This document shows, one piece after another, positions 1 to 64,000 of a stretch of DNA of 64,000 bases. How positions within the stretch are numbered: the first letter of the stretch is position 1; each line of letters opens with the position of its first letter. This stretch comes from an uncultured Ignavibacteriota bacterium (GTDB taxonomy: Bacteria > Bacteroidota > Ignavibacteria > UBA10030 > BY39), in the NCBI GenBank assembly GCA_947085405.1, contig CAMTWO010000013.1, positions 20,193 through 84,192 of the forward strand. The letters are read 5' to 3'. The notes under the pieces were generated by a model. It had not been told where the DNA came from, searched no databases, and saw only the letters and a list, made by a program, of their open reading frames with translations. The translations under genes and the position numbers were made by a program.

Positions 1-138
1 CCTTCACGGCCAGAGATGATAGCATCAATTCTCGGAAGTATTGATGCACCTGCTTCCGGACTCGTTGGTGTAATTTCTGCTGTTATGAGAGATTTGGTTA
101 ATGTATTGGACGCAATAGAAAAAAAGAAAGCCGCTTAA
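1..138 (+). CDS. rplJ: 50S ribosomal protein L10, C-terminal fragment (ORF enters from upstream of the window)
   Basis: Frame 1 translates ...ILGSIDAPASGLVGVISAVMRDLVNVLDAIEKKKAA* and ends at TAA 136-138. It lies directly upstream of rplL, as in the conserved rplJ-rplL order. Confidence 0.6.
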   Translation, partial: PSRPEMIASILGSIDAPASGLVGVISAVMRDLVNVLDAIEKKKAA

Positions 139-183
139 TTAATAATTATTTAGAAAAATTTAATAGTATAGGAGAATTAAAAA

Positions 184-561
184 ATGTCAGTAGTTCAAGA
201 ATTAGTTGAAAAAATAGAAAAATTAACTTTACTCGAAGCAGCAGAATTAAAAAAAGCTCTCGAAGAAAAATTTGGTGTTACAGCCGCAGCTCCGATGATG
301 ATGGCTGGAATGATGCCAGCCGCCGGTGCAGCTCCGGTAGTCGAAGAAAAAACCGAATTTAACGTTGTACTTATTAGTGCAGGTGCTCAAAAAATTAACG
401 TCATTAAAGTCGTTCGTGCTGTTACAGGACTCGGTTTGAAAGAAGCAAAAGACCTCGTTGACGGCGCCCCGAAGACTGTGAAGGAGGACTTGAATAAAGA
501 TGAGGCTGAAAAACTTAAGAAAGAACTCGAAGACGCCGGCGCAACAGTAGAATTAAAGTAA
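184..561 (+). CDS. rplL: 50S ribosomal protein L7/L12
   Basis: 125 aa with an Ala/Met-rich hinge and the C-terminal [15 protein letters not shown]...[12 protein letters not shown] hallmark. AGGAG RBS is upstream. Confidence 0.95.
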
Positions 562-587
562 TATAGTAGCTACTCATTTTGTAAATC

Positions 588-650
588 AGCCGATAATTTT
601 TACATCTTTTTCTGAAGATTTGAATTATCGGCTTGATATTTTTTATTTTT
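588..650 (+). terminator. rplL-rpoB intergenic hairpin plus T-run (partial terminator/attenuator)
   Basis: Inverted repeat AGCCGATAATT (588-598) / AATTATCGGCT (623-633), followed by TGATATTTTTTATTTTT. Confidence 0.45.
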
Positions 651-693
651 AAGATTTGATAAAAGTTTTTTAATAATGTAAGGAGCAGGTAAA

Positions 694-3600
694 TTGAAGC
701 GCCTAATAAATATTCAAAACGAAAGAATTTCATTTTCTAAAATTCCACAGGTTCTCGAACAGCCCGACCTATTGAATGTTCAGAGGGAATCTTGGGAAAT
801 ATTTTTACAAGCCAGAACCCCCGCGGTCAAACGTAAGGTTCAGGGTTTGCAACAGGTTTTTTTACTGAATTTCCCGATACAAGATTCTCGCGAAAATTAT
901 CTCCTTGAATTCGTAGAATATTCCGTCGAAAAACCAAAGTACGATGTCAGAGAATGTCAAGAGAGAGGACTCTCGTACGCAGTTCCACTCAAGGCAAAAT
1001 TGAAATTATCCAAAAAAAGTGAGGACGGTCATTCCTATGTTGACACTATCCAACAGGAAGTATATCTTGGCAATTTGCCAACAATGACTGACAAAGGAAC
1101 ATTCATCATAAATGGAGCTGAACGTGTAGTAGTTAGCCAGCTTCATCGATCACCAGGTGTATTTTTCAGCGAGTCGGTACATCCAAACGGAACTCCTATA
1201 TTTTCTGCTCGCATTATTCCATTCCGCGGATCGTGGATCGAATTCACTACAGATATCAGCAACGTAATGTATGTTTATATCGACAGAAAGAAAAAGTTTC
1301 CTGTTACTACACTCCTCCGTGCCATAGGTTATTCATCCGATGATGAAATTTTAAAACTTTTCAACTTAATTGAAGATGTTGATGCGAAAGAGGCAGACTT
1401 AAAAAATTATATAAACCGTGTTATTTGCAGCGACGTTATTGATAAAAAAACGGGTGAGATTTTTATTAATAAAGATACTGCATTAACTGAAGAACTTATT
1501 AAGAAGATAAAAAAATTAGAGATAAAGAAACTCCATTTCTTAAAATTTGATAGTAGCGGCGAACGTTCAATTATCGCGAATACAATTCAACGCGATGCTG
1601 CACGTACCGAACAAGATGCTCTTGAAGCAATTTACAGACAGCTTCGGTCGGGTGAAGCTCCTGATTTGGATACCGCCAAAAATTTAATCGACCGTTTGTT
1701 CTTCAACGAAAAACGATACGACCTCGGCAATGTAGGCAGAAACCGAATGAACTCGAAACTCGGTTTAAACACACCGACAACTACCACAACACTTACCCGC
1801 GAAGATATTTTGGCAATCATCAATTACCTTTTAGATTTACAACAAGGTAAAAAAACAGTTGACGATATTGACCATCTCGGCAATCGCCGCGTCCGCACAG
1901 TTGGCGAACAGATAGCTCAACAATTCAATATCGGAATGGTTCGTATGACGCGGACAATCCGCGAACGGATGAATTTGCGCGATAACGAAAATCTTGCCCC
2001 GCAAGATTTGATTAATGCCCGTACAATAACAAGTGTGATAAACTCGTTCTTCGGAACAAATCAATTATCGCAGTTTATGGACCAAACAAATCCGCTTGCC
2101 GAAATTACACATAAACGCCGGATGTCGGCACTCGGACCAGGCGGTTTAACACGTGAACGCGCCGGCTTCGAAGTTCGCGACGTTCATTATACTCATTACG
2201 GACGGTTGTGTCCTATTGAAACACCCGAAGGTCCGAACATCGGTTTGATTTCGTCGTTGTGTATTTATTCGCGAGTGAACGAGTTCGGATTTATTGAAAC
2301 ACCATATAGAAAAGTGAACGATGGAAAGGTTTCAACCGAAATTGAATTTCTGACCGCAGAAAAAGAAGACGTTTACACCATCGCCCAGGCGAACGCAAAA
2401 TTAGATGATCAGGGAAATTTCACTGATGTAAAAATTAAAGCCCGCTTCCAAAGCGATTATCCGATCGTGAAACCCGAAGAAGTTCATTATATAGATGTCG
2501 CTCCGACACAAATTGTAAGTGCTGCTGCGGCTCTCATTCCGTTCCTCGAACACGATGATGCTAACCGTGCATTGATGGGATCGAATATGCAACGGCAGGC
2601 AGTACCTTTGTTAAAACCTGAAGCTCCGATAGTCGGAACAGGTTTCGAGAAAAAAGTGGCGATAGATTCGAAATCTATGATCGTTGCTGAACGTTCAGGG
2701 GTTGTTGAATATGTTGACGCTGATAAAATTATAGTTCATTATGAAATCGACGAAAGCAGTATCGAATCGTTGACTTCATTCGACAATAAAACTGTTGTCG
2801 AATACAAGCTGACAAAATTTTTCAGAACGAACCAGGATACCTGCATCAATCAAATACCGATTGTAGTAGCAGGGCAAAAAATTAAAAAAGGTCATGTATT
2901 AGCCGACGGCAGTTCAACACAAAATGGAGAGTTGGCACTTGGTCGAAACGTGATTGTTGCGTTTATGCCGTGGCGAGGTTATAACTTCGAGGATGCTTTA
3001 GTAGTCAGCGAACGTTTAGTTACTGAAGATGTATATACATCAATTCATATTGAGGAATTCGAATTGCAGGTTCGCGATACAAAACGCGGCGAAGAAGAAC
3101 TGACTCGTGAAATACCAAATGTTAGTGAAGAAGTTGTAAAAGATTTGGATGAAAACGGTGTAATCCGTGTTGGCGCTATGGTTAAAGAAGGCGATATCTT
3201 AGTCGGTAAAATAACTCCGAAGGGTGAAACCGATCCGACTCCCGAAGAAAAATTATTAAAAGCAATCTTCGGCGAAAAAGCGGGCGACGTAAAAGATGCC
3301 TCATTGAAGGCGCCTCCGGGAATGAAGGGTATCGTTATTGCCACAAAACTTTTCAGCCGCAAACGCAAGGACGCCGAGACAAAGAAACAGGATAAGAAAC
3401 GGTCGGAACAGATTGAAAAAAACCGAATTCACGATTTAAAAGAAACAAAGAAAAAATTAGCCGAGAAACTCGGTATATTGCTCACCGGTGAAAAGTGCTT
3501 AGGGATTCGTGATAAAAAAGACAACCTCGTTATACGAAACTCAGTAGTTATCAAAACCAGTACTTTCGAATCGATTGACGAGATAGAAATTTTAGAGTAT

Positions 3601-4470
3601 GAAACCGAATGGGTAGAAAATAAAAAGAAAAATGCACTAGTCGTTAAAATATTTGAAGCTTACTTCGAAAAACTTAACGACATTGAAAGTGTTTACAAGC
3701 ACGAAAAAAATAAAATACAATCGGGAGACGAACTTCCTCCCGGAATTGTTCAACTTGCCAAAGTTTATGTCGCAAAGAAACGTAAACTTTCTGTCGGCGA
3801 TAAAATGGCTGGCCGGCATGGTAATAAAGGTGTGGTATCGAAAGTTGTTCCTGTTCAAGATTTGCCTTTCTTGCCGGATGGAACTCCTGTTGATTTTGTA
3901 TTAAATCCTTTGGGCGTACCATCGCGTATGAATCTCGGACAATTATTTGAAACTGCACTCGGTTGGGCTGGATACAAATTGGGTCAAAAATATTCGACAC
4001 CAATATTTGATGGTGCAACATGGGAAGAAGTTGCTGAAGAGTTACACAAATCAGGTATAGCAGAATATTCAAAAACAACTTTGATTGATGGAATGACAGG
4101 TGAACCATTCGATCAACAAGTTTCTGTCGGTTATCTCTACATGATGAAATTATCTCATTTAGTCGATGACAAAATTCACGCGCGTTCAATTGGTCCATAC
4201 TCATTAATTACTCAACAGCCGCTCGGTGGTAAAGCCCAATTCGGCGGACAACGTTTTGGAGAAATGGAAGTTTGGGCGCTCGAAGCATACGGAGCTGCAC
4301 ATAACTTACAGGAATTATTAACCGTTAAGAGTGATGATGTTCCGGGTCGGGCTAAAGTTTATGAAGCTATCGTCAAAGGCGATAATCTCCCTGAATCGAG
4401 TATCCCTGAATCCTTTAACGTATTAGTACGCGAATTGATGGGGTTAGGTTTAGAAATTAAGATTGATTAA
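694..4470 (+). CDS. rpoB: DNA-directed RNA polymerase subunit beta (TTG start)
   Basis: 1258 aa; conserved beta-subunit blocks (e.g. MGSNMQRQAVPL, GDKMAGRHGNKGVVS, rifampicin-cluster region). AGGAG lies 8 nt upstream of TTG. Confidence 0.97.
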   Translation: MKRLINIQNERISFSKIPQVLEQPDLLNVQRESWEIFLQARTPAVKRKVQGLQQVFLLNFPIQDSRENYLLEFVEYSVEKPKYDVRECQERGLSYAVPLKAKLKLSKKSEDGHSYVDTIQQEVYLGNLPTMTDKGTFIINGAERVVVSQLHRSPGVFFSESVHPNGTPIFSARIIPFRGSWIEFTTDISNVMYVYIDRKKKFPVTTLLRAIGYSSDDEILKLFNLIEDVDAKEADLKNYINRVICSDVIDKKTGEIFINKDTALTEELIKKIKKLEIKKLHFLKFDSSGERSIIANTIQRDAARTEQDALEAIYRQLRSGEAPDLDTAKNLIDRLFFNEKRYDLGNVGRNRMNSKLGLNTPTTTTTLTREDILAIINYLLDLQQGKKTVDDIDHLGNRRVRTVGEQIAQQFNIGMVRMTRTIRERMNLRDNENLAPQDLINARTITSVINSFFGTNQLSQFMDQTNPLAEITHKRRMSALGPGGLTRERAGFEVRDVHYTHYGRLCPIETPEGPNIGLISSLCIYSRVNEFGFIETPYRKVNDGKVSTEIEFLTAEKEDVYTIAQANAKLDDQGNFTDVKIKARFQSDYPIVKPEEVHYIDVAPTQIVSAAAALIPFLEHDDANRALMGSNMQRQAVPLLKPEAPIVGTGFEKKVAIDSKSMIVAERSGVVEYVDADKIIVHYEIDESSIESLTSFDNKTVVEYKLTKFFRTNQDTCINQIPIVVAGQKIKKGHVLADGSSTQNGELALGRNVIVAFMPWRGYNFEDALVVSERLVTEDVYTSIHIEEFELQVRDTKRGEEELTREIPNVSEEVVKDLDENGVIRVGAMVKEGDILVGKITPKGETDPTPEEKLLKAIFGEKAGDVKDASLKAPPGMKGIVIATKLFSRKRKDAETKKQDKKRSEQIEKNRIHDLKETKKKLAEKLGILLTGEKCLGIRDKKDNLVIRNSVVIKTSTFESIDEIEILEYETEWVENKKKNALVVKIFEAYFEKLNDIESVYKHEKNKIQSGDELPPGIVQLAKVYVAKKRKLSVGDKMAGRHGNKGVVSKVVPVQDLPFLPDGTPVDFVLNPLGVPSRMNLGQLFETALGWAGYKLGQKYSTPIFDGATWEEVAEELHKSGIAEYSKTTLIDGMTGEPFDQQVSVGYLYMMKLSHLVDDKIHARSIGPYSLITQQPLGGKAQFGGQRFGEMEVWALEAYGAAHNLQELLTVKSDDVPGRAKVYEAIVKGDNLPESSIPESFNVLVRELMGLGLEIKID

Positions 4471-4497
4471 GAACAGGACATTGGAGCAAAAATAATT

Positions 4498-7400
4498 ATG
4501 CGAAATATAGAACCAGCAACAAAAAAAGTATTCACTAAAATCAGGATAAGCATAGCATCTTCGGATGCTATCTTATCACGGTCTCGTGGTGAAGTAACAA
4601 AACCCGAAACGATAAATTATCGTTCTTTCCGTCCCGAAAAAGATGGACTGTTTTGTGAAAAGATTTTCGGTCCAATTCGAGATTGGGAATGTCATTGTGG
4701 AAAATATAAACGTATCCGATACAAAGGAATTGTATGCGACCGGTGCGGTGTTGAAGTAACACAAAAAAGTGTGCGTCGCGAACGTTTAGGGCATATTCAC
4801 TTAGCAGTTCCTGTAGCTCATATTTGGTTTGTCCGCTCGGCTCCCACAAAAATTGGATACACACTCGGAATGGGTGTAAAAGATTTAGAAAAAATTATTT
4901 ATTATGAATCTTATATCGTAATCCAACCGGGATCAACAGGTTTGAAAAGAATGGATATGATCTCTGAAGAACAATACTTGGAGATATTATCTACTCTACC
5001 TGAAAATAATCAGCAATTAGATAAAACAGACGAAAGAAAATTTATAGCCGATATCGGTGCACCTGCGGTAAAAGCTTTGTTAAAAAGTATCGATATTGAT
5101 TCTACAGCTGCTAGTCTACGTGTAACATTGAAAGAAGAAACCTCGGCTCAGAAAAAAATTGAGATATTAAAACGGTTGCGTGTTCTAGATTCGTTCCGCG
5201 ACAAAGGCGAGGGCTCTATTAACAAACCCGAATGGATGGTGCTGGAAGTAATTCCTGTTATCCCACCCGAATTGCGTCCCCTCGTTCCTCTTGAAGGTGG
5301 TCGTTTTGCAACTTCTGACTTGAACGATTTGTACCGTCGTGTAATCATCCGCAATAATCGTTTAAAACGATTGATCGATATAAAAGCTCCCGAAGTTATT
5401 CTCCGAAACGAAAAACGTATGCTTCAAGAAGCTGTCGATTCATTGTTCGACAATTCGCGCAAGCTGAATGCAGTTCGTTCCGATAATAACCGGGCATTAA
5501 AATCACTTGCCGATATGTTGAAAGGGAAGCAAGGACGTTTTCGTCAAAACTTGCTTGGCAAGCGTGTAGATTATTCTGGTCGTTCTGTTATCGTCGTCGG
5601 TCCCGAATTAAAATTGCACGAATGCGGTTTGCCGAAAGATATGGCTGTTGAATTATTCAAACCTTTCATCATCCGAAAATTAATTGAACGGGGTTTGGTG
5701 AAGACAGTGAAAAGCGCCAAGAAGATGGTTGAAAAAAAATCAGCCGAAGTTTGGGAAGTTCTTGAACACATAATTGATGGTCATCCGGTTTTATTAAACA
5801 GAGCACCTACACTTCATCGACTTGGCATTCAAGCATTTCAACCGGTTCTTGTAGAAGGTAAAGCAATAAGAATTCATCCGATGGTTTGTACGGCTTTCAA
5901 CGCCGACTTCGACGGCGACCAAATGGCGGTTCACATTCCATTATCTTATCATTCACAAATGGAAGCGCGCATCTTAATGCTTTCGAGCCATAATATTTTA
6001 TCGCCTGCAAGCGGTTCGCCAATCGTCCATCCAACGCAAGATCAAGTTCTTGGTTGTTATTATCTTACAAAAGCAAAGTCAGGCGATTTAGGTGAGGGGA
6101 AATTATTTTCATCACGAGATGAAGTAATCATCGCTCATAATTCCGCAAAAATTGGATTGCACGCTAAGATAAAAGTTCGCATTAATAACAAGTTAATCGA
6201 AACTACAACAGGTCGGGTAATATTTAATGCAATAGTTCCTCCTGAAGCAGGATTTATTAATGAACTCTTAAATAAAAACCGACTTACTCAACTCGTCGGA
6301 AATGTTTATCGTAAAGTAGGAAATTTAAAAACCGCCGAGTTTTTAGATAATTTAAAATACTTAGGATTCAAATATGCTACACAAGGTGGTTTATCGGTTA
6401 GTGTCGGCGATGTTATTGTACCTAAGGAAAAAGAAGAAATAATAGCGAAATCGCAACGGGATGTAGATAACATACAAAATCAGTATTACAACGGTTTTAT
6501 TACACCGGGTGAAAGATACAATAAAGTTATCGACACTTGGTCACGCGCTACAACTCGTGTAGCCGAGCGATTATTCGAATCGTTGCAGCACTCGCAGGCT
6601 GGATTCAATTCACTTTATATGATGGTCGATTCCGGTGCGAGAGGTTCAAAAGAACAGATTCGCCAGTTAGCCGGAATGCGTGGTTTAATGGCTAAACCAC
6701 AACGAAGTATGTCTGGTTCGGCTGGTGAATTAATCGAAAATCCGATTATCGCCAACTTCCGTGAAGGATTGTCAGTGTTGGAGTACTTCATCTCAACTCA
6801 CGGCGCTCGAAAAGGTTTAGCTGATACTGCATTAAAAACTGCTGATGCCGGTTATCTTACCCGACGTCTCGTGGATGTCGCTCAAGATGCAATTATAACG
6901 ATGGTTGATTGTGGTACTATTATGGGCGTTGCTACGAGCGCTCTCAAAGAGGGTGAAGATGTTAAAGAACCATTAGCGGAAAGAATTTTAGGGCGTGTAA
7001 CAGTTCACGATGTATATGATCCTTCGACAAACGAATTGATTGTAGCTGCCGGAGAAGAAATTACAGAAGAAATTGCTCAAAAAGTATCCGAGACTTCTAT
7101 TGAAACAGTAGATATTCGTTCGGTATTAACATGTGAAACTACACGTGGTATCTGTGCAAAATGTTACGGTCGAAATTTAACGATTGGTCAGTTGGTAAAA
7201 ACTGGTGAAGCAGTTGGAATTATCGCTGCTCAATCTATCGGTGAACCCGGTACACAGTTGACTCTCCGAACATTCCATACAGGTGGTACAGCAAGTTTAA
7301 TCGCCGCACAATCGCAAATTACATCAAAGTTTAATGGAGTTATTAAATACGAAAATGTAAAATCGCTCAAACAAGATGATGAAAGTAACAAACGTATCGT

Positions 7401-8796
7401 AACAGGTCGCAGTGGCGTGGTTATGGTTTATGACGACGAGCAACGACTTCTTACAAAATACGATGTACCATATGGTGCAACTTTACAAATCCCTGATGGA
7501 ACATACATTAAAAAAGGTGAGATCATTTATGAATGGGATCCGTATAATGCTGTGATTATTACAGAACATTCAGGGCGTATTGAATATTCAGGTTTACGGG
7601 AGAATCTTACATATCGCCAAGAACCCGATGAGCAAACCGGACACATTCAGACTGTGGTCATCGAATCCAGAGATAAAACTTTTAATCCCGCAATAATATT
7701 GAAGAATGAAGAGGGCGAGAAGATAGCTACCTATAATCTTCCGACACAATCTCATATCGTTGTTGATAATGACGAAAAGATAAGCGCAGGAACGATTTTG
7801 GTAAAAATACCTCGTTCAATAGGTAAAACACGCGATATTACAGGTGGTTTGCCACGAGTAACAGAGTTATTCGAAGGACGCAATCCTGCTAATCCTGCAA
7901 TCGTTTCGGAAATTGATGGAATAATTCGTTTTGGCCAGCAAAAACGCGGTTCTAGAGAGATTATAGTTGAAAGTCACGATGGAAAAGACCGCAAAGAATA
8001 TTTAGTTCCGCTCGGAAAACACATCCTCATTCAGGAAAATGATTTTATCCGGGCAGGTGAACGTTTAACCGATGGAGCTATCGATCCCGACGATATTTTA
8101 AAAATTAAAGGAGTCGGAAAAGTTCAGGAATATTTAGTGAACGAAATTCAGGAAGTTTATCGTATGCAAGGTGTTAAAATAAACGATAAACATATTGAAA
8201 TTATCGTACGACAAATGATGCAGAAAGTTCGAATTTTAGATTCCGGTGATACACGATTTATTGAAGGCGACGTAGTGGCTAAACTTTCGTTGCTAGCGGA
8301 AAACGACTCACTTAAAGAAACTGTATATATCGGCAACAAGGGTGATTCGAAATTTAAAAATGGACAGCTTGTTCTCAAGAAAAAGGTTCGTGAATTGAAT
8401 AACGAGATCAAAAAGAAGGGGAAAAAGGTTGCTGAATTTAGAGAAGCTGAACCGGCAACTTCCGAGCCCATTCTTTTAGGAATTACACAAGCATCTCTTT
8501 CGACGGATAGCTTTATTTCGGCTGCCTCTTTCCAGGAAACAACAAAAGTATTAACAGATGCTGCTATTTCTGGAAAAATTGACTATTTGCTCGGTTTAAA
8601 AGAAAATGTTATTGTCGGGCATCTTATTCCGGCAGGAACGGGTTTAAAGCATTTTCGAGATATACTTGTTGTTCCTAAAGAACCCTTTAAAATAGCAGAA
8701 CCTGTCGTTGTAGAAGAACCCACGCAGGGACCTGAAATCGAAGAAGAGGTTAAAAAAACGCCAAAGAAAAGAGTTCGAAAAGCGGCAAAATCTTAA
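4498..8796 (+). CDS. rpoC: DNA-directed RNA polymerase subunit beta'
   Basis: 1432 aa; N-terminal zinc finger [23 protein letters not shown], catalytic NADFDGD motif, bridge helix/trigger loop regions. Confidence 0.97.
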
Positions 8797-8799
8797 TGC

Positions 8800-8828
8800 T
8801 TGACTATGAAAATATTTTTCGTTATATT
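8800..8828 (+). promoter_or_regulatory. sigma70-like promoter candidate upstream of rpsL (TTGACT-N17-TATATT)
   Basis: TTGACT at 8800-8805, 17-nt spacer, TATATT at 8823-8828. Three GC-rich hairpins follow in the 160-nt leader. Confidence 0.4.
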
Positions 8829-8991
8829 AGTGTTCTTAAAATTCAAAAATTAAGCAATTTAATCCGCCAAAGGCGGACGAGGGTTTAATTCCCCGCCTCT
8901 TGAGGCGAAAAAATAAAATTTGTTTTCAGATACCTCGCTGCTTGCGGCGAGGAGATTCATCAATTAACTAAACAATTATCGGAGTAATATA

Positions 8992-9372
8992 TTGCCAACG
9001 ATCAATCAACTGGTTCGAAAGAGCCGGGAAATGGTAACCTGGAAGAGCAAAGCACCAGCTTTACAGGAATGCCCGCAACGTCGGGGAGTTTGTACTCGTG
9101 TATATACAACTACACCAAAAAAGCCGAATTCCGCTTTACGCAAAGTAGCACGCGTTCGTTTAACAAACGGAATTGAGGTAACGGCATACATCCCAGGCGA
9201 AGGTCATAACCTGCAGGAACACTCCATCGTGATGATTCGTGGTGGTAGGGTTAAAGATTTACCGGGTGTTCGATACCATATTATTCGAGGTACTTTGGAT
9301 ACTGCCGGTGTTGCTGATAGAAAACAAGGTCGTTCAAAATATGGTGCTAAAAAGCCAAAGGCACAAAGTTAG
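8992..9372 (+). CDS. rpsL: 30S ribosomal protein S12 (TTG start)
   Basis: [10 protein letters not shown]...[19 protein letters not shown]...[17 protein letters not shown], the canonical S12 sequence. Confidence 0.95.
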
Positions 9373-9381
9373 GTTTATAAA

Positions 9382-9849
9382 ATGAGAAAAAAACAAGCTG
9401 AAAGAAGGTTAGTTACTCCCGATCCAAAATTTAACGATATTTTAGTGGCTCGCTTCGTAAATTGTGTACTCAAAGAAGGAAAAAAGCATTTAGCCCGAAG
9501 AATTGTTTACCAAGCTATTGATACTATTGAAAATAAAACCAAATCAAACGGAATAGATGTTTTTCGAAAAGCGGTAAATAATGTTAAACCTTTGTTAGAG
9601 ATACGGGCTCGCAGGGTTGGTGGCGCAACTTATCAAGTTCCAACTGAAGTTCGAGAAAGCAGAAGTATCGCTTTAGCAATTCGGTGGATAATTAATTACG
9701 CAAGCGATAGAAAAGATAAATCGATGGCTCTAAAGTTAGCGGCTGAATTTATGGCTGCAGCAAATAACGAAGGCGCTTCGGTAAAGAAAAAAGAAGATAC
9801 ACATAAAATGGCTGAAGCTAATAAAGCTTTCGCCCACTTTAAATGGTAA
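9382..9849 (+). CDS. rpsG: 30S ribosomal protein S7
   Basis: 155 aa, S7 family (…EIRARRVGGATYQVP…); str operon order rpsL-rpsG-fusA. Confidence 0.95.
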   Translation: MRKKQAERRLVTPDPKFNDILVARFVNCVLKEGKKHLARRIVYQAIDTIENKTKSNGIDVFRKAVNNVKPLLEIRARRVGGATYQVPTEVRESRSIALAIRWIINYASDRKDKSMALKLAAEFMAAANNEGASVKKKEDTHKMAEANKAFAHFKW

Positions 9850-9860
9850 GTATAATATAG

Positions 9861-11957
9861 ATGCCCAGAAAATATTCATTAAATAAAACCCGCAATATCG
9901 GTATTATGGCACACATTGACGCCGGTAAAACCACCACGACTGAACGTATTTTGTTCTATACAGGAAAATTACATCGTGTTGGCGAGGTTCATGATGGTGC
10001 ATCAACAATGGATTGGATGGATCAAGAAAAAGAACGTGGCATTACTATCACAAGCGCCTCTACCACTTGTTTTTGGAATGATAACCGGATTAATATTATA
10101 GATACACCTGGGCATGTCGATTTTACTGCTGAAGTAGAACGGTCGCTCCGTGTTTTAGATGGTGCGGTCGCTCTATTCTGTGCAGTCGGCGGTGTTGAGC
10201 CACAATCCGAAACTGTTTGGCGCCAAGCTGATAAATACGGCGTTCCTCGAATCGCATTCGTGAATAAAATGGATCGCGTTGGTGCTGATTTCTACAATGT
10301 AATTAAGATGATGAAAGAGCGGCTCGGTGCACATGCTGTTCCGATTCAAATTCCTGTTGGCGAAGGTGAACTTTTTGCCGGTGTTATCGATTTGATTACG
10401 ATGAAAGCCAGAATATTTAACGATACAACCATGGGAACAACATGGGATGATATCGAAATTCCAGCCGATTTGAAAAAGAAAGCTCAGTTGTATCGCACTA
10501 AGATGTTGGAAGCAGTTTCTGACGAAGACGATACTCTACTTGAAAAATATATTGAAGGTAAAGAAATTACTCCTGATGAAATTCGTTCCGTTTTACGACG
10601 CGCCACAATTAAAGTTAGCATTATACCTGTGTTGTGCGGTTCGTCGTTCAAAAATAAAGGAACTCAAAATTTATTAGACGCTATTGTAGATTTCCTTCCT
10701 TCCCCTGTAGATGTAGGAGATGTAGTCGGGCATCATCCGTATAAATCAGATAAAGTTATTAGAAAAGTTGCAGATAAGGAAATTTTCACTGCTCTAGCGT
10801 TCAAAATTATGAGCGACCCTTATGTTGGAAAATTAACATATTTCCGAGTTTATTCAGGTACATTAAAATCCGGTTCGTACGTTTATAATTCCGTTAGCGA
10901 TAAAAAAGAACGCATTGCACGAATCCTTCGAATGCATGCAAATCATCGTGAAGATGTTGATGAGGCTTACACAGGCGACATAGTTGCGGCTATAGGACTT
11001 AAATTTACACGAACAGGCGACACAATCACCACAGAGGACGATCCTATTATTCTTGAAAAAATGGATTTCCCGGAACCGGTAATCTCTATTGCGATTGAAC
11101 CAAAGACTAAAGCTGACCAAGAAAAAATGGGCGAATCGCTCAGCAAATTAGCTGAAGAAGATCCCACATTTAGAGTTTCAACCAACGAAGAGACCGGACA
11201 AACCATAATTAATGGTATGGGGGAACTTCATCTTGAGATTATTGTTGATAGGATGAAGAGAGAGTTTAAAGTAGATGCAAACATTGGTAAACCACAAGTT
11301 GCGTATAAAGAAACTATTAAAGGAAAAGTTTCGCAAGTTTATAAACATGTAAAACAATCAGGTGGTCGTGGACAATTTGCTCACATCGAAATCGAAATCG
11401 AACCGAACGAAAAAGGTAAAGGCTTCGAATTTGTCGACGAAATCAGAGGCGGGGTTATACCTAAAGAGTATATACCTGCGGTTCAAGCGGGTATCGTTGA
11501 ACAAATGAAAAACGGTATTGTTGCTGGTTATCCTGTGGTTGATGTAAAAGTAAAATTATATGATGGTTCATACCACGAAGTTGATTCTGATGAACTCTCA
11601 TTTAAAATCGCTGGTTCAATGGGTTTCCGTGAAGCAGCTCGCAAAGCAAAACCTATAATTTTAGAACCAATAATGGCTGTTGAAGTAGTAGTTCCAGAAG
11701 ATTACATTGGCGATGTTTTAGGCGATTTAAGTTCACGTCGTGGAAAAATCGAAGGTATGAATTCGCGTAAAGAAGTTCAGGTAATTAAAGCGTCTGTGCC
11801 TTTATCGGATATGTTCGGGTACGCTACGAATTTACGTTCGCTAACACAAGGCAGAGCTTTATTCACGATGCAATTTTCGCATTACGATAACGTACCTAAA
11901 GCGATATCAGATCAGATTGTTGAAAAACTGACTGGTAAACAAACAAAAGTAGCATAA
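9861..11957 (+). CDS. fusA: elongation factor G
   Basis: 698 aa; G1 [22 protein letters not shown], and the full EF-G domain III-V signature. Confidence 0.97.
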
Positions 11958-12014
11958 ATAATAGATTAGTAAGTAATTAAAAAATAAACACCCAATTTAA
12001 ATAGGAGAAACGAA

Positions 12015-13226
12015 ATGGCAAAAGAAAAGTTTACGAGGGATAAACCCCATGTCAACGTTGGAACAATAGGACACGTTGACCACGGAAAAACAACCCTAAC
12101 TGCTGCTATTACGATGGTTTTAGCAAAAAAGGGATTGTCGGCTATTAGAACATTCGATTCAATTGATAATGCCCCGGAAGAACGCGAACGTGGTATTACA
12201 ATTGCAACAGCACACGTAGAATACTCAACCGCTAAAAGGCACTACGCTCACGTTGACTGTCCTGGTCACGCTGACTATATCAAGAATATGATCACCGGCG
12301 CAGCTCAAATGGACGGAGCAATCCTCGTTGTTGCAGCTACCGATGGTCCGATGCCCCAAACACGCGAACACATTCTTCTTGCTCGTCAAGTAGGTGTTCC
12401 AAAAATAGTTGTATTTATGAATAAAGTAGATGCAGTTGACGATCCGGAATTATTAGAACTCGTTGAACTCGAATTAAGAGATTTGTTAAAGCAGTACGAA
12501 TTCCCCGGTGATGAAATACCGATTATTCAGGGTTCTGCATTAAAGGCAATGGAAGCAGCTATCCGACCGGATTCAAAAAGCGATGACCCGGCGTTTGAAT
12601 GCATCACTAAATTAATGGACGCAGTGGATACATATATCCCCGTTCCTCAGCGCGATGTCGATAAGCCATTCCTGATGCCTGTTGAAGACGTGTTCTCGAT
12701 TACAGGACGCGGAACAGTAGGTACCGGAAGAATCGAACGTGGCAAGGTTAATGTCGGCGAAGAAATCGAAATTATCGGTCTAGATGCTCATAAAAAAGCT
12801 GTAGTTACCGGTGTAGAAATGTTTCGCAAAGAACTTGACCAAGGTATGGCTGGCGATAACGTAGGTCTGTTATTACGCGGTGTCGATAAAACCGAATTGG
12901 AACGCGGAATGGTTTGTGCAAAACCCGGTTCAATTACACCACACAAAAAATTTAACGCTCAGGTTTACGTACTGAAAAAAGAAGAAGGCGGTCGTCATAC
13001 ACCATTCTTTACCGGATATCGTCCGCAATTCTATTTCCGTACAACCGACGTTACTGGTATCGCACACTTACCGGCAGGAATCGAAATGATTATGCCAGGT
13101 GATAACGTAGATAATTTAGACATCGAGTTAATTACTACCATCGCTATGGAAGAAGGTCTTCGCTTTGCTATCCGCGAAGGCGGTCATACTGTCGGCGCCG
13201 GTGTCGTAACAAAAATAATTGCATAA
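12015..13226 (+). CDS. tuf: elongation factor Tu
   Basis: 403 aa; [26 protein letters not shown]; canonical EF-Tu. Confidence 0.97.
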
Positions 13227-13264
13227 TAAAAACAATAACAAACATGAAGTTTTAGGAGTTACAG

Positions 13265-13573
13265 GTGCCAGGAGAAAAAATACGTATAAAATTAAAGTCT
13301 TACGATCATAATTTGATCGATAAGTCGGCTGAAAAAATTATTAAAACCGTAAAACAGACCGGTGCTATAGTATCAGGACCGATTCCGTTGCCGACCAAAC
13401 GGACAGTTGTTACAGTATTACGTTCGCCTCACGTTGATAAAAAATCGCGCGAGCAATTTGAAACTCGAACTCATAAACGATTAATTGATATTTTAAACTC
13501 AACATCACGAACTGTAGAATCGCTAATGAAATTAGAGTTGCCCGCAGGTGTAGATGTAGAAATTAAAGTGTAA
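13265..13573 (+). CDS. rpsJ: 30S ribosomal protein S10 (GTG start)
   Basis: 102 aa; ...[20 protein letters not shown]...[10 protein letters not shown]...; AGGAG RBS at 13254-13258. Confidence 0.95.
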
Positions 13574-13614
13574 CTCTTTCTTTAAAATTAGACACTGAAT
13601 AAAAAAAAAGCAAA

Positions 13615-14244
13615 ATGACTGGATTGTTAGGAAAAAAAATAGGAATGACGAGTATATTTGATGAACAGGGAATTGTTATCCCCTGCACCATCATCGAAGC
13701 AGGACCTTGTTTTGTTACTCAAATTAAAACCAAAGAGACCGATGGATATGAAGCTGTACAAATTGGTTTCGAGGATAAGAAAGCTCGTCTTGTAACCAAA
13801 CCTTTAATAGGCCATTTCAACCGTTCGGGGGTTACTCCCAAACGTTTGGTAAAAGAATTCAACGGATTCGATATCTCCAATATTAAATTGGGTGATGAGA
13901 TAAAAGTAGAAGCTATTTTTTCTGCTGGAGATAGCGTTTCTGTAACTGGCAAATCAAAGGGAAGAGGTTTTCAAGGTGTTGTTAAACGTCATCATTTCGG
14001 GGGTGGTTCTAAAACACACGGACAAAGCGATCGCGTTCGCGCTCCGGGATCTATTGGCGGCAGTTCGTATCCTTCACGAGTATTCAAAGGCCAACGTATG
14101 GCTGGTCGAATGGGTAATACTCAAACAACTGTCCAAAACTTAACAGTTGTTAAAATTATCAGTGAATCAAATTTGCTCTTAATAAAAGGTTGCGTTCCAG
14201 GTCATATAAATGCGTATGTAGAAATTCATAAAAAATTGAAATAG
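13615..14244 (+). CDS. rplC: 50S ribosomal protein L3
   Basis: [19 protein letters not shown]... is an L3-family N-terminus; S10 operon order. Confidence 0.95.
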
Positions 14245-14247
14245 AAA

Positions 14248-14871
14248 ATGGAATTAGAAGTTTACAAAAAAGATGGAACATTAAGCGGCGAGAAGATTAC
14301 ACTGGCTCCTGATGTATTCGAGATCGCACCAAACGATCACGCAATATATCAAGCTGTGCGTGTTTACTTAGCTAATCAACGTCAGGGAACACATAAAACA
14401 AAGACAGTTGCTGAAGTAAGCGGAGGCGGCAAAAAACCTTACAAACAGAAAAAAACAGGACGTGCTCGTAGCGGTTCTTCCCGGTCTCCATTATGGAAGG
14501 GTGGCGGTACAATTTTCGGACCTGTACCTCGCGATTATTCAATGTCGTTACCTGAGAAAGTAAATAAATTAGCCAGAAAATCGGCTTTAAGTTACCGCGT
14601 AAAAGAATCGGATGTTAAAATAGTCGAAGACTTTTCATTCGAATCTCCGAAAACTAAAGATATCGTTTCAATTTTAAAAGCTCTGAAATTGGATGATACA
14701 AAAACCTTACTTTTGTTATCAAAAACCGATAGCATAGTATATAAATCGGGACGAAATTTACCGAACCTTCAAATTCTTGAAGCAAACAAAGTATCGGCAT
14801 ACGATATTATGAAGAATAAAGTAATCTTATTTCAAAAGAGCGCTGTAGAAGTTATCGAAAAAATATTTTAG
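14248..14871 (+). CDS. rplD: 50S ribosomal protein L4
   Basis: 207 aa L4/L1e family, immediately after rplC. Confidence 0.93.
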   Translation: MELEVYKKDGTLSGEKITLAPDVFEIAPNDHAIYQAVRVYLANQRQGTHKTKTVAEVSGGGKKPYKQKKTGRARSGSSRSPLWKGGGTIFGPVPRDYSMSLPEKVNKLARKSALSYRVKESDVKIVEDFSFESPKTKDIVSILKALKLDDTKTLLLLSKTDSIVYKSGRNLPNLQILEANKVSAYDIMKNKVILFQKSAVEVIEKIF

Positions 14872-14886
14872 CAGAGAGTATAAACT

Positions 14887-15177
14887 ATGATGGGAATATT
14901 ACAAAGACCAATTGTTACCGAGAAGATGACGCAACTCGAAACTCAGCGGCAGTACGCTTTTGAGGTAGATCGAAAATCGAATAAAATAGAAATTCAAAAA
15001 GTAATCGAAAAAAAGTTTAACGTTAAAGTATTAAGTGTTAGAACAATTAATTACAAAGGAAAGCAAAAAACTCAAATGACCCGCCGCGGACGCTTCAGTG
15101 GCAAAACCGCACAGTGGAAAAAAGCTATCGTTACGCTCAAAGAGGGTGATAAAATAGAATTTTTCGAAAACATCTAA
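14887..15177 (+). CDS. rplW: 50S ribosomal protein L23
   Basis: 96 aa; ...RPIVTEKMTQLE...KFNVKVLSVRTINYKGK... L23 family. Confidence 0.93.
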   Translation: MMGILQRPIVTEKMTQLETQRQYAFEVDRKSNKIEIQKVIEKKFNVKVLSVRTINYKGKQKTQMTRRGRFSGKTAQWKKAIVTLKEGDKIEFFENI

Positions 15178-15243
15178 TCTAAAAGCGGGTCAGGAGAAGA
15201 GTACCTAAATACTCATATTAGCTGACCAAGGATTTATAGAAAT

Positions 15244-16074
15244 ATGGCAATCAGAAAATTAAAACCTGTTACACCGGGAACTCGTTGGATGAGTGTTCCT
15301 GCCTTCAACGAAATTACTAAAACGGTTCCTGAAAAATCTTTAATAGAAATATTAAAGAAAACCGGTGGACGTAATAACACAGGGCGTATAACATCACGTC
15401 ACCGAGGTGGCGGACATAAACGTTTTTATCGCATCGTCGATTTCAAGCGAGATAAATTTGATATCGAAGCAAATGTTACGGCAATCGAATATGATCCTAA
15501 CCGATCTGCTCGAATTGCTCTGTTGACTTACAAGGATGGCGAAAAACGTTATATCCTGGCTCCCGATGGTTTAAAAGTAGGCGAATCAATAATTTCGGGA
15601 CCAACATCGGAAATAAAAGCCGGAAATGCTTTACCTCTTTCAAATATTCCTGTTGGTTCTTTTATACATAATGTAGAATTAAAGCCGGGTAAAGGGGGGC
15701 AAATTGCCCGAAGCGCCGGTGTATCGATTCAACTTATGGCAAAAGAGTCCGACTATGTACAAGTAAAACTTCCATCCGGTGAAATCCGAAAAATTCAAGC
15801 TAAGTGTTACGCAACTTTAGGAACAGTCGGAAATATCGATCACGAAAATATTAGTCTTGGTAAAGCCGGTCGGTCAAGATGGTTGGGCATCCGTCCGCAA
15901 TCGCGCGGTGTGGTTATGAACCCGGTTGACCATCCACACGGTGGTGGTGAAGGTAAGTCGCCTCAAGGAAATCCACATCCTGTATCGCCGTGGGGCTGGC
16001 ATACTAAAGGTAAGAAAACACGAAGAGTTAAAAAGTTGTCAAGTAAATATATAATTAAACGTCGTACTAAATAA
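15244..16074 (+). CDS. rplB: 50S ribosomal protein L2
   Basis: 276 aa; ...[14 protein letters not shown]... L2 signature. Confidence 0.96.
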
Positions 16075-16092
16075 TAAAAATGAATTGAAACT

Positions 16093-16374
16093 ATGAGTCG
16101 TTCAATTAAAAAAGGTCCATTTGTCGATCCAAAACTTTTAAAGAAAGTTCAGGATATGCAAAAATCGGGTAAGAAGTCTGTAATTAAATCTTATTCTCGG
16201 TCTTCTACTATTACTCCCGAATTTGTCGGATTAACTTTTACAGTCCATAACGGAAATAAATTCATCCCTGTTTATGTTCACGAAGGTATGGTCGGACACA
16301 AACTTGGTGAATTTGCTCCGACGCGGATATTCCGCGGGCATCCCGGACTTAAGAGCGAAGCATCAACAGGATAA
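16093..16374 (+). CDS. rpsS: 30S ribosomal protein S19
   Basis: [12 protein letters not shown]...[29 protein letters not shown]. Confidence 0.95.
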
Positions 16375-16399
16375 TAAATAGGTATAATTGGAGAATATA

Positions 16400-16801
16400 A
16401 TGGAAGCACGCGCAATACATAGGTATGTTCCGTCGTCGCCGCGCAAAATGCGATTAGTTGTCGATTTGATCCGCGGTAAAAATATTGAAGAAGCTATTTC
16501 GCTTATGCACTTTTCAACAAAGCATGCATCGAAAATTGTTGAGAAGGTATTACGTTCGGCAGTTTCAAACTTGCAGAATAAAGTTGAAGGCAAACGGATA
16601 GAAAATGAAAATATATTTGTAAAAACAGCATTCGTGAATGGCGGTCCTTCAATGAAACGGGTTCTTCCTGCACCGATGGGGCGGGCTTTTAGAATAAAGA
16701 AACGTTCAAACCATCTTACAATTATTGTAGCAGAACGAGAAGCAACAAATGAGACAACAACAAATTTAAAAACAAACAAAAAAACTGAGAAATCTGAATA
16801 G
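16400..16801 (+). CDS. rplV: 50S ribosomal protein L22 (start moved to ATG 16400; the track's 16388 is a TTG inside the rpsS-rplV spacer)
   Basis: [27 protein letters not shown]... is an L22 N-terminus. GGAG lies 6 nt upstream of ATG 16400. Confidence 0.9.
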
Positions 16802-16808
16802 GAGATAC

Positions 16809-17447
16809 ATGGGTCAAAAAGCAAATCCAATTGGACTTCGTTTAGGTGTAAATCGTGGCTGGGATTCAAACTGGTTCGAAAAAAGAGATTGTGGTGCCAA
16901 ATTATTAGAAGATATAACTGTCCGTAATTATATCCGTACCCGGTTAAAAAAAGCCGGTATCTCAAAAATTATGATCGAACGAACACCAAAACATGCCCGC
17001 ATAACAATTTTTACATCACGCCCAGGTATTGTTATCGGACGGAGTGGTCAGGAAATTACTAAATTAGAAGAAGAACTGAAAAAGATTTCAAACAAAGAAG
17101 TTAAACTTCTGATAAGCGAAATTAAACGACCGGAATTGGATGCCTATTTAGTTGCAGAAACTATCGCCGGACAAATTGAGGGACGGGTTTCTTTCCGTCG
17201 CGCTATGAAAAGCTCTATAACTTCGGCAATGCGTATGGGCTCCGAAGGAATTCGTATAATGTGCGCTGGTCGGTTAGGCGGCGCCGAAATTGCACGAACA
17301 GAACAATACAAAGAAGGTAGAATTCCGCTACATACTTTGCGTGCCGATATCGATTATGCTACAACAACCGCCCATACAATTTACGGTGCCATCGGTATTA
17401 AAGTTTGGATTTGTAAAGGCGAAATTTTAGGCGGCACTCCTTATTAA
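16809..17447 (+). CDS. rpsC: 30S ribosomal protein S3
   Basis: [23 protein letters not shown]... KH-domain S3. Confidence 0.95.
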
Positions 17448-17471
17448 AAATTTTTATAATGGATAATTGAA

Positions 17472-17894
17472 ATGTTATTACCAAAACGTGTAAAATACAG
17501 AAAAACCCAACGTGGCAGGATGAAAGGTAAAGCTACTCGCGGAGCCACAATATCTTTCGGTGATTTCGGATTAAAAGCTTTGGAACCCGGATGGGTAACT
17601 CAACGACAAATCGAGGCGGCTCGTGTAGCATTAACGCGATTGATGAAGCGTGAAGGAAAAGTTTGGATACGAATTTTCCCCGATAAGCCGGTAACAAAAA
17701 AACCTGCTGAAACGCGTATGGGTAGCGGAAAAGGTGCCCCTGAATTCTGGGTAGCAGTTGTAAAACCCGGTACCATTCTGTTTGAAATAGGTGGTATAAA
17801 AAAAGACGTCGCCGTGGAAGCTATGTATATTGCAAGTCGTAAACTTGCTATCAAAAGCAAAATGGTTACACGTATAGGTTACGAAGCGAGTTAA
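17472..17894 (+). CDS. rplP: 50S ribosomal protein L16
   Basis: [24 protein letters not shown]... L16. Confidence 0.95.
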
Positions 17895-17918
17895 TATTTA
17901 ATCTATTGAAAGAAGAAG

Positions 17919-18125
17919 ATGAAATCTCACGAAATCAAACAATTAACAGCTGAAGAAATTCGAAAGCGCATACAAGAAGAAGAAATAAACTTGAGTCATT
18001 TAAAATTTCAATTAGCAACCCGTCAGTTATCAAGCCCGATTCAAGTTCGGTCGGCACGGCGGAACATTGCGCGCTTAAAAACTATTCTTCTTGAAAAAGA
18101 GAACCAAGAGAAAGCAAAACAATAA
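17919..18125 (+). CDS. rpmC: 50S ribosomal protein L29
   Basis: 68 aa; ...LKFQLATRQLSSPIQVRSARRNIARLKT... Confidence 0.9.
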   Translation: MKSHEIKQLTAEEIRKRIQEEEINLSHLKFQLATRQLSSPIQVRSARRNIARLKTILLEKENQEKAKQ

Positions 18126-18141
18126 AGGATATTGAAGTAAG

Positions 18142-18402
18142 ATGACTGAAAGAAATACGGTACGGAAAATAAAAGTAGGGACAGTTGTAAGCAACAAGAT
18201 GCAAAAAAGCATTGTGATAGCTGTTGAAGGACGGATTCCACATCCGATATATCGAAAATATTATAAACGCACTACGAAGTTAATGGTGCACGACGAAAAG
18301 CAAGAAGCAAGTGTAGGCGATGTGGTAAAAGTAATGGAAACCCGCCCGCTCAGCAAAAATAAACGTTGGCGCCTTGTTGAAATTGTTGAAAAAGCTGTCT
18401 AA
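18142..18402 (+). CDS. rpsQ: 30S ribosomal protein S17
   Basis: 86 aa; ...[28 protein letters not shown]... Confidence 0.93.
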
Positions 18403-18423
18403 CGCGAAAAAGGAATTCAGATT

Positions 18424-18792
18424 ATGATACAAGAAGAAACCAATTTAATAGTAGCCGATAATTCGGGAGCAAAAAAAGTACAGTGTATTCGTGTGCTTGG
18501 TGGCCACGATCGCAGATACGCGGGTATCGGAGATCTAATAGTAGTTTCAGTAAAAAGTGCTATCCCCGGTGCCGGTGTTAAAAAAGGGGAAGTTTCACGA
18601 GCCGTAATAGTGCGAACAAAAAAAGAAACTCGCCGAAACGACGGGTCGTATATCCGTTTCGACGAAAATGCTGCTGTGTTGCTTAATGCACAAGGCGAAC
18701 CACGCGGAAGCCGTATATTCGGTCCGGTTGCACGCGAACTTCGTGATAAAAACTTCATGAAAATAATTTCATTAGCACCCGAAGTTTTGTAA
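18424..18792 (+). CDS. rplN: 50S ribosomal protein L14
   Basis: [27 protein letters not shown]... Confidence 0.95.
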
Positions 18793-18802
18793 AGGAAATA
18801 AA

Positions 18803-19126
18803 ATGAAAATTCATAAAAACGATAACGTAATTATAATTAACGGAAACGCAAAAGGAAAAACCGGAAAAGTATTGAAGGTTTTTCGCGAGACAAACCGTGT
18901 AATAGTTGAAGGCGTGAATATAACTAAACGTCACTCACGTCCATCACAAAAAAATCCAAAAGGTGGCATCATCCAAAAAGAAGCTTCGGTCAACTTGTCC
19001 AATGTTATGGTCATTTGTCCTAAGTGTAACGAAGCTTCGCGTGTTGGACGTGTTCAAGTTAAAGATGCAATAAGTAGTCGAAAACACATGATGCGTGTCT
19101 GCAAAAATTGTGAAGAAATGTTCTAA
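18803..19126 (+). CDS. rplX: 50S ribosomal protein L24 (variant with four Cys in the C-terminal region: CPKC...CKNC)
   Basis: KOW domain ...GKTGKVLKV..VIVEGVN...; C-terminal CPKCNEASRVGR...RVCKNC. Confidence 0.93.
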   Translation: MKIHKNDNVIIINGNAKGKTGKVLKVFRETNRVIVEGVNITKRHSRPSQKNPKGGIIQKEASVNLSNVMVICPKCNEASRVGRVQVKDAISSRKHMMRVCKNCEEMF

Positions 19127-19148
19127 CAAATTATTGAATTAGAAAATT

Positions 19149-19778
19149 ATGGCAAAAGAAAAAGCTCCGAAGAGCGTAAAAGAAACAAAACCAGCAGCGG
19201 GCCCAGCTACAAATGTAATCGAAAAGGGTGTTGCCCCTCGGCTGACTGAATTTTATAATAAAGAAATTATTCCTAAATTGATGGAAAAATTCAATTATAA
19301 AAGTGTAGCCCAAGTTCCGAAATTAGATAAAATATGTGTGAATGTAGGAGTAGGGCAAGCGACGCAAGATCCTAAACTGATCGAATTGATTGTTAAAGAA
19401 TTAGAATATATTGTCGGTCAGAAGACAGTAGTTCGACGTTCGAAAAAAGCAATATCGAATTTTAAACTTCGCGAAGGAATGCCGATAGGAGTTAGCGTTA
19501 CACTGAGACGGCACCGGATGATGGAATTTTTCGATAGATTGGTGAATGTTACAATGCCGCGAATTCGTGACTTCCGCGGATTATCCGACAAGTCGTTCGA
19601 CGGTAGAGGTAATTATACTTTAGGTGTTAAAGAACAAATTATTTTTCCAGAAATCGACGTTGATAAAGTAACAAAGGTTTTTGGAATGGATATTACATTT
19701 GTTACAACAGCAAAAACTGATCAAGAAGCATACGAACTGTTGAAAGCGTTCGGAATGCCATTTGTTAAACCGCAATAA
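19149..19778 (+). CDS. rplE: 50S ribosomal protein L5
   Basis: 209 aa L5 family (…[10 protein letters not shown]…[13 protein letters not shown]…). Confidence 0.95.
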
Positions 19779-19798
19779 TAAATATATAGGAGAATTAC

Positions 19799-19984
19799 TT
19801 GGCACGATTAGCAATGCGGGTGAAAGCCAAAAGAACACCCAAATATCCGACACGACAACATAACAGGTGCAATATCTGCGGAAGATCCAGAGCATACTAC
19901 CGAAAATATGGAATATGTCGATTGTGTTTTCGTAAGCTTGCCTTAGACGGGAAAATCCCGGGCGTAAAAAAAGCTAGCTGGTAA
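19799..19984 (+). CDS. rpsN: 30S ribosomal protein S14, short Zn-ribbon type (Z)
   Basis: 61 aa; [20 protein letters not shown] gives CxxC...CxxC. Confidence 0.93.
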
Positions 19985-20026
19985 TTACTTAAAAATAAAT
20001 GAAATTAATAAATTTAATGGATAAAT

Positions 20027-20422
20027 ATGAGCGTAACTGATCCAATAGCCGATTATCTTACAAGATTGCGAAATTCCTTAGGTGCAAAACGCAAACGAGT
20101 CGAAATTCCGTGCTCGGGTGTGAAAAGGGAAATCTCTCGCCTTCTCAAAGAAAAAAAATACATTGCCGATTATACCGAAGTCGCCGAAGAAAATTCGAGC
20201 AAACTGATTATCGAACTTCGTTACAATGCAGGTAAAAGTGTTATATCAGGTTTAAAACGAATTAGCAAACCCGGATTACGGGTATATGCGAAAGCCGACG
20301 AAATGCCACGTGTTTTAGGTGGTCTCGGAATAGCATTAATATCAACATCAAAAGGAATAATGACAGAAAAACAAGCCCGCATCGAAGGTATTGGCGGCGA
20401 AGTTTTATGTCATATTTGGTAA
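20027..20422 (+). CDS. rpsH: 30S ribosomal protein S8
   Basis: [16 protein letters not shown]... S8. Confidence 0.95.
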
Positions 20423-20439
20423 TAAAGGAGCTATAAAAA

Positions 20440-20991
20440 GTGTCAAGAGTAGGTCGTAAACCAATTCCAATCCCTAAAGGGGTTAAAATAGAAATTAACG
20501 GCAACGAGATACAGGTTGCCGGAACAAAAGGTAATTTAATATCTAAAAAGCCCGACAGTATTTCTGTTGCGGTCGAAGGAAATGAAATTATACTTAAGAG
20601 AAGTTCCGAAGAAAAACGAAATAAAGCACTTCATGGCTTATGGCGTGCTTTGGTTGCCAACATGGTACACGGTGTTTCTGAAGGTTATCAGAAAAAACTG
20701 GAAATCGTAGGCGTCGGTTATAAAGCTGAGATCAAAGGAAAAGGAATCCAGTTAGCACTTGGCTTTTCGCATCCGATTTTCTTCGTTCCTCCTCAAGGAA
20801 TAAATGTTGCAACTCCCACACCGACGAGTATAATGATTCAAGGAATAGATAAACATCTTGTAGGACTTGTTGCAGCAAAGATTCGCTCGTTCCGACCGCC
20901 CGAACCATACAAAGGTAAAGGAGTAAAATACGAAGGTGAATACATTCGCCGTAAAGCCGGTAAAACTGCAGCGTCAGCCGGTTCAAAATAA
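20440..20991 (+). CDS. rplF: 50S ribosomal protein L6 (GTG start)
   Basis: MSRVGRKPIPIPKGVKIEI... L6; AAGGAG RBS. Confidence 0.95.
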   Translation: MSRVGRKPIPIPKGVKIEINGNEIQVAGTKGNLISKKPDSISVAVEGNEIILKRSSEEKRNKALHGLWRALVANMVHGVSEGYQKKLEIVGVGYKAEIKGKGIQLALGFSHPIFFVPPQGINVATPTPTSIMIQGIDKHLVGLVAAKIRSFRPPEPYKGKGVKYEGEYIRRKAGKTAASAGSK

Positions 20992-21014
20992 AAAGTTATT
21001 AGGAAAATTGAGAT

Positions 21015-21383
21015 ATGATAAATAAAGCAAAATTTAAAAACCGCGACCGCATTCGTAAACATATACGTAAAAATATTTCCGGAACTACTGAGTGTCCGCG
21101 ATTATCAGTTTATCGTAGCCTGAAGCATATTTACGCTCAACTCATTGATGATACGAAGGGCACTACAATAGTATTCGTATCAACCCGGTCGAAAGATTTA
21201 CAAGATACCATTAAGGAAATAAAGAGTAAAACTGAATTAGCGAAATTAGTAGGAATTCATCTTGCAAAGAAAGCAATTGAAAATAAAATTCAAACAGTTG
21301 TATTCGACAGAGGTGGATTCAGATATCATGGAAATGTTAAAGCGATTGCTGATGGTGCCCGAGAGGGTGGATTGAAATTCTAA
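21015..21383 (+). CDS. rplR: 50S ribosomal protein L18
   Basis: ...PRLSVYRSLKHIYAQLIDD... L18. Confidence 0.93.
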   Translation: MINKAKFKNRDRIRKHIRKNISGTTECPRLSVYRSLKHIYAQLIDDTKGTTIVFVSTRSKDLQDTIKEIKSKTELAKLVGIHLAKKAIENKIQTVVFDRGGFRYHGNVKAIADGAREGGLKF

Positions 21384-21418
21384 GAATGAAATCTTGAACC
21401 TTCCTGTGGCTGTCAAAT

Positions 21419-21489
21419 TGCCGGGTAGTCTAATGGCAGGACAGCGGCCTTTGGAGCCGTATGTGGAGGTTCGACTCCTCCCCCGGCAG
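21419..21489 (+). tRNA. tRNA-Gln (anticodon UUG), no encoded CCA
   Basis: Hand-folded cloverleaf. Acceptor stem TGCCGGG/CCCGGCA gives a U1:A72 pair with discriminator G73; D-stem GTCT/GGAC; anticodon stem GCGGC/GCCGT with loop CTTTGGA (anticodon TTG); T-arm GGAGG-TTCGACT-CCTCC. U1:A72, G73 and U35 are E. coli tRNA-Gln identity elements. Confidence 0.7.
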
Positions 21490-21536
21490 CAGAAAGTATG
21501 AATACAATAAAAAATTTAAACATATGGAGTTAAAAT

Positions 21537-22058
21537 TTGGCACGAATAAAAGCAAGTGAACTTGAACTAAAAGATAAAATAGTTCATATCAATCGCGTAG
21601 CAAAAGTTGTTAAGGGCGGACGCCGTTTCAGTTTTAATGCGATCGTTGTAGTAGGCGACGGAAATGGTCACGTTGGTGTCGGACTCGGTAAAGCCAATGA
21701 AGTCAGTGATGCCATCGCAAAAGGAATTGATGACGCAAAAAAGAATGTGGTAAAAGTAAAAATCAATAAAGGAACCATTTCACATCCTGTTATAGCTAAA
21801 TACGGCGCTGCAAAAGTTCTGCTAAAACCAGCCTCTCCCGGTACTGGTTTGATTGCCGGAGGTGGCGTGCGTGCTGTATTGGAATCAGCCGGTGTCAAGG
21901 ACATATTAACAAAATCGCTCGGCTCATCTAATCCGCACAACGTTGTTAAAGCAACTTTGGTAGGATTGTTAAGTTTGTCGGACGCACACCAGATTGCTTC
22001 ACGTCGCGGCATATCACTGGAAGAATTGTTTCAAAATAAACCGAAGGTAAATGAGTAG
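21537..22058 (+). CDS. rpsE: 30S ribosomal protein S5 (TTG start)
   Basis: [10 protein letters not shown]...[24 protein letters not shown]... S5. Confidence 0.95.
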
Positions 22059-22066
22059 GAATTATT

Positions 22067-22258
22067 ATGACTCAAAAGAAAATTAAAATAACACAAGTTT
22101 ATAGCATAATCGATACACTCGAAGCTCATAAACGTACTATTAAAGCTTTAGGATTAGGAAAACCTAATCATTCAGTTATCAAAACCGAAACACCTCAAAT
22201 AAGAGGAATGATAAATAAAGTAATACATCTCATAAAAGTCGAAGAAATTAAAGAATAA
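22067..22258 (+). CDS. rpmD: 50S ribosomal protein L30
   Basis: 63 aa; KIKITQV.S......HKRTIKALGLGK is the L30 motif. Confidence 0.9.
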   Translation: MTQKKIKITQVYSIIDTLEAHKRTIKALGLGKPNHSVIKTETPQIRGMINKVIHLIKVEEIKE

Positions 22259-22283
22259 TCCGCGAGTCGGAATTAGGTGAAAT

Positions 22284-22760
22284 ATGGCAAAAGCATTATT
22301 ATCGAATTTAAAATACAACGAAGGTTCACGCAAAAAACGTAAACGTATCGGTCGTGGTCAAGGTTCAGGACACGGCGGTACTTCAACGAAAGGACACAAG
22401 GGACAAAATTCACGTTCCGGTGTAAGCTACCGTCCTTGGTTTGAAGGCGGACAGATGCCGCTATCACGGCGTGTTCCTAAGTTTGGTTTTACAAACATAT
22501 CAAGAGTTGAATTTCAAGTTGTAAACGTTCAAAATTTAGAAACTCTTGCCGCTACGGGAAAATTTCCTGATGGTTTAGTTAATCCTGAAATTTTACATAA
22601 CATAGGAGCTGTTTCAAAAAAAACACTCCCTGTTAAAGTTTTGGGTAACGGCGAATTAAAATCTAAATTAGAAGTTACAGCACACGCCTTCAGCACTACA
22701 GCTACCAAAAAAATTGAGTCGGCTGGAGGAAAATCATTAACCATTTCTTTTAATAAGTAA
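22284..22760 (+). CDS. rplO: 50S ribosomal protein L15
   Basis: 158 aa; Gly/Lys-rich N-terminal GRGQGSGHGGTSTKGHKG. Confidence 0.93.
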   Translation: MAKALLSNLKYNEGSRKKRKRIGRGQGSGHGGTSTKGHKGQNSRSGVSYRPWFEGGQMPLSRRVPKFGFTNISRVEFQVVNVQNLETLAATGKFPDGLVNPEILHNIGAVSKKTLPVKVLGNGELKSKLEVTAHAFSTTATKKIESAGGKSLTISFNK

Positions 22761-22762
22761 AA

Positions 22763-24100
22763 ATGGCAAAGATCAGCGAAAGTTTCCGAAATATATTTAA
22801 AATTCAAGAACTAAGGCAGCGGATTATATTTACTGCTCTAATTCTAATTGTAGTTCGTATCGGTGCGCATATTACACTTCCCGGTGTCGATGCCGCTGCA
22901 CTCGCCGAAGCAGTTCGCAATCAATCAGCAAATACTCTTTTTGGTTTGTACGATATGTTTGTCGGTGGTGCCTTCGAGAATGCTGCGATATTTGCATTAG
23001 GTATAATGCCTTACATCAGCGCCTCTATTATTATTCAATTGTTGGGTGCTGTAGTTCCTTACTTCCAAAAACTTTCAAAAGAAGGCGAAGAAGGCAGAAA
23101 AAAAATCACCCAGATTACTCGATACGGAACCGTTTTAGTTGCTATTCTCCAAGGATGGGGAGTGAGTGTCCGGTTGATTAATATGCAAGCTGCCGGAGTG
23201 CCTATCGTTCCACCTGAAGTACAAGGCATAGGTTTTATGATAAGCACGATAATTGTATTAACTTCAGGTACTATATTTATGATGTGGCTTGGAGAACAAA
23301 TTACCGAACGTGGAATAGGCAATGGAATATCGCTTATAATCTTTATCGGAATTATTGCTCGTCTGCCTCACGCAATGTTAGATGAATATCAATTAGTCAG
23401 TTCAGGTGCCCGCAGCATCATTATTGAAATCGTAATTATAGCAGGGATGGTTGCAATAATTGCCGGTGTTATTTTTATGACTCAAGGAACACGACGCATC
23501 CCTGTTCAATATGCGAAAAGAGTTATCGGTAGAAAAATTTATGGCGGTGTTACTCAATACATCCCGATGCGTGTAAATACAGCAGGTGTTATGCCCATAA
23601 TTTTTGCTCAGTCAATTATGTTTCTACCGAGCACGATTCTTACTTTCTTCCCTGAGAGCGAATTTATGACAGGCATTGCATCGTATTTCCAACACGATTC
23701 TTATTTTTATTCCTTTGCTTTTGGTTTAATAATTGTATTCTTCACATATTTTTATACAGCTATTGCTTTTAATCCTAAAGATGTAGCCGAAACTATGCAA
23801 AAGCAAGGTGGATTTATTCCCGGCATCAGACCTGGCAAAAATACATCCGATTTTGTAGATAATATACTTACAAAAATCACATTACCTGGTTCATTTTTCT
23901 TAGCTTTTGTTGCTATCTTACCAACCTTTATGATGAAGTTAGGTGTTACAGGCTCGTTCGCAAGCTTTTTCGGCGGCACAAGTCTTTTAATTATTGTAGG
24001 TGTCGGTTTAGATACTCTGCAACAAGTTGAATCGCACTTGTTAATGCGGCACTACGATGGTTTCTTAAAAAAAGGTCATCTAAAAGGACGCCGTGGCTAA
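22763..24100 (+). CDS. secY: preprotein translocase subunit SecY
   Basis: 445 aa, 10 TM segments, ...ALGIMPYISASIIIQLL... SecY signature. Confidence 0.96.
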   Translation: MAKISESFRNIFKIQELRQRIIFTALILIVVRIGAHITLPGVDAAALAEAVRNQSANTLFGLYDMFVGGAFENAAIFALGIMPYISASIIIQLLGAVVPYFQKLSKEGEEGRKKITQITRYGTVLVAILQGWGVSVRLINMQAAGVPIVPPEVQGIGFMISTIIVLTSGTIFMMWLGEQITERGIGNGISLIIFIGIIARLPHAMLDEYQLVSSGARSIIIEIVIIAGMVAIIAGVIFMTQGTRRIPVQYAKRVIGRKIYGGVTQYIPMRVNTAGVMPIIFAQSIMFLPSTILTFFPESEFMTGIASYFQHDSYFYSFAFGLIIVFFTYFYTAIAFNPKDVAETMQKQGGFIPGIRPGKNTSDFVDNILTKITLPGSFFLAFVAILPTFMMKLGVTGSFASFFGGTSLLIIVGVGLDTLQQVESHLLMRHYDGFLKKGHLKGRRG

Positions 24101-24117
24101 GTTATTTTATTGATTAT

Positions 24118-24882
24118 ATGAAGAGGAATTTGATTAAGTCGAAATCAGAAATTGAGTTGATGCGTGAAAGTTGCAGGATTGTTGCTGAAGTTTTAAAGTT
24201 GTTAGAAATTTCAATAAAGCCCGGTGTTACTACAAAAGAATTAGATATTATAGCTGAAGATTATATTCGTTCACAGAATGCTGAACCGGCATTCAAAGGA
24301 TACGGTGCCGATAAGAAAAATTTGTATCCCGCTACATTATGCACGTCGGTTGAAGACGAAGTAGTTCACGGAATACCCTGCGATCGTAAATTGATTGAAG
24401 GTGAAATAATTTCGATAGATGTTGGTGTAAAGAAAAATAATTACTATGGCGACGGTGCTAAGTCCTTCGCAGTCGGTAAAATATCCGACGAAAAAAAACG
24501 ATTATTGGAAATTACTGAACAATCGTTGTATAAAGGAATTGAGAAAGCTTTGAACGGAAACCGGGTTTTCGATATATCTTCAGCGGTTCAAAAGCATGTT
24601 GAAGAAGCAGGATTTTCGGTTGTTCGCGATTTGGTCGGCCACGGTATTGGCAGAAGTTTACACGAAGAACCTCAGATTCCAAATTTCGGACAAGCCGGCA
24701 CCGGCGAGTCGCTTAAAAGCGGAATGACTTTGGCAATTGAGCCAATGGTAAATTATGGTGCATATAAAGTCCGATTTAATTCTGATGGTTGGACTGTAAA
24801 AACATTAGATGGTAAGCCGTCGGCACATTTTGAACACACGGTATATATAACCGATTCAGAACCGGAAATTTTAACTAAGTAA
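24118..24882 (+). CDS. map: methionine aminopeptidase type I
   Basis: 254 aa; pita-bread fold metal ligands (D..D..H..E..E pattern); secY-map-infA order. Confidence 0.93.
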   Translation: MKRNLIKSKSEIELMRESCRIVAEVLKLLEISIKPGVTTKELDIIAEDYIRSQNAEPAFKGYGADKKNLYPATLCTSVEDEVVHGIPCDRKLIEGEIISIDVGVKKNNYYGDGAKSFAVGKISDEKKRLLEITEQSLYKGIEKALNGNRVFDISSAVQKHVEEAGFSVVRDLVGHGIGRSLHEEPQIPNFGQAGTGESLKSGMTLAIEPMVNYGAYKVRFNSDGWTVKTLDGKPSAHFEHTVYITDSEPEILTK

Positions 24883-24887
24883 AGTAA

Positions 24888-25106
24888 ATGGCTAAACAAG
24901 GTCCAATAAAAATGGATGGAACAATAATCGAAACACTGCCAAATGCAATGTTCAGGGTTCGATTAGAAAACAATCATGAAATTATTGCACACGTTTCAGG
25001 AAAAATGCGTATGAATTTTATAAAAATACTTGTTGGCGATAAAGTTACTGTCGAATTATCCCCTTACGATTTAACCAAGGGGCGAATTACGTATAGATAT
25101 AAATAA
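24888..25106 (+). CDS. infA: translation initiation factor IF-1
   Basis: 72 aa S1-like OB; ...[35 protein letters not shown]. Confidence 0.95.
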
Positions 25107-25117
25107 GGAGATAAAAA

Positions 25118-25234
25118 ATGAAAGTTCGTTCATCTGTAAAAAAATTATGCGAAAATTGCAAGATTGTCAGACGTAAAGGTTATGTTTACGTTATATGTAA
25201 AAAAAATCCAAAGCACAAACAACGACAAGGTTAA
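25118..25234 (+). CDS. rpmJ: 50S ribosomal protein L36 (Zn-ribbon type); absent from the supplied ORF track because it is under 60 aa
   Basis: Hand-translated as [38 protein letters not shown] (38 aa). Standard position between infA and rpsM. Confidence 0.85.
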
Positions 25235-25257
25235 TTTAATTACGAAAGGAATAATAA

Positions 25258-25641
25258 GTGGCTCGTATAGCAGGTATTGATTTACCCAAAAATAAGAGAG
25301 CTGAGATTGGCTTAACATACATTTTCGGAATTGGTCTATCTACTGCCCAACAGATACTAACAAAAGCCGGTGTTGATTTCGGCAAGCGAATAAGTGAGTT
25401 ATCGGACGATGAAGTGGCGAAGGTACGTTCAATTATTACATCCGAGATAAAAGTAGAAGGCGCACTCCGCAGTGAAGTACAAATGAATATCAAACGTTTG
25501 ATGGATATAGGCTCATACCGCGGACTCCGACACAGAAAAGGATTACCGGTACGTGGACAAAGAACAAAAACTAATTCGCGTACGCGTAAAGGTAAACGTA
25601 AAACTGTCGCCGGAAAGAAGAAAGTGGCAGCTAAGAAGTAA
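25258..25641 (+). CDS. rpsM: 30S ribosomal protein S13
   Basis: [26 protein letters not shown]... Confidence 0.95.
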
Positions 25642-25683
25642 TTTTTCTATCAATAATGAAATAAAAAGAATTGGAGTTTATAA

Positions 25684-26079
25684 ATGGCAAATGTTACAAC
25701 AGCAGCAGCTAAAAAGAAGAAACGCCAGCAAGTTGATGTTAGCGGAAAAGTTTTTGTTAAAGCAACATTCAATAACGTACTTGTTACAATTACTGACATA
25801 TATGGTAATACAATCAGTTCATCTTCTGCCGGTAAGAACGGGTTCAAAGGTTCACGTAAGAATACTCCCTTTGCCGCTCAGGTTACTGCCGAAGCTGCAG
25901 CAAAAGAAGCATACGCTTTAGGATTAAGAAAAGTCGAAGTTTTTGTTAAAGGACCCGGTTCCGGTCGCGAAGCTGCAATGCGTTCCTTGCAAACAGTCGG
26001 GTTAGAAATTAGTGCGATACGGGATATTACTCCCATTCCGCATAACGGCTGTCGTCCGCCAAAGCGCCGTAGAGTTTAA
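25684..26079 (+). CDS. rpsK: 30S ribosomal protein S11
   Basis: 131 aa S11 family ...[16 protein letters not shown]. Confidence 0.95.
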
Positions 26080-26115
26080 TAAAGTAAAATAAAAGAAAGA
26101 AGGTTATACAAAAGC

Positions 26116-26745
26116 ATGGCAAGATATTTAGAATCGAGCTGTAGATTATGCAGAAGAGAACGGCAAAAATTGTTTTTAAAGGGAACAAAGTGTTTCACCG
26201 AAAAATGTCCGGTTGATAAACGAGCCTACCCGCCTGGACAGCACGGTCAATCACGTCGTCAAAAAATTTCGGTATATGGTGTTCAACTTCGCGAAAAACA
26301 AAAAGTTCGCCGCATGTATGGTTTGATGGAAACTCAATTCCATAATTATTTCTTAAAAGCATTAAAACAAACCGGACGAACAAGCGAAATTCTTGTTAAG
26401 ACACTCGAACGCCGTTTCGATAACGTAGTTTACCGACTTGGGTTTGCTCCTTCCCGTAAAACTGCTCGCCAATTAGTAACTCATCGGCATTTTATGATCA
26501 ATAACAAAGTCGTGAATATTCCATCATACCTGCTTAGTCCTGGCGACGTTATTCAAGTGAGAGAAAACAGCAAAAAATTAGATATCATTCACTTATCTTT
26601 AAAACGTATGCGTGATAATGCTATGTTACCTTGGTTAGTTCTTGATAAAGGGGCAATGAGTGGAACTTTTCTGAATCACCCGGAACGAACCGATATTCCA
26701 CTTAATGCAAACGAACAGCTCATTGTTGAATTGTATTCTAAATAG
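26116..26745 (+). CDS. rpsD: 30S ribosomal protein S4
   Basis: MARYLESSCRLCRRE... with N-terminal Zn-like cluster and S4 domain. Confidence 0.95.
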   Translation: MARYLESSCRLCRRERQKLFLKGTKCFTEKCPVDKRAYPPGQHGQSRRQKISVYGVQLREKQKVRRMYGLMETQFHNYFLKALKQTGRTSEILVKTLERRFDNVVYRLGFAPSRKTARQLVTHRHFMINNKVVNIPSYLLSPGDVIQVRENSKKLDIIHLSLKRMRDNAMLPWLVLDKGAMSGTFLNHPERTDIPLNANEQLIVELYSK

Positions 26746-26790
26746 CAATTGAGACTGATATAATTATGAATTTGATAATAGGAGAGATTT

Positions 26791-27777
26791 ATGAATATTA
26801 ATTCATCGAACTTACATATGCCTGAAAAGCTTGAAGTGGATGCACATTCTTACACCAATTCTTACGGAAAATTTATTCTTCAACCGCTTGAAAAAGGGTA
26901 TGGCGTAACGTTAGGAAATACAATGCGCCGGGTACTTTTGTCGTCACTAACTGGCGCTGCTTTTAATGCTATTCAGATAAAAGGTGTGTTACACGAGTTT
27001 TCAACTATCGAAGGGATAAAAGAAGATGTTTCAGAACTGATTTTAAATTTGAAATCAGTGCGGCTGAAATTATTGGATAAAAAAACTACAAAGATTTCGC
27101 TCTATTTTGAAGGACCAAAACATGTAACAGCAGCAGATATTCAAAAAGCAAACGACGATATTGAAATATTAAATTTAACCCAGCCCATCGCAACACTCGA
27201 TAAAGGTGCTGAATTAGATATCGATTTATTTGTCGGTCAGGGACGTGGTTTTGTTCCTGCCGAAGAGTATGTTCCGGACGATCAAATAATGGGCGTTATA
27301 CCTGTCGATGCCATTTATTCTCCGATCGTTAATGTTCGATTTACCATTGAACCAACAAGGGTAGGACAACAAACAGATTTCGAAAAATTAATTTTAGAGG
27401 TACAAACAGATGGTTCAATCGCACCCGACGATGCGATGACACAAGCTGCAAAAATATTACGCGAACATATACAATTATTTATTAATTACGAAGGTGAAAC
27501 CGGTATCGAGTTAGACGGAACACAATCGGAAGCTGAAGTTGCCAGAATCAGAGATATTTTGAAAACTCCGGTTGACGATCTCGAACTTTCAGTCCGATCG
27601 CATAATGTTCTACGCTCAGGCGATATACATACATTAGGCGACCTCGTGCGTTGTGATATTCCGGAGCTTCTTAAATTTCGAAATTTTGGCAGAAAATCGT
27701 TGTCGGAACTTACAGAAATTGTTGAAGAATACGGATTGACTTTCGGTATGGATGTAGATAAATATTTAAACGAATAA
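26791..27777 (+). CDS. rpoA: DNA-directed RNA polymerase subunit alpha
   Basis: 328 aa; NTD dimerisation region plus alpha-CTD (...[13 protein letters not shown]...). Confidence 0.96.
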
Positions 27778-27790
27778 ACAGGAAGAATTT

Positions 27791-28282
27791 ATGCGACACA
27801 GAAAATCTGGTAGAAAATTAAAACGAACAGCAAGCCATAGAAAAGCATTGCTCATCTCTTTATCTACAGCTTTATTAAAAAATAAGAGAATTACAACAAC
27901 ATTGGCGAAGGCTAAAGAAGCCCGCCCTTACGTGGAGAAATTAATAACCCGTGCAAAAAATGCAATAGCTACTGAAGAAACAGGCACACCGAAAAATGTG
28001 CACGCAAGAAGAGAAATTGCACGCTTTATTAAAGATAGAGAAGTTGTTACTGAACTCTTCGGAGAAATTGCACCGAAAGTTGCTACACGCCCCGGTGGAT
28101 ATACCCGGATTATCAAACTCGGACACCGTTTAGGCGATGCCGCACAAATGGGTTTACTTGAACTTGTTGATTATGGATTAGGTAAAGAAACAACGAAACC
28201 AGCCGAAAAAACAAAATCAGTTAAGCGAGGTTGGAAAAAATCGGAAAAGAAAGTAGCAACTACACAAACAAAATCGGAATAA
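27791..28282 (+). CDS. rplQ: 50S ribosomal protein L17
   Basis: [21 protein letters not shown]... L17 with a Lys-rich C-terminal extension. Confidence 0.93.
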
Positions 28283-28302
28283 AATAATTCAGATAGATTT
28301 CG

Positions 28303-28344
28303 AAGAGCACAAAGTTAAACAACTTTGTGCTCTTTGCTTTTTAT
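28303..28344 (+). terminator. rho-independent terminator ending the alpha operon
   Basis: GAAGAGCACAAAGTT-aaac-AACTTTGTGCTCTT (14-bp stem) followed by TGCTTTTTAT. Confidence 0.65.
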
Positions 28345-28372
28345 GGGTTAAATTCTAAATTGAACTATTATA

Positions 28373-28972
28373 ATGAATCAAGCAGAATTAAAATATGTTG
28401 TAGCAGCTGTCGAGGGAAACAAAAAATATTCATTCCCAAAAATCGAAGAGCCACTTGTTGTTTTTATCGGTAGATCAAACGTTGGAAAATCATCTCTTAT
28501 AAATTCACTACTTAAAATAAAAATTGCCCGCACAAGCAACGAACCAGGTAAGACACGGCAAATAAATTATTATTTAATCAACAACGAATTTTATTTTGTT
28601 GATTTACCCGGTTACGGTTATGCAAAAGTATCGGGCAAAGAGTCTGCAGAATGGAAAAGCATGATGGATAGTTTTTTTAATTCCGAACTGAACATAAAAT
28701 TAGGAATATTAATAATAGATTCAAGACGCGAACCTCTGGAGTCTGATAAAACCATGAATGAATATTTAAACTCTCTGAAAATTCCATATTTCCTGATTTT
28801 AAATAAAATTGATAAGTTAACACAGAACGAGCGTGCTAAACAGATAAAAACCTATCAAATGCTGATGGGCAAATTTTGTCGGGAACTCGTACCATATTCA
28901 GCATTAATAGGCAAGGGAAGCAACGAATTATTAGGGAAAATCCAAAATCAACTCAAAAATAGCTTTATTTAG
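28373..28972 (+). CDS. engB: ribosome-biogenesis GTPase YihA/EngB
   Basis: 199 aa; P-loop GRSNVGKSSLIN, DLPGYGYAKVS, NKIDKL; EngB family. Confidence 0.85.
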   Translation: MNQAELKYVVAAVEGNKKYSFPKIEEPLVVFIGRSNVGKSSLINSLLKIKIARTSNEPGKTRQINYYLINNEFYFVDLPGYGYAKVSGKESAEWKSMMDSFFNSELNIKLGILIIDSRREPLESDKTMNEYLNSLKIPYFLILNKIDKLTQNERAKQIKTYQMLMGKFCRELVPYSALIGKGSNELLGKIQNQLKNSFI

Positions 28973-29075
28973 TCATTTTGAGTAGTTTTGGAACAAATAC
29001 CATTATTAGAATGTTTGGAAAATCGTATGGTTATCTGATTTATATATAAAAAAATGCTTTTGTTTAATAAAACAC

Positions 29076-29104
29076 TTGACATATACATTTTAATTCATTA
29101 TATT
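29076..29104 (+). promoter_or_regulatory. near-consensus sigma70-type promoter (TTGACA-N17-TATATT) for accessory operon 1
   Basis: TTGACA at 29076-29081, 17-nt spacer, TATATT at 29099-29104. About 135 nt of 5' UTR follow before ATG 29240. Confidence 0.5.
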
Positions 29105-29239
29105 TTCCCTGAAGTTTGTAACAGGTTTTATCAATATTCAAGTTGTTTTTTGTAATAACATTTAATTCAAATAATTCACATTACATGTTACTATGTTTTT
29201 AACTCAACAATCAACTTATAACATAAGGAGGTTAAAATC

Positions 29240-32203
29240 ATGATTAAAAAATTACTAGCTTTATTTCTCACTATTCTATTAGTAACAGTTGTTACATCTG
29301 CACAAGATGGTAAGTTACGTGGTATCATCACCGATAAAACTAACGGTGAGCCCCTGATTGGTGCAACAGTGTCTCTCGAAGGCACTATGATGGGTGCAGC
29401 AAGCGATATCAATGGTGAGTTTTTCATTTTAAGTGTTCCGCCCGGAACATACAGCATAAAGACATCCTATGTCGGTTATGCTCAAGTAACAATCTCAAAC
29501 GTTCGTGTCCTCTCGAATTTTACTACTACACAAAATTTTCAACTTCTAAGCGAAGCCGTCCAAGTTGATGCAGTAGATATTTTTGCCGAACGTCCGCTTA
29601 TTCAACGAAACACAACTAACACCGTTCGGGTTACTACACAAGAAGATATCAGGAATCTCCCAATTCGTGGACTAGAAAATATTCTGAGTCTGCAAGCTGG
29701 TGTGGTAGATCAAGATAATCAACTTTATGTACGCGGTGGACGTTCAGGCGAAATTGCATATTTTGTTGATGGCGCTTCTACAACAAATCCAATTACTAAT
29801 TCACAAACATTTTCGGTAATTCAGGAAGCTGTTGAAGAACTACAATTGCAAGCCGGCGGTTATACTGCAGAATTTGGCGGTGCAAATTCCGGTATCGCAC
29901 GAACTACTCTACGCACAGGTCAAAGCAGCTATAAAGGCTCGGTCGATTTCCTAACCGATAACCTTGCTAAACCCGGTGCCGACTATCTTGGTTCATCATC
30001 GTTTGGTTACACAAATATGGTGGCTACCATAAGCGGTCCTGTGATGAAAAATTTAAAATTTTTCGTAGCTGGTCAGCATCAATTTATTAGAAATCGCAGT
30101 CTAAGGTTCATAGAACCTTTCCGTTTCGAAAATATTGTTACGGATGTAAACGATGAAGCTCCCGGTAGATCGCTCCCTGGTCCGATCGAATTCAAGAAGA
30201 ATTATATCCCCGGTAACTGGCTTCAAAATTACTCAACTCAAGGTAACCTCAATTATGAGTTACAATCAATGAAGTTCAAACTATCCGGAAGTTACACATA
30301 CGATAAATCGCCATTCGATAACAGATGGCCCACAGCTTTAACACGGTATTTCAACAAACGGTCGCGTATCGACCACAACACTACCGGATTTGCAAATTTT
30401 AGATTTACACACGTTGTTAATCCAAAAACATACTACGAAGTAGCTCTCTCTTACCAGAGTCGTTACTTCCGTCGTGTTGATCCTGATTTTGGCGACGACT
30501 GGAAATCATATACCGATAGTACTAAAAATACCGAATTAGGTTACACCGGATTCCGACGTCCTTATGCGGGCCCTTTACCTTACAGCATTATCAATGCATT
30601 TTTAATGACACACGAGAATGCACCGAATAATGCTTATTCCAAAAACCAACAAACATCTTATGGTTTTGCTGGCGACTTTACTTCTCAACTAACATCAAAT
30701 TGGGAAATAAAATTTGGTACCAGATTAGATTCATGGATCGCCCGCAATTATGCTGTTGGTAACATCCAAGGTGCAATGGAGTTTCTCTATGGTACGGACG
30801 GAAGAACACCCCGAACCTTCGCTGATGATTATGAAAGGCGTGTAAGATTATCCAAAGCCGGAACTATCAATCATTACGGCTACGATGTTGATGGTAATGA
30901 AATTAATTCAGGAATTGATGCTCCTCGAAAGCCACTTTTTGCTTCGGCTTATTTGCAAAATAAATTAGAATATCAGGACATTATACTTAATTTAGGTCTT
31001 CGTTATGAATACTTCGATACGAAGAATAAGACTTTCAAAGATCCATTACAGCCCGATTTCAACACTGATTTAGATGTTATCGACGAAACTAAATTAGAGG
31101 AAGCAAAACCGTTTAATCTCGTATTGCCTCGTGTTAGTTTTTCGTTTCCCGTTACCGATGTTACAGTATTCTATGCTATGTACGGAAAATACGCACAGAT
31201 GCCATCTTTGAATCAACTTTATATCGGAAACACAACTCTTAGCCGTACAGTCAGTCCGATAACTCGTGGAAATGCATTCTTAACTCCAGTTGGATATCTG
31301 ATGATACCCGAAAGAACGACTCAGTACGAAATGGGTATTCGGCAGTCGTTAGCTGATAATTTTGCATTTACTGTAAGTGGTTTCTACAAAGACATAAAAG
31401 ACCAATTACAAGTTCGTTCCTATGTTAATGAAGCGGGTAGCAAATTGTTTACTGCATACTTGAACGATGACTTTGGTACGATTAAGGGGTTAGAACTTAC
31501 ACTCGAACTTCGCCGAACTAACCGATTAGCTACAAAGTTTAATTACACATTATCCGATGCCCGCGGAACAGGGTCAAATTCACAATCTTCATTTGGAGCT
31601 GTTGAACAAAACATCGGACGTCCGACAAGCTTCATAAACCCACTCGATTTTAACCAAACTCATTCAGGCACATTGTTGCTTGATTATAGATTTGCTAAAG
31701 GCGATGGTGGACCGATCTTAGAACAAATGGGCGTCAATATGATACTCTCGTTCAATAGCGGACATGCATATACTAAAATAAAAGAGTTGAAAGAACTCGG
31801 ACAAGCAAACGTTTGGGACGTCGGTGTGGAACCATTGAACGATCCACGGGCAAGTTTCCCGACCGAACCACTCAACAGTTCGACAACTCCCTGGGTATAT
31901 AATATCGACCTCAACTTCAGTAAAAAGTTCAACCTTGGTGTAATCGATGCTGAATTTTATGTAAATATTATTAATTTACTCAATACAAAGGACATATTGA
32001 ACGTCTATCCAACCACCGGAACTGCCCAGGACGATGGCTGGTTAGGTAATTCGTTGGCAACACCATTCCACCAAATTCCTAACTATACCGATTTCTATAA
32101 AGCCATTAATTCACAGAACCGTTGGGCTTATATGGTGGCTACTGGAAACGATTTGTTCGGTACACCGCGTCAGGTTCGTTTTGGTCTACGGCTTGAAATA
32201 TAA
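29240..32203 (+). CDS. TonB-dependent outer-membrane receptor with N-terminal carboxypeptidase-regulatory-like domain (SusC/RagA-like architecture); paralog 1
   Basis: 987 aa. Signal peptide; KLRGIITDKTNGEPLIGATVSLEG...DINGEFFILSVPPGTYSIK (CarboxypepD_reg-like); plug region ...QRNTTNTVRVTTQEDIRNLPIRGLENILSLQAGVV...YVRGG; long beta-barrel; strong AAGGAGG RBS. Confidence 0.85.
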   Translation: MIKKLLALFLTILLVTVVTSAQDGKLRGIITDKTNGEPLIGATVSLEGTMMGAASDINGEFFILSVPPGTYSIKTSYVGYAQVTISNVRVLSNFTTTQNFQLLSEAVQVDAVDIFAERPLIQRNTTNTVRVTTQEDIRNLPIRGLENILSLQAGVVDQDNQLYVRGGRSGEIAYFVDGASTTNPITNSQTFSVIQEAVEELQLQAGGYTAEFGGANSGIARTTLRTGQSSYKGSVDFLTDNLAKPGADYLGSSSFGYTNMVATISGPVMKNLKFFVAGQHQFIRNRSLRFIEPFRFENIVTDVNDEAPGRSLPGPIEFKKNYIPGNWLQNYSTQGNLNYELQSMKFKLSGSYTYDKSPFDNRWPTALTRYFNKRSRIDHNTTGFANFRFTHVVNPKTYYEVALSYQSRYFRRVDPDFGDDWKSYTDSTKNTELGYTGFRRPYAGPLPYSIINAFLMTHENAPNNAYSKNQQTSYGFAGDFTSQLTSNWEIKFGTRLDSWIARNYAVGNIQGAMEFLYGTDGRTPRTFADDYERRVRLSKAGTINHYGYDVDGNEINSGIDAPRKPLFASAYLQNKLEYQDIILNLGLRYEYFDTKNKTFKDPLQPDFNTDLDVIDETKLEEAKPFNLVLPRVSFSFPVTDVTVFYAMYGKYAQMPSLNQLYIGNTTLSRTVSPITRGNAFLTPVGYLMIPERTTQYEMGIRQSLADNFAFTVSGFYKDIKDQLQVRSYVNEAGSKLFTAYLNDDFGTIKGLELTLELRRTNRLATKFNYTLSDARGTGSNSQSSFGAVEQNIGRPTSFINPLDFNQTHSGTLLLDYRFAKGDGGPILEQMGVNMILSFNSGHAYTKIKELKELGQANVWDVGVEPLNDPRASFPTEPLNSSTTPWVYNIDLNFSKKFNLGVIDAEFYVNIINLLNTKDILNVYPTTGTAQDDGWLGNSLATPFHQIPNYTDFYKAINSQNRWAYMVATGNDLFGTPRQVRFGLRLEI

Positions 32204-32241
32204 TATAAACATAACTCAAAATTAAAAAGGAGTTGCTAAAA

Positions 32242-35200
32242 ATGAACATAAAAAAATTAAATTTACTAACAATACTTGTTGTTGTCTTCGGCTTTTTATG
32301 CTCTACTGTTTTTGGCTCTGGGATTCCAGATAAAAACAATCGCCAAAAAGATAAGTCGTTGATGAAACCAACAGGTACACCCCTTTACCAAATTCTGAAT
32401 ATTAATAACATCACCACTTGGATGCGGTCCGATGGTCAACAAAACCATTCACCCACGAGCGATAATGGTTCATATTTTCCACGTGGAACAAAATGGGCAA
32501 TTTATCAGGACGGTTTTGTATGGGGTGGAAAAGCTTATTTAGATGCCGGTTTAACTACACCGGCACCAACACAACTTATCCGTGTTGGAGGTCAAACATA
32601 CAACATCGGTACACGTGCAGGCCGCATAATGGGCACAGGTGCTACAGCAGTAGCTCAATCTCCAGCCGATGCGGATGTTCGCATTTATCGTATTCGCCGA
32701 GATTATGGTGAAATGGGAATTCAAGATCTGCAACAGGATGCTGCCGAAAGCTTCGAAGTTCCAATTGCAAGTGTAACAAAATCGCAAACTGATCAAATAT
32801 CTGATCAATATGAAAAAGATTGGGACGAGTGGCCCGTTGCTTATGGGGCACCATTTATTGAAAGGAATGGAACTCCGGGTTACCAGAAGCCCAAACCCTT
32901 TAATTATGATAAAACTAAGGGTGCTATTTTTAATACCGATTCTCTAATTGCTCATAATTATGATGAACCGGGACTTGCCGGAGTTGATCCTAAATCACCG
33001 GCAGATCAGGTTATTTGGACTGTAATCAACGACCTCGATCGAAGTGCATCTACAGGTTTATTTGGTTCAGAGCCATTAGGTCTTGAAGCACAAATTACAT
33101 TGTGGGGTTATAAACGCACCGATGCTATGGGAAATTTATACTTTAAAAAAATTAGATTCATCAATAAAGGTGGTGTTATTACAGTCCTACCTGATACCAA
33201 AGGTTCATTCCATATCGACAGTATGTATTTTGCACAATGGTCAGACCCGGATTTAGGTTCGTACGGTGATGACCTTTGCGGTGTCGATCAACCCCTCAGC
33301 TTAGGTTTTGTTTATAATGGAAATGCTGTCGATGCCGAGTATAAAAAATTCAATCTTCCACCACCGGCTGTAGGATACGACTTTTTGCAAGGTCCATTAG
33401 TTCCTGGCGCTCCAACTGACTCAGGTGTATTCAATCTCAAAAGGGTGTATGGGAAGAAGAATCTACCAATGACATCTTTTGCATATTTCTCTGCCGGTAG
33501 TGGTATTAGCGATCCACCATTTACATACGTAGGCGGTTTAAGATGGTGGAGAATGTTGCAAGGATTTGTACCCGAAGATGCAGCTACATGGAGATTATAT
33601 CCTCATCCAACTGGTGTTACTCCTACTAAATTTCCTCTTAATGGCGATCCTGTCAAGAAAACCGGCTTCATAGACGGAGCTGGGACACCCTCGTCATTTG
33701 CCCCCGGTGATCGAAGAATAGTTCTAAATACCGGACCTTTTTCACTTGCCCCCGGTGATACACAAGAAGTCGTCGTGGGTACTGTAGCCGGTTTAGGCAG
33801 CGATCGTTTCTCAAGTATTAATGTTATGAAATTTTATGACAGGTTTGTACAAAATACATACGATGCTCTATTTCAGGTTCCAAAAGCTCCATCCTCACCT
33901 GCTTTAAAAATAGCAGAACTCGATGGCGAAGTTATTCTGGAATGGGGTAGTGATTCAACGGCTGTGCTAAAAACAGAGACTCTAATTAACCAACCTGGAG
34001 ATTATCGATTTGAAGGTTATAACGTTTATCAGTTGCCAAGTGCTTCTTCCACTTTAGCCGATGCAAAGCGTATTGCAACTTATGATTTAATAAATGATAT
34101 TCCCGTTATACTTGACGAACAATTTGATAATAGATCGGGTGAAATTTTAATGCTGCCGGTTCAATATGGAACGAATAGCGGAATTATACGTCACTTCAAT
34201 TTCGTTCGTGATCATGTTTTAGATATCAATAAACTTAATAATGGGCAAGAATATTATGTAGCCGTTACTGCATATAGTAAATCAAACATACCTGGTTATT
34301 TACCAGCATCGTTAGAATCAAAACCAACTATATTTACAGTCCGTCCACAAAGTTCGACTGCTGGAAAACGATACACTGCAAAAGTGTACGACAAAGTAGC
34401 AGTAAAACTTGTAGCAGGTTCGTCCGATATTGAACTACCAGTTAAGGTTATTGACCCGTCCAAATTATTGGATGCCACATATTCCGTCTCGTTTGAAGTG
34501 GCTGGAGGGGTTACGTCTTGGCTTCTAAAAAACAAAGAGACTGGGGCACTTTTATACAAGAGTAAAAATCTCGGTTCGTTAATGTCTGGAGTGTTGAATG
34601 ATGATTTCGAATACCCTATTATTAATGGATTCCAAGTTGTAGTCGCACAGGAATCTCCCATTATTATTGAAGATTCAACGCGATGGATTCCCCAACGACC
34701 ATCTCAGTTAGACCATGGTAATCGTTATCCGGAAGGACCACCGGTTGCGCTTAGAAGTGTTACAACTGCTGAAGACTTATCCGCTCGATTCCTGGGGCAG
34801 TTTGCTTCATCATACGATATGGCGAAGTTGAAACGTGTAGAATTACGATTTGGGACTGGGAATGGCTCCAAAGCATATCGAGTTCGTCGAACTGGTGGAG
34901 GTACAGAATATTTAATTCAAACTAACGTTATTGCTGGCGTGGCACCTAATGGTGAAGGTTTTGTTAATGTTCCGTTTAGTGCTTGGGATATGGATAATCC
35001 GGGTGGTCCACGGCAAATTACCTTGAGTTGGAGAGACCAGAGCAATGATGCACGTTGGAATCCACCAACCACAGGTGATAATGTCGAAATTATTTTTATT
35101 CATGACCGGACATACGATCCACTTGGTACTCAGTATACATATCCCACTAATCCGGATCCTGCACGTCAAGGACCGGCGATATTAAATGAGGTTACTGTGG

Positions 35201-35703
35201 GTGCGAGGGCTGATATCATGTATGGTGTTTCTTTACGTTCAGTTGGTACTCAAATCGATGGTTCTGATGCTTCGGTCAGTGTAGCAACATTATATATTAG
35301 GCCCAAGTTTGTTTTAAATGATGCGTTGGTTTACGAGTTCACTACATCAGCTCCAACGTTTTCTCAGGAACTTGCCAAAGCCGATGCAGAAAAAGTTGGC
35401 GTATATCCAAATCCTTATTATGCTTTCAATCCTGCCGAAACCAACCGGTTTGTTAGGTTTGTAACATTCAACAAATTACCTGCGAAAGCAACAATAAGAA
35501 TATTCAACTTAGCCGGTCAGTTAGTTCGTACTCTCACAAAAGAGGATCCTTCACAGTTTATGCGATGGGATCTTAATAATGAGTATAATTTCCCGGTTGC
35601 AAGCGGTATTTACGTAGCACACGTGGATATGCCTGATGTAGGAGTTACCAAGATAGTTAAGGTAGCTATAATTCAAGAACAAGAAGTTCCAGATGTATTC
35701 TAA
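32242..35703 (+). CDS. large secreted protein (~1150 aa) with T9SS C-terminal sorting domain, no recognisable catalytic motif; paralog 1 (start at ATG 32242, not the track's TTG 32233, which overlaps the RBS)
   Basis: Signal peptide MNIKKLNLLTILVVVFGFLCSTVFG. Internal Fn3-like segment (...PKAPSSPALKIAELDGEVILEWG...). C-terminus VYPNPYYAFNPAET...ATIRIFNLAGQLVRTL...SGIYVAHVDM...KIVKVAII matches the type-A T9SS CTD pattern (PNP..., I.I.N..GQ.V, GIY). Confidence 0.8.
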   Translation: MNIKKLNLLTILVVVFGFLCSTVFGSGIPDKNNRQKDKSLMKPTGTPLYQILNINNITTWMRSDGQQNHSPTSDNGSYFPRGTKWAIYQDGFVWGGKAYLDAGLTTPAPTQLIRVGGQTYNIGTRAGRIMGTGATAVAQSPADADVRIYRIRRDYGEMGIQDLQQDAAESFEVPIASVTKSQTDQISDQYEKDWDEWPVAYGAPFIERNGTPGYQKPKPFNYDKTKGAIFNTDSLIAHNYDEPGLAGVDPKSPADQVIWTVINDLDRSASTGLFGSEPLGLEAQITLWGYKRTDAMGNLYFKKIRFINKGGVITVLPDTKGSFHIDSMYFAQWSDPDLGSYGDDLCGVDQPLSLGFVYNGNAVDAEYKKFNLPPPAVGYDFLQGPLVPGAPTDSGVFNLKRVYGKKNLPMTSFAYFSAGSGISDPPFTYVGGLRWWRMLQGFVPEDAATWRLYPHPTGVTPTKFPLNGDPVKKTGFIDGAGTPSSFAPGDRRIVLNTGPFSLAPGDTQEVVVGTVAGLGSDRFSSINVMKFYDRFVQNTYDALFQVPKAPSSPALKIAELDGEVILEWGSDSTAVLKTETLINQPGDYRFEGYNVYQLPSASSTLADAKRIATYDLINDIPVILDEQFDNRSGEILMLPVQYGTNSGIIRHFNFVRDHVLDINKLNNGQEYYVAVTAYSKSNIPGYLPASLESKPTIFTVRPQSSTAGKRYTAKVYDKVAVKLVAGSSDIELPVKVIDPSKLLDATYSVSFEVAGGVTSWLLKNKETGALLYKSKNLGSLMSGVLNDDFEYPIINGFQVVVAQESPIIIEDSTRWIPQRPSQLDHGNRYPEGPPVALRSVTTAEDLSARFLGQFASSYDMAKLKRVELRFGTGNGSKAYRVRRTGGGTEYLIQTNVIAGVAPNGEGFVNVPFSAWDMDNPGGPRQITLSWRDQSNDARWNPPTTGDNVEIIFIHDRTYDPLGTQYTYPTNPDPARQGPAILNEVTVGARADIMYGVSLRSVGTQIDGSDASVSVATLYIRPKFVLNDALVYEFTTSAPTFSQELAKADAEKVGVYPNPYYAFNPAETNRFVRFVTFNKLPAKATIRIFNLAGQLVRTLTKEDPSQFMRWDLNNEYNFPVASGIYVAHVDMPDVGVTKIVKVAIIQEQEVPDVF

Positions 35704-35734
35704 GGCTAAAATAATATTAAAAGGAGAATGAAAT

Positions 35735-36781
35735 ATGAAAAATAAATATTTATATACCGCCTTTTTAATAGGCCTTGTAATATTAGTTGTATTTAATTTT
35801 ACTGAGGCTCAAAATAAAAGGATAGGCACTGCGGCAGCCACTGAATTACTAATTCCCGTGGGTGCCCGCGATTTCGCAATGGGTGGTGCCACAATTTCAA
35901 ATACTTCCGGAGTCGAAGCAATACACTGGAATCCTGCCGGTCTCAGCTTAATAAAGTATGGTGCCGAAGGGATGTTCTCTTCCATGAATTATTTGGGAGA
36001 TATCGGTGTTAGCTACGGCGGCGTAGGTGTTTCGTTTGGCGATTTCGGTGTTGTTGGGTTAACTATAAAATCGCTTTCTTTCGGCGATATTCCACTCACC
36101 ACAAACGAAGACCCTGAAGGACTTTTAGGAAGAGTATATTCACCAACCTATTTTACTTTAGGTCTCACTTACTCTAAATCACTGACCGATGCTGTTGCGG
36201 CGGGTATTACAACTAAAATGATCTCTGAGCGAATCGACCGTGTTTCGGCTTCTGCTATCGCTTTCGATTTTGGTGTTATCTACCGTAATTTAGCTCATAT
36301 TTCCGGTTTGAATATGGGTGTAACGGTTAAAAACATCGGTACGCAAATGGCTTTTGATGGAACCGGATTGTACCGCAGCGCAACTTCAAGCGAAGGTTAT
36401 AGACCTGAACAAAGATACAAAATTCAAGCGGCAAGTTTCGAACTCCCATCTTCAATAGAAATCGGGCTTGCTTACGTTAGTACTTTGCAGGAAAATATAC
36501 ATTTTAGCTTGAACAGTACTTTTATAAATAACAATTTATACTTAGACGAATATAAACTTGGCGGTGAAATCGGATATTATCTAAGTGGTCTTAAATTGTT
36601 CGGAAGAGCCGGTATGGGTATGGTTCCACAAGCTGAAAAAGATGCAAATATTTTCGGCGGTACATTCGGCGCTGGTATTGCTTATTCTGCCCCAGGTGTT
36701 GATATTATCGTCGATTATGCATACAGACAAACCGATTTCTTCGACGGGAATAATGTATTATCCATCAAACTTGGTTTTTAA
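35735..36781 (+). CDS. PorV/FadL-like 14-strand outer-membrane beta-barrel (T9SS shuttle-like); paralog 1
   Basis: 348 aa. Signal peptide, then IGTAAATELLIPVGARDFAMGGA...EAIHWNPAGL (FadL/PorV-type N-terminal motif). Alternating beta-strand pattern; C-terminal ...SIKLGF ends in Phe (OMP beta-signal). Confidence 0.6.
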   Translation: MKNKYLYTAFLIGLVILVVFNFTEAQNKRIGTAAATELLIPVGARDFAMGGATISNTSGVEAIHWNPAGLSLIKYGAEGMFSSMNYLGDIGVSYGGVGVSFGDFGVVGLTIKSLSFGDIPLTTNEDPEGLLGRVYSPTYFTLGLTYSKSLTDAVAAGITTKMISERIDRVSASAIAFDFGVIYRNLAHISGLNMGVTVKNIGTQMAFDGTGLYRSATSSEGYRPEQRYKIQAASFELPSSIEIGLAYVSTLQENIHFSLNSTFINNNLYLDEYKLGGEIGYYLSGLKLFGRAGMGMVPQAEKDANIFGGTFGAGIAYSAPGVDIIVDYAYRQTDFFDGNNVLSIKLGF

Positions 36782-36806
36782 ATAATTCCCAAAAGTAACA
36801 CGTTTA

Positions 36807-36840
36807 AAAGGCTGACTTTTTTAAGTCAGCCTTTTTTTTA
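36807..36840 (+). terminator. rho-independent terminator of accessory operon 1
   Basis: AAAAGGCTGACTT-tttt-AAGTCAGCCTTTTTTTT. Confidence 0.65.
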
Positions 36841-36905
36841 TAATTGACTGAAGTTACTCGAAATTGACTTTTTGTCGCGTTGAGGATACTTTAATAGGTG
36901 TTACC

Positions 36906-37042
36906 TATTTCTCTTTTGAAAATGACAATCCTTGATATCTTAATTGTCTCCGTAGGAGACATATGTTTGTAGTAATGCGTTGTAGATGCGCCCACGACCC
37001 CAGAGGGGTCGAATGTCTTGTCATTAGGAGCGAAGAGAAATA
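36906..37042 (+). ncRNA. candidate structured RNA or MITE-like element: nested inverted repeats enclosing two GC-rich hairpins
   Basis: Outer 10-bp IR TATTTCTCTT (36906-15) / AAGAGAAATA (37033-42). Inner 8-bp IR AATGACAA (36921-28) / TTGTCATT (37018-25). Hairpins TGTCTCC-gta-GGAGACA (36945-61) and CGACCCC-aga-GGGGTCG (36995-37011). No ORF. Two further hairpins at 37076-37100 and 37106-37122. Confidence 0.3.
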
Positions 37043-37167
37043 TCTAAAAAACGCTTGAATTTCGTGCATTAGATTCTTCATCCACCTTTGGCGGATGAAG
37101 AATGATCCCGCAAAATGCGGGACGTAACTTCAGATATTAACGAAATATAATCTTAACTCTTTTCATT

Positions 37168-39453
37168 ATGACGAAACCAAAATCATTTTATATATTACTT
37201 TTAAGCTCTCTTATCTTGGCAGTTGCTAATCTCTTCCCAAACAATAAACCGGATGATGATTTATACCAGAGTTGCATCGATATAAAATCGGGTTTAAATG
37301 TGCTGAACATCTCTTTAAAACCGGGATACGAAGATCTCTCGGCACTTGCTTATTATCGGTTTGGGCAAGGAGCAAAAATAATGAGTGCCTATCTTACAAA
37401 TGGTGAGTGCACTGAAGCTGATTCGAGTTATTATTTTCCCCATCAGATAGCCGCAAAATTGAGACAAGAAAGTTTTGCCGCAATATCAGCACTGAAAGGA
37501 GAGACTTACTATCTCTCGTTTCCCGAAATAATATCAGCTCAGAATGATGAAAAAATATATTCGCTTTGGAATGAAGATTCACTAAAAAATAAACTATATA
37601 ATTTAATTTCTACTTTCAAACCCGACGTGATATTATTATCACGCGATTGGTATTACGGAAATAAAAACCGTTCAATTGAAATACTTATAGATAAAATTGT
37701 GGAAGTGATTTCAGAAAATCATAAGGATGGAAGTTGGAAAGTATCACGTTTTTATTATGATGACCCATCAAAAAAAGGAATTAAAATTCCAGTCGATACA
37801 AAAGATTCAAGGCGCAAAAAATCGTATCGCAAAATTGGTGAAGATGCAAGGGAACATTACAACTCAATTTCACTTCAATTAGAAAAATTAAAGAGCGGGA
37901 ACGTTCCAAGTTACTCTTTAATATTTCCTTCAAAGACTAAAAAACTGAATAATATAATTGCCGGTATCCCAAGTTATGATACGAAAAAGCTGAAGAAGTT
38001 CAAGAAAGACATAGATAATTTAGCAAACGCGGTATTGAAAAACCAAAAATATGTATTAAAATATTTATCAAAATTATCGGATTCGGTTAATACTCATTTA
38101 TCATATCGAATGAATCTTACTCAAGCAGAATACAAAATATTCTTGAATTGGAAAATAAATTTAGATAAAATAAGGAATGAGTTATTAGGAGTAAAACTAT
38201 ATTATACAATCAGCGAAACAATTTTAACAAACCGCCAATTAACTATTTTACAGATAGATTCTGTAACTGGCTTATCTAAAAACGGAACAACAGAATTATT
38301 TTTTCCCGGTGTAGATGATGATTGGGTCATCAACGAAAGTAATCAAAAGAGGCAACCACTGGTAATAGGACAGGAGTATCGCATTTTATCGCCGGCAAAC
38401 CTCGAATATAGCTATCCCTACGAGATTTATAATTTGGATAAACCATATCTTAAAAATCAGTTTTATTTTTTTGTTATTCATTCCTCAAATGTTAAGGAAG
38501 AAAATTTTGTTTATAAGCAGATAATCCATTTCGATTTCGCACCTCGCTTTACAACCGAAATAGTAACGCCATTAGTATTTGCTCCGTTAGCTAACGGAGA
38601 CAACGAAAAATTGATCTTCCGGTTGACAAATCATTCGAGAGATGGATTCGCAGACTATGTTACAGCGTCTGATAGCGCATTAGTAAGTTCCGATACTATA
38701 AATGTGAAGCTTAGTTATAAAGGAGCGGAGTATTTAGATACATTGAGTTTATTTTTTAAACAGGGGATTCAGGTTGGCGATAATCTCTTGAAATTAAAAA
38801 TCGGTGGTGAAGCTGTTGCCAATTTTGTTGCCCGGCGATATGATATAGCTGTTGATCACACGAAAAGAGTAGGGTTGATTTCTTCGCAGACGAATTCGAT
38901 AACTAAATTAACATTACAAAGACTTAATGTAAAATTTGTAGAACTGAACGACATGAACTTATTACAAACCTATGTAAATAATTTAGATGTAATAATTATT
39001 GATAGAAATTCTACAGATAAACTGAAATCTTTTAAGAATTTAATTGAACCCTTTGTGGCTGCGGGTGGAAACCTAATTGTGTTATCTCAGGATAATAGTT
39101 TTTGGGATTCATCGAAACTGTTTAGCGATATAAAATTAACCCGGTCGTTCATTTATGATGAAAACTCACTTGTTCAAATAGATTCTAACCATAGCATACT
39201 AAATACCCCCAATAAAATTAGCGGAGCAGATTTTGAAAATTGGATTTATGCTCGAACTTCAAATGAAGTAAGTATTACTTCAACAAAAGAAATAGAATTT
39301 CCGATAATGTCATCAATCGACAAAACACCCCTTATAGTAACCCAAAAGTATTTAAAAGGCACAGTTATTTATGTGAATATGGCATTACAGTATCAATTAT
39401 TGAACCTACAGGAGGGGGCGTATAAAATATTAGCGAACCTCATCTCGTTTTGA
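37168..39453 (+). CDS. secreted hypothetical protein with degenerate LmbE/PIG-L-like N-terminal region and GATase1/ThuA-like C-terminal region
   Basis: 761 aa; signal peptide. VLNISLKPGYEDLSALAYYRFGQGAKIMSAYLTNGE aligns to the LmbE motif (HPDDE...G.GG...TLTDGE) but His/Asp ligands are replaced (KPGYED). C-terminal ...DVIIIDRNSTD...FVAAGGNLIVLSQD resembles class-I glutamine-amidotransferase-like folds. No Shine-Dalgarno before the ATG. Confidence 0.7.
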   Translation: MTKPKSFYILLLSSLILAVANLFPNNKPDDDLYQSCIDIKSGLNVLNISLKPGYEDLSALAYYRFGQGAKIMSAYLTNGECTEADSSYYFPHQIAAKLRQESFAAISALKGETYYLSFPEIISAQNDEKIYSLWNEDSLKNKLYNLISTFKPDVILLSRDWYYGNKNRSIEILIDKIVEVISENHKDGSWKVSRFYYDDPSKKGIKIPVDTKDSRRKKSYRKIGEDAREHYNSISLQLEKLKSGNVPSYSLIFPSKTKKLNNIIAGIPSYDTKKLKKFKKDIDNLANAVLKNQKYVLKYLSKLSDSVNTHLSYRMNLTQAEYKIFLNWKINLDKIRNELLGVKLYYTISETILTNRQLTILQIDSVTGLSKNGTTELFFPGVDDDWVINESNQKRQPLVIGQEYRILSPANLEYSYPYEIYNLDKPYLKNQFYFFVIHSSNVKEENFVYKQIIHFDFAPRFTTEIVTPLVFAPLANGDNEKLIFRLTNHSRDGFADYVTASDSALVSSDTINVKLSYKGAEYLDTLSLFFKQGIQVGDNLLKLKIGGEAVANFVARRYDIAVDHTKRVGLISSQTNSITKLTLQRLNVKFVELNDMNLLQTYVNNLDVIIIDRNSTDKLKSFKNLIEPFVAAGGNLIVLSQDNSFWDSSKLFSDIKLTRSFIYDENSLVQIDSNHSILNTPNKISGADFENWIYARTSNEVSITSTKEIEFPIMSSIDKTPLIVTQKYLKGTVIYVNMALQYQLLNLQEGAYKILANLISF

Positions 39454-39489
39454 TGCTCTAATGTTTTTTCAAAAAAATACAAAATAAAC

Positions 39490-39518
39490 TTGACAACCAT
39501 CGGGATATTCCTTATATT
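39490..39518 (+). promoter_or_regulatory. near-consensus sigma70-type promoter (TTGACA-N17-TATATT) for accessory operon 2
   Basis: TTGACA at 39490-39495, 17-nt spacer, TATATT at 39513-39518. About 148 nt of 5' UTR follow before ATG 39667. Confidence 0.5.
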
Positions 39519-39666
39519 CTTTCAGGTTTTTTTTACATAAAACTATAATTTATTGTCGTTTAATTCAGTCGCTTGTTACTTCCAGTACTGATCTAAAGTT
39601 ATTCCTTATAAATTAAATATCAGAAAAAAATTAATATGTTAAATTTATCCTATATTAGGAGGAGTT

Positions 39667-42600
39667 ATGATTATTAAAAAGTTACTATTTCTTTTTATTT
39701 TGCTCTTTATAGTTGTATCCATAAGTTTTGCTCAAACAACAGGTAAGCTAAATGGTAAAATTATCGATAAAGAGTCGCGAGAAGCTCTCATCGGTGTTAA
39801 CGTTATGCTCGAAGGCACAACGCTTGGAACCGTTACCGATGTAGATGGAAATTACATAATGTTAAATGTTCCTGTCGGCACTTATAATTTAATTGTGCGA
39901 TACGTAGGTTACCGGGAAGTTACAGTGAAAAACTTAAAATCGATGGTGAGTTTTACAACAACTCAAAACATAGAGTTGAGTTCCGAAGCTGTAGAACTCA
40001 AGGAAGTTGTGATCTCAGCGGAGCGGCCCCTAATACCCAAAGACCAGACTGGGACTGTTCGTGTTGTAACCTCAGAGCAAATTCAATTAATGCCGGTACG
40101 TGGTATCAGGGAAATGGCAGCTACTACTGCTGGTGTTGTGCAGGGTGAAAGAGGCGGCGAACTTAATATCCGGGGTGGTCGGTCAGAAGAAACAGGTTAC
40201 ATTGTCGATGGTGTTTGGACGAATAATCCTTTAACAGGTGGCTCAACTGCTTTTGTCAGTCAACGAGCAATTCAAGAAATGATAGTGATGACCGGTGGAT
40301 ATAGCGCCGAATACGGAAACGTGATGAGTGGTATTGTTAACGTCTCCACAAAATCCGGTAAACCAAATTATTTCGGTAGTTTTGAATATGTAACAGATGG
40401 ATTTCTGGGTGATGGAGTACAAGGGTGGCGAAATAATGGTTACCAATTGTATAATTTAGCATTTGGCGGACCTGTTATTCCTTCTAATAAAAACATTTTA
40501 CAATTCTTTGGCTCTTTTGAATATACATTTAACAGAGATCCAAATCCAAGTTACAACTCTGAAAGACTCAGCGACCTTTCTAATAGTATTTGGCCCAAAT
40601 TTAAGGAAGTAACAGTAAATTATATTCAAGAAGGTCTTCAAAGACTACCCAAACTGCCGAGTGAAGAAATTGATAAACGAGCTAAAGAATTATTATTAGA
40701 CCAACCGAATTGGAATTTAGCACGTCCTGGTCAAATGCCAGATGGTGCTTCGCTACGTCTTGCTTGGAACGAAAAATTAACTGCTAATTTAGGAGACTTC
40801 CGTGTTAATTTGGGTGGTATATCCTCGAGAACGTGGGCTCGTTCAAGGGTGTTCAGCTATACTTTGATGAATGCGTTCCACAATCCAATGACAAATTCAG
40901 TCAACGACCAATATACTTTACGAGTTACCTGGGCACCTCAACCAAAGACATTTGCTGAAATTCAGGGAAGTTATTTTTACACTTATTCTGATTACATGGA
41001 TCCTGTCCATGAAGATAGAGTCTTCGATTATGGAGATCCTGCAAAAAACCCCCTCTTCTTCAATTATTTTCCTCCGGGGGTAGATCCCAGCCAGTTGAGA
41101 GCATCAAGAATTCCGATGGATACATATTTAGGGATGTTTGCTTATCCAGGTCGGGTGTATAATGGATATGGATTTAATAAAACAACATTTTGGCAATTTA
41201 ACGCAAACGTAACTCATCAATTGGGTGAACACGAAATTAAATTAGGTGGTGAGTATAAAATCCATCAATTGCGCGCTTATGCAATAGGGCCTCTTAGTTT
41301 AGCTTTATTGCGACCGGGTATAATCGATACGTTACGGAATGGGTTGTATGATCAATTAACAGTAGCACAAAAATCTTACGTTCTTAAAGAATATGCATCA
41401 CGAGGTATCAATACTTATGGTTATGATTATTTCGGTCGGGAAGTTGATTATGACGGATACGTTAAGAGTGAACGGAGTGAAGGTCCCAAAGAACCTATCT
41501 TCGGCGCTTTGTATTTACAAGATAAAATGGAATACCAAGATTTTATTGTAAATGCCGGACTCAGATTTGATTATTGGGATTCTAACACGGATGTATTAAA
41601 AGATTTATACGATGTTGCTAATAGTAAAAATACTACACAATATGGATCACCAGAAAACTTTAAGCGATTGTTTCCAAATAAATCAGTTCCAGCAGATGGT
41701 TGGGGAAATCCAAACAAAATTGAGGACGACAGTTTTGAAGAATCAAAGCCATTCCTGATATTCAGCCCAAGGTTAGGCTTCTCTTTCCCCGTCTCTGAAA
41801 GAATGGTATTTTTTGCTCAATATGGGACATTCGCACAGATGCCCCCACTTTCGAACCTTTATATGAGTTCCGACAGGCTGCGCGAATGGTATTTAGCCCC
41901 CGGCTATTTTTCAATAAATAATCCTCGATTACGACCTCAAAAAACTACTCAATACGAATTAGGTATTCGTCAGCAATTAGGTGAAGTAGCAAGCTTAAAT
42001 ATTACAGCTTACTACAAAGAAATTACTGGACTTATTCAATTAGGTGTCATTGAATCACGTTGGAACAATACGACCTTCTCAACTCTTCAAAATGGTGATT
42101 ACTCGACTGTACGCGGATTTGATCTATCATTTGATTCACGGCGTTGGAATAATTTAGCTGCTTCTGTAAACTATACATTGTCGTATGCAACAGGTACAGG
42201 TTCCGATCCCGGCACGTTAGGCACAATTCTTTGGTTGAATGCGAGAGCTCCAAAATTTGAATCCCCACTCGATTTCGATCAGCGTCACACAATTGCTGCA
42301 ACATTAGATTACCGTTTCGGAAAAATGGATAATGTATTTTTAAATCAACTCGGTATGAATTTATTATTCAGAAGTAACAGCGGTAGGCCCTATACACTAA
42401 ATGATCCAAGTATTCCACCAACCGACTCACGAATAAAACCTCAATCAACAATTAACGCTAATTACAGCGATTGGAATTTTAGGTTCGATTACCGAATTGA
42501 TAAAACTTTTGAATTACCTATTTCCAATATGAGGTTGAATACTTATATATTAATTTTGAATTTGCTGGACAGAAAAAATATTGCTAGCGTATGGGCTGGT

Positions 42601-42789
42601 TCAGGTCAACCTGATCAAACTGGATATACTCAAACCCCGGATTTCAAAGCAACAATCCAGAGAATGATCGAACAAGATAGAGCTGATGAAGTACCTGTTT
42701 TCACCGGAATATATAATATGTACGAGATGCAACCGAGCTTCGTAGGTGCACCTCGGCAAGTCAGATTTGGACTTATTTTAGAATTTTAA
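39667..42789 (+). CDS. TonB-dependent outer-membrane receptor with N-terminal carboxypeptidase-regulatory-like domain; paralog 2
   Basis: 1040 aa. KLNGKIIDKESREALIGVNVMLEG...VDGNYIMLNVPVGTYNL; plug ...TGTVRVVTSEQIQLMPVRGIREMAATTAGVV...NIRGG; C-terminal ...APRQVRFGLILEF. Co-linear with 29240..32203. Confidence 0.85.
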   Translation: MIIKKLLFLFILLFIVVSISFAQTTGKLNGKIIDKESREALIGVNVMLEGTTLGTVTDVDGNYIMLNVPVGTYNLIVRYVGYREVTVKNLKSMVSFTTTQNIELSSEAVELKEVVISAERPLIPKDQTGTVRVVTSEQIQLMPVRGIREMAATTAGVVQGERGGELNIRGGRSEETGYIVDGVWTNNPLTGGSTAFVSQRAIQEMIVMTGGYSAEYGNVMSGIVNVSTKSGKPNYFGSFEYVTDGFLGDGVQGWRNNGYQLYNLAFGGPVIPSNKNILQFFGSFEYTFNRDPNPSYNSERLSDLSNSIWPKFKEVTVNYIQEGLQRLPKLPSEEIDKRAKELLLDQPNWNLARPGQMPDGASLRLAWNEKLTANLGDFRVNLGGISSRTWARSRVFSYTLMNAFHNPMTNSVNDQYTLRVTWAPQPKTFAEIQGSYFYTYSDYMDPVHEDRVFDYGDPAKNPLFFNYFPPGVDPSQLRASRIPMDTYLGMFAYPGRVYNGYGFNKTTFWQFNANVTHQLGEHEIKLGGEYKIHQLRAYAIGPLSLALLRPGIIDTLRNGLYDQLTVAQKSYVLKEYASRGINTYGYDYFGREVDYDGYVKSERSEGPKEPIFGALYLQDKMEYQDFIVNAGLRFDYWDSNTDVLKDLYDVANSKNTTQYGSPENFKRLFPNKSVPADGWGNPNKIEDDSFEESKPFLIFSPRLGFSFPVSERMVFFAQYGTFAQMPPLSNLYMSSDRLREWYLAPGYFSINNPRLRPQKTTQYELGIRQQLGEVASLNITAYYKEITGLIQLGVIESRWNNTTFSTLQNGDYSTVRGFDLSFDSRRWNNLAASVNYTLSYATGTGSDPGTLGTILWLNARAPKFESPLDFDQRHTIAATLDYRFGKMDNVFLNQLGMNLLFRSNSGRPYTLNDPSIPPTDSRIKPQSTINANYSDWNFRFDYRIDKTFELPISNMRLNTYILILNLLDRKNIASVWAGSGQPDQTGYTQTPDFKATIQRMIEQDRADEVPVFTGIYNMYEMQPSFVGAPRQVRFGLILEF

Positions 42790-42815
42790 TCAAAATTTTT
42801 AAGGAGTTTATTACT

Positions 42816-45800
42816 ATGAAAATAAAATTTTTATTGGTGTTTCTATTTGCTTTGTCCTTCTCATTGGGATATTCATTGGATATTGAATCTTCTAGAAAGG
42901 CTGCTCTAGGACCACACAAGCCAATGATTATCGAACGAAAAGCTATGGATATTAATACCATTAATGCTTGGTTCCGAAATGAGGGTGAGTTTTATAGCGA
43001 CCACAAAACTACTGGTCCTGGTTTTGAGTGGCCCAAAGGTGGAAAAGTTCACGCTATTTTTTCTTCGTCAATGTGGATTGGAGCGAGAGTAGTTAACCCT
43101 GAAGATACAACTAAAAAGGATATCCGGGTTGCTACAGTTGGTCATTTTGGTTCAGAGCACCGTCCGGGTATAATTTTACCAGACGGTACTGCTGACGATT
43201 TTACCCGCCCGAAATATCGATATTATCGGGTGCGTCCTAACGAAGATTCTCCTCGCACGAGTGCCGATTATGCGGAATGGCCTGCTGAAGACGGCGCACC
43301 TTTTCACGATGTTGACAAAGATGGTATATATAATCCAAATGTAGATAAACCAGCATTAGTCTGGGGAGACCAAATAGTTTACCCGGATATGTTGATGTTT
43401 GCGGTTTACAATGATGCTGAAGAAGCTTATCATAATTGGATTTGGGGGAGAAGTAAACCATTAGGTGCTGAAATCCGGCAGACATCGTGGGCCTATAATC
43501 GTGCAGGACCGTTCGGTCAAATGCAATTTATGAAGTTTGAAGTTATTAACAAAAGTAACGCTCCATGGGATTCTGCTTATTTGGTAGTATGGTCCGATCC
43601 AGATATGGGAGATGCTTTTGATGATGCTTCAGGCGTCGATACAACAATCGTCAATCCTAGAACAAAAGAAAAACGGAATTTAGGTTATGTTTATAATGGT
43701 ACGAATACTGATGCGGGTTATGGAACAGCTCCACCGGCTGTTGGTTATAAATATTTTCAAGGACCCCGCTTAAAAACCGATCTTATTACTGATACTGCAA
43801 AGTGGTCGGGGCAATTGCTACCTGGTTATAAAAATTTAAATGTTTCCGGGTTCAATTTTTATTGTAACCCTGGACAAGGTGGCTGCACGAATCCTGATTG
43901 GTATGACCCGTTCTTATTTTTGCAATCTTATAATGTTATGCAAGGTCTAACTCGTACCGGCAGAAGATGGGTATGTGAAGGCGATACAACTTATTTTATG
44001 TTCGCCGGAGACCCTGTTACAAACACAGGTTGTACCTACTCAGACTTACTGCAACCCTCTGATGTTAGATTTACTTTACCGGCTGGTCCTTTCACAATTA
44101 TGCCTGGTGATACACAACAAGTAGTAATAGGTATAATTGTTGGAAGAGGCTCTAATAACTTAAATAGTATTAGCGTATTACGCACCTATGCCGATATGTC
44201 GCAAATATTATTTAACAATAATTTTAAGTTACCTCCTGCTCCACCAAGCCCTAAAGTTGAGCACAGCTGGATTGATGGAAAAATAATTTTATCCTGGGAC
44301 AAAGACAAAGCATCAAGAACTTTCAGGAACCCGGATGAAAAATTCTTTAACACTGTCTGGAAATTTAATGCATTTACTATTTATCAAACTAACGATCCAC
44401 TTCTAAGACCCGGTGCACGTACTGAAAAACTTGGAACATACTATAAAAAAGGTGATTCGTCGAAAGTGAAAGATTTTGTTATATTCCCAGGAGTTGACGA
44501 CCCCGTCCTGGCCACTATTTGGGAAGGTGATTTTGAAGGTATAATAGATCAACTCGTTTTAACAGAGGATCGAATCAATTCTAAACCATTTATACCGGGA
44601 AGACCTTATCACTTCATCATTACTGCCTCTGCAGTTGATTCTAATTATAACCCTTTAGATTCAGCAAGAATTAAAGACCTAAGCGGATTGATTTTATTAG
44701 AATCACCGAAAAATGTAATTACAATAATACCAAAAAATCCTGTTCTTGGGACTGAGTTTCCGAGTGGTAACGATTATGGTTCTGTTATTCCTCATAATAA
44801 GTGGAAATCTCTTAAAAATTATGACGATGCAGTTCAAGTGAAAGTTGTTGATCCGTGGCGAACTGAAAATAAGAAGTATCGAATTACATTACAAGGTAAT
44901 GACCCATCAAATACATTAAATGTAACTTCTTGGTCACTACTTGAATTGAATTCAAATAATGAAGTAGTTGATACTGTAATTGCAAATTATAATAATTTTA
45001 ACGGAGGGACTGATTATCCTGTGGTGTCAAACGTTATGCCTGTTGTACAAAATTTACCTATTGGAGTCAGGCGGCGTTTTCAGGTACCATCTGGTTTCTC
45101 ATACCAAGGGAAACGTTGGTTTACAGGTTTGAGAGGACCCCAGATGGATGATACATTAGCTTCAATACAAATTACACCAACTCGACGAGCACCTGTAACT
45201 GGTGTTGTTTCATATCCACAAATAGGTAGATACACAAACGCAATTACAGGTTTACGCCCGGATAGCTTACGGCGTGTTGAAATTCGTTTTTCAAAAACAA
45301 ATACACAAAAAGCATATAGATATGTCACTGGTTTTGAGATTAGGCCGATAAAAGGCCCGATTCATTCAGAATTTAGACCATATTTAGTAGATTCTACTGG
45401 ATTCGGCTATTTATATCAGGATTACCAACAATATAGGATGGGTATTCAGGACAGTGGTTATGTCGTACCGTTTACCGTTTGGGAAGTTGATTCTTTATAC
45501 GGAGATGGGAAACCACGACAATTGGATGTTGCGATAGTTGAAAGAAACGATTCGATGCGTGTCGTCCGAAAAGATATTTATGGAAGAGATAGCATTGTTC
45601 ATGTTTACAGAGGTAAAATTGACGCAAAATGGGATCCTTCTCCCTATACCGGTGAAAATCATTCTGAAGGTGATGAAGTAATTTTGGTATTCCGCTCTTC
45701 TTACTCAGATACTGCGAAACCAGAGTACACTAAAAAAGATAGAGATTACAAAGATTTCGAGTTTAAAAATTTGCCTTTAATGTACATTATAGTAATGCGC

Positions 45801-46298
45801 AAAGTAAATGAACAATCAAATTTTGCTGATGGAGATGTTATCGCCATCCGGCCTAACTATGCTTTAAATACAGACAAAATTTTTGAGTTCGAAGTTAAAG
45901 CTCCACAAGTAGGCTTTTCAGAAATCGCGAAACAGCGTGACGAGATGCGCAAAATTAAAATTGTTCCAAATCCGTACTATGCATCTCATCAACTGCAGGC
46001 TGATCCATTTGATAGTTATGTAACCTTTACCAATCTTCCTACCAGAGCAAAGATTAGAATTTTTAATTTAGCTGGTGATATGGTAGCGGTTGTAAATCAC
46101 GACTACCAAGGACAAATGGATAACAGCTCTACACGTTGGGGTCTCAAAAATCACGCCAATATTCCTGTAGCAAGTGGAATGTATATTGCACATATCGAAG
46201 GTTATGGACTTGATGAGCATGGAGGGGAAGTGAAAATAGGTGAAAAGGTGTTGAAGTTTGCAATATTCATACAAGAAGAACGACTTGACACATTCTAA
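42816..46298 (+). CDS. large secreted protein (~1160 aa) with T9SS C-terminal sorting domain; paralog 2
   Basis: Signal peptide MKIKFLLVFLFALSFSLG. Shares blocks with 32242..35703 (PPAVGYKYFQGP / PPAVGYDFLQGP; FTIMPGDTQQVVIGIIVGRGSN / FSLAPGDTQEVVVGTVAGLGSD; LPPAPPSPKVEHSWIDGKIILSWD). C-terminus IVPNPYYA...AKIRIFNLAGDMVAVV...SGMYIAHIEG...KVLKFAIF is a T9SS CTD. Confidence 0.8.
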   Translation: MKIKFLLVFLFALSFSLGYSLDIESSRKAALGPHKPMIIERKAMDINTINAWFRNEGEFYSDHKTTGPGFEWPKGGKVHAIFSSSMWIGARVVNPEDTTKKDIRVATVGHFGSEHRPGIILPDGTADDFTRPKYRYYRVRPNEDSPRTSADYAEWPAEDGAPFHDVDKDGIYNPNVDKPALVWGDQIVYPDMLMFAVYNDAEEAYHNWIWGRSKPLGAEIRQTSWAYNRAGPFGQMQFMKFEVINKSNAPWDSAYLVVWSDPDMGDAFDDASGVDTTIVNPRTKEKRNLGYVYNGTNTDAGYGTAPPAVGYKYFQGPRLKTDLITDTAKWSGQLLPGYKNLNVSGFNFYCNPGQGGCTNPDWYDPFLFLQSYNVMQGLTRTGRRWVCEGDTTYFMFAGDPVTNTGCTYSDLLQPSDVRFTLPAGPFTIMPGDTQQVVIGIIVGRGSNNLNSISVLRTYADMSQILFNNNFKLPPAPPSPKVEHSWIDGKIILSWDKDKASRTFRNPDEKFFNTVWKFNAFTIYQTNDPLLRPGARTEKLGTYYKKGDSSKVKDFVIFPGVDDPVLATIWEGDFEGIIDQLVLTEDRINSKPFIPGRPYHFIITASAVDSNYNPLDSARIKDLSGLILLESPKNVITIIPKNPVLGTEFPSGNDYGSVIPHNKWKSLKNYDDAVQVKVVDPWRTENKKYRITLQGNDPSNTLNVTSWSLLELNSNNEVVDTVIANYNNFNGGTDYPVVSNVMPVVQNLPIGVRRRFQVPSGFSYQGKRWFTGLRGPQMDDTLASIQITPTRRAPVTGVVSYPQIGRYTNAITGLRPDSLRRVEIRFSKTNTQKAYRYVTGFEIRPIKGPIHSEFRPYLVDSTGFGYLYQDYQQYRMGIQDSGYVVPFTVWEVDSLYGDGKPRQLDVAIVERNDSMRVVRKDIYGRDSIVHVYRGKIDAKWDPSPYTGENHSEGDEVILVFRSSYSDTAKPEYTKKDRDYKDFEFKNLPLMYIIVMRKVNEQSNFADGDVIAIRPNYALNTDKIFEFEVKAPQVGFSEIAKQRDEMRKIKIVPNPYYASHQLQADPFDSYVTFTNLPTRAKIRIFNLAGDMVAVVNHDYQGQMDNSSTRWGLKNHANIPVASGMYIAHIEGYGLDEHGGEVKIGEKVLKFAIFIQEERLDTF

Positions 46299-46322
46299 AA
46301 TGAAAGTATAAGGAAAAAAGTC

Positions 46323-47363
46323 ATGAAAAGATTGAAATTATTAAACATAATATTAGTTGTAGCTATTATTATATCATTCACATTCGATAGTTTTGCAGGT
46401 TCACCAAATCGGCGTGGAACTGCAGGAGCTACTGAATTACTAATTCCTGTAGGGTCGACCGGTGTAGGGATGAGTGGATCGATTTTAGCAACTGCCCACG
46501 GGTTAGATGCGATACACTGGAATCCTGCTGGTTTATCAAGGAGCAATCTCAGCGCCCAGGTGATGTTCTCGAATTTATCATACATTGCAGATATTGGCGT
46601 TAATTATTTAGCGGTTTCTGCAAATATGGAAGATTTAGGACATCTCGGTGTCAGTTTTAAAACTCTATCTTTTGGAAAAATCGAAGAAACTACAATTGAT
46701 AGACCGGAAGGAACTGGTATTACTTACTCACCAACATTTCTAACAGTCGGTTTAACTTATTCGCGTAGAATGACAGATAGAATTCATTTTGGGACAAATA
46801 TCAAAATGGTTTACGAATCCATTACCCGCGTATCAGCAACAGCGTTTGCATTCGATCTTGGATTACAATACAAAGCTGGTGAAACAGGATTCAACTTCGG
46901 CGTGGCACTCAAAAACTTGGGATCAGAAATTAGTTTTGATGGTTCAGATTTTGACAGATTTGTTGATGACCCAAATCAGATCACCGGATATCCGACTCAA
47001 CCAATGCGACTTAGGACTGCCGGATTCGGTATGCCTACAACTTTAGAATTAGGTCTTGCCTACAAATATCCACTGATGGCAGAACACTTAGTAGAGATGA
47101 GCACTACTTTCATAAACAATAACTACTCAAATGATGAATATCGCTTTGGTGTTGAATATGCTTATAATAATTTATTTTTTATTAGAGGTGGGTATGCCTA
47201 TGCGCAAGGTGTTCCCTCGGAATTTGAAAATATTTTCGGACCTACTTTTGGTGCCGGTGTTCGTTATACTATTAGTGGAGTTGAAATGTCTGTAGATTAT
47301 GCATATCGTTCCACTACTTTCTTTTCCGGTAATCAATGGTTCTCTGTGATGATAGGTTTTTAA
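46323..47363 (+). CDS. PorV/FadL-like outer-membrane beta-barrel; paralog 2
   Basis: 346 aa. RGTAGATELLIPVGSTGVGMSGS...DAIHWNPAGL; C-terminal ...DYAYRSTTFFSGNQWFSVMIGF. Co-linear with 35735..36781. Confidence 0.6.
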   Translation: MKRLKLLNIILVVAIIISFTFDSFAGSPNRRGTAGATELLIPVGSTGVGMSGSILATAHGLDAIHWNPAGLSRSNLSAQVMFSNLSYIADIGVNYLAVSANMEDLGHLGVSFKTLSFGKIEETTIDRPEGTGITYSPTFLTVGLTYSRRMTDRIHFGTNIKMVYESITRVSATAFAFDLGLQYKAGETGFNFGVALKNLGSEISFDGSDFDRFVDDPNQITGYPTQPMRLRTAGFGMPTTLELGLAYKYPLMAEHLVEMSTTFINNNYSNDEYRFGVEYAYNNLFFIRGGYAYAQGVPSEFENIFGPTFGAGVRYTISGVEMSVDYAYRSTTFFSGNQWFSVMIGF

Positions 47364-47382
47364 TTTAGCATTTTAAGGTAGT

Positions 47383-47420
47383 AGGGTTGTTCTTTTTTGA
47401 GAGCAACCCTTTTATATTTT
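47383..47420 (+). terminator. rho-independent terminator of accessory operon 2
   Basis: AGGGTTGTTC...GAGCAACCCT (one mismatch) followed by TTTTATATTTT. Confidence 0.55.
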
Positions 47421-47434
47421 ACACAGATTGACGA

Positions 47435-48308
47435 AATGATATTCTATTCTATTTTATTATCTTTCTTGTATCCATTTTCGTACATTCAAGATTCTAGCTA
47501 TTCATCTTTTCAGATAGATACATTAGTCTCTGAATCGTCAGTATTTTCTTTGGATTACGAAGGTAATACTTATATTCTTGATAAAGAAAACCATAAACTT
47601 TTTAAATTTAATTCGCAAAATAAATTTCAAAAAGAAATAGGAGGCATTGGTTGGGGGCAGTTAAATTTCGATACACCAGTGGCAGTTGATGCTTCTTATG
47701 GATTGAATATATTCGTATCTGATTATTACAATAATCGCATCCAAAGATTTAATCGCAATTTAGAATTTATCAGTTCATTATCCGGCGAGTCTTTTAAATC
47801 CACTAATATTCACTTTGGGCGGCCTTCTTTTTTAGCTGTCGATAGGTTTTCGAATCTATATTTTTACGATTCTGAAAATAAGAATATTATGAAAATTACT
47901 TTCAACGGACTTCAGGTTAAAGACGTTAGGATAATCGGGGATTATCGGTTAGTACCAGATCCCATTCAATTTGCTATAACGAACGACGATAAATTGTATG
48001 TTTTAGAATCGAATAAAATATCCGTTTATGATAGTTGGGGTACATTTTTACACTCACTCCAGTTAGAAACTCCCCAATCTGTTCGTGCTTTTTGTTTATC
48101 CGAAAAAGAAATTTATATTGTCATTGGCGACGAAATGATTATAATAAATCACACGGGCGAACTGCTGAACAAAATTAATATTGCAGAATATTTTCAATTG
48201 CCATCATCAAATCGAATTGCCGATGTGAAAATATTTCAAGATAGATTGCATTTTTTAACTAATAAAATGATATTGGTCTGTCCGACAAATTTATTTTTAT
48301 CAAAATAA
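47435..48308 (+). CDS. NHL-repeat beta-propeller protein (start moved to ATG 47435; the track's 47397 start lies inside the upstream terminator hairpin)
   Basis: Hydrophobic N-terminus MIFYSILLSFLY. Repeats such as NIFVSDYYNNRIQRFN and NLYFYDSENKNIMKI are NHL-type (vaD..N.Ri..f). Confidence 0.65.
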
Positions 48309-48332
48309 CATTAACAAAGAGAGAGAATAATT

Positions 48333-48758
48333 ATGGCATCAAAAAGTTTAAATAAAGTAATGCTTATCGGAAATCTTGGAAAAGATCCTGAGCTTCGATA
48401 CACAGCAAACGGAACTGCCGTTGCTTCATTTTCCATTGCTACAACAGACAGTTGGAAAAATACTGAAGGGGCAGTGCAAGAAAGAACTGAATGGCATAAT
48501 ATCATAGCGTGGAATAAATTAGCTGAAGTTTGTGGCGAATGGCTAAAAAAAGGACAAAAGGTTTATATCGAAGGAAATATACGAACACGCAATTATGATG
48601 ATAAAGATGGAAAAAAGAAATATGTTACAGAAATATATGCCGATAATTTGATTATGCTTGGCGGGGGAAGGGGAACATCGACTTCTACAACTGAATCAAA
48701 AGAAGAAACCGGTATTGTACCTCCATCGGGTCAACAAGATGACGATCTGCCATTCTGA
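48333..48758 (+). CDS. ssb: single-stranded DNA-binding protein
   Basis: 141 aa; OB-fold N-terminus ...NKVMLIGNLGKDPELRYT..G.AVASFSIA...; Gly-rich linker; acidic tail DDDLPF. Confidence 0.93.
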   Translation: MASKSLNKVMLIGNLGKDPELRYTANGTAVASFSIATTDSWKNTEGAVQERTEWHNIIAWNKLAEVCGEWLKKGQKVYIEGNIRTRNYDDKDGKKKYVTEIYADNLIMLGGGRGTSTSTTESKEETGIVPPSGQQDDDLPF

Positions 48759-48764
48759 TAATAT

Positions 48765-50030
48765 TTGTTTCTTGAAATTATAACATACGGCATTCTATTC
48801 TTTCTCCTAATTATTGCATCCTCTTTTTTTTCGGGGAGCGAGGTAGCTTTATTTTCTTTAAAAAATAAAGATATCGTAAATATCGCTCCCAAAAATTTTA
48901 TAAATCGACGTCTTCTAAATTTACTAAAAAACCCTTCGCAGCTGCTTATCACAATCTTGATTTGTAATACTTTAGTAAATGTTTCTGCTGCAGTGGTGGC
49001 AGCCATCTTAACACTCCAAATAATACAATACTTTCAATCCGATAAAATAATTGCGCTTCTGATTGAAATTGTTTTTGTAACGCTCGTTATCTTAATTTTC
49101 GGAGAAATAACTCCTAAAGTAATTGCCAGAAAATATACACTTCAATTTGCGAGGTTTGCGGCAATCCCAATTTCCTTTTTTACTTTTATACTTTCCCCCT
49201 TTTCAAAAATCTTTGAATATTTAATGCAGCATATTAAATCATTTCTAAATTATCAAAGAAAAAGTCGGGTTATAACTGAAGATGACTTGAAACAGCTAAC
49301 TGAGATTGTGAATCAACAAGGTGAAATCGATGAACCCATAAAACAATTATTTCACCGAATAGGTGAACTATCTTTTCTTAATGCAAAAGATATATTAGTA
49401 CCGAGAATGAATGTAGTTTCCATCGGTATCCACGCCACTCTCAGTAAACTAAAAGAGGTAATCCGGATTGCAAACAGCTTATACATTCCGGTGTATAAAA
49501 CCAGCATAGATGATATTGTGGGAGTTATCTATTCAAAAGATATATTAAAAGTTGAACGAACTATACCCGAATTCGATACCGAGTATATACTTCCGCTGCT
49601 GAGAAAACCACTTTATATCCCGGAAACAAAAAATGTAATCGAGTTACTCAAAGAATTTCAATCCACAAAAATTAATGTGGCAATCGTAGTTGATGAGCAT
49701 GGGGGAACTGTCGGTATGGTTACATTACAAGAAATACTAAATTGCATTTCGGGAGATTCTCTTCTCGCTACCGAATCTAAACTAATTAAAATTATTGATA
49801 GTAAAACTTGTCTTGTTGAAGGAACGGTTCTATTGAAGGATGTCGAAAAGAGATTAAACATCAAGATTATTGATGAAAATGCTGAATATACGACGGTGGG
49901 AGGATTAGTACTTCACCTTGCGGGTAGAGTCCCAAAACGTAATGATAAGTTTGTATATATGGGTTTTGTTTTTCAAGTTGAAGAAGTTAAACACAACCGA
50001 GTACAAAAAATAAAAATTATTGTTGTTTGA
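48765..50030 (+). CDS. CNNM/CorC-HlyC family membrane protein (DUF21 + CBS pair + CorC_HlyC); GldE-like
   Basis: 421 aa; N-terminal 4-TM DUF21 (...SSFFSGSEVALFSL...), CBS-pair region, and C-terminal ...VGGLVLHLAGRVPKRNDKF... transporter-associated domain. ssb-gldE adjacency is known in Flavobacterium. Confidence 0.8.
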   Translation: MFLEIITYGILFFLLIIASSFFSGSEVALFSLKNKDIVNIAPKNFINRRLLNLLKNPSQLLITILICNTLVNVSAAVVAAILTLQIIQYFQSDKIIALLIEIVFVTLVILIFGEITPKVIARKYTLQFARFAAIPISFFTFILSPFSKIFEYLMQHIKSFLNYQRKSRVITEDDLKQLTEIVNQQGEIDEPIKQLFHRIGELSFLNAKDILVPRMNVVSIGIHATLSKLKEVIRIANSLYIPVYKTSIDDIVGVIYSKDILKVERTIPEFDTEYILPLLRKPLYIPETKNVIELLKEFQSTKINVAIVVDEHGGTVGMVTLQEILNCISGDSLLATESKLIKIIDSKTCLVEGTVLLKDVEKRLNIKIIDENAEYTTVGGLVLHLAGRVPKRNDKFVYMGFVFQVEEVKHNRVQKIKIIVV

Positions 50031-50082
50031 CTTTCATTCATAGATTTCGTATAATTATATGTAAAATCAATAGGTTATAGGA

Positions 50083-50988
50083 ATGAATAAATCTTCAAAA
50101 TGGTTTTTAGGTATTATTGTAGTGTTGTTAGTTATAAGTGCCGGAATTTTCTTTTTGATTTCTTCTTTTTTTGTTGAACAAGAAGAAGATATCGAATATA
50201 TTTCAGGTAAAGGCGAAAAAATTGCACTGATCGAATTAAAAGGTGTAATTGTAGAGTCTGAAAAAATTGTAAAACTATTTAAGAAGTATCGGAAAGACAA
50301 ATCGATAAAAGCTGTATTATTCAGAGTTGATTCGCCTGGTGGTGGTGTTGTTGCCAGTCATGAAATCTACAACGAAGTAAAACAAACACGTGAATCGGGT
50401 AAACCGGTTGTTGTGTCGATGGGTTCGGTTGCTGCAAGCGGTGGATATTACGTTGCTTGTGGTGCAAACTTAATCGTTGCAAATCCCGGGACATTGACAG
50501 GAAGCATCGGCGTTATTTCCCAGTTTCTCAGAATGGATCCGTTGTTTCAAAAACTTGGAATAGAAATGAATACGGTTAAGTCGGGGAAGTACAAGGATTC
50601 AGGTAATCCATTCCGTGAAATGACAAAAGAAGATAAACAATACTTCCAAAATCTGATGGACGATGTGCATTTGCAATTTATTGATATAGTCGGCAGCGAA
50701 CGTAAGTTGGATAGAAAAAAAGCAATCGAGTATGCTGATGGTCGGGTTTTTACCGGTAAGGCAGCATTAGAAATGAAACTCGTCGATACACTCGGGACTT
50801 ATGAAGATGCACTGAAAATTGCAGCAGAATTAGCCGGTATAAAAGGCGAACCGGCAGTAGTAAAAGAAGTTAAACGGAAAACCTTTGTAGATCGTTTTTT
50901 GGGCGAAACAAAACTTGGCGATTTCTTTAATCTGAAAGACGAAATTTTTAAACACCCAATTTTACAATATAAATTAATTAACCCCTAA
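50083..50988 (+). CDS. sppA: signal peptide peptidase SppA (36K type)
   Basis: 301 aa; N-terminal TM; ...DSPGGGVVASHEIY... and catalytic ...SMGSVAASGGYYVACGANLIVANPGTLTGSIGV... ClpP/crotonase-fold S49. Confidence 0.85.
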   Translation: MNKSSKWFLGIIVVLLVISAGIFFLISSFFVEQEEDIEYISGKGEKIALIELKGVIVESEKIVKLFKKYRKDKSIKAVLFRVDSPGGGVVASHEIYNEVKQTRESGKPVVVSMGSVAASGGYYVACGANLIVANPGTLTGSIGVISQFLRMDPLFQKLGIEMNTVKSGKYKDSGNPFREMTKEDKQYFQNLMDDVHLQFIDIVGSERKLDRKKAIEYADGRVFTGKAALEMKLVDTLGTYEDALKIAAELAGIKGEPAVVKEVKRKTFVDRFLGETKLGDFFNLKDEIFKHPILQYKLINP

Positions 50989-51014
50989 GTAACATTAACT
51001 TATGGAGGAAACAA

Positions 51015-51332
51015 TTGACTAAAGCTGATATTGTTGATGTAATTGCTTCGGCGACTGGACTCACGAAAGTCGAAACAGAAGCAGTAGTAGATGGATTCAT
51101 ATCCACAGTAATTAACGCCTTGAAAGAAGGCAAAAATATTGAAATTCGCGGCTTCGGAAGTTTTAAAGTGAAAAAGCGAAAAGGACGGATGGCACGCAAT
51201 CCTCGAACCGGTGCACAAGTTCAGGTTGACGAACATTTTGTTCCACTTTTTAAAGTTTCAAAAGAATTGAAATCCAATGTAAACGAAAATTTAAAGAGAA
51301 CACAACCTAATTGGGGCCGTACCGAACCTTAA
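51015..51332 (+). CDS. HU/IHF family DNA-binding protein
   Basis: MTKADIVDVIA...TKVETEAVVDGFISTVINAL..G..IEIRGFGSFKVKKRKGRMARNPRTG; the beta-arm RNPRTG motif. Confidence 0.9.
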   Translation: MTKADIVDVIASATGLTKVETEAVVDGFISTVINALKEGKNIEIRGFGSFKVKKRKGRMARNPRTGAQVQVDEHFVPLFKVSKELKSNVNENLKRTQPNWGRTEP

Positions 51333-51341
51333 AAGTAATAA

Positions 51342-51950
51342 TTGATGAAAAATTCAAAACACTTATTTGCGATAGCAGCAATAATTGCATCAATTGCATT
51401 GATAGTATATCTTACACGTCAACCTGCTGCACCTCAACAATCCACAGAACATGAAGGACACGTTCAGAACCAAGAAGAGCAGCATTCGCACGACGTTGCA
51501 CAGATGGAGAGTATGAAATCTGAAATTAAAAGGCTTGAATCGGTAATAGATCAGAATCCTGCGGATATCGAAACGTTGTTGAATCTGGCACATTTGTATC
51601 AAGATAGCGGTAACCTTTTAAAATCTATCGAAACTTACATTAAATATTTAGATAAAAACCCGAAGAATGCTGATGCCCGAATTGATCTCGGCGTTAGCTA
51701 TTATCAGATGGCTTTCGAGGATACATTAAAACAAAAAGAATATTTCGATACAGCAATAAGCACAATGCAAGAAGCTCTAAAATATTCTCCAAAACATGTA
51801 TTAGGGCACTTCAACTTGGGGATCGTAAATTGGCAAAATGGAAATTCTGAAAAAGCCACTTTTTGGTTTAACAAGTGTATAGCTCTCGATTCATCATCAT
51901 CGGTTGCTCAAAAAGCAAAAGAAATTTTACAACAACATTTAATTAATTAA
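51342..51950 (+). CDS. membrane-anchored TPR-repeat protein
   Basis: N-terminal TM (LFAIAAIIASIALIVYL), then several TPR-like units (...LNLAHLYQDSGNLLKSIETYIKYLDKNPKNADARIDLGVSYYQ...). Confidence 0.65.
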   Translation: MMKNSKHLFAIAAIIASIALIVYLTRQPAAPQQSTEHEGHVQNQEEQHSHDVAQMESMKSEIKRLESVIDQNPADIETLLNLAHLYQDSGNLLKSIETYIKYLDKNPKNADARIDLGVSYYQMAFEDTLKQKEYFDTAISTMQEALKYSPKHVLGHFNLGIVNWQNGNSEKATFWFNKCIALDSSSSVAQKAKEILQQHLIN

Positions 51951-51974
51951 AACTATAATTTAAAGGAACAATAC

Positions 51975-52070
51975 ATGCCCTGTGGTAAAAAAAGAAAGCG
52001 TCATAAGATGTCGACTCACAAACGGAAAAAACGTTTGCGAAAGAATCGACATAAGAAGAAGATTCGTTAA
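51975..52070 (+). CDS. tiny ultra-basic protein, candidate ribosomal protein bS22-like (31 aa); not in the ORF track
   Basis: Hand-translated as MPCGKKRKRHKMSTHKRKKRLRKNRHKKKIR*. Resembles the 30-33-aa Lys/Arg-rich bS22 proteins of Bacteroidota/Actinobacteria. A terminator hairpin follows. Confidence 0.45.
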   Translation: MPCGKKRKRHKMSTHKRKKRLRKNRHKKKIR

Positions 52071-52101
52071 CACATATCTATATTGAATATGACTAATTCG
52101 T

Positions 52102-52135
52102 GAAAACCAATCTGTATTATAGATTGGTTTTTCTA
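52102..52135 (+). terminator. terminator hairpin after the mini-ORF
   Basis: GAAAACCAATCT-gtattat-AGATTGGTTTTT followed by CTATATCT. Confidence 0.5.
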
Positions 52136-52159
52136 TATCTAAAAATACTGGTTAATAAA

Positions 52160-53656
52160 ATGTATAAAACCAAAATTTATTTATTTATGCTATCGTTATT
52201 GATGGCTATATTTTTCTATTCTTCTTGTTCGCAGCCAAAAGCTTTAACAATTCTTCATACGAACGATATTCACTCAAACTTTCTTCCTCGTGAAGCTGCA
52301 TGGATACGTGATAATCCGAAACCCAAAGTTGGTGGCTTCAACGAATTATATTTCGTTGCCGACAGTATCAAGAAGGTAAAAAATGTTTTGATGTTGGATG
52401 CCGGTGATATGATGACCGGAAACCCTATTACTGAGTACAAATACAAAGGTGCATTAGGCGGTGCACTTTTCGAAATGATGAACATGATAGGATACGAAGT
52501 TTGGTGTCCGGGCAATCATGATTTTGATATTTCACAGGATAACTTTGTTAAGTTAACTAAAATTGCAAAGTTCCCAACAGTGTCGGCAAACCTGGTAAAT
52601 AATGAGGGAAAGAATCATTTGAATAATTTACCTTACATCATTGTTGATAAAGCCGGTATTAAAATCGGGATTATCGGAATTATGTCGCAGGACTTATACG
52701 GATTAGTCAATCAAAACAATTTGGTTGGCATTCGTGTCCTTTCGCCAATCGAAACATTGCAAAAATATATAAACGAAATTGATTCGAAAACAGATTTGAT
52801 TATTGCATTAACCCACCAAGGAGTGTTCGACGATTCAGTTTTAGCGGTCAATGTTCGTGGATTAGATGTAATCATAGGCGCGCATTCGCACACCCGCTTA
52901 ACCAAACCCAAAGTGGTAAATGATGTAATAATTGCCCAAGCCGGTGGAAACAACGAAAACTTGGGCGAATTGGAATTATTTGTTGAAAACGATAAAGTAA
53001 CCAATTTCAATGGTAAGTTAATTCCACTTTGGTATCGTGAAAATAGACCCAAGAATCAGCTTTCGAATCTGGTCGATTCGATGGAAACGACGATAGAAAA
53101 AGATTACAGCGAAATTATTGGAATATTAAAGTCAGATTGGAAACGGGGCAGCGGCGAAAGCGGCATCGGGAGTTTCATCGCCGATGCGCAGCGAATTGCA
53201 GCAAAAACTGATATTGCATTTATGAATAATCACGGCATCAGAAGAGATTTACCCGCAGGGCAGATGAGCAAAAAAGATTTATTCGAGGTGCTTCCTTTTT
53301 ATAATATACTAACAACTTTCCAACTGAGCGGACAGCAAATTAAATCGATTCTGAAATTTTACATCAAAGAAAAATCGCCAATCCAATTTTCAGGCATCAA
53401 ATGCCAATGGACAAAAAAAGAAGGCGATATCGAATTTCTAAAATTAGAGATTCAGGGAAAACCAATAGAAGAGGATCGAATCTACAGTGCTGCTGCCAGC
53501 GATTACTTTATAGGTGAAGCAAAACGCTATCTCGGATTAGAAATTAACAACGCAATTCAATTGAATATGAACGTTTTTGATGAAGTTCGAAAAGTAGTCC
53601 TCAGCACAAAAGAAATAGATTCCAAAATAGAAAATAGAATTGAAGAAATTAAGTAA
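52160..53656 (+). CDS. bifunctional metallophosphoesterase / 5'-nucleotidase family lipoprotein (start moved to ATG 52160; the track start overlaps the terminator)
   Basis: Lipoprotein signal MYKTKIYLFMLSLLMAIFFYSSC. Metallophosphatase motifs ILHTNDIHS, LDAGD, GNHDFD, then 5'-nucleotidase C-terminal domain. Confidence 0.85.
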   Translation: MYKTKIYLFMLSLLMAIFFYSSCSQPKALTILHTNDIHSNFLPREAAWIRDNPKPKVGGFNELYFVADSIKKVKNVLMLDAGDMMTGNPITEYKYKGALGGALFEMMNMIGYEVWCPGNHDFDISQDNFVKLTKIAKFPTVSANLVNNEGKNHLNNLPYIIVDKAGIKIGIIGIMSQDLYGLVNQNNLVGIRVLSPIETLQKYINEIDSKTDLIIALTHQGVFDDSVLAVNVRGLDVIIGAHSHTRLTKPKVVNDVIIAQAGGNNENLGELELFVENDKVTNFNGKLIPLWYRENRPKNQLSNLVDSMETTIEKDYSEIIGILKSDWKRGSGESGIGSFIADAQRIAAKTDIAFMNNHGIRRDLPAGQMSKKDLFEVLPFYNILTTFQLSGQQIKSILKFYIKEKSPIQFSGIKCQWTKKEGDIEFLKLEIQGKPIEEDRIYSAAASDYFIGEAKRYLGLEINNAIQLNMNVFDEVRKVVLSTKEIDSKIENRIEEIK

Positions 53657-53692
53657 AAATAAAAATACAATGATGAAAGGCAAAATATAATT

Positions 53693-54409
53693 ATGAAAAA
53701 AAATAATTTTCCAATTGTGATAATTATAGGCAGACCAGCTGCCGGCAAGTCGGAAGTTATAGATTATCTGAAACACAGTGATGCGAATGAACGTTTGAAT
53801 CGTTTACATATTGCAAACTTTGAAGAGTTAGATGATTTTGTTTATGTTTGGGAAACATTTGAAGTCGATGATATTCTGACAAAGCATGGGAAGCCGAGAT
53901 TATGGACAGATGAAAAATATTGGTTCAAAGAACACTTTATTTGGAATTTATACATTGAGCGGATTAACTTAGAATACCGGAAAAAATTAGCGCGCGATGC
54001 GAATTATCATGACAACATGACTACATTGATAGAATTTGCCCGTGGTGGTGAAAACGGAATCTACGAAGCATTAAGTTATTTAGATGAAAATATATTGAAG
54101 AACGCCGTGTTAGTTTATATTAAAGTTTCGTACGAGGAATCAGTCCGGAAGAACCAACGGCGAGCGCGGAAAGGTCTTGAACATTCAATTTTGCACCATT
54201 CGCTACCCGACGAGAAAATGGAATTTTATTACAAGGTGAACGATTGGGATAAGTTGGAAGCAAAGGACCCGGACTATATTGAAGTTAAAGGTATCAAGGT
54301 TCCTTATGCAGTGTTTCAGAATGAACCCGAAAAAACTCTCGATCCTAAATTAATCGGAGCCGAGTTAGAACGAGCTACTTCGAAGTTGTGGAATATTAAG
54401 AACAAATAA
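53693..54409 (+). CDS. P-loop kinase-like hypothetical protein
   Basis: 238 aa; Walker A IIIGRPAAGKSE near the N-terminus; no clear family assignment from sequence. Confidence 0.55.
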   Translation: MKKNNFPIVIIIGRPAAGKSEVIDYLKHSDANERLNRLHIANFEELDDFVYVWETFEVDDILTKHGKPRLWTDEKYWFKEHFIWNLYIERINLEYRKKLARDANYHDNMTTLIEFARGGENGIYEALSYLDENILKNAVLVYIKVSYEESVRKNQRRARKGLEHSILHHSLPDEKMEFYYKVNDWDKLEAKDPDYIEVKGIKVPYAVFQNEPEKTLDPKLIGAELERATSKLWNIKNK

Positions 54410-54430
54410 GAAGAATTATCTTTTAAAATA

Positions 54431-54468
54431 AAAAACCGCTAAGACATTAACACCTTAGCGGTTTTTTT
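54431..54468. terminator. bidirectional terminator between convergent genes
   Basis: AAAAACCGCTAAG-acattaacac-CTTAGCGGTTTTTTT: A-run 5' and T-run 3', so it functions on both strands. Confidence 0.6.
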
Positions 54469-54480
54469 ATTCCATATATG

Positions 54481-55590
54481 TTATATCACATGTTCAGCTT
54501 TTAACTCAGCAGCCCGCCTCTTCTCGGCGATTGTTAAGAAAACCACTGCAACGAGTATAAAACCTAACGATATCCAATCGGAGTCCTTCGGGAATTTACC
54601 TCCAAAAAGATAGTAGAAAACTAAAGTTGCTCCAGTTCCTGCAATTAACGATGTTAAGCGGTTCACTAAACCGGCGAAGGTGGCTGTTCGGCCTTTGAAC
54701 ATAAATAAGAAAACTGAAAAGAAAGCCACAGCACCAAACACTGTTCCTGCAATAATTTCCCATCCCCAAAGATAAGTTGGTTGCGTCAACGCTTCTTGGA
54801 AAAGTTTAACCTGATAAGACTCAGGCTCGCTGATGTTAAACAATATAAATCCGACAATCAACACCGTGATCCCGGCTGAAATTTGCTCGATAGCAAAAAA
54901 TCCCTTGTTGTCCTGAGGCACTCCTTTACCCCTCGTGTTTTTATAATAATTCATTATATAAAGACGAATCGAATAAGCTACTAAATAACTTCCTAAAATT
55001 ACCATAGCTGGAGTATATGTAATAAAATCAAAACTTGAATTCCCACGGCCGTAAAATAAATGAACACTCACAGCCAATATTGCAAATAGAACTGCAATTT
55101 CTTCCTGAATGTAAACTTTCCTTTTCAAAATTTTCTGTTTTATTTGAATAGCATCTATAATTCGAGAAATAACAATTATACTGCCACGCATAATAACCAT
55201 TGCCACCATTATTGATATGGGAAGTGTGAACATTAAAGTGGTGGTCGGTATTATTACTGCTGTCATTATTCCTGATGGTACGATGTATAAAAATTCGACA
55301 GGGAATTTCACACCCGCTGCCTGAATTGAATAATTAGATTTTAGTTTGTACCATCGAAAGACTAACACGATAAATAGGCAAATTAAATTTCCACCCATTG
55401 TACTGTAAACTAAGAATTCCATATTCATTCTGACTTGCATTGCCTTAAATGTAGCAGGGTCATCAGTCATCTGTTGTACTAAATAGTCGGTAAAATATTT
55501 AACTGTCGTGCCAAAGATTAAATAAAAGAAAAAATAACCCAGACAAAGCTGAATTAGTCTTCCGGTCGTGCCATCAGTTGTTTTCCACAT
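54481..55590 (-). CDS. polytopic inner-membrane protein of unknown function
   Basis: 369 aa, about 10 predicted TM helices. Only substantial minus-strand gene in the window. Confidence 0.65.
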   Translation of the reverse strand: MWKTTDGTTGRLIQLCLGYFFFYLIFGTTVKYFTDYLVQQMTDDPATFKAMQVRMNMEFLVYSTMGGNLICLFIVLVFRWYKLKSNYSIQAAGVKFPVEFLYIVPSGIMTAVIIPTTTLMFTLPISIMVAMVIMRGSIIVISRIIDAIQIKQKILKRKVYIQEEIAVLFAILAVSVHLFYGRGNSSFDFITYTPAMVILGSYLVAYSIRLYIMNYYKNTRGKGVPQDNKGFFAIEQISAGITVLIVGFILFNISEPESYQVKLFQEALTQPTYLWGWEIIAGTVFGAVAFFSVFLFMFKGRTATFAGLVNRLTSLIAGTGATLVFYYLFGGKFPKDSDWISLGFILVAVVFLTIAEKRRAAELKAEHVI

Positions 55591-55760
55591 AATAGTAAAA
55601 AGGAGTATTGTTAATAATTTTTGTTAATTATATTACATATTTGGCTAAAAAACAAATAATTTGTTGACTTCAGTTTACGTATTTCTTGCTTTTTAGGCAT
55701 TAACTTCGTAATTTCCAACACAATTAACAATACCTTAAAATAATTATTAAAGGAGATGTT

Positions 55761-56144
55761 ATGTCAACAGAAGACAACAAAATAGCAAAAGGTTTTTTAA
55801 TGGGCTTTTTAGCCGGTAGTGTCATTGGAGCAATCGTGGCTCTGCTTTATGCCCCCAAACCGGGCAAAGAACTCAGACAAGATATTAAACAAAAAGCTGC
55901 CGATTTGAAACAGGATGCTGAAGAGTATCTGAAAATTGCAAAAGAAAAAGCATTATTTTTGATTAGAGAGGGGAAAAAACAATCGGAAGCTATAATCACC
56001 GACGCGAAGAAAAAAGCTGAGGAGATTTTAGGCGATGCCGAAAAAATTGTGTCTCAAGTTCGTGAAAAAGCTACCGATGAAGGAAAGCGAATTAAAGATG
56101 CAGTGCACGCAGGTGTTGAAACATATAAAAAAGAACGTTCATAG
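55761..56144 (+). CDS. YtxH-like protein
   Basis: 127 aa; N-terminal GFLMGFLAGSVIGAIVALLYAPKPGKELRQDIKQKA... then Lys/Glu-rich coiled coil. Confidence 0.65.
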   Translation: MSTEDNKIAKGFLMGFLAGSVIGAIVALLYAPKPGKELRQDIKQKAADLKQDAEEYLKIAKEKALFLIREGKKQSEAIITDAKKKAEEILGDAEKIVSQVREKATDEGKRIKDAVHAGVETYKKERS

Positions 56145-56170
56145 TAAAGAACACTCAAGGAGAAATTGAT

Positions 56171-56557
56171 GTGGAAACCTTATTAACCTTTGTTCAAATA
56201 ATTGCTCTCTTATGCGTATCAATATTATCTATTTATTTGATATTTGCTATAAAAAAAATCACTTCTTCCTTTTGCAATATCGAAAAGGATATCAACCAAA
56301 TCACCTCTAAAGCCACTCCTGTATTTGAAAACTTATCTAAAACAGCCCAAAGGATAGATCAAGTTACCGAAAACATCGAAAAGCAGATTGATGGAGTAAT
56401 CTATTCGATCAATTCTATTAAAAAAATTGCCGACGATGTGGTTGCTTTTGAACAAAAAATTCAAAGAAGAATAGAAGAACCGGTTCTTGATGCCGTTTCA
56501 TTTTTTGGCGCTGTTGTAAAAGGAGTCCGGGCTTTTATCGAACGTTTAAAAAATTAA
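56171..56557 (+). CDS. small membrane-anchored coiled-coil protein (DUF948-like)
   Basis: 128 aa; single N-terminal TM, then helical region; paired with the YtxH-like gene. Confidence 0.55.
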   Translation: METLLTFVQIIALLCVSILSIYLIFAIKKITSSFCNIEKDINQITSKATPVFENLSKTAQRIDQVTENIEKQIDGVIYSINSIKKIADDVVAFEQKIQRRIEEPVLDAVSFFGAVVKGVRAFIERLKN

Positions 56558-56615
56558 GCTGATAATCAATAAAAATAATTTAAATCATTTTTTCAATAGG
56601 AGAATATAAAGCGTT

Positions 56616-58712
56616 ATGAAGGAGTTTACCTCGGAACACATTCGAAATATTTCCTTAATCGGGCATGGACATTCCGGTAAGACCTCGTTTTCGGAAGCAT
56701 TACTTTACACATCAGGTGCTACTAACCGAATTGGCAAAGTGGAAGATGCAAATACAATTTCAGATTTCCAACCAGACGAAATCGAACGGAAAATTTCAAT
56801 CAGCACAGCGATGCTGCATTGCGAATGGAAGAATAACAAAATAAATATTTTAGATACACCCGGTTATTCGGATTTTACCGGAGAAGTAAAATGTGCTCTT
56901 TCGGTTACTGATACTGCGTTAATATTTTTGAAGGCATTCGAAGGTGTTGAGGTAGGTACTGAAATCGTATGGGAATACACAAAAGAATACAAGAACGCTG
57001 CCGTATTTTTAATTAATAAATTAGATAACGAAAATGCAGATTTTGAGAAGACTGTAAACGAAGCCAAAGAAAGATTCGGTTACGATGTTATGCCAATCCA
57101 ATTTCCCGTTCGGCAGGGGTTGGGCTTCGAGGAGATTGTTGACGTTATTAGAATGAAAGTTCTAAAATATAATCGTGACGGAAAAGGAAAATATACTGAA
57201 TCGGATATCCCTTCTGAATTGTTAACCAAAGCCCAAGAATTGCGTACTCAATTAATCGAAAAAATTGCCGAATCGGATGAAACGCTTATTACTAATTTTT
57301 TTGATAACGGGACATTAACTGAATCCGAAATCGTTACGGGTTTAAAATCAGCTATTCGATCGCGGAAAATTTTCCCGATATTGTGTTCTGCGGGCACTCA
57401 TTTAATCGGAATCGCATCAAGCTTGGATTTTATAGTTGACTACTGCCCCAATCCAGTCGATATGGGTTCTAAAGTAGCTGTAGTTTCAGGGACATCAAAT
57501 ACACAAGATTTAAAATGTGATTCGAATGGAACTCCGGTAATGTTTATTTTTAAAACTTTGGCTGAATCGCATTTAGGTGAAATGTCTTTCTTTAAAGTTT
57601 ATTCGGGCTCAATATATTCCGGACTCGATCTTATCAATCAAACAAATGGTAAATCTGAAAGGCTGAGTCAGATTTATATTTTAAACGGTAGAGAACGGAA
57701 GGAAACGGGAAAATTATTCGCCGGCGATATTGGTACTGCGGTGAAGCTTAAAGACACTCACACGAACAACACATTAAGCAGTAAATCGGCACCCATAACG
57801 ATTCCTGCCATTATATTTCCTGAACCTGTAATAAGCATGGCGATAGTTTCGAAGGCGAAGGGTGATGAAGATAAAGTTGCAAACGGATTGCATACATTGC
57901 ATGCTGAAGATTTAACTTTTATTGTTAAAGTTGATCCCGAATTGCGGCAAACAGTTGTAAGCGGACAGGGAGAGTTACATTTAACCATTATTGCGCAAAG
58001 ATTAAAAGCCCGTTTTGGTGTTGATGTGGACTTGGTTGAACCGAAACTTCCTTATCGTGAAACTATTAAAGGTGTATGTAAAGAAATGGAATACAAGCAC
58101 AAAAAGCAAAGCGGTGGACGTGGACAATTTGGGCATGTATTTCTTAAAATTGAACCTAAACCAAGAGGCGAAGGTTTCGAATTTGTAGATGCAATCGTCG
58201 GCGGAGTAGTTCCAGGACGTTTCATACCGGCTGTTGAAAAAGGTGTCGTAGAATCAATGGTGGGTGGCGTAGTAGCCGGATGCAAAGTTATTGACGTAAA
58301 AGTTACTCTGTTCTACGGTTCGGCGCACTCGGTAGATTCTGATGAACATTCATTTAAAATTGCAGGAAGGATGGGTTTCAAAAAAGGTTTTAAAGAAGCC
58401 AAACCAATTTTGTTGGAACCAATTTATGAAATTGAAGTAACTGTTCCCGAAGATTATATGGGCGACGTAATGGGCGATATTTCAAGCCGCAGAGGAAAAA
58501 TTCTTGGTATGGAGGCTCTTTCACATAATCAAGTTATAAAAGCACTTGTACCATTGAAAGAGCTTTTCAGATATTCAACTACACTCCGTTCAATGACACA
58601 GGGGCGTGGTATCCATAAACAAAAATTCTCGAACTATGAAGAAGTACCAAGAGAAATTATGGATAAAATAATTGCTGATTACGAAAAGAGTAAAACTGAA
58701 GAAGAGGAATAA
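56616..58712 (+). CDS. elongation factor G paralog (EF-G2-like translational GTPase)
   Basis: 698 aa, co-linear with fusA but divergent: G1 GHGHSGKTS (vs AHIDAGKTT), DTPGYSDF, NKLD; domains III-V retained (…[14 protein letters not shown]…). Confidence 0.85.
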   Translation: MKEFTSEHIRNISLIGHGHSGKTSFSEALLYTSGATNRIGKVEDANTISDFQPDEIERKISISTAMLHCEWKNNKINILDTPGYSDFTGEVKCALSVTDTALIFLKAFEGVEVGTEIVWEYTKEYKNAAVFLINKLDNENADFEKTVNEAKERFGYDVMPIQFPVRQGLGFEEIVDVIRMKVLKYNRDGKGKYTESDIPSELLTKAQELRTQLIEKIAESDETLITNFFDNGTLTESEIVTGLKSAIRSRKIFPILCSAGTHLIGIASSLDFIVDYCPNPVDMGSKVAVVSGTSNTQDLKCDSNGTPVMFIFKTLAESHLGEMSFFKVYSGSIYSGLDLINQTNGKSERLSQIYILNGRERKETGKLFAGDIGTAVKLKDTHTNNTLSSKSAPITIPAIIFPEPVISMAIVSKAKGDEDKVANGLHTLHAEDLTFIVKVDPELRQTVVSGQGELHLTIIAQRLKARFGVDVDLVEPKLPYRETIKGVCKEMEYKHKKQSGGRGQFGHVFLKIEPKPRGEGFEFVDAIVGGVVPGRFIPAVEKGVVESMVGGVVAGCKVIDVKVTLFYGSAHSVDSDEHSFKIAGRMGFKKGFKEAKPILLEPIYEIEVTVPEDYMGDVMGDISSRRGKILGMEALSHNQVIKALVPLKELFRYSTTLRSMTQGRGIHKQKFSNYEEVPREIMDKIIADYEKSKTEEEE

Positions 58713-58720
58713 TATTTTTT

Positions 58721-59206
58721 ATGCAAAGGATGTATTCTCCGTGGCGGTCAAAATACATTGCATCGTTTTCAGAGCAATCGAGTGGAGAATGCGTCCTATG
58801 CAAAGCAATTCAAGAGGATGACGACGATAAAAATTTGATAGTTACACGTGGCATCCATTCTTATGTAATTATGAATTTATATCCCTACAACAGCGGTCAT
58901 TTGATGGTTGTACCATTCAGACACATAGGAAATTTGGATTCCATCTCGAAGGAAGAAACATTGGAAATTTTTGATCTCTTAAAACGGATGACGGCTTCGC
59001 TAACCGAGATTATGAAACCTGATGGCTTTAATATCGGCTCTAATGTAGGCAGGAGCGCAGGGGCGGGTATCGAAGATCATATTCATTTTCACATAGTTCC
59101 GCGCTGGAACGGTGATACGAATTTTATGCCCGTATTGGCAGATACAAAGCTTATCTCAGAAGATATGAATGAGACTTTATTGAGATTGCGAAAAACAATC
59201 CGATAA
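58721..59206 (+). CDS. HIT-family (histidine triad) nucleotide hydrolase/transferase
   Basis: 161 aa; ...GHLMVVPFRH... and histidine triad HIHFHIVPR. Confidence 0.8.
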   Translation: MQRMYSPWRSKYIASFSEQSSGECVLCKAIQEDDDDKNLIVTRGIHSYVIMNLYPYNSGHLMVVPFRHIGNLDSISKEETLEIFDLLKRMTASLTEIMKPDGFNIGSNVGRSAGAGIEDHIHFHIVPRWNGDTNFMPVLADTKLISEDMNETLLRLRKTIR

Positions 59207-59221
59207 ATTGAATTTGAACCA

Positions 59222-60769
59222 ATGGATACCAATCAGATTTTATCGAATTTATCCTTCGGAAAAGTTGATGCCGAGTCCGACGATAAATTAGCCAACTGCT
59301 TTATCGGGACTGATTTATTCAAACAGACTTTACAGCCACGCCATACATTGCTATTGGGTGGAAAAGGTTCAGGTAAAAGCGCTTTTTTTCGTCTGCTCTC
59401 GCAAGACATTTACCGGCTGACTCCGCTGCTCCATAATTCTTTCACGGAAATATATAGCATCCCCGCATACGGCTTGCACAGCGACGAGTATATAAGTTAC
59501 TCTGAAATTCAAGAAATCAATCCCCAAACAATCGACGACTTTAAATATTTCTGGCAACTATATTTTGGTTTAAAAACTGCCGCTAATATTGCTTCTTGCC
59601 CGAGAATGCGCACCCGAGTTAATTCAAGTAAATCCGGTTCTCTTAAATCCAATTACGACACAATTATAAGTCTCCTCTCTGAAATTGGTTTATACAAACG
59701 CGACGATTACATCGATCGTGTAAATAAAAAAATAAAAGATTTACTTTTTCTGCATCAAACAAACTTATCAACCACTACAGCAGAAAAAGGGAGGATTCTA
59801 ACTAAAACATACAAAGGCAAAACTGCCTTAAATATAGTTTCCTTACTCGATTTGGTTGATAAAGTTCTAAAAGAAACAAAATGCCTCGCATGGATTTTAG
59901 CCGACCAAATAGATCTGCTATATTTAGATAATCTTGAACGAAGAGAAAAGGCAATAACTGCTCTAATTCAATTATTAATCGAATATAGCAACAGATTTTC
60001 GAATATAAATCTTAAAGTATTTTTACGGACTGATATTTTTAAAGCCCTGCAAATTGTTAATAAATCACATCTCGTATCACTTACAGTTGAATTGAAATGG
60101 GCTGATAATTTGATCATTAAATTATTAGTCGCCCGCGCTGTCCATGATCGTGTAGTCAGAGCATACTGTGAAAAAATATTGAATGAAAATTTAGATGTCG
60201 TCAAAGTTATTTCAGCCAATGATGAGCTGATGGGAAAAGTATTTCATTTGATATTTAATTTAAATATAAATGGGCATAAATGGATAATGAAACGCATGAT
60301 AGATGGTTTAGGTATGTTGTATCCGCGGGAATTTATTCATTTAGGCAATCAAGCAGTCATAAAGCAAAGAGAAATTAACAAATCACTCTCAACTCACACC
60401 AACGATGGAGTATCCAACCAAAATTCTCAGAATATATTAAGTATCGAAGCGATCAAAGAAGCTTTTTCAGAAGTTTCGAAATATAGATGCGATACTTTCC
60501 TCTATGCAGAATTCCCGCACCTAAAGAATCATTTCGATCAATTCAAGGGACTTACTAAAACCTTAATAAGTAGGGAAGAACTCTACACAATGTTTAACGG
60601 CTTAACACCTTCGGGAGCTAACGCAGTTCGTGCAATTTATGAAACAGGTTTGCTTCAACCTATCGGCAATAAAAATGTAGATGCGTGTTTAAAGTTTACC
60701 ATTCCTCCCTTATATAAAAGCGGATTGGGTATCGTTTCCAGAAGGAAAAAATCCGTTAGCATTTCTTGA
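59222..60769 (+). CDS. orphan P-loop NTPase (515 aa), family unclear
   Basis: Walker A LLLGGKGSGKSAFF about 45 aa from the N-terminus; long alpha-rich C-terminal region; no neighbouring partner genes identified. Confidence 0.6.
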   Translation: MDTNQILSNLSFGKVDAESDDKLANCFIGTDLFKQTLQPRHTLLLGGKGSGKSAFFRLLSQDIYRLTPLLHNSFTEIYSIPAYGLHSDEYISYSEIQEINPQTIDDFKYFWQLYFGLKTAANIASCPRMRTRVNSSKSGSLKSNYDTIISLLSEIGLYKRDDYIDRVNKKIKDLLFLHQTNLSTTTAEKGRILTKTYKGKTALNIVSLLDLVDKVLKETKCLAWILADQIDLLYLDNLERREKAITALIQLLIEYSNRFSNINLKVFLRTDIFKALQIVNKSHLVSLTVELKWADNLIIKLLVARAVHDRVVRAYCEKILNENLDVVKVISANDELMGKVFHLIFNLNINGHKWIMKRMIDGLGMLYPREFIHLGNQAVIKQREINKSLSTHTNDGVSNQNSQNILSIEAIKEAFSEVSKYRCDTFLYAEFPHLKNHFDQFKGLTKTLISREELYTMFNGLTPSGANAVRAIYETGLLQPIGNKNVDACLKFTIPPLYKSGLGIVSRRKKSVSIS

Positions 60770-60814
60770 CTAATCTTTTTATATTAAGTCAAAATTGAAA
60801 ATCTTTTTGGAATT

Positions 60815-62494
60815 ATGAAATCTAAAATTGCATTAATCTTGCTATTTTGTATTGTACTATTTCTTGTAATATATACGATATTTTTTATGGAGAAAAAAGC
60901 TGACCTCTTATTAATCAATGGTAACATTTATACTCTCGACGACAACAACCCTCTTGCCGAGGCAATTGTAATTAAAGATGGGTACATAATTGCTGTTGGA
61001 AACTCAAACGAATTAAAAGACCGGTATAATGCTGAAAAAATAATAGATTTAAAAGGAAGTGTAGTTATTCCGGGACTTACTGATGCACACGCACACATGT
61101 TCGGTTTTGGACAAATGCTTAATTCGTTGATGCTCGCCGGAATAACATCGGCAAACGAGATTGCCGGGAAGGTAGCAGAAAAGTCGAAAACCATTTCCGC
61201 CGGTGAGTGGATTTACGGCAGAGGGTGGGATCAAACTCTTTGGAGCGAAAAAAAATTCCCGACCAAAGATTTATTAGATTCAGCCGCTCCCGATAATCCT
61301 GTAATTTTAGGGCGGATTGATGGACATGCGATTTGGGTAAATTCAAAAACGCTTGAAATGGCAGGGATAACATCGGCTACAATTGACCCTCTTGGTGGAA
61401 AAATAATTCGTGATAATTCCGGTGAACCCACCGGTGTCTTAATAGACAAAGCAACCGAGTTAGTCGAAAAAATTGTTCCTCCCCCGACTGATGCTGAGGT
61501 TGAACAATCTATTTTACTTGCTGCTGAAGAATGTTTAAAAACAGGTTTGACCGAAGTGCACGATATGGGTTTAAACTCGCAAACGATTCGAGTGTACAAA
61601 AAATTAGCGGACGAGCAGAAACTCCTTATCCGAATTTACGGTGCAGTAGATGCACCAAGCCAAACGTGGAACGAATTCAGCGAACAAGGACCATTGCTGA
61701 ATTATGGCAACGGTATGTTAACAATCCGGGCTGTTAAAATGTACGCTGATGGAGCTCTCGGTTCACGAGGCGCTGCTCTTGTTGAAAATTATTCTGACGA
61801 TCCGGGAAACCGTGGACTTACTTTAATTGATGATTCTACAATGGAAGCAGTAACTCGTCAAGCCATCAAAAAGAATTTTCAGGTTTGCACTCATGCTATT
61901 GGCGACCGTGCCAATCATGTTGTGTTAAACATGTACGAGAAACTACTTGGGACAGTTAATGAACAAGATTTACGTTTTAGAATTGAGCACGCACAAGTTT
62001 TATTACCTGAAGATATCTCTCGATTTAAAAAGTTAAATGTTTTACCAAGTATGCAACCAATTCACGCTACATCGGATATGGATTGGGCAGAGGCAAGGTT
62101 GGGCCGCAATCGAGTTAAAGGAGCTTATGCTTGGAAATCTTTGATAAATTCCGGCTCAATCATTCCGGCTGGTTCAGATTTCCCAAACGACATTATGCAA
62201 CCTCTCTGGGGATTTTATGCTGCGGTAACCCGAATGGATCAAGATGGAAAACCCGAAGGAGGATGGCATACCGAAGAATGTATGTCGCGGGAAGAAGCAT
62301 TGAAGTCATATACAACCTGGGCTGCGTATGCCGCGTTTAAAGAAAAGGATAAAGGTACAATCGAAGCGGGTAAGTATGCCGATTTAACAATTCTCTCTCA
62401 AGATATTATGACTATTCAAGCAAGTGAAATTTTAAATACCGAAATTATTATGACTTTAATAGGTGGAAAAATAGTATATGAGTTATCCTTTTGA
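60815..62494 (+). CDS. amidohydrolase-family (Amidohydro_3) metal-dependent hydrolase, membrane-anchored
   Basis: 559 aa; N-terminal TM; metal-binding ...[12 protein letters not shown]... and ...HAIGDRANH...; ...GSDFP... Asp near the C-terminus. Confidence 0.85.
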
Positions 62495-64000
62495 TAAAAT
62501 AGAAAAGAAGTGGCAGCAATATTGGGATGAAAATAACACTTTCAAAGTTGTAGAGGATTCCGATAAACCAAAATATTATATTCTCGATATGTTCCCGTAT
62601 CCATCCGGAGCCGGTTTACACGTTGGGCATCCCGAAGGTTATACTGCAACAGATATCATTTCGCGTTACAAGAGGATGAACGGATTTAATGTACTCCATC
62701 CGATGGGGTGGGATGCTTTCGGATTACCGGCGGAAAGATACGCTATGCAAACCGGTATCCATCCGAGTATCACTACACAACAGAATATTTCTACATTCAA
62801 ACGGCAGATTAAAATGTTGGGTTTATCCTACGATTGGTCGCGTGAGGTGAATACCACGGATCCAAAATATTACAAGTGGACGCAATGGATATTTTTGAAA
62901 ATTTATAATTCGTGGTTTGATAAGAAAGCCGGCAAAGCACGCCCGATTTCTGAACTTCCGATACCCGACGGACTGAACGAAAAAGAGAAGTACGACTTTA
63001 TTTCAAAACACCGACTCGCTTACCTTGCTGAAATGCCGGTAAATTGGTGCGGCGAATTAGGAACTGTTTTAGCTAATGAGGAAGTTGACGAGTGGGTCGA
63101 AAAAGGATACAAAGTCGAACGTAAAATGATGCGCCAGTGGATGCTGCGTATTACCGCTTACGCCGATCGTCTCGAAAACGACTTGGATGAACTTGATTGG
63201 CCCCAAAGTATCAAAGAGATGCAGCGCAACTGGATAGGAAAATCGGAAGGGGCTGAAATCGAATTTAAAATCACGGATACGCAGGAAACAATCCGTGTTT
63301 TTACAACTCGTCCCGATACACTCTTTGGAGCTACTTATATGGTGTTAGCTCCCGAACATAAATTAGTCGAAAAAATTACTACAACAGAATATTTCGAGGA
63401 TGTTGAAGAATACCGTAATCAAGCAGCATTAAAAAGTGAAATTGAACGGACAGCGTTAGAAAAAAATAAAACCGGAGTATTTACAGGTGGTTATGCCTTC
63501 AACCCGGCTACAAAAAAAGAAATTCAAATCTGGATTGCCGATTATGTTTTGATTTCCTACGGAACTGGTGCGATTATGGCTGTGCCCGGTCACGATCAGC
63601 GCGACCACGATTTTGCTAAAACTTATCATCTACCAATTGTGGAAGTTGTTTCAGGAGGTGATTATACAAAAGCAGCATACGAGGGGGAAGGAATAGCGAT
63701 AAATTCTTCGAATGATGAAATTTCGATTGATAATCTTCCTACCAAGCAGGCGAAAGATAAAATTATTCAGTGGTTAGAAGAAAAGAAAATTGGGAAGCGT
63801 AAAATAAATTACAAATTGCGCGATTGGTTATTTTCGCGTCAGCGATATTGGGGCGAACCCTTCCCGTTAGTTTATGATGACGACGGAAAGGCGATAGCGC
63901 TTTCAGAAACTGAGTTACCGATTCTGTTACCAGATGTCGAGTCGTACAAACCGAGTGGTACCGGTGAATCGCCGTTGGCAACAATCGAAAAATGGTTAAA
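62478..64000 (+). CDS. leuS: leucyl-tRNA synthetase, N-terminal part (continues past window end)
   Basis: [24 protein letters not shown]...[28 protein letters not shown] (HIGH-class motif). Open to position 64000. Overlaps the preceding gene's stop by 17 nt. Confidence 0.9.

Follow-up and report, generated by a model that had tools for sequence, protein, structure and literature searches.

Two triads of genes lie in tandem in the window, by which we mean the whole 64-kb stretch of DNA that was analysed; all features described below are on the forward (+) strand. Triad 1 (T1-G1-V1, 29240–36781) and triad 2 (T2-G2-V2, 39667–47363) share an identical gene order, and an ORF check confirmed all six genes at the coordinates given in the initial annotation. 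Each triad encodes a TonB-dependent transporter (T), a large secreted protein (G) and an outer-membrane barrel (V), with spacings of 24–38 nt between the genes and a Shine-Dalgarno sequence before each of them.

The initial annotation had described two operons, each with its own promoter, leader and terminator, and matching sites and hairpins were located at both triads. A promoter-like site (TTGACA-17-TATATT, 11/12 match) is found about 130 nt upstream of T1 (29076–29104), and a second site of the same form and match about 142 nt upstream of T2 (39490–39518). These are the two best sigma-70-like matches between 28.3 and 48.3 kb, placed directly upstream of T1 and T2; the total of promoter-like matches in the region is no greater than expected by chance, so only position and match quality carry weight. 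Nineteen other loci have the TTGACA-N17-TATATT form upstream of T as well, between −96 and −406. The leaders, 130–140 nt in length, showed neither an Rfam match nor a conserved leader sequence. Terminator hairpins followed by a T run are located after V1 (hairpin 36806–36835, feature 36806–36843, 13-bp stem) and after V2 (47383–47410, 12-bp stem).

At the protein level, the paralogues are 30–41% (T), 26% (G, full length) and 43% (V) identical, and just two short patches of the triads align at the DNA level, which shows that the duplication is old, as had been proposed, rather than a recent repeat. The triads had also been called adjacent; they are indeed in tandem on the same strand, but a 761-aa gene, M (37168–39453), sits between them. 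M encodes an exported protein with a PIG-L/LmbE-like N-domain, for which no PDB match was found; PF02585 was matched by all 19 M orthologues tested, which have no invariant His. Downstream of triad 2 lies N (47436–48308), which encodes an NHL-repeat protein; its ORF opens at TTG 47397, with ATG 47436 the likelier start.

Conservation of the triad across lineages

Among 185,579 species-representative genomes, at least 592 matched stretches carry the module, with one to several diverged triad copies per genome. It is conserved across many phyla related to Bacteroidota, and its carriers include Ignavibacteria, Marinimicrobia, Latescibacterota, KSB1, Calditrichota and others. The T-G-V order is kept across at least nine phylum-level lineages, with T in 59 of 60 and V in 58 of 66 related loci, so that the arrangement is very strongly conserved in related genomes; no V adjoins in the other eight of the 66.

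The surroundings are conserved as well. The triad occupies the same position across lineages within a housekeeping neighbourhood (rpoA-rplQ-engB ... ssb), where M is a frequent neighbour of G1-type triads (directly after V in 26/81 loci) and N a conserved downstream neighbour. Five loci (L003, L004, L018, L034 and L068) have the order T-G-V-M-N-SSB, and one further locus (L086) keeps the tandem order T-G-V-T-G2-V-NHL-...-SSB. No SusD-like match was found among the scanned ORFs of the window, in agreement with the initial annotation, and neither G protein has a SusD/RagB Pfam match. The locus is therefore not a polysaccharide utilisation locus in the strict sense of an adjacent SusC-like and SusD-like pair, the gene after T being G. 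SprA/Sov and PorK, L, M and N are all absent from the window; a T9SS in this organism is nevertheless likely, since the same genome encodes ordinary type A cargo (L082) and the literature lends support (PMC11285876).

T is a complete transporter and V a PorV/PorQ-family barrel

T1 (29240–32203, 987 aa) has a signal peptide, a CarboxypepD_reg domain, a putative TonB box, a plug and a barrel, and T2 (39667–42789, 1040 aa) has CarboxypepD_reg, Plug and TonB_dep_Rec_b-barrel domains above the Pfam cut-offs. T1 likewise exceeds the cut-offs for PF13620/PF13715, PF07715 and PF00593. For T1 and T2 respectively, the plug (PF07715) scores 30.9 and 42.3 bits (cut-off 23.9) and the 22-strand barrel (PF00593) 94.2 and 99.6 bits (cut-off 27), so T is a complete TonB-dependent transporter. 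A motif between the CarboxypepD_reg domain and the plug, xVxIxAERPLIQ, is conserved in 71 T orthologues and, from its position and form, is probably the TonB box. The earlier description as a SusC-like TonB-dependent receptor stands as regards TonB dependence but not the SusC family, since T1 and T2 reach only 61.7 and 84.3 bits with the SusC/RagA model TIGR04056 (cut-off 368), in which the N-terminal ~200 residues alone align.

V1 (35735–36781, 348 aa) and V2 (46323–47363, 346 aa) score 142 and 170 bits with NF033709, the PorV/PorQ-family model (cut-off 90 bits), and a V protein from Zixibacteria scores 156 bits. Neither is PorV proper (NF033710, 62 and 68 bits against an equivalog cut-off of 250) nor PorQ proper (NF033711, 80 bits each against 220), although PorQ is the best match at equivalog level; on these profile scores V is a separate PorV/PorQ subfamily. 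The only PDB sequence match of V1 is F. johnsoniae PorV (6h3i_F). The initial annotation had spoken of a PorV/FadL-like barrel, of which the PorV half holds; the FadL/OmpP1/TodX model PF03349 gave 20.6 bits for V2, below its cut-off of 29.7, and no match for V1, so that V is not a generic FadL transporter.

G combines a supersandwich fold with a conserved T9SS tail

G1 (32242–35703) is a secreted T9SS protein of 1153 aa counted from ATG 32242, the start in public gene calls; its ORF opens at TTG 32233, which would give 1156 aa. G2 (42816–46298, 1160 aa) is a divergent paralogue with the same domain order and tail type, and 11 orthologues of it are at least 50% identical. Both G1 and G2 show a signal peptide. 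The first domain of G1 (aa 45–556, 32365–33900) is a predicted beta-supersandwich that includes a helical insert; its Asp-rich loop (WSDPDLG..GDD..G.D) is invariant. There follow an FN3/Ig-like beta-sandwich region (aa 557–780, 33901–34572), assigned from the full-length model and from Foldseek matches to FN3 and Ig arrays, a variable region (aa 781–1045, 34573–35367) and the C-terminal T9SS sorting domain (35368–35703) with the conserved tail ...KVAIIQEQEVPDVF. Mean identity among G1-type proteins is 67% in the N-domain, 52% in the FN3/Ig-like region, 25% in the variable region and 71% in the tail, which is thus the most conserved part of G.

The sorting domain had been considered the only recognisable part of this protein. 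Sequence searches agree to a large extent: G1 and G2 have no significant Pfam domain, and beyond the tail nothing in Pfam, NCBIfam or the PDB sequences matches them; at least 1757 G homologues lack Pfam domains except for a few tail or insert matches, and the N-domain, with 3859 cluster representatives, belongs to no Pfam family. By structure prediction, however, the N-terminal 500 residues adopt a confident galactose-mutarotase-like beta-supersandwich, within a full-length model of moderate confidence (pLDDT 67). The fold is not confined to sugar binding: the YidC P1 domain and amine oxidases, for example, have it too.

The supersandwich is found alongside many glycoside hydrolases, phosphorylases and lyases, and in aldose epimerases it is itself the catalytic domain. 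G could therefore be an enzyme outside the cell whose catalytic domain is new, such as a glycan-active lyase or hydrolase; T would import its products, and the part of V would be limited to delivery or anchoring. Also in favour of this are invariant Asp, Glu, Asn and Arg residues that form a cluster, and the ~265 residues without a fold assignment (781–1045). Tested against characterised enzyme families, however, G matched none: there is no catalytic-domain match by fold or sequence, the sole fold match being the non-catalytic beta-supersandwich, and the (alpha/alpha)6 catalytic barrel that follows the supersandwich in GH15/GH65/GH94-type glycoside hydrolases and phosphorylases is missing. G also lacks any invariant His or Cys, its Asp-rich loop resembles a calcium site, and region 781–1045 is the least conserved part, the opposite of what is expected of an active site. 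We consider an enzymatic G improbable.

The sorting domain of G1 passes the T9SS type A model TIGR04183 (26.4 bits, cut-off 23), a model that 23 of 25 G family members tested also match. G2 alone gave no match at E 0.01 or better; its tail is 42–43% identical to that of G1 and matches the PorZ C-terminus, which is the best match of the G1 tail and is matched by all 25 members tested. G is not PorZ itself: membership requires a full-length NF052228 match including two beta-propellers, and G1 reaches 37.5 bits against a cut-off of 260, with only residues 1049–1148 aligned, to positions 667–757 at the C-terminal end of the model.

The tail is retained in an abundant Melioribacter roseus orthologue

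In two sample sheets of the published membrane proteomics of Melioribacter roseus, the one cultured organism with such data, MROS_0286 and MROS_0285, the orthologues of T and G, rank first and second. The main text of that paper makes no mention of TonB receptors, and the MROS locus tags of the triad were not found in the searchable literature. The tail of the G orthologue, about 10% of its length, accounts for 11.5% of peptide rows, and the native C-terminus is among the peptides recovered; precursor trapped in the membrane fractions could partly contribute to this. This recovery in proportion to length indicates that the tail is kept and is not what removal by PorU after export would leave; in this respect G is like PorZ and PorU, whose tails are likewise retained. 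The G1 tail is 69% identical to the tail retained in Melioribacter.

Since no part of G is better conserved than the tail, and since the tail resembles the retained one of PorZ and its peptides occur in Melioribacter membranes in line with its length, V seems to anchor an uncleaved tail permanently, in the manner of PorQ, and not to act as the dedicated PorV-like shuttle per cargo that the initial annotation had envisaged. The same likenesses (a tail closest to PorZ and retained as in PorZ, a barrel closest to PorQ and a G fold of the carbohydrate-binding type) might suggest that in these lineages G and V do the work of PorZ and PorQ: instead of a nutrient system they would belong to the T9SS attachment machinery, where G would bind a lipopolysaccharide glycan for the sortase. 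We regard this as very improbable: the PorZ body is absent, with only the last ~90–100 residues of G matching, genomes carry several diverged triads, the abundance of G is second only to, and near that of, the transporter, unlike that of a catalytic accessory factor, and T would be left without a role.

Expression of the M. roseus triad is similar and high on acetate and maltose, more like that of a general-purpose or structural complex than of a substrate-induced utilisation locus. M. roseus also carries a genuine SusCDE set, so the triad is not a simple fill-in for a missing SusD, and the earlier idea of a T9SS partner standing in for that lipoprotein is no more than a proposal. These expression data, the first and second rank of T and G in the membranes, the housekeeping neighbourhood, the strong promoter and Shine-Dalgarno matches and a G made largely of beta-sandwich domains, with a variable outermost region, would also suit a structural surface coat or adhesin anchored by V, in which T is a membrane platform or an unrelated general importer and the module builds the surface. 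The conserved TonB box and plug of T are hard to explain without energised transport, though, and T-G adjacency in 59/60 loci, together with N-domain conservation far above what is usual for coat or adhesin proteins, also argues against a coat, which we think unlikely on balance.

A possible capture complex at the outer membrane

The explanation that accounts best for these observations, and in which our confidence is about evenly balanced, is a three-protein outer-membrane complex in which a T9SS-exported G, docked on V by its uncleaved tail, serves as a capture or lid subunit for T. Sec would export G, and the T9SS would then take it across the outer membrane via its C-terminal domain, which, in contrast to ordinary T9SS cargo, G would keep. 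This domain would dock permanently on the cognate PorQ-like V, as PorZ does on PorQ, and G would thereby stay on the cell surface. Ligand, which we infer to be a glycan, would be captured by the N-terminal beta-supersandwich and the variable distal region and passed through G-T contact to the co-expressed transporter, which would import it with TonB energy. G would thus play the role that SusD, RagB or BtuG lipoproteins have in Bacteroidia, in a complex made at similar, high levels in both growth conditions tested.

It is synteny and co-abundance that suggest this coupling of G to T and V. The similar expression on acetate and maltose, the SusCDE set of M. roseus, the occurrence of the supersandwich beyond sugar binding, a G in which no ligand-binding residues were recognised and the eight loci without an adjacent V speak against this reading. 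With somewhat less assurance, and tentatively, we extend the proposal to much of the FCB superphylum outside the classical Bacteroidia, where the dominant outer-membrane complex may be one with a T9SS-delivered G, tail-docked on a PorQ-like barrel, as extracellular capture or lid subunit of T. If so, a secretion system would be directly linked to nutrient import, and the N-domain would be a new 500-residue family of ligand-binding domains with thousands of members. The carrier lineages are important in sediments, in aquifers and in the ocean interior, which gives their main surface and uptake complex an ecological interest in addition to the mechanistic one. Since the proteins are so abundant in M. 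roseus, purification of the native complex for cryo-EM looks feasible.

Comparison with known systems

A literature search found no description of the triad, consistent with the initial view that it is not a described system. Pairs of a transporter and a surface lipoprotein are the central nutrient-uptake scheme of Bacteroidia, and the triad resembles SusC/SusD, RagA/RagB and BtuB/BtuG in that the gene of a large CarboxypepD_reg-type transporter is directly followed by that of a surface-exposed partner, in several diverged copies. In Porphyromonas gingivalis, RagAB ranks with the most abundant membrane proteins, as the T-G pair does in M. roseus. Unlike SusD and RagB, G is not a lipoprotein and lacks their fold, being a T9SS substrate of 1150 aa whose N-domain has the supersandwich fold; the triad also differs from all three pairs in adding a PorV/PorQ barrel, in a T that fails the SusC/RagA model and in a T-G contact that is putative.

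Retained-tail T9SS proteins on PorV-like barrels are, to our knowledge, known so far mainly as parts of the secretion machine. In PorZ-PorQ and PorU-PorV of the T9SS attachment complex, a PorV-family barrel holds a T9SS protein at the surface, and the C-terminal domain of that protein is not removed (PMC10202324). The tail of G is nearest to PorZ and V nearest to PorQ, with retention supported by the proteomics; the body of G, however, is unrelated to the PorZ beta-propellers, G is encoded with a TonB-dependent transporter, is multi-copy and extremely abundant, and G-V has no known part in cargo processing.

SprB-SprF of Flavobacterium johnsoniae (a type B cargo with a PorP/SprF barrel) similarly places one cargo beside one dedicated PorV-like barrel, but the G tail is type A, V is of the PorV/PorQ family, the triad has a transporter gene besides and gliding is not implied. 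In the Bacteroidota BAM, BamG-BamH has a small FadL-like barrel that anchors a large surface protein beside a bigger barrel, an arrangement that FCB phyla have conserved (PMC12611786); BamH, a lipoprotein, is attached through its lipidated N-terminus, the partner barrel is BamA and V matches PorV/PorQ, so the likeness is one of analogy. Set against these systems, the module would join transporter-partner pairs with retained-tail T9SS anchoring.

Two ancient triads in a housekeeping neighbourhood

Eight genes between 29.0 and 48.3 kb share the + strand: T1 (29240-32203), encoding a TonB-dependent transporter; G1 (32233/32242-35703), a secreted protein with a signal peptide and a T9SS tail; V1 (35735-36781), a PorV/PorQ-family barrel; M (37168-39453), a 761-aa exported protein; T2 (39667-42789), a second TonB-dependent transporter; G2 (42816-46298), with a signal peptide and a PorZ-like tail; V2 (46323-47363), again of the PorV/PorQ family; and N (47397/47436-48308), an NHL-repeat protein. 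Intergenic gaps inside each triad are 24-38 nt, and every triad gene is preceded by a Shine-Dalgarno sequence. With rpoB, rpoC, ribosomal-protein operons, secY, rpoA, rplQ and an EngB-like GTPase gene on the 5' side, and ssb, a CorC-type transporter gene and SppA on the 3' side, the triads sit in a core housekeeping neighbourhood. Besides the canonical rpsL-rpsG-fusA-tuf set at 8992-13226, the window has, within 55761-58712, a second EF-G paralogue (698 aa) with two small ORFs ahead of it; the first of these ORFs shows weak matches of coiled-coil type.

Protein identity between paralogues is 30-41% for T, 26% for G and 43% for V, and G1 orthologues from other phyla are nearer to G1 than G2 is, indicating that the two triads are ancient paralogues. 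DNA similarity between the triads is nearly absent, which excludes a recent tandem repeat and agrees with the old duplication proposed in the initial annotation. Compared with the order T-G-V-M-N-SSB common to several relatives, T2-G2-V2 is placed between M and N; the related locus L086 reads T-G-V-T-G2-V-NHL-(PorV-like)-SSB.

Within 20 kb, the two sites that best match a sigma-70 promoter, both TTGACA-17-TATATT (11/12), precede T1 and T2, and a hairpin terminator follows each of V1 and V2, in line with the earlier suggestion, at the level of prediction, that each operon has its own promoter and terminator. Promoter-like matches overall equal the chance expectation in number, so that only the position and quality of the T1 and T2 sites carry weight. 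The same TTGACA-N17-TATATT also precedes T in 19 other loci, where the leader is roughly 60-370 nt long. Rfam gave no riboswitch or leader RNA for either window leader, whether with the gathering threshold or with E ≤1, and the leaders of 11 orthologues have no common sequence besides the Shine-Dalgarno site. Six T leaders from other loci (L006, L009, L028, L041, L063, L070) contain an internal AAGGAGGTGA(C/T)CTG motif, missing from both window leaders, ~45-60 nt past the predicted transcription start; the motif looks complementary to the 16S rRNA 3' end and may act as a standby ribosome site or begin a leader peptide. The 330-nt gap from the V1 terminator to M (36840-37167) holds three short GC-rich hairpins (36945-36961, 36995-37011 and 37105-37123 on the minus strand), with no above-noise Rfam match.

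The triad is conserved across lineages

A pattern scan using one genome per species returned at least 592 confirmed matches, the best 80 of which come from MAGs labelled Ignavibacteria, Bacteroidota, KSB1, Latescibacterota, Marinimicrobia, Calditrichota, Gemmatimonadetes and Fidelibacterota, as well as from cultured Melioribacter. In loci whose contig extends far enough, T lies immediately 5' of G in 59 of 60 loci and V immediately 3' of G in 58 of 66, showing that the arrangement is conserved in related genomes. Zixibacteria and Eisenbacteria loci contain the same triad. Some genomes have at least three triads (L006 and L043 stem from one MAG), and two stand in tandem in L015, L047 and L086.

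Beyond the triad, M recurs as a neighbour in 26 loci and a GWxTD-domain protein in 22; N and SSB also recur, as do rpoA, rplQ and engB on the upstream side. The GWxTD-domain protein (420-460 aa; TIGR04514/PF20094) often follows V or M in these 22 loci (e.g. L028, L059, L066) and in L088; none was seen in the window at 20-56 kb. Distant triads have cell-wall genes nearby: an Amidase_3 gene lies directly 3' of V in L085, and in L088 genes for an NlpC/P60 protein and an M23 peptidase, together with mreBCD and a PBP, lie within ~10 kb. The N-domain of M matches PIG-L/LmbE in 19/19 orthologues tested, and its C-terminal part weakly matches DUF7408/DUF4350. An active GlcNAc deacetylase hinting at a substrate was rejected, as there is no invariant His among the 19 orthologues and no PDB match; judged by its residues, M is probably not a zinc deacetylase, and we regard it as a putative accessory protein.

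G resembles a binding protein more than an enzyme

CarboxypepD_reg, plug and TonB-dependent barrel domains all score over Pfam cut-offs in both T1 and T2. Of their initial description as SusC-like TonB-dependent receptors, the second half stands, but they fail the SusC/RagA model (62 bits for T1 and 84 for T2 versus a cut-off of 368). A motif kept in 71 T orthologues, xVxIxAERPLIQ, would by position and form be the TonB box.

Both G1 and G2 carry a signal peptide, and neither has a significant Pfam domain. G1 reaches the cut-off of TIGR04183 (T9SS type A sorting domain) with its last ~100 residues, and the tail region of either protein has the PorZ C-terminus as its top match; as noted initially, nothing else is recognised by Pfam or NCBIfam. 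Phmmer and profile searches against PDB sequences likewise found no known fold or characterised enzyme family. A multihaem cytochrome was rejected, the CxxCH motif being absent and Cys residues numbering just 2-4. Foldseek with a full-length model retrieved Ig/FN3 arrays, plus PorZ/PorU at very low TM-score; as this model was of only moderate confidence (pLDDT 67), the N-domain (aa 45-556) was re-modelled alone with a deeper alignment. The resulting galactose-mutarotase-like beta-supersandwich weakly suggests a glycan as the ligand of G.

A 90%-clustered database contains at least 1757 close family members for G1 and 554 for G2, nearly all of them 1100-1200 aa long and bearing no name other than 'hypothetical' or 'T9SS type A sorting domain-containing'. 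Alone, the N-domain retrieves 3859 cluster representatives at 50% identity; among 150 listed, it begins near the protein N-terminus. No catalytic barrel follows it, because the remainder of G is beta-sandwich. Among G1-type proteins, mean identity is 71% in the tail (aa 1046-1156), 67% in the N-domain, 52% in the FN3-like region (aa 557-780) and 25% in the variable region (aa 781-1045). All 80 genome loci encode proteins nearer to G1 and none a G2-type protein; G2 orthologues were obtained by a separate search. An Asp-rich loop, WSDPDLG..GDD..G.D, is among the invariant residues and looks like a calcium site; no His or Cys is invariant. G is therefore better read as a binding protein than as a recognisable enzyme, and a novel enzyme is less likely.

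The tail of G is retained in Melioribacter roseus membranes

On the PorV/PorQ family model NF033709 (cut-off 90), V1 scores 142 bits and V2 170; both fail the PorV, PorQ and FadL models, so that of the PorV/FadL-like barrel first proposed the PorV-family part holds and the FadL part does not; BamG-like and FadL-like identities were rejected on model scores. Of the solved structures, only Flavobacterium johnsoniae PorV is related to V, whose best specific match is PorQ. The PorZ C-terminus is matched by 25/25 G family members tested. Porphyromonas gingivalis PorZ retains its tail, through which it is bound to PorQ (PMC10202324), and cognate PorV-like barrels have been suggested to shield tails from cleavage (reviews; PMC10202324). 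G and V resemble this pair in both the tail and the best specific barrel match. That G and V are PorZ/PorQ-equivalent machinery, as this likeness might imply, is less likely than that V holds G as a surface subunit. No other part of G is conserved as well as the tail; such conservation would be unusual for a signal cut off and discarded and points to retention of the tail.

In the same genome as the window, locus L082 encodes two tandem 1150-aa paralogues that share the G N-domain (57% identity over 475 residues), have an ordinary type A tail (NYPNPFNP...) with the PorU tail as top match, and adjoin neither a transporter nor a PorV-like gene; a BNR/sortilin-like T9SS protein follows them.

Between G1 and the G orthologue of Melioribacter sp. 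Ez-97, tail identity is 69%; the Ez-97 protein is near-identical to the Melioribacter roseus orthologue MROS_0285, with which it clusters at ≥90%. In the published M. roseus membrane-fraction proteome (Gavrilov et al. 2017; PMC5492636), MROS_0285 tail peptides are abundant: WDLNNESDLPVASGLYVVHIDMPDLGK (12 rows, Mascot up to 170), VAIIQEQQILDR/F (10 rows, 6 of which extend to the native C-terminal Phe, Mascot 117), IFNLAGQLVR (8 rows), DTPDQFFR (2 rows) and a junction-spanning peptide, 975-1009 (9 rows, up to 99.6). The tail accounts for 41/356 peptide rows (11.5%) at ~10% of protein length. This abundance, native C-terminus included, shows that the tail is kept on membrane-associated G in M. 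roseus.

The triad dominates a membrane proteome

In both readable sample sheets of that study, MROS_0286 (T) ranks first and MROS_0285 second by protein score, with MROS_0284 (V) likewise high. Normalised emPAI values (T 1.45-1.83, G 0.89-1.28, V 1.04-1.34) are above everything in the quantification table's first part (maximum 0.91), and levels under maltose fermentation and under aerobic growth on acetate differ by a factor of only 1.13-1.26 (PMC5492636). TonB receptors are unmentioned in the main text of PMC5492636, so T is undiscussed there. Table S6 also lists a second very abundant TonB-dependent receptor and an abundant 'Gingipain R' under adjacent locus tags (MROS_1581/MROS_1582), which may be a further pairing of transporter and T9SS-type surface protein.

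The best-supported reading is that T, G and V form an abundant three-part outer-membrane complex, present at a similar level under both conditions tested. The T9SS would export G, V would hold it at the surface by binding its uncleaved tail, and G would contact T as a capture or lid subunit for inward transport. The main rival, a structural coat or adhesin, is favoured by the abundance, by expression that is alike in the two conditions and by the housekeeping location. The intact TonB box and plug of T, and the near-obligate T-G adjacency, speak against this rival.

Since the M. roseus genome also encodes SusCDE, the triad is an additional system and no stand-in for a missing SusD. The full-text literature covered, searched with M. 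roseus locus tags included, holds no account of the module, in keeping with the first impression of an undescribed system, although many subscription-journal papers lie outside this coverage and a description could be missed there. Both kinds of assembly are known, the transporter paired with a surface partner as well as the T9SS protein that keeps its tail on a PorV-family barrel; new, as far as can be told, are their joining in one conserved operon, the uncharacterised N-domain family of G and the module's dominance of the membrane proteome.

Follow-up and report, generated by a model that had tools for sequence, protein, structure and literature searches.

Two genes in the window (the whole 64-kb stretch of DNA analysed here) encode giant, apparently secreted proteins, raising the question of what they do at the cell surface and with which partners. 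A sequence-only reading had described them as type IX secretion system (T9SS) cargo proteins of ~1160 aa that may represent a new family of surface proteins. Both open reading frames are present on the forward strand, encoding giant protein A (32242..35703; 1153 aa from ATG) and giant protein B (42816..46298; 1160 aa). The program-made list of reading frames starts protein A at TTG 32233; the ATG at 32242 is the better start because AGGAG lies 9 nt upstream of it.

The giant proteins and their operons

By inspection, both N-termini are Sec signal peptide-like (MNIKKLNLLTILVVVFGFLCSTVFG; MKIKFLLVFLFALSFSLGYS), as had been proposed, and all of the shared blocks quoted in that reading occur in both proteins: WSDPDLG at residue 333 of A and WSDPDMG at residue 259 of B, PPAVGYDFLQGP at residue 374 of A and PPAVGYKYFQGP at residue 306 of B, PGDTQEVVVG at residue 504 of A and PGDTQQVVIG at residue 430 of B, and PNPYYA...IRIFNLAG at residues 1056/1085 in A and 1051/1080 in B. 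The pattern PPAVGY..(F/Y)QGP requires one amendment, protein A having LQGP at the (F/Y)QGP position. The two proteins are 26% identical over their full length (BLASTP E 1e-86), an alignment that points to a relationship far beyond chance, with protein B a deep paralogue of A that has its own subfamily. Sequence searches of Pfam, NCBIfam and the PDB returned no match in A or B outside the C-terminal ~110 aa, which gave sub-threshold Pfam matches to Por_Secre_tail and FlgD_ig; Pfam at E ≤ 5 returned nothing for the head, FN3-like segment or cassette described below. HExxH was looked for and is absent from both, and no protease, GH or lectin signature is recognisable in either. The claim that neither protein carries a known catalytic or binding domain stands, and A and B belong to a large family of secreted surface proteins that is uncharacterised and that lacks both a curated domain and, by sequence, any relative of solved structure. 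No expression signal emerged from codon usage.

The giant genes had been treated as isolated cargo genes, a view in need of revision: each occupies the middle of a conserved outer-membrane operon of three genes (triad), all on the forward strand, with a TonB-dependent barrel encoded before the giant protein and a PorV/PorQ-like barrel after it. Nothing else learned about the two proteins is as informative as this setting. The first gene of triad A (29240..32203; 987 aa) combines a CarboxypepD_reg N-terminal extension, a Plug domain and a 22-strand-type barrel (PF13620 4.5e-17, PF07715 4.1e-7, PF00593 2.1e-26), and that of triad B (39667..42789; 1040 aa) has the same architecture, which by domain content is of the SusC/Oar type. 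Both score far under the cutoff of 368 for the SusC/RagA model TIGR04056 (61.7 in A and 84.3 in B). The N-terminal extension of the triad A barrel matches PDB 6ytc_A (4.8e-8), and a TonB-box-like strand, VxIxAERPLI, is conserved in the large barrel together with the plug. The third genes, at 35735..36781 (348 aa) in triad A and 46323..47363 (346 aa) in triad B, exceed the NF033709 PorV/PorQ family cutoff of 90 with 142 and 170 bits, respectively. The triad A third gene scores below every cutoff of the PorQ, PorV and PorV2 equivalog models and has a phmmer match to Flavobacterium johnsoniae PorV (6h3i_F, 5.6e-8); within the PorV/PorQ family the triad third gene scores slightly nearer PorQ.

Intergenic gaps within both triads are 26–38 nt. 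A promoter-like site (TTGACA-17-TATATT, 11/12 matches; a consensus match only) precedes triad A at 29076..29104 (+) and triad B at 39490..39518 (+), the two scoring identically as the two best matches in a 20-kb scan. Strong terminator-like hairpins close both units after the PorV-like gene, at 36806..36835 (+; a 13-bp stem followed by a T-run) in triad A and at 47383..47410 (+) in triad B.

A TonB-dependent barrel gene lies upstream of the giant gene in 59 of the 63 loci that could be tested, which span at least eight phyla and include Ignavibacteria, KSB1, Marinimicrobia, Latescibacterota, Calditrichota, Gemmatimonadota and Fidelibacterota. The same layout was found in Zixibacteria and Eisenbacteria (one sampled locus each), where the candidate third gene encodes ~340 aa with no Pfam match. 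Judged by gene order and sequence, some ten bacterial phyla share the triad, which most of the non-Bacteroidota FCB lineages sampled carry in one or two copies; a literature search found no description of it. All three components differ between the two triads of the window (35% identity between the large barrels, 29% between the giant proteins and 43% between the PorV-like barrels), and thus the triad was duplicated as a whole. The pairwise distances of the three triad proteins correlate (r = 0.92, 0.85 and 0.91), which largely reflects shared species phylogeny.

Between the triads lies a recurrent fourth gene (37168..39453, +; 761 aa) with a weak PIG-L/LmbE-like N-terminus and a DUF7408 C-terminus, homologues of which occur downstream of the triad in 24 loci (for L007:10656-13187, 33% identity, E 9e-141). 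An NHL-repeat protein (47397..48308, +; 303 aa) is encoded directly 3′ of triad B and has homologues near the triad in 11 loci. GWxTD genes also recur beside the triad. Both in the window and in locus L001 the triad adjoins the ribosomal operon and engB, while elsewhere it adjoins, by inspection, serA-like and aminotransferase-like genes. No T9SS core genes were found within the 64-kb window.

Domain anatomy from head to tail

The head domain of A (32371..33885, +; residues 44–548, ~500 aa) is predicted to be a compact beta-rich fold (pLDDT 92, pTM 0.92) that includes the WSDPDLG, PPAVGY and PGDTQ blocks. It belongs to a superfamily of 4,849 clusters, of which the WSDPDxG, PPAVGY and PGDTQ blocks are the core signature, and both these blocks and an acidic and aromatic site are at least 90% conserved over 253 diverse members. 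Invariant residues in the head of A are D193, W197, D264, E282, D335, D337, D344, D349, Y358, N359, D364, D490, R492 and Q508, and no conserved His or Cys was found in the head across the 253 members. The suggestion that WSDPDxG and PPAVGY form a binding or catalytic site gains from this pattern: nothing else in the superfamily is as conserved as these blocks, and it is plausible that they make up a functional site. Members of ~605–650 aa with canonical ends have space for little beyond a head and a C-terminal domain (CTD), which, combined with the pLDDT of the domain model, indicates that the head is an autonomous unit.

For the N-terminal 800 aa, structure searches gave no confident match to a known enzyme or adhesin family. 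The best match of the head is to the N-terminal beta-supersandwich (galactose-mutarotase-like fold) of GH94, GH116, GH65 and GH149, with ~300–330 aligned columns, a Foldseek probability of 0.9–1.0 and E-values down to 2.7e-4, but with a TM score of only ~0.25, 9–12% identity and ~40% of the head unaligned. There is no sequence-level relationship to these enzymes, and the (alpha/alpha)6 catalytic barrel of the GH94/GH116 type is absent from the giant proteins. The predicted model therefore resembles a non-catalytic accessory beta-supersandwich at the level of fold only.

The 'Fn3-like unit' of the earlier reading (33886..34341, +; residues 549–700) holds structurally, as a predicted beta-sandwich at residues ~553–700 (pLDDT 70–90) with Foldseek matches to FN3 arrays, although Pfam fn3 gives no match. 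It is conserved together with the head (mean identity 63%). The middle region that follows (34342..35361, +; residues ~701–1040) is only 14–32% identical in relatives with 85–87% identical heads; at least five types were distinguished, and 41 of 131 pairs with heads at least 80% identical carry unrelated types. The sequence comparisons thus point to an exchangeable cassette with a history discordant with its flanks.

The T9SS-type CTD of A (35362..35667, +; residues 1041–1142) has seven predicted strands and is closest to the retained CTD of PorZ (PorZ C-terminus model NF052228, 9.8e-10; PorZ C-terminus structure, PDB 5m11), whereas its match to CHU_C is only 0.063. The label of T9SS cargo is borne out in part, as protein A just passes TIGR04183 (26.4 vs a cutoff of 23), but protein B falls below every T9SS-CTD threshold and neither reaches the Pfam cutoff of 27 for PF18962 (Por_Secre_tail; 20.9 for A). 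Moreover, neither protein ends canonically. Beyond the CTD, A terminates in IIQEQEVPDVF (35668..35700, +; residues 1143–1153) and B in FIQEERLDTF, variants of a conserved 11-residue tail with the consensus IIQEQxxLxx[F/Y], in which the last residue is always F or Y.

The tail is found in all 47 complete triad proteins and in 120 of 120 A-type matches, and it tracks the PorV-like gene, the two being jointly present in 57 loci and jointly absent in 10, with a single exception, although this association rests on few independent events because the tail-less proteins may represent one or two clades. In the 10 proteins without a downstream PorV-like gene the tails are degenerate or missing, while most of these proteins keep the upstream TonB-dependent barrel. 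Relatives with canonical T9SS ends (...TKKMVLIR) have no tail, and neither barrel is present at the three of three loci concerned.

A proposed retained surface protein and its alternatives

The explanation we tentatively prefer, with somewhat less than even confidence, is that the T9SS exports the giant protein and that a dedicated PorQ-like barrel keeps it next to a TonB-dependent transporter. We infer that the protein would cross the inner membrane via Sec, using its signal peptide, and the outer membrane via the T9SS, using its CTD, which would be neither cleaved nor attached to lipopolysaccharide. The retained CTD and the 11-residue tail would dock non-covalently on the cognate PorV/PorQ-like barrel, on the model of PorZ held by PorQ and of type-B cargo held by PorP/SprF. 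Docking would bring the head (~500 aa) to a position next to or over the TonB-dependent barrel, where its invariant Asp/Asn/Arg/Tyr/Trp site, probably a Ca2+-assisted ligand site and most plausibly for a glycan, could capture or process a substrate that the barrel would then import; the exchangeable cassette may tune specificity or surface exposure. PorZ is known to keep its CTD and to be anchored by PorQ (PMC5562754), and a review hypothesises that 'cognate PorV-like beta-barrels' shield CTDs from cleavage (PMC10202324). That TonB-dependent transporters work with partners at the surface is well established (SusCD; BtuB-BtuG, PMC10404256). A T9SS outside Bacteroidota is supported only indirectly, by canonical-CTD paralogues, probably in the same genome, and by the Fibrobacter literature.

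A core envelope role would account for the near-universal, low-copy occurrence of the triad beside housekeeping genes no less well than a nutrient-specific one. An unlikely alternative to substrate capture is that the giant protein, packed against the large barrel while the PorV-like barrel holds it, is required for outer-membrane organisation as a structural canopy or a major surface protein, much as the FadL-like BamG holds BamH next to BamA. Such a scaffold would agree with the breadth and low copy number of the module among the sampled non-Bacteroidota FCB lineages, with its position at housekeeping genes and not at a PUL-type accessory locus, and with the envelope-type genes (PIG-L-like, GWxTD, NHL) that recur next to it. 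The exchangeable cassette suits an exposed, antigenically diversifying surface, and a FadL-family barrel that scaffolds a surface protein next to another barrel provides a precedent (PMC12578637). However, the large barrel retains a plug and TonB-box-like strand, features of energised transport, the deeply conserved polar site of the head suits a ligand-binding or catalytic protein better than a lattice protein, and free cargo that ends in the canonical T9SS manner also carries the same head.

PopC secretion in Myxococcus xanthus depends on Oar, and quite improbably the triad could be a self-contained display system of this kind, which may not need the T9SS: the Oar-type barrel would serve export instead of import, being required to secrete or display the giant protein, and the PorV-like barrel would retain it. 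The large barrel is built like the Oar subclass (a CarboxypepD_reg extension, a Plug with a TonB box and a barrel; definition in PMC6434023), adjoins the giant gene at nearly all testable loci, and persists beside giants that have lost both tail and PorV-like gene, and the triad occurs in phyla for which a T9SS is supported only indirectly. Conversely, the CTD is a homologue of those of the T9SS, proteins that have canonical T9SS tails but no barrel at all carry the same head, importing SusC-like transporters share the N-terminal extension, and a plugged 22-strand barrel could hardly pass a folded multidomain protein of 1,150 aa.

Ordinary T9SS cargo, meaning free-standing adhesins or enzymes attached by the general T9SS next to functionally unrelated barrel genes, is disfavoured and in our view very unlikely. 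The signal peptide, the T9SS-like CTD and the TIGR04183 score of A would suit it, homologues are named 'T9SS type A sorting domain-containing protein' in the sources, and the sister class really is free cargo, but synteny is kept across ~10 phyla, operon signals and whole-triad duplication speak against independence, and the class-specific tail tracks the PorV-like gene. It is hardly credible that the third gene encodes a FadL-type channel admitting an amphipathic or hydrophobic product released by the giant protein, the polar part being left to the TonB-dependent barrel. PorV/PorQ proteins are homologous to FadL, and the third-gene barrel of triad B has a weak Toluene_X (FadL/TodX) match (1.7e-4), but the PorV/PorQ family model matches both third genes far better than the FadL model, and the strict link between tail and PorV-like gene is expected of an anchor and not of a channel.

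Comparison with known systems

Under the proposed anchoring of the giant protein, the triad would share with PorZ and PorQ in the T9SS attachment complex of Porphyromonas gingivalis, for which both the PorQ-PorZ interaction and the retention of the CTD have been documented (PMC5562754, PMC10202324), a retained CTD docking on a PorV/PorQ-family barrel; the PorZ CTD is the best match of the giant CTD and the partner barrel is slightly nearer PorQ. The passengers are unrelated, as PorZ has two beta-propellers and no IIQEQxxLxx[F/Y] tail while the giant protein has a supersandwich-like head, FN3-like domain and cassette, and the equivalog models remain far under cutoff (PorZ, 37.5 vs 260; PorQ, 80 vs 220). 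Unlike PorZ-PorQ, the giant gene and its barrel lie side by side in an operon with a TonB-dependent transporter, in a module mostly outside Bacteroidota. Type-B CTD cargo (SprB-SprF; PG1035-PorP) likewise has a cargo gene adjoining its own small outer-membrane barrel and is anchored through a PorP/SprF-like barrel instead of A-LPS attachment (PMC9143113). The giant CTD is, however, type-A/PorZ-like in sequence, and the triad adds a TonB-dependent barrel to a barrel of the PorV/PorQ and not the PorP/SprF family.

In BamG-BamH of the Bacteroidota BAM complex, a 14-strand FadL-family barrel stands against a larger barrel and its extracellular loops hold a surface-exposed protein (PMC12578637), but BamH is a lipoprotein, the large barrel is BamA, and the sequence relationship shown between BamG and the triad PorV-like barrel is that of the FadL superfamily. 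Oar of M. xanthus has a domain architecture identical to that of the triad barrel (PMC6434023), yet neither its passenger nor a PorV-like barrel is encoded alongside it, and PopC has no T9SS-type CTD. As in SusC-SusD and BtuB-BtuG, a ~1,000-aa TonB-dependent barrel is co-encoded with a surface-exposed partner presumed to capture the ligand, and the triad barrel shares the carboxypeptidase-regulatory-like N-terminal extension, homologous to the solved TBDT N-terminal domain 6ytc, but it fails the SusC/RagA model. Unlike SusD and BtuG, the unrelated giant protein is not a lipoprotein, exceeds them about two- to threefold in size, carries a signal peptide and a T9SS-type CTD, and would need a third protein, the PorV-like barrel.

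The operon and its genomic surroundings

The two long reading frames picked out in the sequence-only reading are present as it described them, on the plus strand at 32242-35703 (giant protein A, 1153 aa) and 42816-46298 (giant protein B, 1160 aa). For giant gene A, ATG 32242 is preferred over the alternative start TTG 32233 because AGGAG lies 9 nt before the ATG, and a 121-aa antisense ORF inside the gene (34296-34661, minus strand) is most likely spurious, since the opposite strand is a well-conserved coding region. Over their whole lengths, A and B are 26% identical (E 1e-86). Both giant genes start 26-38 nt after a TonB-dependent barrel gene and end 24-31 nt before a PorV-like barrel gene, the three genes together making up a triad. 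The best two promoter-like sites of a 20-kb scan (29076-29104 and 39490-39518, both TTGACA-17-TATATT, with equal scores) are located 5' of the barrel genes, and strong terminator hairpins follow directly 3' of both PorV-like genes. Comparison of the upstream regions of triads A and B identified no common regulatory element except the promoter-like hexamers, the regions being otherwise unalignable, and the codon adaptation index measured against the ribosomal genes of the window did not set the triad genes apart (0.69-0.73, with most other genes similar, against 0.713 for the reference).

The three components of triad A are 35%, 29%, and 43% identical to those of triad B, and as all three differ between the two, the unit was duplicated whole. 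When one genome per species was scanned, at least 592 confirmed relatives were recovered, originating from the Ignavibacteria, Melioribacter, KSB1, Latescibacterota, Marinimicrobia, Calditrichota, Gemmatimonadota, Fidelibacterota, and MAGs labelled Bacteroidota. As a rule, barrel, giant, and PorV-like gene follow one another in this order in the 80 loci kept, with a TonB-dependent barrel gene immediately 5' of the giant gene in 59 of the 63 testable cases. The Zixibacteria and Eisenbacteria have a matching layout at one locus each, where the ~340-aa third gene was placed by position and is without a Pfam match. Pairwise distances of the three triad proteins correlate (r 0.85-0.92, to which shared species history contributes), and these correlations are not taken as proof of co-evolution because the species phylogeny is common to all three.

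We tentatively read the giant as a T9SS-exported protein that would be kept by a PorQ-like barrel beside a TonB-dependent transporter for ligand capture, a reading that is quite possible though short of probable. The near-universal, low-copy, and housekeeping-adjacent occurrence of the triad, along with the recurrence of envelope-type genes as its neighbours, favours the rival view of the triad as a surface layer or scaffold of the core envelope, which we nevertheless consider unlikely; the ligand-capture reading draws on the conserved site of the giant discussed below.

Several genes accompany the triads. A 761-aa gene between the two (37168-39453) has weak PIG-L/LmbE-like and DUF7408 matches and no NCBIfam family, and the module may include it as a fourth component because homologues are found directly 3' of the triad in 24 of the fetched loci (33% identity, E 9e-141, for L007:10656-13187). 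A GWxTD-domain protein (TIGR04514, E 8e-21) is encoded 3' of the triad in 21 loci (e.g., L024:13214-15232) and near the Eisenbacteria triad (L084:237-1511), with no adjoining copy in the window. The gene of a 303-aa NHL-repeat protein (47397-48308) begins within the triad B terminator region and has homologues near the triad in 11 loci (e.g., L034:12818-13801). The region immediately 5' of triad A (1-28972) contains rplL, rpoB, rpoC, the S10/spc/alpha ribosomal-protein operons (secY, rpoA, rplQ), and an EngB-type GTPase; the junction from the ribosomal and EngB genes to the triad recurs in locus L001, and an EngB-like gene is 5' of the triad in six further loci. Additionally, a 515-aa protein (59222-60769) with an ORC-CDC6-like ATPase match (PF24389, 5e-8), unusual in a bacterial housekeeping region, is adjoined by a HIT-family protein and a large amidohydrolase. 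Two ORFs, 53693-54409 (plus strand, 238 aa) and 54481-55590 (minus strand, 369 aa), match neither a Pfam nor an NCBIfam family; the second is the only sizeable minus-strand gene in that part of the window. In the literature searched, neither the triad nor the tail of the giants, their family, or the GWxTD protein was described, though absence there does not equate to absence elsewhere.

Anatomy of the giant proteins

Both giants have Sec-type N-termini, judged by inspection, in agreement with the signal peptides previously noted, and the claim that no catalytic or binding domain is identifiable holds in that Pfam and NCBIfam matches are confined to the last ~110 residues of A and B. Searched domain by domain against Pfam at E<=5, the head, the FN3-like unit, and the middle region returned zero matches; phmmer of A and B against all PDB chains matched no chain by sequence, and the sole match of a 50-sequence family profile (hmmsearch, all PDB chains) is the PorZ C-terminal domain (5m11, E 0.63). 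The layout of A was taken from AF2 models (full-length pLDDT 81; head alone pLDDT 92, pTM 0.92), in which a signal peptide (residues 1-25) is followed by a compact head that is rich in beta strands and contains two long helices (44-548), an FN3/Ig-like sandwich (~553-700), further beta domains (~701-1040, here the cassette), a seven-stranded C-terminal domain (CTD; 1041-1142), and a low-confidence tail (1143-1153).

Whole-chain Foldseek against the PDB returned nothing but Ig/FN3-array noise (TM <=0.18), and the head was therefore predicted alone. The isolated head aligned over ~300-330 columns (TM ~0.25, 9-12% identity, E down to 2.7e-4, probability up to 1.0) to the N-terminal beta-supersandwich of GH94 cellobiose phosphorylase, GH116 beta-glucosidase, cyclic glucan synthase, GH149, and GH65, a likeness of the predicted model at the level of the fold only. 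The (alpha/alpha)6 catalytic barrel of GH94/GH116/GH65-type enzymes has no counterpart in A, the model of which is all-beta past the head, and membership among these enzymes was rejected, only their accessory N-domain being matched and no Pfam or PDB sequence match being found. No curated family covers the head, nor does it have a relative of solved structure. Searched across 1.84 billion representatives, its profile matched 4,849 clusters (formed at 50% identity) at E<=1e-3, of which 1,544 reached E<=1e-30. Among the matches listed, nearly all head domains start near residue 40 of hosts that are 311-1,972 aa in length, and some members of ~605-650 aa with canonical T9SS ends have room for little beyond a head and a CTD. 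Four longer family members (P0069, P0086, P0093, and P0094; 1,289-1,330 aa) bear a CHRD domain (PF07452), and a repeat-rich 634-aa protein that is CHRD-like by eye, with no NCBIfam match (L029:905-2806), is encoded 5' of the triad in seven loci.

The blocks shared by A and B had been proposed as a possible binding or catalytic site. All of the quoted blocks occur in both proteins, but A has LQGP at the position noted as (F/Y)QGP, and across 253 diverse members the positions conserved at >=90% are exactly those blocks: D193, W197, P198, G202-A203-P204, N263-D264, E282, W333, D335, D337, G339, D344, G347, D349, Y358-N359, D364, P374-P375, G378, G384-P385, D490, R492, G498-P499, D506, and Q508. 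The head contains an Asp-rich loop (D-x-D-x-G...D-D-x-x-G-x-D) accompanied by Arg, Tyr, Asn, Gln, and Trp, a composition that suggests a Ca2+-assisted site for a polar ligand, most plausibly a glycan, and that would argue against metallo-, serine, or cysteine proteases. HExxH is absent from both A and B, as had been stated, and neither His nor Cys occurs among the invariant or >=90% conserved positions, the features sought for gingipain, M6, and similar peptidases being this motif or a conserved catalytic His, Cys, or Ser. A protease reading was rejected on account of the missing His, Cys, and motif, and the M6-like model NF052323 matches the CTD only. As a domain superfamily that spans ~4,800 clusters, has an invariant acidic site, and is unannotated, the head represents a sizeable gap for metagenome annotation.

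The Fn3-like unit noted ahead of the C-terminal region stands as a predicted beta-sandwich (residues ~553-700), but Pfam fn3 (PF00041) is silent at E<=5, and Foldseek FN3-array matches to A are of low TM (6mfa, probability 0.84). Beyond this unit, residues 701-1040 are just 14-32% identical between A and its closest relatives, in which the heads are 85-87% and the CTD plus tail 91-96% identical; the same residues reach 42-56% identity in some relatives with heads that are 58-68% identical. At least five cassette types are present among 121 A-type proteins, cassettes are effectively unrelated in 41 of the 131 pairs with heads >=80% identical, and similarity of head and cassette correlates with a rho of only 0.31. 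Given this weak correlation and the unrelated cassettes carried on alike heads, the middle third (window 34342-35361) behaves as an exchangeable cassette. That at least five unrelated cassettes occur between heads and CTDs that are nearly identical suggests that an exposed part of the protein undergoes recombination or diversifying selection.

Barrels, C-terminal domain, and tail

The first genes of the triads (~1,000 aa) encode TonB-dependent transporters, with PF07715 and PF00593 above cutoff in both, composed of a CarboxypepD_reg N-terminal extension (PF13620 and PF13715 at residues 26-112 and 28-116) ahead of the Plug and barrel domains. A TonB-box-like strand, a motif read by eye, is kept across phyla. 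Assignment to SusC/RagA with a SusD partner was rejected, as TIGR04056 is far under its cutoff (61.7 and 84.3 bits versus 368) and matches only the N-terminal ~140-200 residues, and the adjoining gene is the giant, without a SusD-family match. In architecture only, these barrels fit the Oar subclass as defined in PMC6434023. An Oar-like role of the TonB-dependent barrel in export (PMC6434023), in place of the import envisaged in the ligand-capture reading, seems quite improbable.

In canonical type-A T9SS CTDs the last strand ends the chain, typically as ...K-x-x-hydrophobic run-K/R; export depends on SprA/Sov and GldKLMN/PorKLMN, and PorU cleaves the CTD. The description of the giants as T9SS cargo is borne out in part: the CTD of A is above the TIGR04183 cutoff (26.4 bits, cutoff 23), but both proteins are below that of PF18962 (Por_Secre_tail; 20.9 for A and 14.5 for B, cutoff 27) and the chain continues past the CTD. 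Matches of B are weaker than those of A, with none to TIGR04183 at E<=0.01. In A, the seven predicted strands are followed by 11 conserved residues, IIQEQEVPDVF, and a canonical type-A C-terminus (a ~70-100-aa seven-stranded sandwich in which the chain stops at the last strand) was rejected for this reason. The C-terminus of A matches that of PorZ (NF052228, E 9.8e-10); membership in PorZ, which at full length consists of two beta-propellers and a CTD, was rejected because the CTD alone matches (37.5 bits, cutoff 260, model positions 667-757), and in PDB 5m11 (PorZ) just the C-terminal ~90 residues are matched. No T9SS core genes occur within the 64-kb window.

The chain runs past the last CTD strand in each of the 47 complete triad proteins and in each of the 120 A-type hits, with the consensus K-L-A-I-I-Q-E-Q-(E/Q)-(V/I/F)-L-(D/E)-x-(F/Y)-COOH. 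This tail is not a barrel beta-signal, because its hydrophobic spacing (-1/-4/-5, with an acidic residue at -3) differs from that at the neighbouring barrels' own ends (-1/-3/-5). Presence of the tail is linked to the PorV-like gene, which lies 3' of 54 strict tails and three tail variants and is missing 3' of the 10 ORFs with degenerate or missing tails, most of which retain the upstream barrel and most of which end in ...IQP...; two of the 10 are probably split by frameshifts. Giants with a degenerate tail ending in ...KLAVIQP(Q/R/E)... (L031, L040, L042, L043, L049, L064, and L069) have no PorV-like gene 3', most with a TonB-dependent barrel 5', and this subclass looks like a natural variant in which tail and barrel were both lost. 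At locus L047, a tailed giant is directly followed by a second barrel-giant pair and not by a PorV-like gene. The overall pattern is what docking of the tail to the barrel would predict, though the phylogenetically independent events may be few.

A sister class is related to the giants over the head and a portion of the C-terminal half (57% and 36% identity to B) and ends in a canonical T9SS C-terminus (...TKKMVLIR/K, with PF18962 or PF13860 matches). Neither barrel gene is present in the three of three sampled loci, where these proteins are in tandem with other T9SS cargo. Two sister-class proteins, P0133 and P0143, are probably from the same genome as A, and a working T9SS is therefore implied in the organism. 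Locus L082 (L082:3526-12871; Logan ERR4904396), probably the window's organism, has two tandem paralogues (1149 and 1153 aa) with an A-like head and canonical T9SS tails, followed by a 794-aa BNR/sortilin-like T9SS protein, with no barrel genes nearby. The CTD would allow the giants of the triads to be plain T9SS cargo as well, unlinked to the barrels, which, set beside the link of tail and PorV-like gene, we hold to be improbable at about one step below the Oar-like role.

The third genes (~347 aa; 35735-36781 and 46323-47363) match the PorV/PorQ family model NF033709 nearly full length (142 and 170.2 bits, cutoff 90), and phmmer identified F. johnsoniae PorV (6h3i_F, E 5.6e-8). PorV, PorQ, or PorV2 proper was rejected for both, which are under all three equivalog cutoffs (NF033710, NF033711, and NF052325: 62.4, 80.4, and 54.6 for triad A and 67.9, 80.0, and 78.1 for triad B; cutoffs 250, 220, and 325). 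On these scores the third-gene barrels form a distinct PorV/PorQ subfamily. A role of the third gene as a FadL-type channel is very improbable.

Proposed assembly and known systems

Known biology supplies the parts of a possible mechanism for the ligand-capture reading. PorZ retains its CTD and is held at the surface by PorQ (PMC5562754), and a review proposes that cognate PorV-like barrels shield CTDs from cleavage, as with PorZ/PorQ and type-B cargo with PorP/SprF (PMC10202324; PMC9143113). The FadL-family barrel BamG is packed on BamA, and its loops hold a surface protein (PMC12578637). Surface-exposed capture subunits are common partners of TonB-dependent transporters, such as SusCD and BtuB-BtuG (PMC10404256). 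T9SS-type CTDs are reported outside the Bacteroidota in Fibrobacter, for which T9SS-dependent export was proposed (PMC6851124). Built from these parts, the giant would cross the inner membrane by Sec export and transit the T9SS, its CTD and tail would be retained on the dedicated PorQ-like barrel, and the head would be presented beside the TonB-dependent barrel, where ligand could be captured and then imported.

A bolder claim, which we regard as doubtful, is that the triad represents a kind of outer-membrane machine that has so far gone unrecognised and is found almost universally among the FCB phyla other than Bacteroidota. Its TonB-dependent and PorV/PorQ-like barrels would together hold a surface subunit of ~1,150 aa that is no lipoprotein, via a dedicated CTD-plus-tail docking signal, and it would be a functional counterpart of SusCD in phyla where SusD is missing. 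In its most radical form, the barrel pair itself would be needed for export or assembly of the giant, independent of general T9SS attachment.

To our knowledge, TonB-dependent uptake with surface partners is understood almost only from the lipoprotein systems of the Bacteroidota (SusCD, BtuBG), and T9SS anchoring almost only from Porphyromonas and Flavobacterium. Should the ligand-capture reading be true, one conserved operon would show by what means a TonB-dependent transporter is given its surface subunit in a dozen phyla, most of them uncultured (Ignavibacteria, KSB1, Marinimicrobia, Latescibacterota, Calditrichota, Gemmatimonadota, Zixibacteria, Eisenbacteria, and others). Further, the idea that a cognate PorV-like barrel protects and anchors a CTD becomes testable in a sequence-defined natural case, where an 11-residue tail comes and goes with the barrel gene. 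In its working, the triad would combine anchoring of the PorZ-PorQ kind with a SusCD-type transporter and its surface partner. It belongs to neither PorZ-PorQ nor SusCD, because the PorZ, PorQ, PorV, PorV2, and SusC models are all under cutoff and there is no SusD-like gene, and its novelty is that it is built around a new domain superfamily.

Follow-up and report, generated by a model that had tools for sequence, protein, structure and literature searches.

In the window, by which we mean the whole 64,000-nucleotide stretch of DNA analysed here, two barrels of the PorV/PorQ family each close a three-gene operon that encodes, from promoter to terminator, a predicted TonB-dependent receptor, a putative surface protein of ~1,160 amino acids and, last, the barrel. 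We think it somewhat probable that both barrels are PorQ-like and that each serves the large protein encoded upstream as its dedicated docking partner in the outer membrane and, probably, as the carrier that collects it from the translocon. Rather than a general secretion shuttle, the unit suggests a hitherto undescribed surface complex of Ignavibacteria and related phyla. The first-pass annotation of the barrels overlooked both the receptor heading each operon and the wide conservation of the unit. The features are as follows:

29076–29104, + strand: promoter-like site of operon 1, TTGACA-17-TATATT, matching at 11/12 positions (a consensus match only)
29240–32203, + strand: receptor-like outer-membrane protein 1, 987 aa, with a CarboxypepD_reg N-terminal domain, a Plug and a 22-strand-type barrel
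32233–35703, + strand: large putative surface protein 1, 1,156 aa from TTG, with a signal peptide and a conserved beta-rich body without a Pfam domain
34333–35382, + strand: hypervariable block of large protein 1, about aa 701–1050, ~350 aa just before the CTD
35383–35700, + strand: PorZ-type CTD (aa 1051–1145) and tail IIQEQEVPDVF (aa 1146–1156) of large protein 1
35735–36781, + strand: PorV/PorQ-family barrel 1, 348 aa, with a signal peptide, an N-terminal hatch with WNPAG, 14 strands and a C-terminal Phe
36806–36835, + strand: terminator-like hairpin of operon 1, a 13-bp stem and then a T run, 25 bp past the stop codon of barrel 1
37168–39453, + strand: neighbouring gene for a 761-aa secreted protein, whose matches to PIG-L deacetylase and DUF7408 are weak, both just under cut-off
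39490–39518, + strand: promoter-like site of operon 2, TTGACA-17-TATATT, with hexamers identical to those of the operon 1 site
39667–42789, + strand: receptor-like outer-membrane protein 2, 1,040 aa (PF00593 99.6 bits, Plug 42.3)
42816–46298, + strand: large putative surface protein 2, 1,160 aa, with the CTD type of protein 1 and the tail FIQEERLDTF
46323–47363, + strand: PorV/PorQ-family barrel 2, 346 aa
47383–47410, + strand: terminator-like hairpin of operon 2, a 12-bp stem and then a T run, 20 bp past the stop codon of barrel 2

Genes within the operons are separated by 24–31 bp, with Shine–Dalgarno sequences, including the gap between each barrel, which has its own Shine–Dalgarno sequence, and the ~1,160-aa T9SS-CTD protein that, as annotated at first pass, directly precedes it. 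The three-gene unit is an ancient duplication within the window: the receptors are 30–41% identical, the large proteins 26% from end to end (E 1e-86), their CTDs being best conserved, and the barrels 43%. The 761-aa neighbour follows unit 1 in most related loci, but a 386-bp gap and the terminator between it and barrel 1 indicate that it probably belongs to a separate transcript. Some barrels are followed by ~770-aa CTD proteins, which proved not to be homologous to PIG-L. The leaders of both operons, searched for a clue to the substrate, contained no riboswitch or known regulatory RNA. The unit adjoins housekeeping operons.

Both genes heading the operons have the PF00593 and PF07715 domains that predict a TonB-dependent receptor. 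Receptor 1 scored 94.2 bits for PF00593, 30.9 for the Plug and 62.6 for CarboxypepD_reg, all over cut-off (gathering scores of 27 for PF00593 and 23.9 for Plug PF07715). The SusC/RagA model TIGR04056 aligned with the N-terminal region only, and its cut-off of 368 was missed by both (61.7 and 84.3 bits for receptors 1 and 2). Read by eye, a TonB-box-like motif, EVVISAERP or VDIFAERP, lies between the N-terminal domain and the plug. In related loci, too, the receptor gene is found immediately upstream of the large-protein gene.

The two barrel reading frames were both present as first annotated, in position, strand and length. They are real genes and not chance reading frames, since barrel 1, and likewise barrel 2, has more than 1,700 homologues and both pass the NCBIfam model of the PorV/PorQ family, NF033709 (142.0 and 170.2 bits, cut-off 90), for which eight related barrels gave 147–183 bits. 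Of the sequence signature described at first pass, ELLIPVG, AIHWNPAGL and the C-terminal Phe occur in both barrels; the middle motif was misread as GMGG, as barrel 1 has AMGG there and barrel 2 has GMSGS. The WNPAG motif occupies aa 65–69 in barrel 1 and aa 66–70 in barrel 2. Within the family, neither barrel qualifies as PorV, PorQ or PorV2. The PorV equivalog NF033710 matched the N-terminal half only (62.4 and 67.9 bits for barrels 1 and 2, cut-off 250), the PorV2 equivalog NF052325 gave 54.6 and 78.1 bits (cut-off 325), and the PorQ equivalog NF033711, the best of the three for both barrels, gave 80.4 and 80.0 bits (cut-off 220); the barrels are also PorQ-sized. The Pfam PorV model PF19572 was just passed by barrel 1 (29.6 bits, cut-off 27) and missed by barrel 2 (23.3). 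Nor does either barrel qualify as PorP/SprF or FadL: neither matched the PorP/SprF models, PF11751 from Pfam even at E ≤ 10 or TIGR03519 from NCBIfam at E ≤ 0.01, and Toluene_X (PF03349) gave no match for barrel 1 and 20.6 bits, below the gathering score of 29.7, for barrel 2. The HMM scoring that the first-pass annotation had proposed as a check on its PorV/FadL-like label hence assigns the barrels to the PorV/PorQ family, outside PorP/SprF and FadL proper.

The structure model that it had proposed for counting strands gave a consistent picture. The AF2 model of barrel 1 (pLDDT 82) has 14 long strands and is closest to PorV: the best Foldseek matches were the PorV chains 8gl6_F and 6h3i_F, at TM 0.67–0.68, and the closest solved fold is that of F. 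johnsoniae PorV. FadL and TodX reached TM of about 0.5, and the BamG chain 9hiv_F was the third-best fold match at 0.46. Searching the PDB with a profile of the barrel family gave PorV as the only sequence match (chain 6h3i_F, E 1.5e-15). Barrel 2 would have the same fold, judging from its 43% identity to barrel 1. The predicted extracellular loops have a conservation of 0.75 vs 0.71 for the strands, and conserved loops are unusual among outer-membrane proteins. The BamG sequence model did not match the window barrels and gave 22–25 bits for relatives (cut-off 250); signals for Toluene_X and BamG in barrel 2 and in relatives were weak.

The large protein 1 probably starts at the ATG at 32242, which gives 1,153 aa, and a protein of that length, P0121, is identical to it. 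Its AF2 model had a pLDDT of 82. The fraction of majority residues is 0.41 in the hypervariable block vs 0.66–0.78 elsewhere in the protein, and the block is only 12–46% identical to that of strains with a flanking receptor and barrel 93–97% identical. PorU has about 1,160 aa, its CTD is retained and its gene immediately precedes porV, and we considered the large protein as a PorU on account of its size and its position before a PorV-like gene. This candidate was rejected. No Cys or His is invariant among 60 homologues, peptidase models did not match, the PorU model NF033707 produced CTD-level matches only, in 7/23 members of the large-protein family, and Foldseek against chain 6za2 gave a TM of 0.06. 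The large protein is not a PorZ orthologue either, as only the last ~90 columns of the PorZ model match (37.5 bits, cut-off 260), and outside the CTD there was no propeller-type match to PorZ. Judged by their names, the models for PorV2 (NF052325) and a T9SS-dependent M6-like inactivated metalloprotease (NF052323) would similarly pair another paralogue of the PorV family with one particular large protein bearing a type-A CTD. We rejected this pairing as well, the barrels having failed the PorV2 model and the M6-domain protein sharing the CTD only (hhalign probability 0.1%).

The CTDs of the large proteins form a distinct subtype that is restricted to the barrel-adjacent proteins. At its C terminus, large protein 1 passes the type-A sorting domain model TIGR04183 (26.4 bits, cut-off 23), which matched 22/23 family members and gave higher scores, 27–45 bits, for ordinary cargos of the same loci; large protein 2 has no match at E ≤ 0.01, yet aligns with protein 1 across the whole CTD. 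The C-terminal end of the PorZ model matches both (E 1e-9 and 9e-5 for proteins 1 and 2), and a PorZ CTD match was found in 23/23 family members vs 0/10 ordinary cargos from the same loci. Furthermore, a nine-residue acidic tail with an aromatic last residue ends 75/77 barrel-adjacent proteins vs 0/16 ordinary cargos, all 16 of which end in Lys; the count combines 74/77 found with a redefined pattern and one obvious miss, and a stricter pattern gave 17/77. The CTD subtype occurs in 220 representative clusters at E ≤ 1e-30, in every case at the C terminus, and models of type-B CTDs did not match the large proteins. The cargo CTD, described as type-A-like at first pass, is not generic type A, being specifically PorZ-like with an extra conserved tail. 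Conservation within the large protein peaks in the CTD and tail (0.78–0.81), and no part of the three-gene unit evolves more slowly than the CTD. Such conservation is unusual for a disposable signal and suggests that the CTD may be retained.

The resemblance to PorZ could also mean that the pairs are the core T9SS attachment components of the lineage, equivalents of PorQ–PorZ or PorV–PorU that serve all cargos, with the receptor a mere neighbour. In these phyla the unit is nearly universal and strongly conserved, and its place beside housekeeping operons, a PIG-L-type glycan deacetylase as a conserved neighbour and the lack of a canonical PorV or PorQ among eight neighbouring or distant barrels scored would all agree with this, as would the PorZ-like CTD itself. 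We nevertheless judge it clearly unlikely: the large protein has neither the PorZ propeller match nor the invariant Cys/His of a PorU-type sortase, a strain-hypervariable block would be atypical of core machinery, the tight operon with the receptor is kept across phyla, and genomes harbour two or three diverged units that each include a separate receptor.

Conservation of the unit extends far beyond the window. A large-protein gene lies immediately upstream of the barrel in 66/68 loci from Ignavibacteria, KSB1, Marinimicrobia and Calditrichia-type MAGs, the 68 being those barrels with enough flanking DNA to be testable, and the gene order is identical in three further barrel subfamilies. In loci with two units, all three genes fall in the same paralogue type, and the tail variants sort by barrel cluster. 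These patterns bear on the reading that the barrels are ordinary FadL-type channels for fatty acids or hydrocarbons that neighbour secreted proteins by chance. While the FadL superfamily fold, the NPA hatch motif and the sub-threshold Toluene_X match of barrel 2 would fit such channels, the synteny across phyla, the co-duplication of three genes and the operon structure would not, and with Toluene_X absent or below cut-off and PorV-family membership clear, the synteny and HMM results effectively refute a reading that we hold to be highly improbable.

Distances between the barrels correlated best with those between the receptors (rho 0.90), followed by the body of the large protein (0.84), its CTD (0.83) and the variable block (0.29). 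As co-divergence of the barrel with the receptor is no weaker than with the CTD, the genomic evidence fits either as the primary partner of the barrel. One variant unit (L036) combines a receptor and a barrel with two small lipoproteins and lacks a CTD protein, which shows that the barrel is not strictly a CTD partner; orphan barrels are found in two further loci (L042 and L087). The barrels might then be accessory barrels of the TonB receptor, which would be their primary partner, as the FadL-like BamG packs on BamA, with the link to a T9SS CTD secondary. They could serve as a platform for the surface accessory protein of the unit, for which the loops of BamG binding the surface lipoprotein BamH give a precedent (PMC12578637), or as a lateral channel of the FadL type that admits a hydrophobic ligand. 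Besides the highest distance correlation and the L036 unit, where two lipoproteins replace the CTD protein and receptor and barrel are retained, the kept hatch with its NPA motif and the weak Toluene_X and BamG signals are in line with this idea. We regard it as somewhat unlikely, however, given that the PorV-family model scored 142–170 bits vs 0–21 for FadL and the closest fold is PorV. Moreover, a barrel indifferent to the CTD would not readily account for a special CTD subtype that is confined to barrel-adjacent proteins and is better conserved than any other part of the unit.

We return to the barrel as a probable dedicated docking partner of the large protein. All three operon products have signal peptides, from which we propose that they would cross the inner membrane via Sec; the receptor and barrel would be inserted into the outer membrane. 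The CTD of the large protein would stay uncleaved and, together with its acidic, aromatic-ended tail, remain attached to its own barrel through the latter's conserved extracellular loops, by analogy with PorZ on PorQ and PorU on PorV. The large beta-rich protein, with its hypervariable block distal to the membrane, would be held beside the co-encoded TonB-dependent transporter, and the three proteins may form a surface complex for capture and import, a T9SS-assembled counterpart of SusC–SusD. PorZ and PorU are known to keep their CTDs and to be anchored on PorQ and PorV (PMC10947112, PMC12365241, PMC10202324), PorQ is, in one proposal, able to take up PorZ at the translocon without PorV (PMC10947112), and a review proposes 'cognate PorV-like barrels' (PMC10947112, PMC10202324, PMC12365241). 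The premise of the first-pass annotation that PorV is a single shared shuttle is accordingly incomplete, since PorQ, itself a paralogue of PorV, is dedicated to PorZ, and PorV also retains PorU. Its suggestion of a cargo-specific shuttle or anchor remains the best reading, given the PorV-family barrels, the synteny in 66/68 loci and the co-divergence of barrel and CTD, with the strictness of the partnership given up because of L036. What it called a variant of T9SS logic would be a new variant and, with PorQ–PorZ and PorV–PorU as precedents, not a new logic.

Among the known systems, the PorQ–PorZ part of the P. gingivalis attachment complex offers the nearest analogy, a PorV-family barrel of ~340 aa dedicated to one CTD protein whose retained CTD docks there; the CTDs in the window match that of PorZ and may dock likewise. 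The window partner is ~400 aa longer than PorZ, with the hypervariable block and the additional C-terminal tail, and its gene is adjacent to the barrel gene and co-operonic with a TonB-dependent receptor, with several diverged copies per genome, whereas porQ and porZ are not known to be adjacent in P. gingivalis. PorV is the closest in fold and the sole PDB sequence match, but the window barrels are about 50 aa shorter and fail its equivalog model. As in PorP/SprF pairs, such as SprF for SprB, a dedicated barrel gene lies directly downstream of the cargo, and there the cognate carrier anchors the cargo (PMC12365241, PMC10202324), but the window barrels belong to another family and the CTDs to a class other than type B. 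With SusC–SusD the unit shares a receptor with CarboxypepD_reg, plug and barrel, encoded directly upstream of the gene for a surface protein. The receptor is nevertheless not SusC/RagA, the partner is a T9SS-tagged 1,160-aa protein in place of the SusD lipoprotein, and a barrel is the third component. In BamG, extracellular loops of a 14-stranded FadL-family barrel packed on another barrel hold a surface protein (PMC12578637), a geometry that a complex of receptor, large protein and barrel might share; BamH is, however, a lipoprotein and not a CTD protein, and the fold similarity is only TM 0.46. In the literature on PorV-like paralogues, Ignavibacteria T9SS, GWxTD and T9SS-coupled TonB-dependent transporters, we found no description of the unit.

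T9SS biology comes almost wholly from two Bacteroidota models, and the unit would link the system with TonB-dependent uptake in phyla without studied SusD-type partners or T9SS function. It supplies hundreds of natural pairs of barrel and CTD with co-varying sequences, a dataset for mapping the docking interface, and the PorZ-like CTD with its tail gives a sequence rule that would predict which CTD proteins are spared cleavage and kept on a barrel, as PorZ is on PorQ and PorU on PorV. It also provides a testable role for two large families annotated merely as "PorV/PorQ family protein" and "T9SS type A sorting domain-containing protein". More tentatively, we consider it possible that members of the FCB group outside Bacteroidia (Ignavibacteria, KSB1, Calditrichia and Marinimicrobia) have a tripartite outer-membrane machine, undescribed to date, made of a TonB-dependent transporter, a large T9SS-exported surface protein with a tip that is hypervariable between strains and a private PorQ-like barrel, which would hold that protein permanently by its uncleaved CTD of the PorZ-like subtype with the acidic, aromatic-ended tail. 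If true, this machine would be the T9SS-dependent counterpart of SusC–SusD, and its CTD would represent a third class of T9SS signal beside type A, which is cleaved and shuttled by PorV, and type B, which is carried by PorP/SprF.

Two barrel genes lie at the positions given in the first-pass annotation, both on the + strand, and both translations carry a signal peptide, the motifs ELLIPVG and AIHWNPAGL and a C-terminal Phe; the one error in the annotation is the GMGG motif, which reads AMGG in barrel 1. Each barrel has its own Shine–Dalgarno sequence and starts 24–31 bp after an ORF of ~1,160 aa encoding a large, putative surface protein. The annotated adjacency of cargo and barrel was confirmed, but the unit is larger, with a gene for a ~1,000-aa TonB-dependent-receptor-like protein upstream of each large-protein gene opening the triplet:

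29076, promoter-like site of unit 1, TTGACA-17-TATATT
32233–35703, large protein 1
35735–36781, + strand, barrel 1, 348 aa
36806–36835, strong terminator-like hairpin directly after barrel 1
39490, promoter-like site of unit 2, TTGACA-17-TATATT, identical to that of unit 1
42816–46298, large protein 2
46323–47363, + strand, barrel 2, 346 aa
47383–47410, strong terminator-like hairpin directly after barrel 2

The receptors consist of an N-terminal CarboxypepD_reg domain, a Plug and a barrel, every Pfam domain scoring above cut-off; SusC/RagA identity was ruled out by family-model score. Between the units, the barrels are 43%, the receptors 30–41% and the large proteins 26% identical, and the triplets are ancient paralogues. 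For large protein 1, the ORF finder picked the TTG at 32233, directly after an AGGAG that ends at 32232; an ATG follows 9 nt further on, at 32242. Because an identical database protein (P0121) is 1,153 aa long and Met4 is invariant among homologues, the true start is probably 32242. The 386-bp spacer following the unit 1 terminator contains several further GC-rich hairpins (36945–36961, 36995–37011 and, on the minus strand, 37123–37105), and no Rfam family reached gathering threshold within 36840–37160.

Both barrels passed NF033709, the NCBIfam model of the PorV/PorQ family (142 bits for barrel 1 and 170 bits for barrel 2, cut-off 90), and failed the function-level models for PorQ (80 and 80 bits, cut-off 220), PorV (62 and 68 bits, cut-off 250) and PorV2 (55 and 78 bits, cut-off 325). 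Pfam PorV was marginal (29.6 and 23.3 bits, cut-off 27), Toluene_X gave a sub-threshold match to barrel 2 only, and PorP/SprF matched neither even at E ≤ 10. The sole PDB sequence match was Flavobacterium johnsoniae PorV (E = 5.6e-8 with one sequence as query, 1.5e-15 with a profile built from 40 barrel sequences). In the AlphaFold model of barrel 1 (pLDDT 82, pTM 0.77), a helical hatch segment holding the FadL-family NPA motif comes before 14 long strands; the model's top Foldseek matches were PorV chains in SprA translocon structures (TM 0.67–0.68), followed by BamG, TodX and FadL (TM 0.46–0.56). The barrels thus fit neither of the two assignments that the first pass had named as refuting its reading, a clear FadL-family assignment and a PorP/SprF barrel. 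They are PorQ-sized members of a separate PorV/PorQ subfamily; eight further barrels, neighbouring or distant, were scored, and no canonical one was among them.

Apart from its T9SS C-terminal domain (CTD), the large protein matches no domain of Pfam or NCBIfam, nor any PDB sequence; its AF2 model is confident (pLDDT 82), beta-rich and multi-domain, with no informative global fold match. A PorU-type sortase is excluded, as no Cys or His is invariant among homologues of the large protein; likeness to PorZ is confined to the CTD, as is any likeness to M6-like proteases. The earlier label "type-A-CTD-like" agrees with matches of 22 of 23 family members to the generic type-A model, but the CTD is PorZ-like: all 23 matched the PorZ model over its final ~90 columns (best E-value 6.9e-12), whereas ten ordinary CTD cargos encoded in the same loci never did and in turn scored higher with the type-A model. 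Ordinary cargos end in "...KKMLLLK", and the large proteins run 9 residues further, to "...AIIQEQEVLDV[F/Y]". Of 77 distinct barrel-adjacent proteins, 75 carry this tail, against 0 of 16 ordinary cargos, and its paralogue-specific variants (e.g., "FIQEERLDTF") group by barrel cluster. An exhaustive search with CTD and tail recovered 220 representative clusters at E ≤ 1e-30, the match always being C-terminal.

Database searches gave more than 1,700 homologues for each of barrel 1, barrel 2 and large protein 1, all annotated simply as "PorV/PorQ family protein" or "T9SS type A sorting domain-containing protein". In species-representative genomes, a scan located at least 552 loci, the MAGs bearing labels such as Ignavibacteria, KSB1, Marinimicrobia and Calditrichaceae. 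When 86 fetched loci were searched with purpose-built HMMs, a large-protein gene lay directly upstream on the same strand for 66 of the 68 barrels whose upstream DNA spans 3.8 kb or more, and a receptor gene preceded it in every locus whose contig extends far enough. In loci with two units, all three proteins fall in the matching paralogue type, and the same gene order recurs in further barrel subfamilies. Positions 1–28300 hold the rpoB/rpoC region and a ribosomal-protein gene cluster ending with rpoA–rplQ, with one tRNA (21419–21489); as these fill the left half of the window, the units sit in a core chromosomal neighbourhood, and GCA_037442955.1 shows a matching arrangement.

Downstream of unit 1, the product of 37168–39453 is secreted, is 761 aa long and gives sub-threshold signals for PIG-L deacetylase and DUF7408. 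Such ~760-aa proteins are the usual downstream neighbours of type-1 units across phyla and could process an imported, GlcNAc-containing ligand in the periplasm or modify glycans. Other units are often followed by a GWxTD-domain protein (PF20094), immediately downstream in four loci (L088 10237–11604, L089 8917–10236, L090 10142–11518 and L005 14583–15950); that of L005, between PIG-L and NHL genes, occupies the position of unit 2 in the window. We found no literature on this domain. In one barrel subfamily, the gene directly downstream of the barrel encodes a ~720–790-aa protein (L066 2415–4565, L070 1730–4036, L071 11015–13393 and L086 2105–4396) that has an ordinary type-A CTD with K as its last residue, lacks any recognisable N-terminal domain and bears no relation to the PIG-L protein.

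Within the large protein, CTD and tail are best conserved (majority-residue fraction 0.78–0.81) and residues ~701–1050 least (0.41). Between very close strains, receptor and barrel are 93–97% and the CTD 90–100% identical, and this hypervariable block (34333–35382 in large protein 1) 12–46%. The block could be an exposed region subject to diversifying selection or to cassette replacement, for example through phage or predator pressure or ligand specificity. Across 54 complete triplets, barrel distances correlated with those of the receptor (0.90), body (0.84) and CTD (0.83) and were uncorrelated with those of the variable block (0.29). In the barrel, conservation of the predicted extracellular loops matches that of the strands (0.75 vs. 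0.71).

The first pass saw here a possible variant of T9SS logic. Dedicated PorV-family barrels are already known: in Porphyromonas gingivalis, PorQ anchors PorZ and PorV anchors PorU, both of them CTD proteins whose CTD stays uncleaved (PMC12365241, PMC10202324). Our literature search found no account of the operon, its CTD subtype or its TonB-dependent receptor link. PorQ–PorZ assembles without PorV or PorU, and direct handover of PorZ from translocon to PorQ has been proposed (PMC10947112). Four features of the unit fit this model: the PorV-family barrel is of PorQ size, the PorZ-type CTD is the slowest-evolving part, the loops of the barrel are conserved, and the genes are strictly adjacent. 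The main rival is that the barrel may serve primarily as a platform associated with the receptor, in the way that BamG serves BamA and BamH (PMC12578637), because orphan barrels occur and a variant unit in L036 keeps receptor and barrel without a CTD protein. In that variant (13496–18466), the gene for an 855-aa TonB-dependent receptor is followed by those for two paralogous lipoproteins of ~200 aa (lipobox LSCKEP) and then by that for a PorV-family barrel. L087 (1056–12018, GCA_003327435.1) packs three PorV/PorQ-family barrels into 12 kb, one of them an orphan that precedes ssb and comes after a 314-aa gene, which has no Pfam match on record and occupies the position of the window's NHL-repeat gene; the syntenic window position (47397–48758) has no barrel.

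Ordinary type-A cargos are plentiful in related loci, which implies that the T9SS is functional in those lineages. Under PorQ–PorZ-like docking, the invariant receptor gene and the presumably exposed hypervariable block suggest that the large protein, tethered at the surface, would partner the TonB-dependent transporter in capture or import.

Follow-up and report, generated by a model that had tools for sequence, protein, structure and literature searches.

A MITE-like element with SRM-type hairpins as the probable origin of a highly structured spacer in an uncultured Ignavibacteriota bacterium

The spacer between two operons of an uncultured Ignavibacteriota bacterium carries a dense cluster of inverted repeats and hairpins (positions 36906–37122 of the window, i.e., of the 64-kb stretch of contig CAMTWO010000013.1 analyzed here). 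This structure is probably the inner part of a non-autonomous mobile element of 286 bp, in which a MITE-like shell encloses hairpins of the SRM type, and which was inserted just downstream of the terminator of the upstream operon in the lineage of the window and a near-identical genome, L002. Since the insertion is absent from close relatives and is built on degraded copies of nuclease-type hairpins, it is likely to represent selfish DNA rather than a conserved RNA-based switch of the following gene. The observations that bear on this are the presence or absence of the element between related genomes, its terminal repeats and target-site duplications, the dispersal of its copies, the covariation of module stems, and the association of this module type with GIY-YIG nuclease genes. 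This reading removes a false riboswitch or small-RNA candidate, and indicates that a striking spacer fold can be a by-product of a mobile palindromic repeat. It leaves the understanding of the downstream operon unchanged, and the kinds of element involved, a MITE-like shell and SRM-type hairpins, are already known.

The nested inverted repeats of 10 and 8 bp and the hairpins described in an earlier note on this DNA are real: they were found at definite coordinates (Table 1), exceed chance expectation, and are unique in the 64 kb. Four perfect 7-3-7 hairpins fall within a stretch of 230 nt; at least three were obtained in 0 of 20,000 shuffles of that stretch, and no second comparable hairpin cluster was found elsewhere within the window. 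The fold z-scores, calculated over 241 nt, are −5.2 for RNA of the + strand and −7.3 for RNA of the − strand, and the whole 286-nt element folded as DNA yields z = −7.4. Wobble and mismatch positions are few, and the strand favored by them differs from hairpin to hairpin; the AATAGGT-GTT-ACCTATT hairpin has a T·G wobble in L002, on the + strand. The spacer had been described as free of ORFs, which is loosely true: a mechanical ORF of 58 aa runs along the − strand (36905–37081), but it has no Pfam match and its C-terminus is altered by a 1-nt indel in the sister genome. An exact look-up in a protein collection showed the small ORFs of the element to be absent from it; they were never called as genes and are not conserved. 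Elsewhere in the window, genes for ribosomal proteins, RNA polymerase, and outer-membrane proteins are encoded.

Table 1. Coordinates of the proposed element and of the repeats and hairpins within it (window numbering).
Feature	Position	Strand	Remarks
Whole probable MITE-like insertion	36848–37133	+	286 bp; shell, SRM-type module pair, and internal expansion
Left terminal inverted repeat, CTGAAGTTAC	36848–36857	+	10 bp, 100% complementary to 37124–37133
Right terminal inverted repeat, GTAACTTCAG	37124–37133	−	10 bp
Left presumed 7-bp target-site duplication, TAATTGA	36841–36847		Degenerate
Right presumed 7-bp target-site duplication, ATATTAA	37134–37140		Degenerate
Half-module TTGTCGCGTTGAG, 5′ half of GTCAT-type hairpin	36872–36884	+	Degenerate (GTCGC); from family alignment
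Lineage-specific filler (expansion)	36885–37017		About 135–147 nt, depending on alignment of the duplicated half-module
Inverted, apex-swapped copy of module A	36904–36928	−	Provides left arms of the nested repeats (10 bp and 8 bp)
Module A, degraded SRM-type hairpin TTGTCATTAGGAGCGAAGAGAAATATC	37018–37044	+	Right arms of the nested repeats
Module B, inverted SRM-type hairpin AGATTCTTCA-TCCACCTTTGGCGGA-TGAAGAATGA	37071–37105	−	Variable GC-rich apex
Outer inverted repeat	36906–36915 / 37033–37042		Perfect 10 bp; when extended, 15 bp at 87%
Inner inverted repeat	36921–36928 / 37018–37025		8 bp
Perfect 7-3-7 hairpin AATAGGT-GTT-ACCTATT	36893–36909		Missed by the earlier note
Perfect hairpin TGTCTCC-GTA-GGAGACA	36945–36961		Loop is GTTA in L002
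Hairpin 3, perfect and GC-rich, CGACCCC-AGA-GGGGTCG	36995–37011
Hairpin with 14-nt arms	37073–37103		One A·C mismatch; unmentioned by the earlier note
Perfect hairpin TCCCGCA-AAA-TGCGGGA	37106–37122		Window-specific; L002 has CTGTTCTG there

The insertion can be recognized by comparison with six related lineages (L010, L012, L013, L016, L017, and L018/19), which keep the order of a PorV-like gene followed by a PIG-L-like gene and have an empty spacer of 93–101 nt between them. The structure does not behave as a conserved leader, since these lineages carry the same flanking genes without it. With the element removed, the window spacer would be 100 nt long vs. 93–94 nt in the nearest empty relatives; filled sites from which the unit bounded by terminal repeats is excised are ~6–7 nt longer than the nearest empty sites. 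The upstream gene ends in a classical terminator (36806–36835) followed by T8, which is conserved in all relatives. The earlier statement that there is no T-run holds inside the element. In L011, a copy of 121 bp occupies the same spacer in the opposite orientation and is bordered by a perfect duplication (7/7, TTATTTA/TTATTTA). In the tree of the flanking proteins, every filled lineage groups with empty ones (six empty lineages vs. two filled clades), and hence the spacer would have been entered by two independent insertions, which implies that the shell struck the same terminator-proximal site twice.

Shorter homologous copies, of 121–143 bp and with the same ends, were observed in L011, L014, and L015, the latter two being situated in unrelated gene contexts in metagenomes. 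The family is defined by alignment and nhmmer, and the core of the window element is the extra sequence relative to other copies. Overall, five copies were found, corresponding to four independent insertions, with the terminal-repeat ends of the window recurring in L002, L011, L014, and L015. The consensus end of the shell is CTGAAGTTAC[GC], and the terminal inverted repeats measure 10–13 bp across the family (12–13 bp in L011 and L014). The L014 copy lies between an MscS-like gene and a gene for an Fe-S protein and has a duplication agreeing at 6/7 positions, (T/A)AACGGT; the 7-mers flanking the window element agree at 4/7 positions, and the L015 copy has no target duplication. Across different genomes and metagenomes the copies occupy three unrelated contexts, and one copy is present in ~75 kb of this genome (the window and ~10 kb beyond its ends). 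The suggestion of a miniature inverted-repeat element, one of several offered by the earlier note, was right about the kind of element and wrong about its boundaries: the nested repeats arose when one hairpin module was duplicated internally in inverted orientation, and the true ends are the terminal repeats given in Table 1. No transposase with matching ends was found in plasmid, phage, and viral collections, nor did the 286-bp element match plasmids and phages by BLAST. Scans of viral contigs with the left shell end, the right shell end, and the core were likewise negative, and literature searches for the repeat strings and the spurious-translation peptides returned nothing relevant.

The conserved interior of the family consists of two GTCAT-stem-GAGCGAAGCGAA-stem-ATC hairpins arranged head-out, seen in the intact form GTCAT-GT-TGAGCGAAGCGAA-AC-ATC in L011 and L015. 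In the window, both modules have decayed. Module A, which is the sole match in the 64 kb to GTCATNNTGAGCGAAGCGAANNATC at ≤3 mismatches (2 mismatches; 0.01 expected), retains GTCAT and ATC, and its stem positions are unpaired. The terminal ATGAC of module B is mutated to ATGAT. The apex stem of module B covaries among copies, e.g., TCCGTCA/TGACGGA in L014 and TCCGCC/GGCGGA in L002, and a window-specific change TC>GA at 37097–98 makes its palindrome perfect. The L002 sequence opposite the last hairpin, CTGTTCTG, is the counterpart of the TTTTG stretch of the family.

Most of the Y-shaped structure emphasized in the earlier note falls within the expansion, which, according to the alignment, is missing from L011, L014, and L015 and does not match the family model (nhmmer, both strands). 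Positions 23–39 of the family model were matched twice in the window by nhmmer, and tandem half-modules like TTGTCGCGTTGAG also stand before full modules in L031 and L097. The inverted copy of module A reads TTGTCATT-TTCAA-AAGAGAAATA as its reverse complement, compared with TTGTCATT-AGGAGCG-AAGAGAAATA in module A itself, and both have three derived bases in common relative to the family consensus TTGTCATG...AAGCGAAACA. The core was also considered as a nested MITE, and this was rejected because its ends bear no terminal repeats.

Taken together, the element may be described as three layers. A MITE-like shell with terminal inverted repeats of 10–13 bp would generate a target duplication of 7 bp and be mobilized in trans by a putative transposase. 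Inside it, the head-out pair of modules, apparently of the SRM/NTS kind, would be recognized, as DNA, by a nuclease of the Ssn type. Beside module A, a lineage-specific expansion of ~135–147 nt would comprise the duplicated half-module, the inverted copy of module A, from which the stems closing the Y derive, and newly formed perfect 7-3-7 palindromes, which may arise via a template switch or palindrome-perfecting mutation. With both of its modules degraded, the window copy would be an immobile relic that contributes little or nothing to the regulation of the gene at 37168.

One feature is less readily accommodated. The stretch 36904–37083 (180 nt) differs from L002 by zero substitutions and one indel, in a hairpin loop, while its flanks show ~7.5% divergence between the two, and it exceeds in length every other conserved stretch of the 2.86-kb comparison. 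A substitution-free center is unexpected for a pure relic and suggests constraint, recent recombination, or copy-to-copy conversion. The same two genomes, the only ones from which the expanded core is known, share identity runs of 200–284 nt elsewhere, in a region that is 95% identical. Furthermore, in independent Logan assemblies (six samples, two run series) the contigs covering the upstream side stop at 37011, and those covering the downstream side begin at 37000, both within hairpin 3; one contig ends at 36972 instead, and the k=31 graph of the window itself has no branch at hairpin 3. As six assemblies fork inside the core, at least 48 nt of it (36982–37029) would be present in those communities in another context or allele as well. 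An unlikely reading is that the core is a newly arisen structured module, either propagating independently or selected, and born at an Ssn-type hairpin by half-module duplication and inverted copying. Were it true, SRM-type hairpin repeats would be able to seed new structured elements that are mobile or exapted as RNA.

The contig breaks might also mark an active insertion or recombination hotspot, with hairpin 3 as a target or attachment site and a further insertion, accompanied by a 12-nt duplication CCAGAGGGGTCG, in part of the population. The 12-nt overlap between contig ends and starts, seen in all six samples and both run series, leaves 30−12 = 18 bridging k-mers, a pattern characteristic of a longer allele that co-occurs and contains a 12-nt direct repeat, and the window alone gives an unbranched graph. 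However, the same graph would be produced by the 48-mer 36982–37029 at a second locus, e.g., in another expanded copy, and the contig ending at 36972 does not fit, so that we consider such a hotspot quite improbable. Hardly credible is an inverton, in which the repeats 36906–36928 and 37018–37042 would be recombinase sites flipping a promoter segment and thus switching the outer-membrane operon on and off. Inverted repeats of 10 and 8 bp do surround a segment of ~90 nt with a −7-like box, outer-membrane proteins are encoded downstream, and the assemblies are heterogeneous at this locus, but the breaks at 37000 and 37011 lie inside hairpin 3, whereas an inversion would split a de Bruijn graph at the edges of the repeats. 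Moreover, no recombinase domain was detected among the subset of window ORFs scanned, the segment is missing in relatives, and the repeat arms are accounted for as a copy of module A.

A regulatory RNA had been among the suggestions of the earlier note. Like riboswitches and other leaders or small RNAs of Rfam, the structure is an intergenic, multi-branched, stable fold upstream of a gene. Unlike them, it is not conserved with its putative target gene, as it is absent from six orthologous spacers; it has no promoter/terminator pair, and its perfect palindromes with loops of 3 nt are what DNA-level repeats typically show, in contrast to evolved RNA helices. No Rfam family was matched at gathering or permissive thresholds, and searches of the window, related loci, and module-bearing contigs returned nothing but tRNAs and generic sequences resembling hairpins or terminators. 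Together with the conflicting strands indicated by the wobbles, this leaves a riboswitch-like leader or small RNA unsupported. A narrower version, in which the core has been secondarily exapted and now regulates the operon of the PIG-L-like protein and TonB-dependent receptor, either as a small RNA or as a structured 5′ leader, would draw on the strong fold of both strands, the absence of substitutions relative to L002 with the sole indel in a hairpin loop, and an octamer TATGTTTG at 36962–36969 of the + strand, which, as read from the sequence, resembles the Bacteroidota-type −7 box. We nevertheless regard it as distinctly unlikely: two near-identical genomes are too few for covariation, the operon does without the core in six lineages, neither a terminator nor a clear −33 box accompanies it, no Rfam family matches, the wobbles point to opposite strands in different hairpins, and the identity runs elsewhere in these genomes weaken the argument from conservation. 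Hammerhead and other ribozymes, 6S RNA, retron msr/msd, and IS200/IS605 ends were also considered and rejected for lack of Rfam support or because of wrong neighbors.

The preferred interpretation, a mobile element built around SRM-type hairpins, draws further on the distribution of the module class. The pattern GTCATNNTGAGCGAAGCGAANNATC has 82 matches in ~60 IMG/VR contigs with a GC content of 0.32–0.69. The NN/N′N′ stem is Watson-Crick in 81 of the 82, with five pair types, and an inverted partner is located downstream of 16/73 modules, an arrangement shared with the window element. The class is common in phage and metagenome contigs and in plasmids of Cyanobacteria, Bacteroidota, and Acidobacteriota. 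When the genes adjacent to the 82 modules were clustered, those in common were all structural genes of phages (portal, capsid, adaptor), reflecting the relatedness of the phages and not a transposase. The orientation of modules relative to neighboring ORFs is 42 against 35, a count that is noisy in high-GC contigs.

In two cases, modules are found on both sides of a GIY-YIG gene, i.e., in a Planktothrix plasmid (L097, 3260–3544) and in an IMG/VR contig (L087/L100; L100, 1025–1294), which was the only one recovered when viral contigs were searched with a GIY-YIG alignment. The encoded proteins, of 90–97 aa, are assigned to GIY-YIG by Pfam, and that of Planktothrix (WP_083616022.1) matches the Neisseria locus at 47–49% identity. 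Related GTCAT hairpins flank GIY-YIG genes in Spirosoma, Rhizobium, and Novosphingobium (GTCGC in the latter). No GIY-YIG/ssn homologue was found in the window or its flanks. The Ssn enzymes of Neisseria and Wolbachia bind their cognate hairpin as single-stranded DNA and cut just upstream of it (Chenal et al., 2025, PMC11893778). Cleavage is confined to single-stranded DNA, the ssnA gene is arranged as NTS-ssnA-NTS, SRMs flank genes of small GIY-YIG nucleases (cd10448-like) in other genomes, and the critical positions are the stem and the bases preceding the palindrome (PMC11893778). Repeats of this kind are characterized by an oriented 5′ GTC(A/T)(C/T) tag, a hairpin, and a conserved C behind the palindrome. 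By analogy, we infer that the module is an SRM/NTS-type repeat of Ssn nucleases, recognized as a DNA hairpin. The suggestion of a protein-binding DNA site is partly apt: Ssn GIY-YIG nucleases bind modules of this type in single-stranded form (PMC11893778), and the copies in the window are degraded.

In comparison with bacterial MITEs, such as Correia/NEMIS of Neisseria, ERIC, RUP, and MITEAba12, the element is similarly small (121–286 bp) and non-coding, has terminal inverted repeats and a short target duplication, varies in presence between related genomes, lies in intergenic regions near gene ends, and forms length variants via internal insertions and deletions. It differs in its apparently low copy number, in that no insertion sequence with the same ends was found that could be its parent, and in a conserved interior that is a nuclease-type hairpin pair and not the remnant of a transposase gene. 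The REP/REPIN-RAYT systems (IS200/IS605-like Y1) share with the modules an oriented 5′ tag on short palindromes and inverted doublets forming a larger hairpin; they too presumably work as hairpins of single-stranded DNA and flank one small domesticated nuclease gene. In contrast, the tag of the present class is GTCAT rather than GTAG and the enzyme GIY-YIG rather than a Y1 HUH transposase; REPINs, unlike the window element, have neither terminal-repeat shells nor target duplications, and their high copy number has no parallel in the window, where no further module copies were found.

The closest likeness is to NTS/SRM-SsnA (PMC11893778), which has the same plan of an oriented 5′ (T/C)GTCAT, a hairpin, and ATC (NTS being CGTCATTCCCGCGMAVGCGGGAATCYRG) and is likewise intergenic, in inverted pairs and clusters, across phyla. 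The present class differs in its short AT-rich stem and constant GAGCGAAGCGAA apex, and the two modules of the window are mutated at positions reported as critical (PMC11893778). The published SRM search pattern, HGTCWYN(0-2)YYVSBRHN(0-5)WNVSBRGN(0-2)RNCYNB, detects the NTS and Rhizobium modules and has no match in the window, in L002, L011, L014, and L015, or in the Planktothrix and L100 loci. As hairpins with the GAGCGAAGCGAA apex flank GIY-YIG genes yet escape this pattern, surveys of SRMs and Ssn nucleases probably undercount them. The Bacteroidota copies also differ from NTS/SRMs in that the hairpin pair appears to move inside a separate terminal-repeat shell, which duplicates 7 bp of its target.

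The spacer between the two outer-membrane cassettes of the window carries a MITE-like shell with hairpins of the Ssn-related motif (SRM) type; shell and hairpins both belong to kinds that are already known. The surrounding DNA belongs to the core genome of an uncultivated Bacteroidota bacterium and runs from rpoB/C through a ribosomal-protein cluster to rpoA, after which come two paralogous cassettes, each made up of a TonB-dependent receptor (987 and 1040 aa), a ~1150-aa protein, and a PorV-like porin. The ~1150-aa proteins are 26% identical to each other and the porins 43%. No Pfam domain was found in the former, and their conserved C-terminal residues look like a T9SS sorting tail. A single tRNA-Gln gene (anticodon TTG) lies between ORFs in the ribosomal-protein-cluster part of the window.

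The nested inverted repeats, the two GC-rich 7-bp hairpins, and the TCCCGCA-AAA-TGCGGGA hairpin described in the earlier note are all present, as are the 14-nt arms of a further hairpin, which also contains one A.C mismatch; a fifth perfect hairpin, with a 7-3-7 layout, extends this list. The whole set includes four perfect 7-bp stems with 3-nt loops in 230 nt, and at least three such stems occurred in 0 of 20,000 shuffles of the same stretch. No comparable hairpin cluster exists elsewhere in the 64-kb window. The RNA fold z-scores of the two strands (−5.2 and −7.3) are well past those of shuffles, and the full element folded as DNA gives a z-score of −7.4. Since the stems are perfect, every loop is 3 nt long, and both strands fold equally well, the hairpins point to a palindromic repeat at the DNA level rather than an evolved RNA. 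A riboswitch-like leader or sRNA, as had been proposed, is not supported. The suggested Rfam scan of the spacer yielded no family matches even at E ≤ 10; terminator look-alikes alone appeared. Another proposal, a miniature inverted-repeat element, was right as to kind, but the boundaries differ and the identity is more specific.

Positions of the described features (in the window unless another contig is named)
Feature	Position	Remarks
Cassette 1	29240–36781	three genes; the spacer separates it from cassette 2
Cassette 2	39667–47363	three genes
tRNA-Gln	21419–21490
Upstream PorV-like gene	35735–36781
Its classical terminator	36806–36835	followed by T8
Downstream gene	starts at 37168	761-aa PIG-L-like protein
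Element termini	36848–57, 37124–33	paired inverted repeats, same as in L011
Hairpin/inverted-repeat set	36893–37122
Nested repeats, 10 bp	36906–15/37033–42
Nested repeats, 8 bp	36921–28/37018–25
GC-rich hairpins	36945–61, 36995–37011
Hairpin with 14-nt arms	37073–37103
Fifth perfect hairpin	36893–36909
Half-module	36872–84	TTGTCGCGTTGAG
Module A	37018–37044	TTGTCATTAGGAGCGAAGAGAAATATC; two mismatches to the generalised pattern, only match in the window
Module B	37071–37105	ATGAC end lost
New perfect 17-nt hairpin	37106–22	TCCCGCA-AAA-TGCGGGA; replaces 8 nt equivalent to TTTTG of the family (compared with L002 5937–5956)
L011 copy	L011 4846–4966
L014 copy		between MscS-like and Fe-S protein genes; flanks TAACGGT and AAACGGT
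L015 copy		between two unknown ORFs; right terminus decayed
Half-module arrays, Campylobacterota-like provirus	L031 1220–1667, 2182–2563
Half-module arrays, Planktothrix plasmid	L097 2955–3215, 3595–3810	around the GIY-YIG gene
Phage-contig module	L036 5521–5545	after Mu-like major head gene
Phage-contig module	L038 5002–5026	after adaptor gene, which adjoins the capsid gene

The unit is inserted DNA; it shows terminal repeats and target duplications and has landed in unrelated places. From the GTDB set, a related genome, MAG JAUXOG01 (L002), has the same element, with 92.6% nucleotide identity over 2.86 kb aligned around the spacer. Seven further contigs of identical gene order were reached via homologues of the downstream 761-aa protein (65–84% identity). 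The element is absent from the orthologous spacers of L010, L012, L013, L016, L017, and L018/19, which measure 93–101 nt and consist of the terminator, a short AT-rich stretch, and the ATG. At the same position, L011 (GCA_030017895.1) has a 121-bp unit with ends CTGAAGTTACGC/GCGTAACTTCAG, flanked on both sides by TTATTTA. Without its 286-bp unit, the window spacer measures 100 nt, compared with 93–94 nt in the nearest empty relatives; the 6–7 surplus bases are the length expected of a target duplication. The L011 copy can be aligned to the window copy solely as its reverse complement. In the flanking-protein tree, the window and L002 fall together with L010 and L012, both empty, and L011 with L013 and L016, likewise empty (four-point sums of 0.240 vs. 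0.316 and 0.319). The simplest history is that of two independent insertions in opposite orientation, no more than ~2 nt apart, immediately 3′ of the terminator T-run. As the same spot has been filled twice, in lineages that each sit among relatives whose site is empty, the data suggest that the family strongly prefers the region just 3′ of such a run.

A single metagenome scan based on the conserved left end added two copies (L014, L015). The short form of the family is 121–143 bp long, whereas the window/L002 copy has ~135–147 extra nt between the conserved blocks TTGTC(AT)GTTGAG and CGAAG.GAAA.ATCT; this core is what had been seen as a Y-shaped, multi-branch fold. Its interior is unmatched by the family model on either strand. 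No further copies were found in ~230 kb of related loci and ~10 kb past the window ends, and there is no second copy within the window.

The interior that the copies conserve consists of structurally constrained hairpins, of a type found elsewhere on the flanks of Ssn-type nuclease genes. When viral contigs were scanned with the central block, nine matches fell in one provirus-like contig, whose portal protein is closest to Helicobacter prophage portals (~40% identity). Its repeats lack the CTGAAGTTACGC shell and are composed of two hairpin modules and tandem half-modules. The common module plan is GTCAT, a 5-bp stem, GA-RC-GAA-GY-GA, the complementary stem, and ATC. Scanning IMG/VR with GTCATNNTGAGCGAAGCGAANNATC returned 82 matches on ~60 contigs (GC 0.32–0.69), the chance expectation being estimated at well under one. 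The free NN/N′N′ positions are Watson–Crick in 81/82 modules, with five pair types, and 16/73 modules are followed, 2–73 nt downstream, by an inverted partner whose apex varies, a layout that also occurs inside the window element. BLAST of one module against plasmids identified Planktothrix, Calothrix, Oscillatoria, Hymenobacter, Phocaeicola, and Granulicella.

A gene for a 94-aa GIY-YIG nuclease on a Planktothrix agardhii plasmid has module doublets and arrays of half-modules on both sides, and an IMG/VR contig (L087/L100) has a 58% identical gene, likewise module-flanked on both sides. Homologues in Spirosoma and Rhizobium are flanked by related GTCAT-type hairpins, and the one in Novosphingobium by a GTCGC variant. 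Against the Neisseria gonorrhoeae chromosome, the Planktothrix protein shows 47–49% identity. Such an arrangement has been published for the NTS/SRM hairpins (NTS = CGTCATTCCCGCGMAVGCGGGAATCYRG), which occur in up to hundreds of copies and flank ssnA, a gene for a GIY-YIG nuclease of 94 aa with a single domain. SsnA binding requires the hairpin to be single-stranded DNA and is limited to one orientation, with cleavage a few nucleotides upstream; the authors also pointed out the IS-like NTS-ssnA-NTS layout and the REP/RAYT parallel (Chenal et al., 2025; PMC11893778). The module class described here agrees with those hairpins in plan and in gene association. However, the published degenerate pattern picks up NTS and the Rhizobium modules but misses both the GAGCGAAGCGAA-apex hairpins and the Spirosoma and Novosphingobium hairpins around GIY-YIG genes (all told, L097, L100, L101, L103, and module A of the window). 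Therefore, the class is filed as SRM-like, based on architecture and association rather than on the pattern, and pattern-based SRM censuses probably undercount. The module apex includes GCGAAGC, a GCGNAGC-type sequence; a review treats such sequences as exceptionally stable DNA mini-hairpins (PMC13037366).

In the window copy, stem positions of module A are now unpaired. The right arms of the nested repeats are module A, and the left arms (36904–28) are its inverted copy with a different apex; both share three derived bases (TTGTCATT...AAGAGAAATA vs. consensus TTGTCATG...AAGCGAAACA). Since the arms are module A and its inverted copy, the Y-shaped core arose within the element, by inverted duplication with added perfect palindromes. 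In module B, a TC>GA double change at 37097–98, relative to L002 and the family, perfects the palindrome (14 bp, one A.C left). This change and the new 17-nt hairpin were both gained after the split from L002 and look like quasi-palindrome (template-switch) mutations. Template switching at hairpins as the source of the core is consistent with these data but not proven by them. By way of mechanism, the shell would be mobilised in trans by a transposase, the hairpins may serve as single-stranded DNA sites, and the window copy would be a decaying, probably immobile relic.

Over the central 180 nt (36904–37083), the window and L002 differ by no substitutions, while the flanks differ by 7.5%. Independent Logan assemblies of six samples (L003–L009) break inside the core at 36972–37030: upstream contigs stop at 37011, except for one that stops at 36972, and those downstream begin at 37000, the 12-nt overlap being CCAGAGGGGTCG. 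The k=31 graph of the window alone has no branch. The fork reflects either a co-occurring longer allele flanked by this 12-nt repeat or a second locus sharing 36982–37029. The conserved, polymorphic core leaves a small chance of something newer than a MITE-like shell with SRM-type hairpins.

In the Campylobacterota-like provirus and around the GIY-YIG gene of the Planktothrix plasmid, tandem arrays of half-modules (e.g., TTGTCATGTTGAGCCTCTAT ×4.7; TGTCATTCTGAGTTCTCCTGTGC ×3) precede full modules, with mirrored half-modules after the inverted partner; they may reflect successive rounds of cutting and repair upstream of the hairpin. In phage contigs, the module is situated ~15 nt 3′ of structural genes. 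At such a gene end, a strong terminator or an RNA-stabilising hairpin would be expected. Finally, the Rfam family AaHKsRNA41 (Aggregatibacter sRNA 41) gave a weak, sub-threshold match to the module doublet at L056 497–640 (32 bits vs. a gathering score of 97). Its consensus includes CUGAGC...CGAAGCAUCU, and this “sRNA” may in fact be a repeat of the SRM type.
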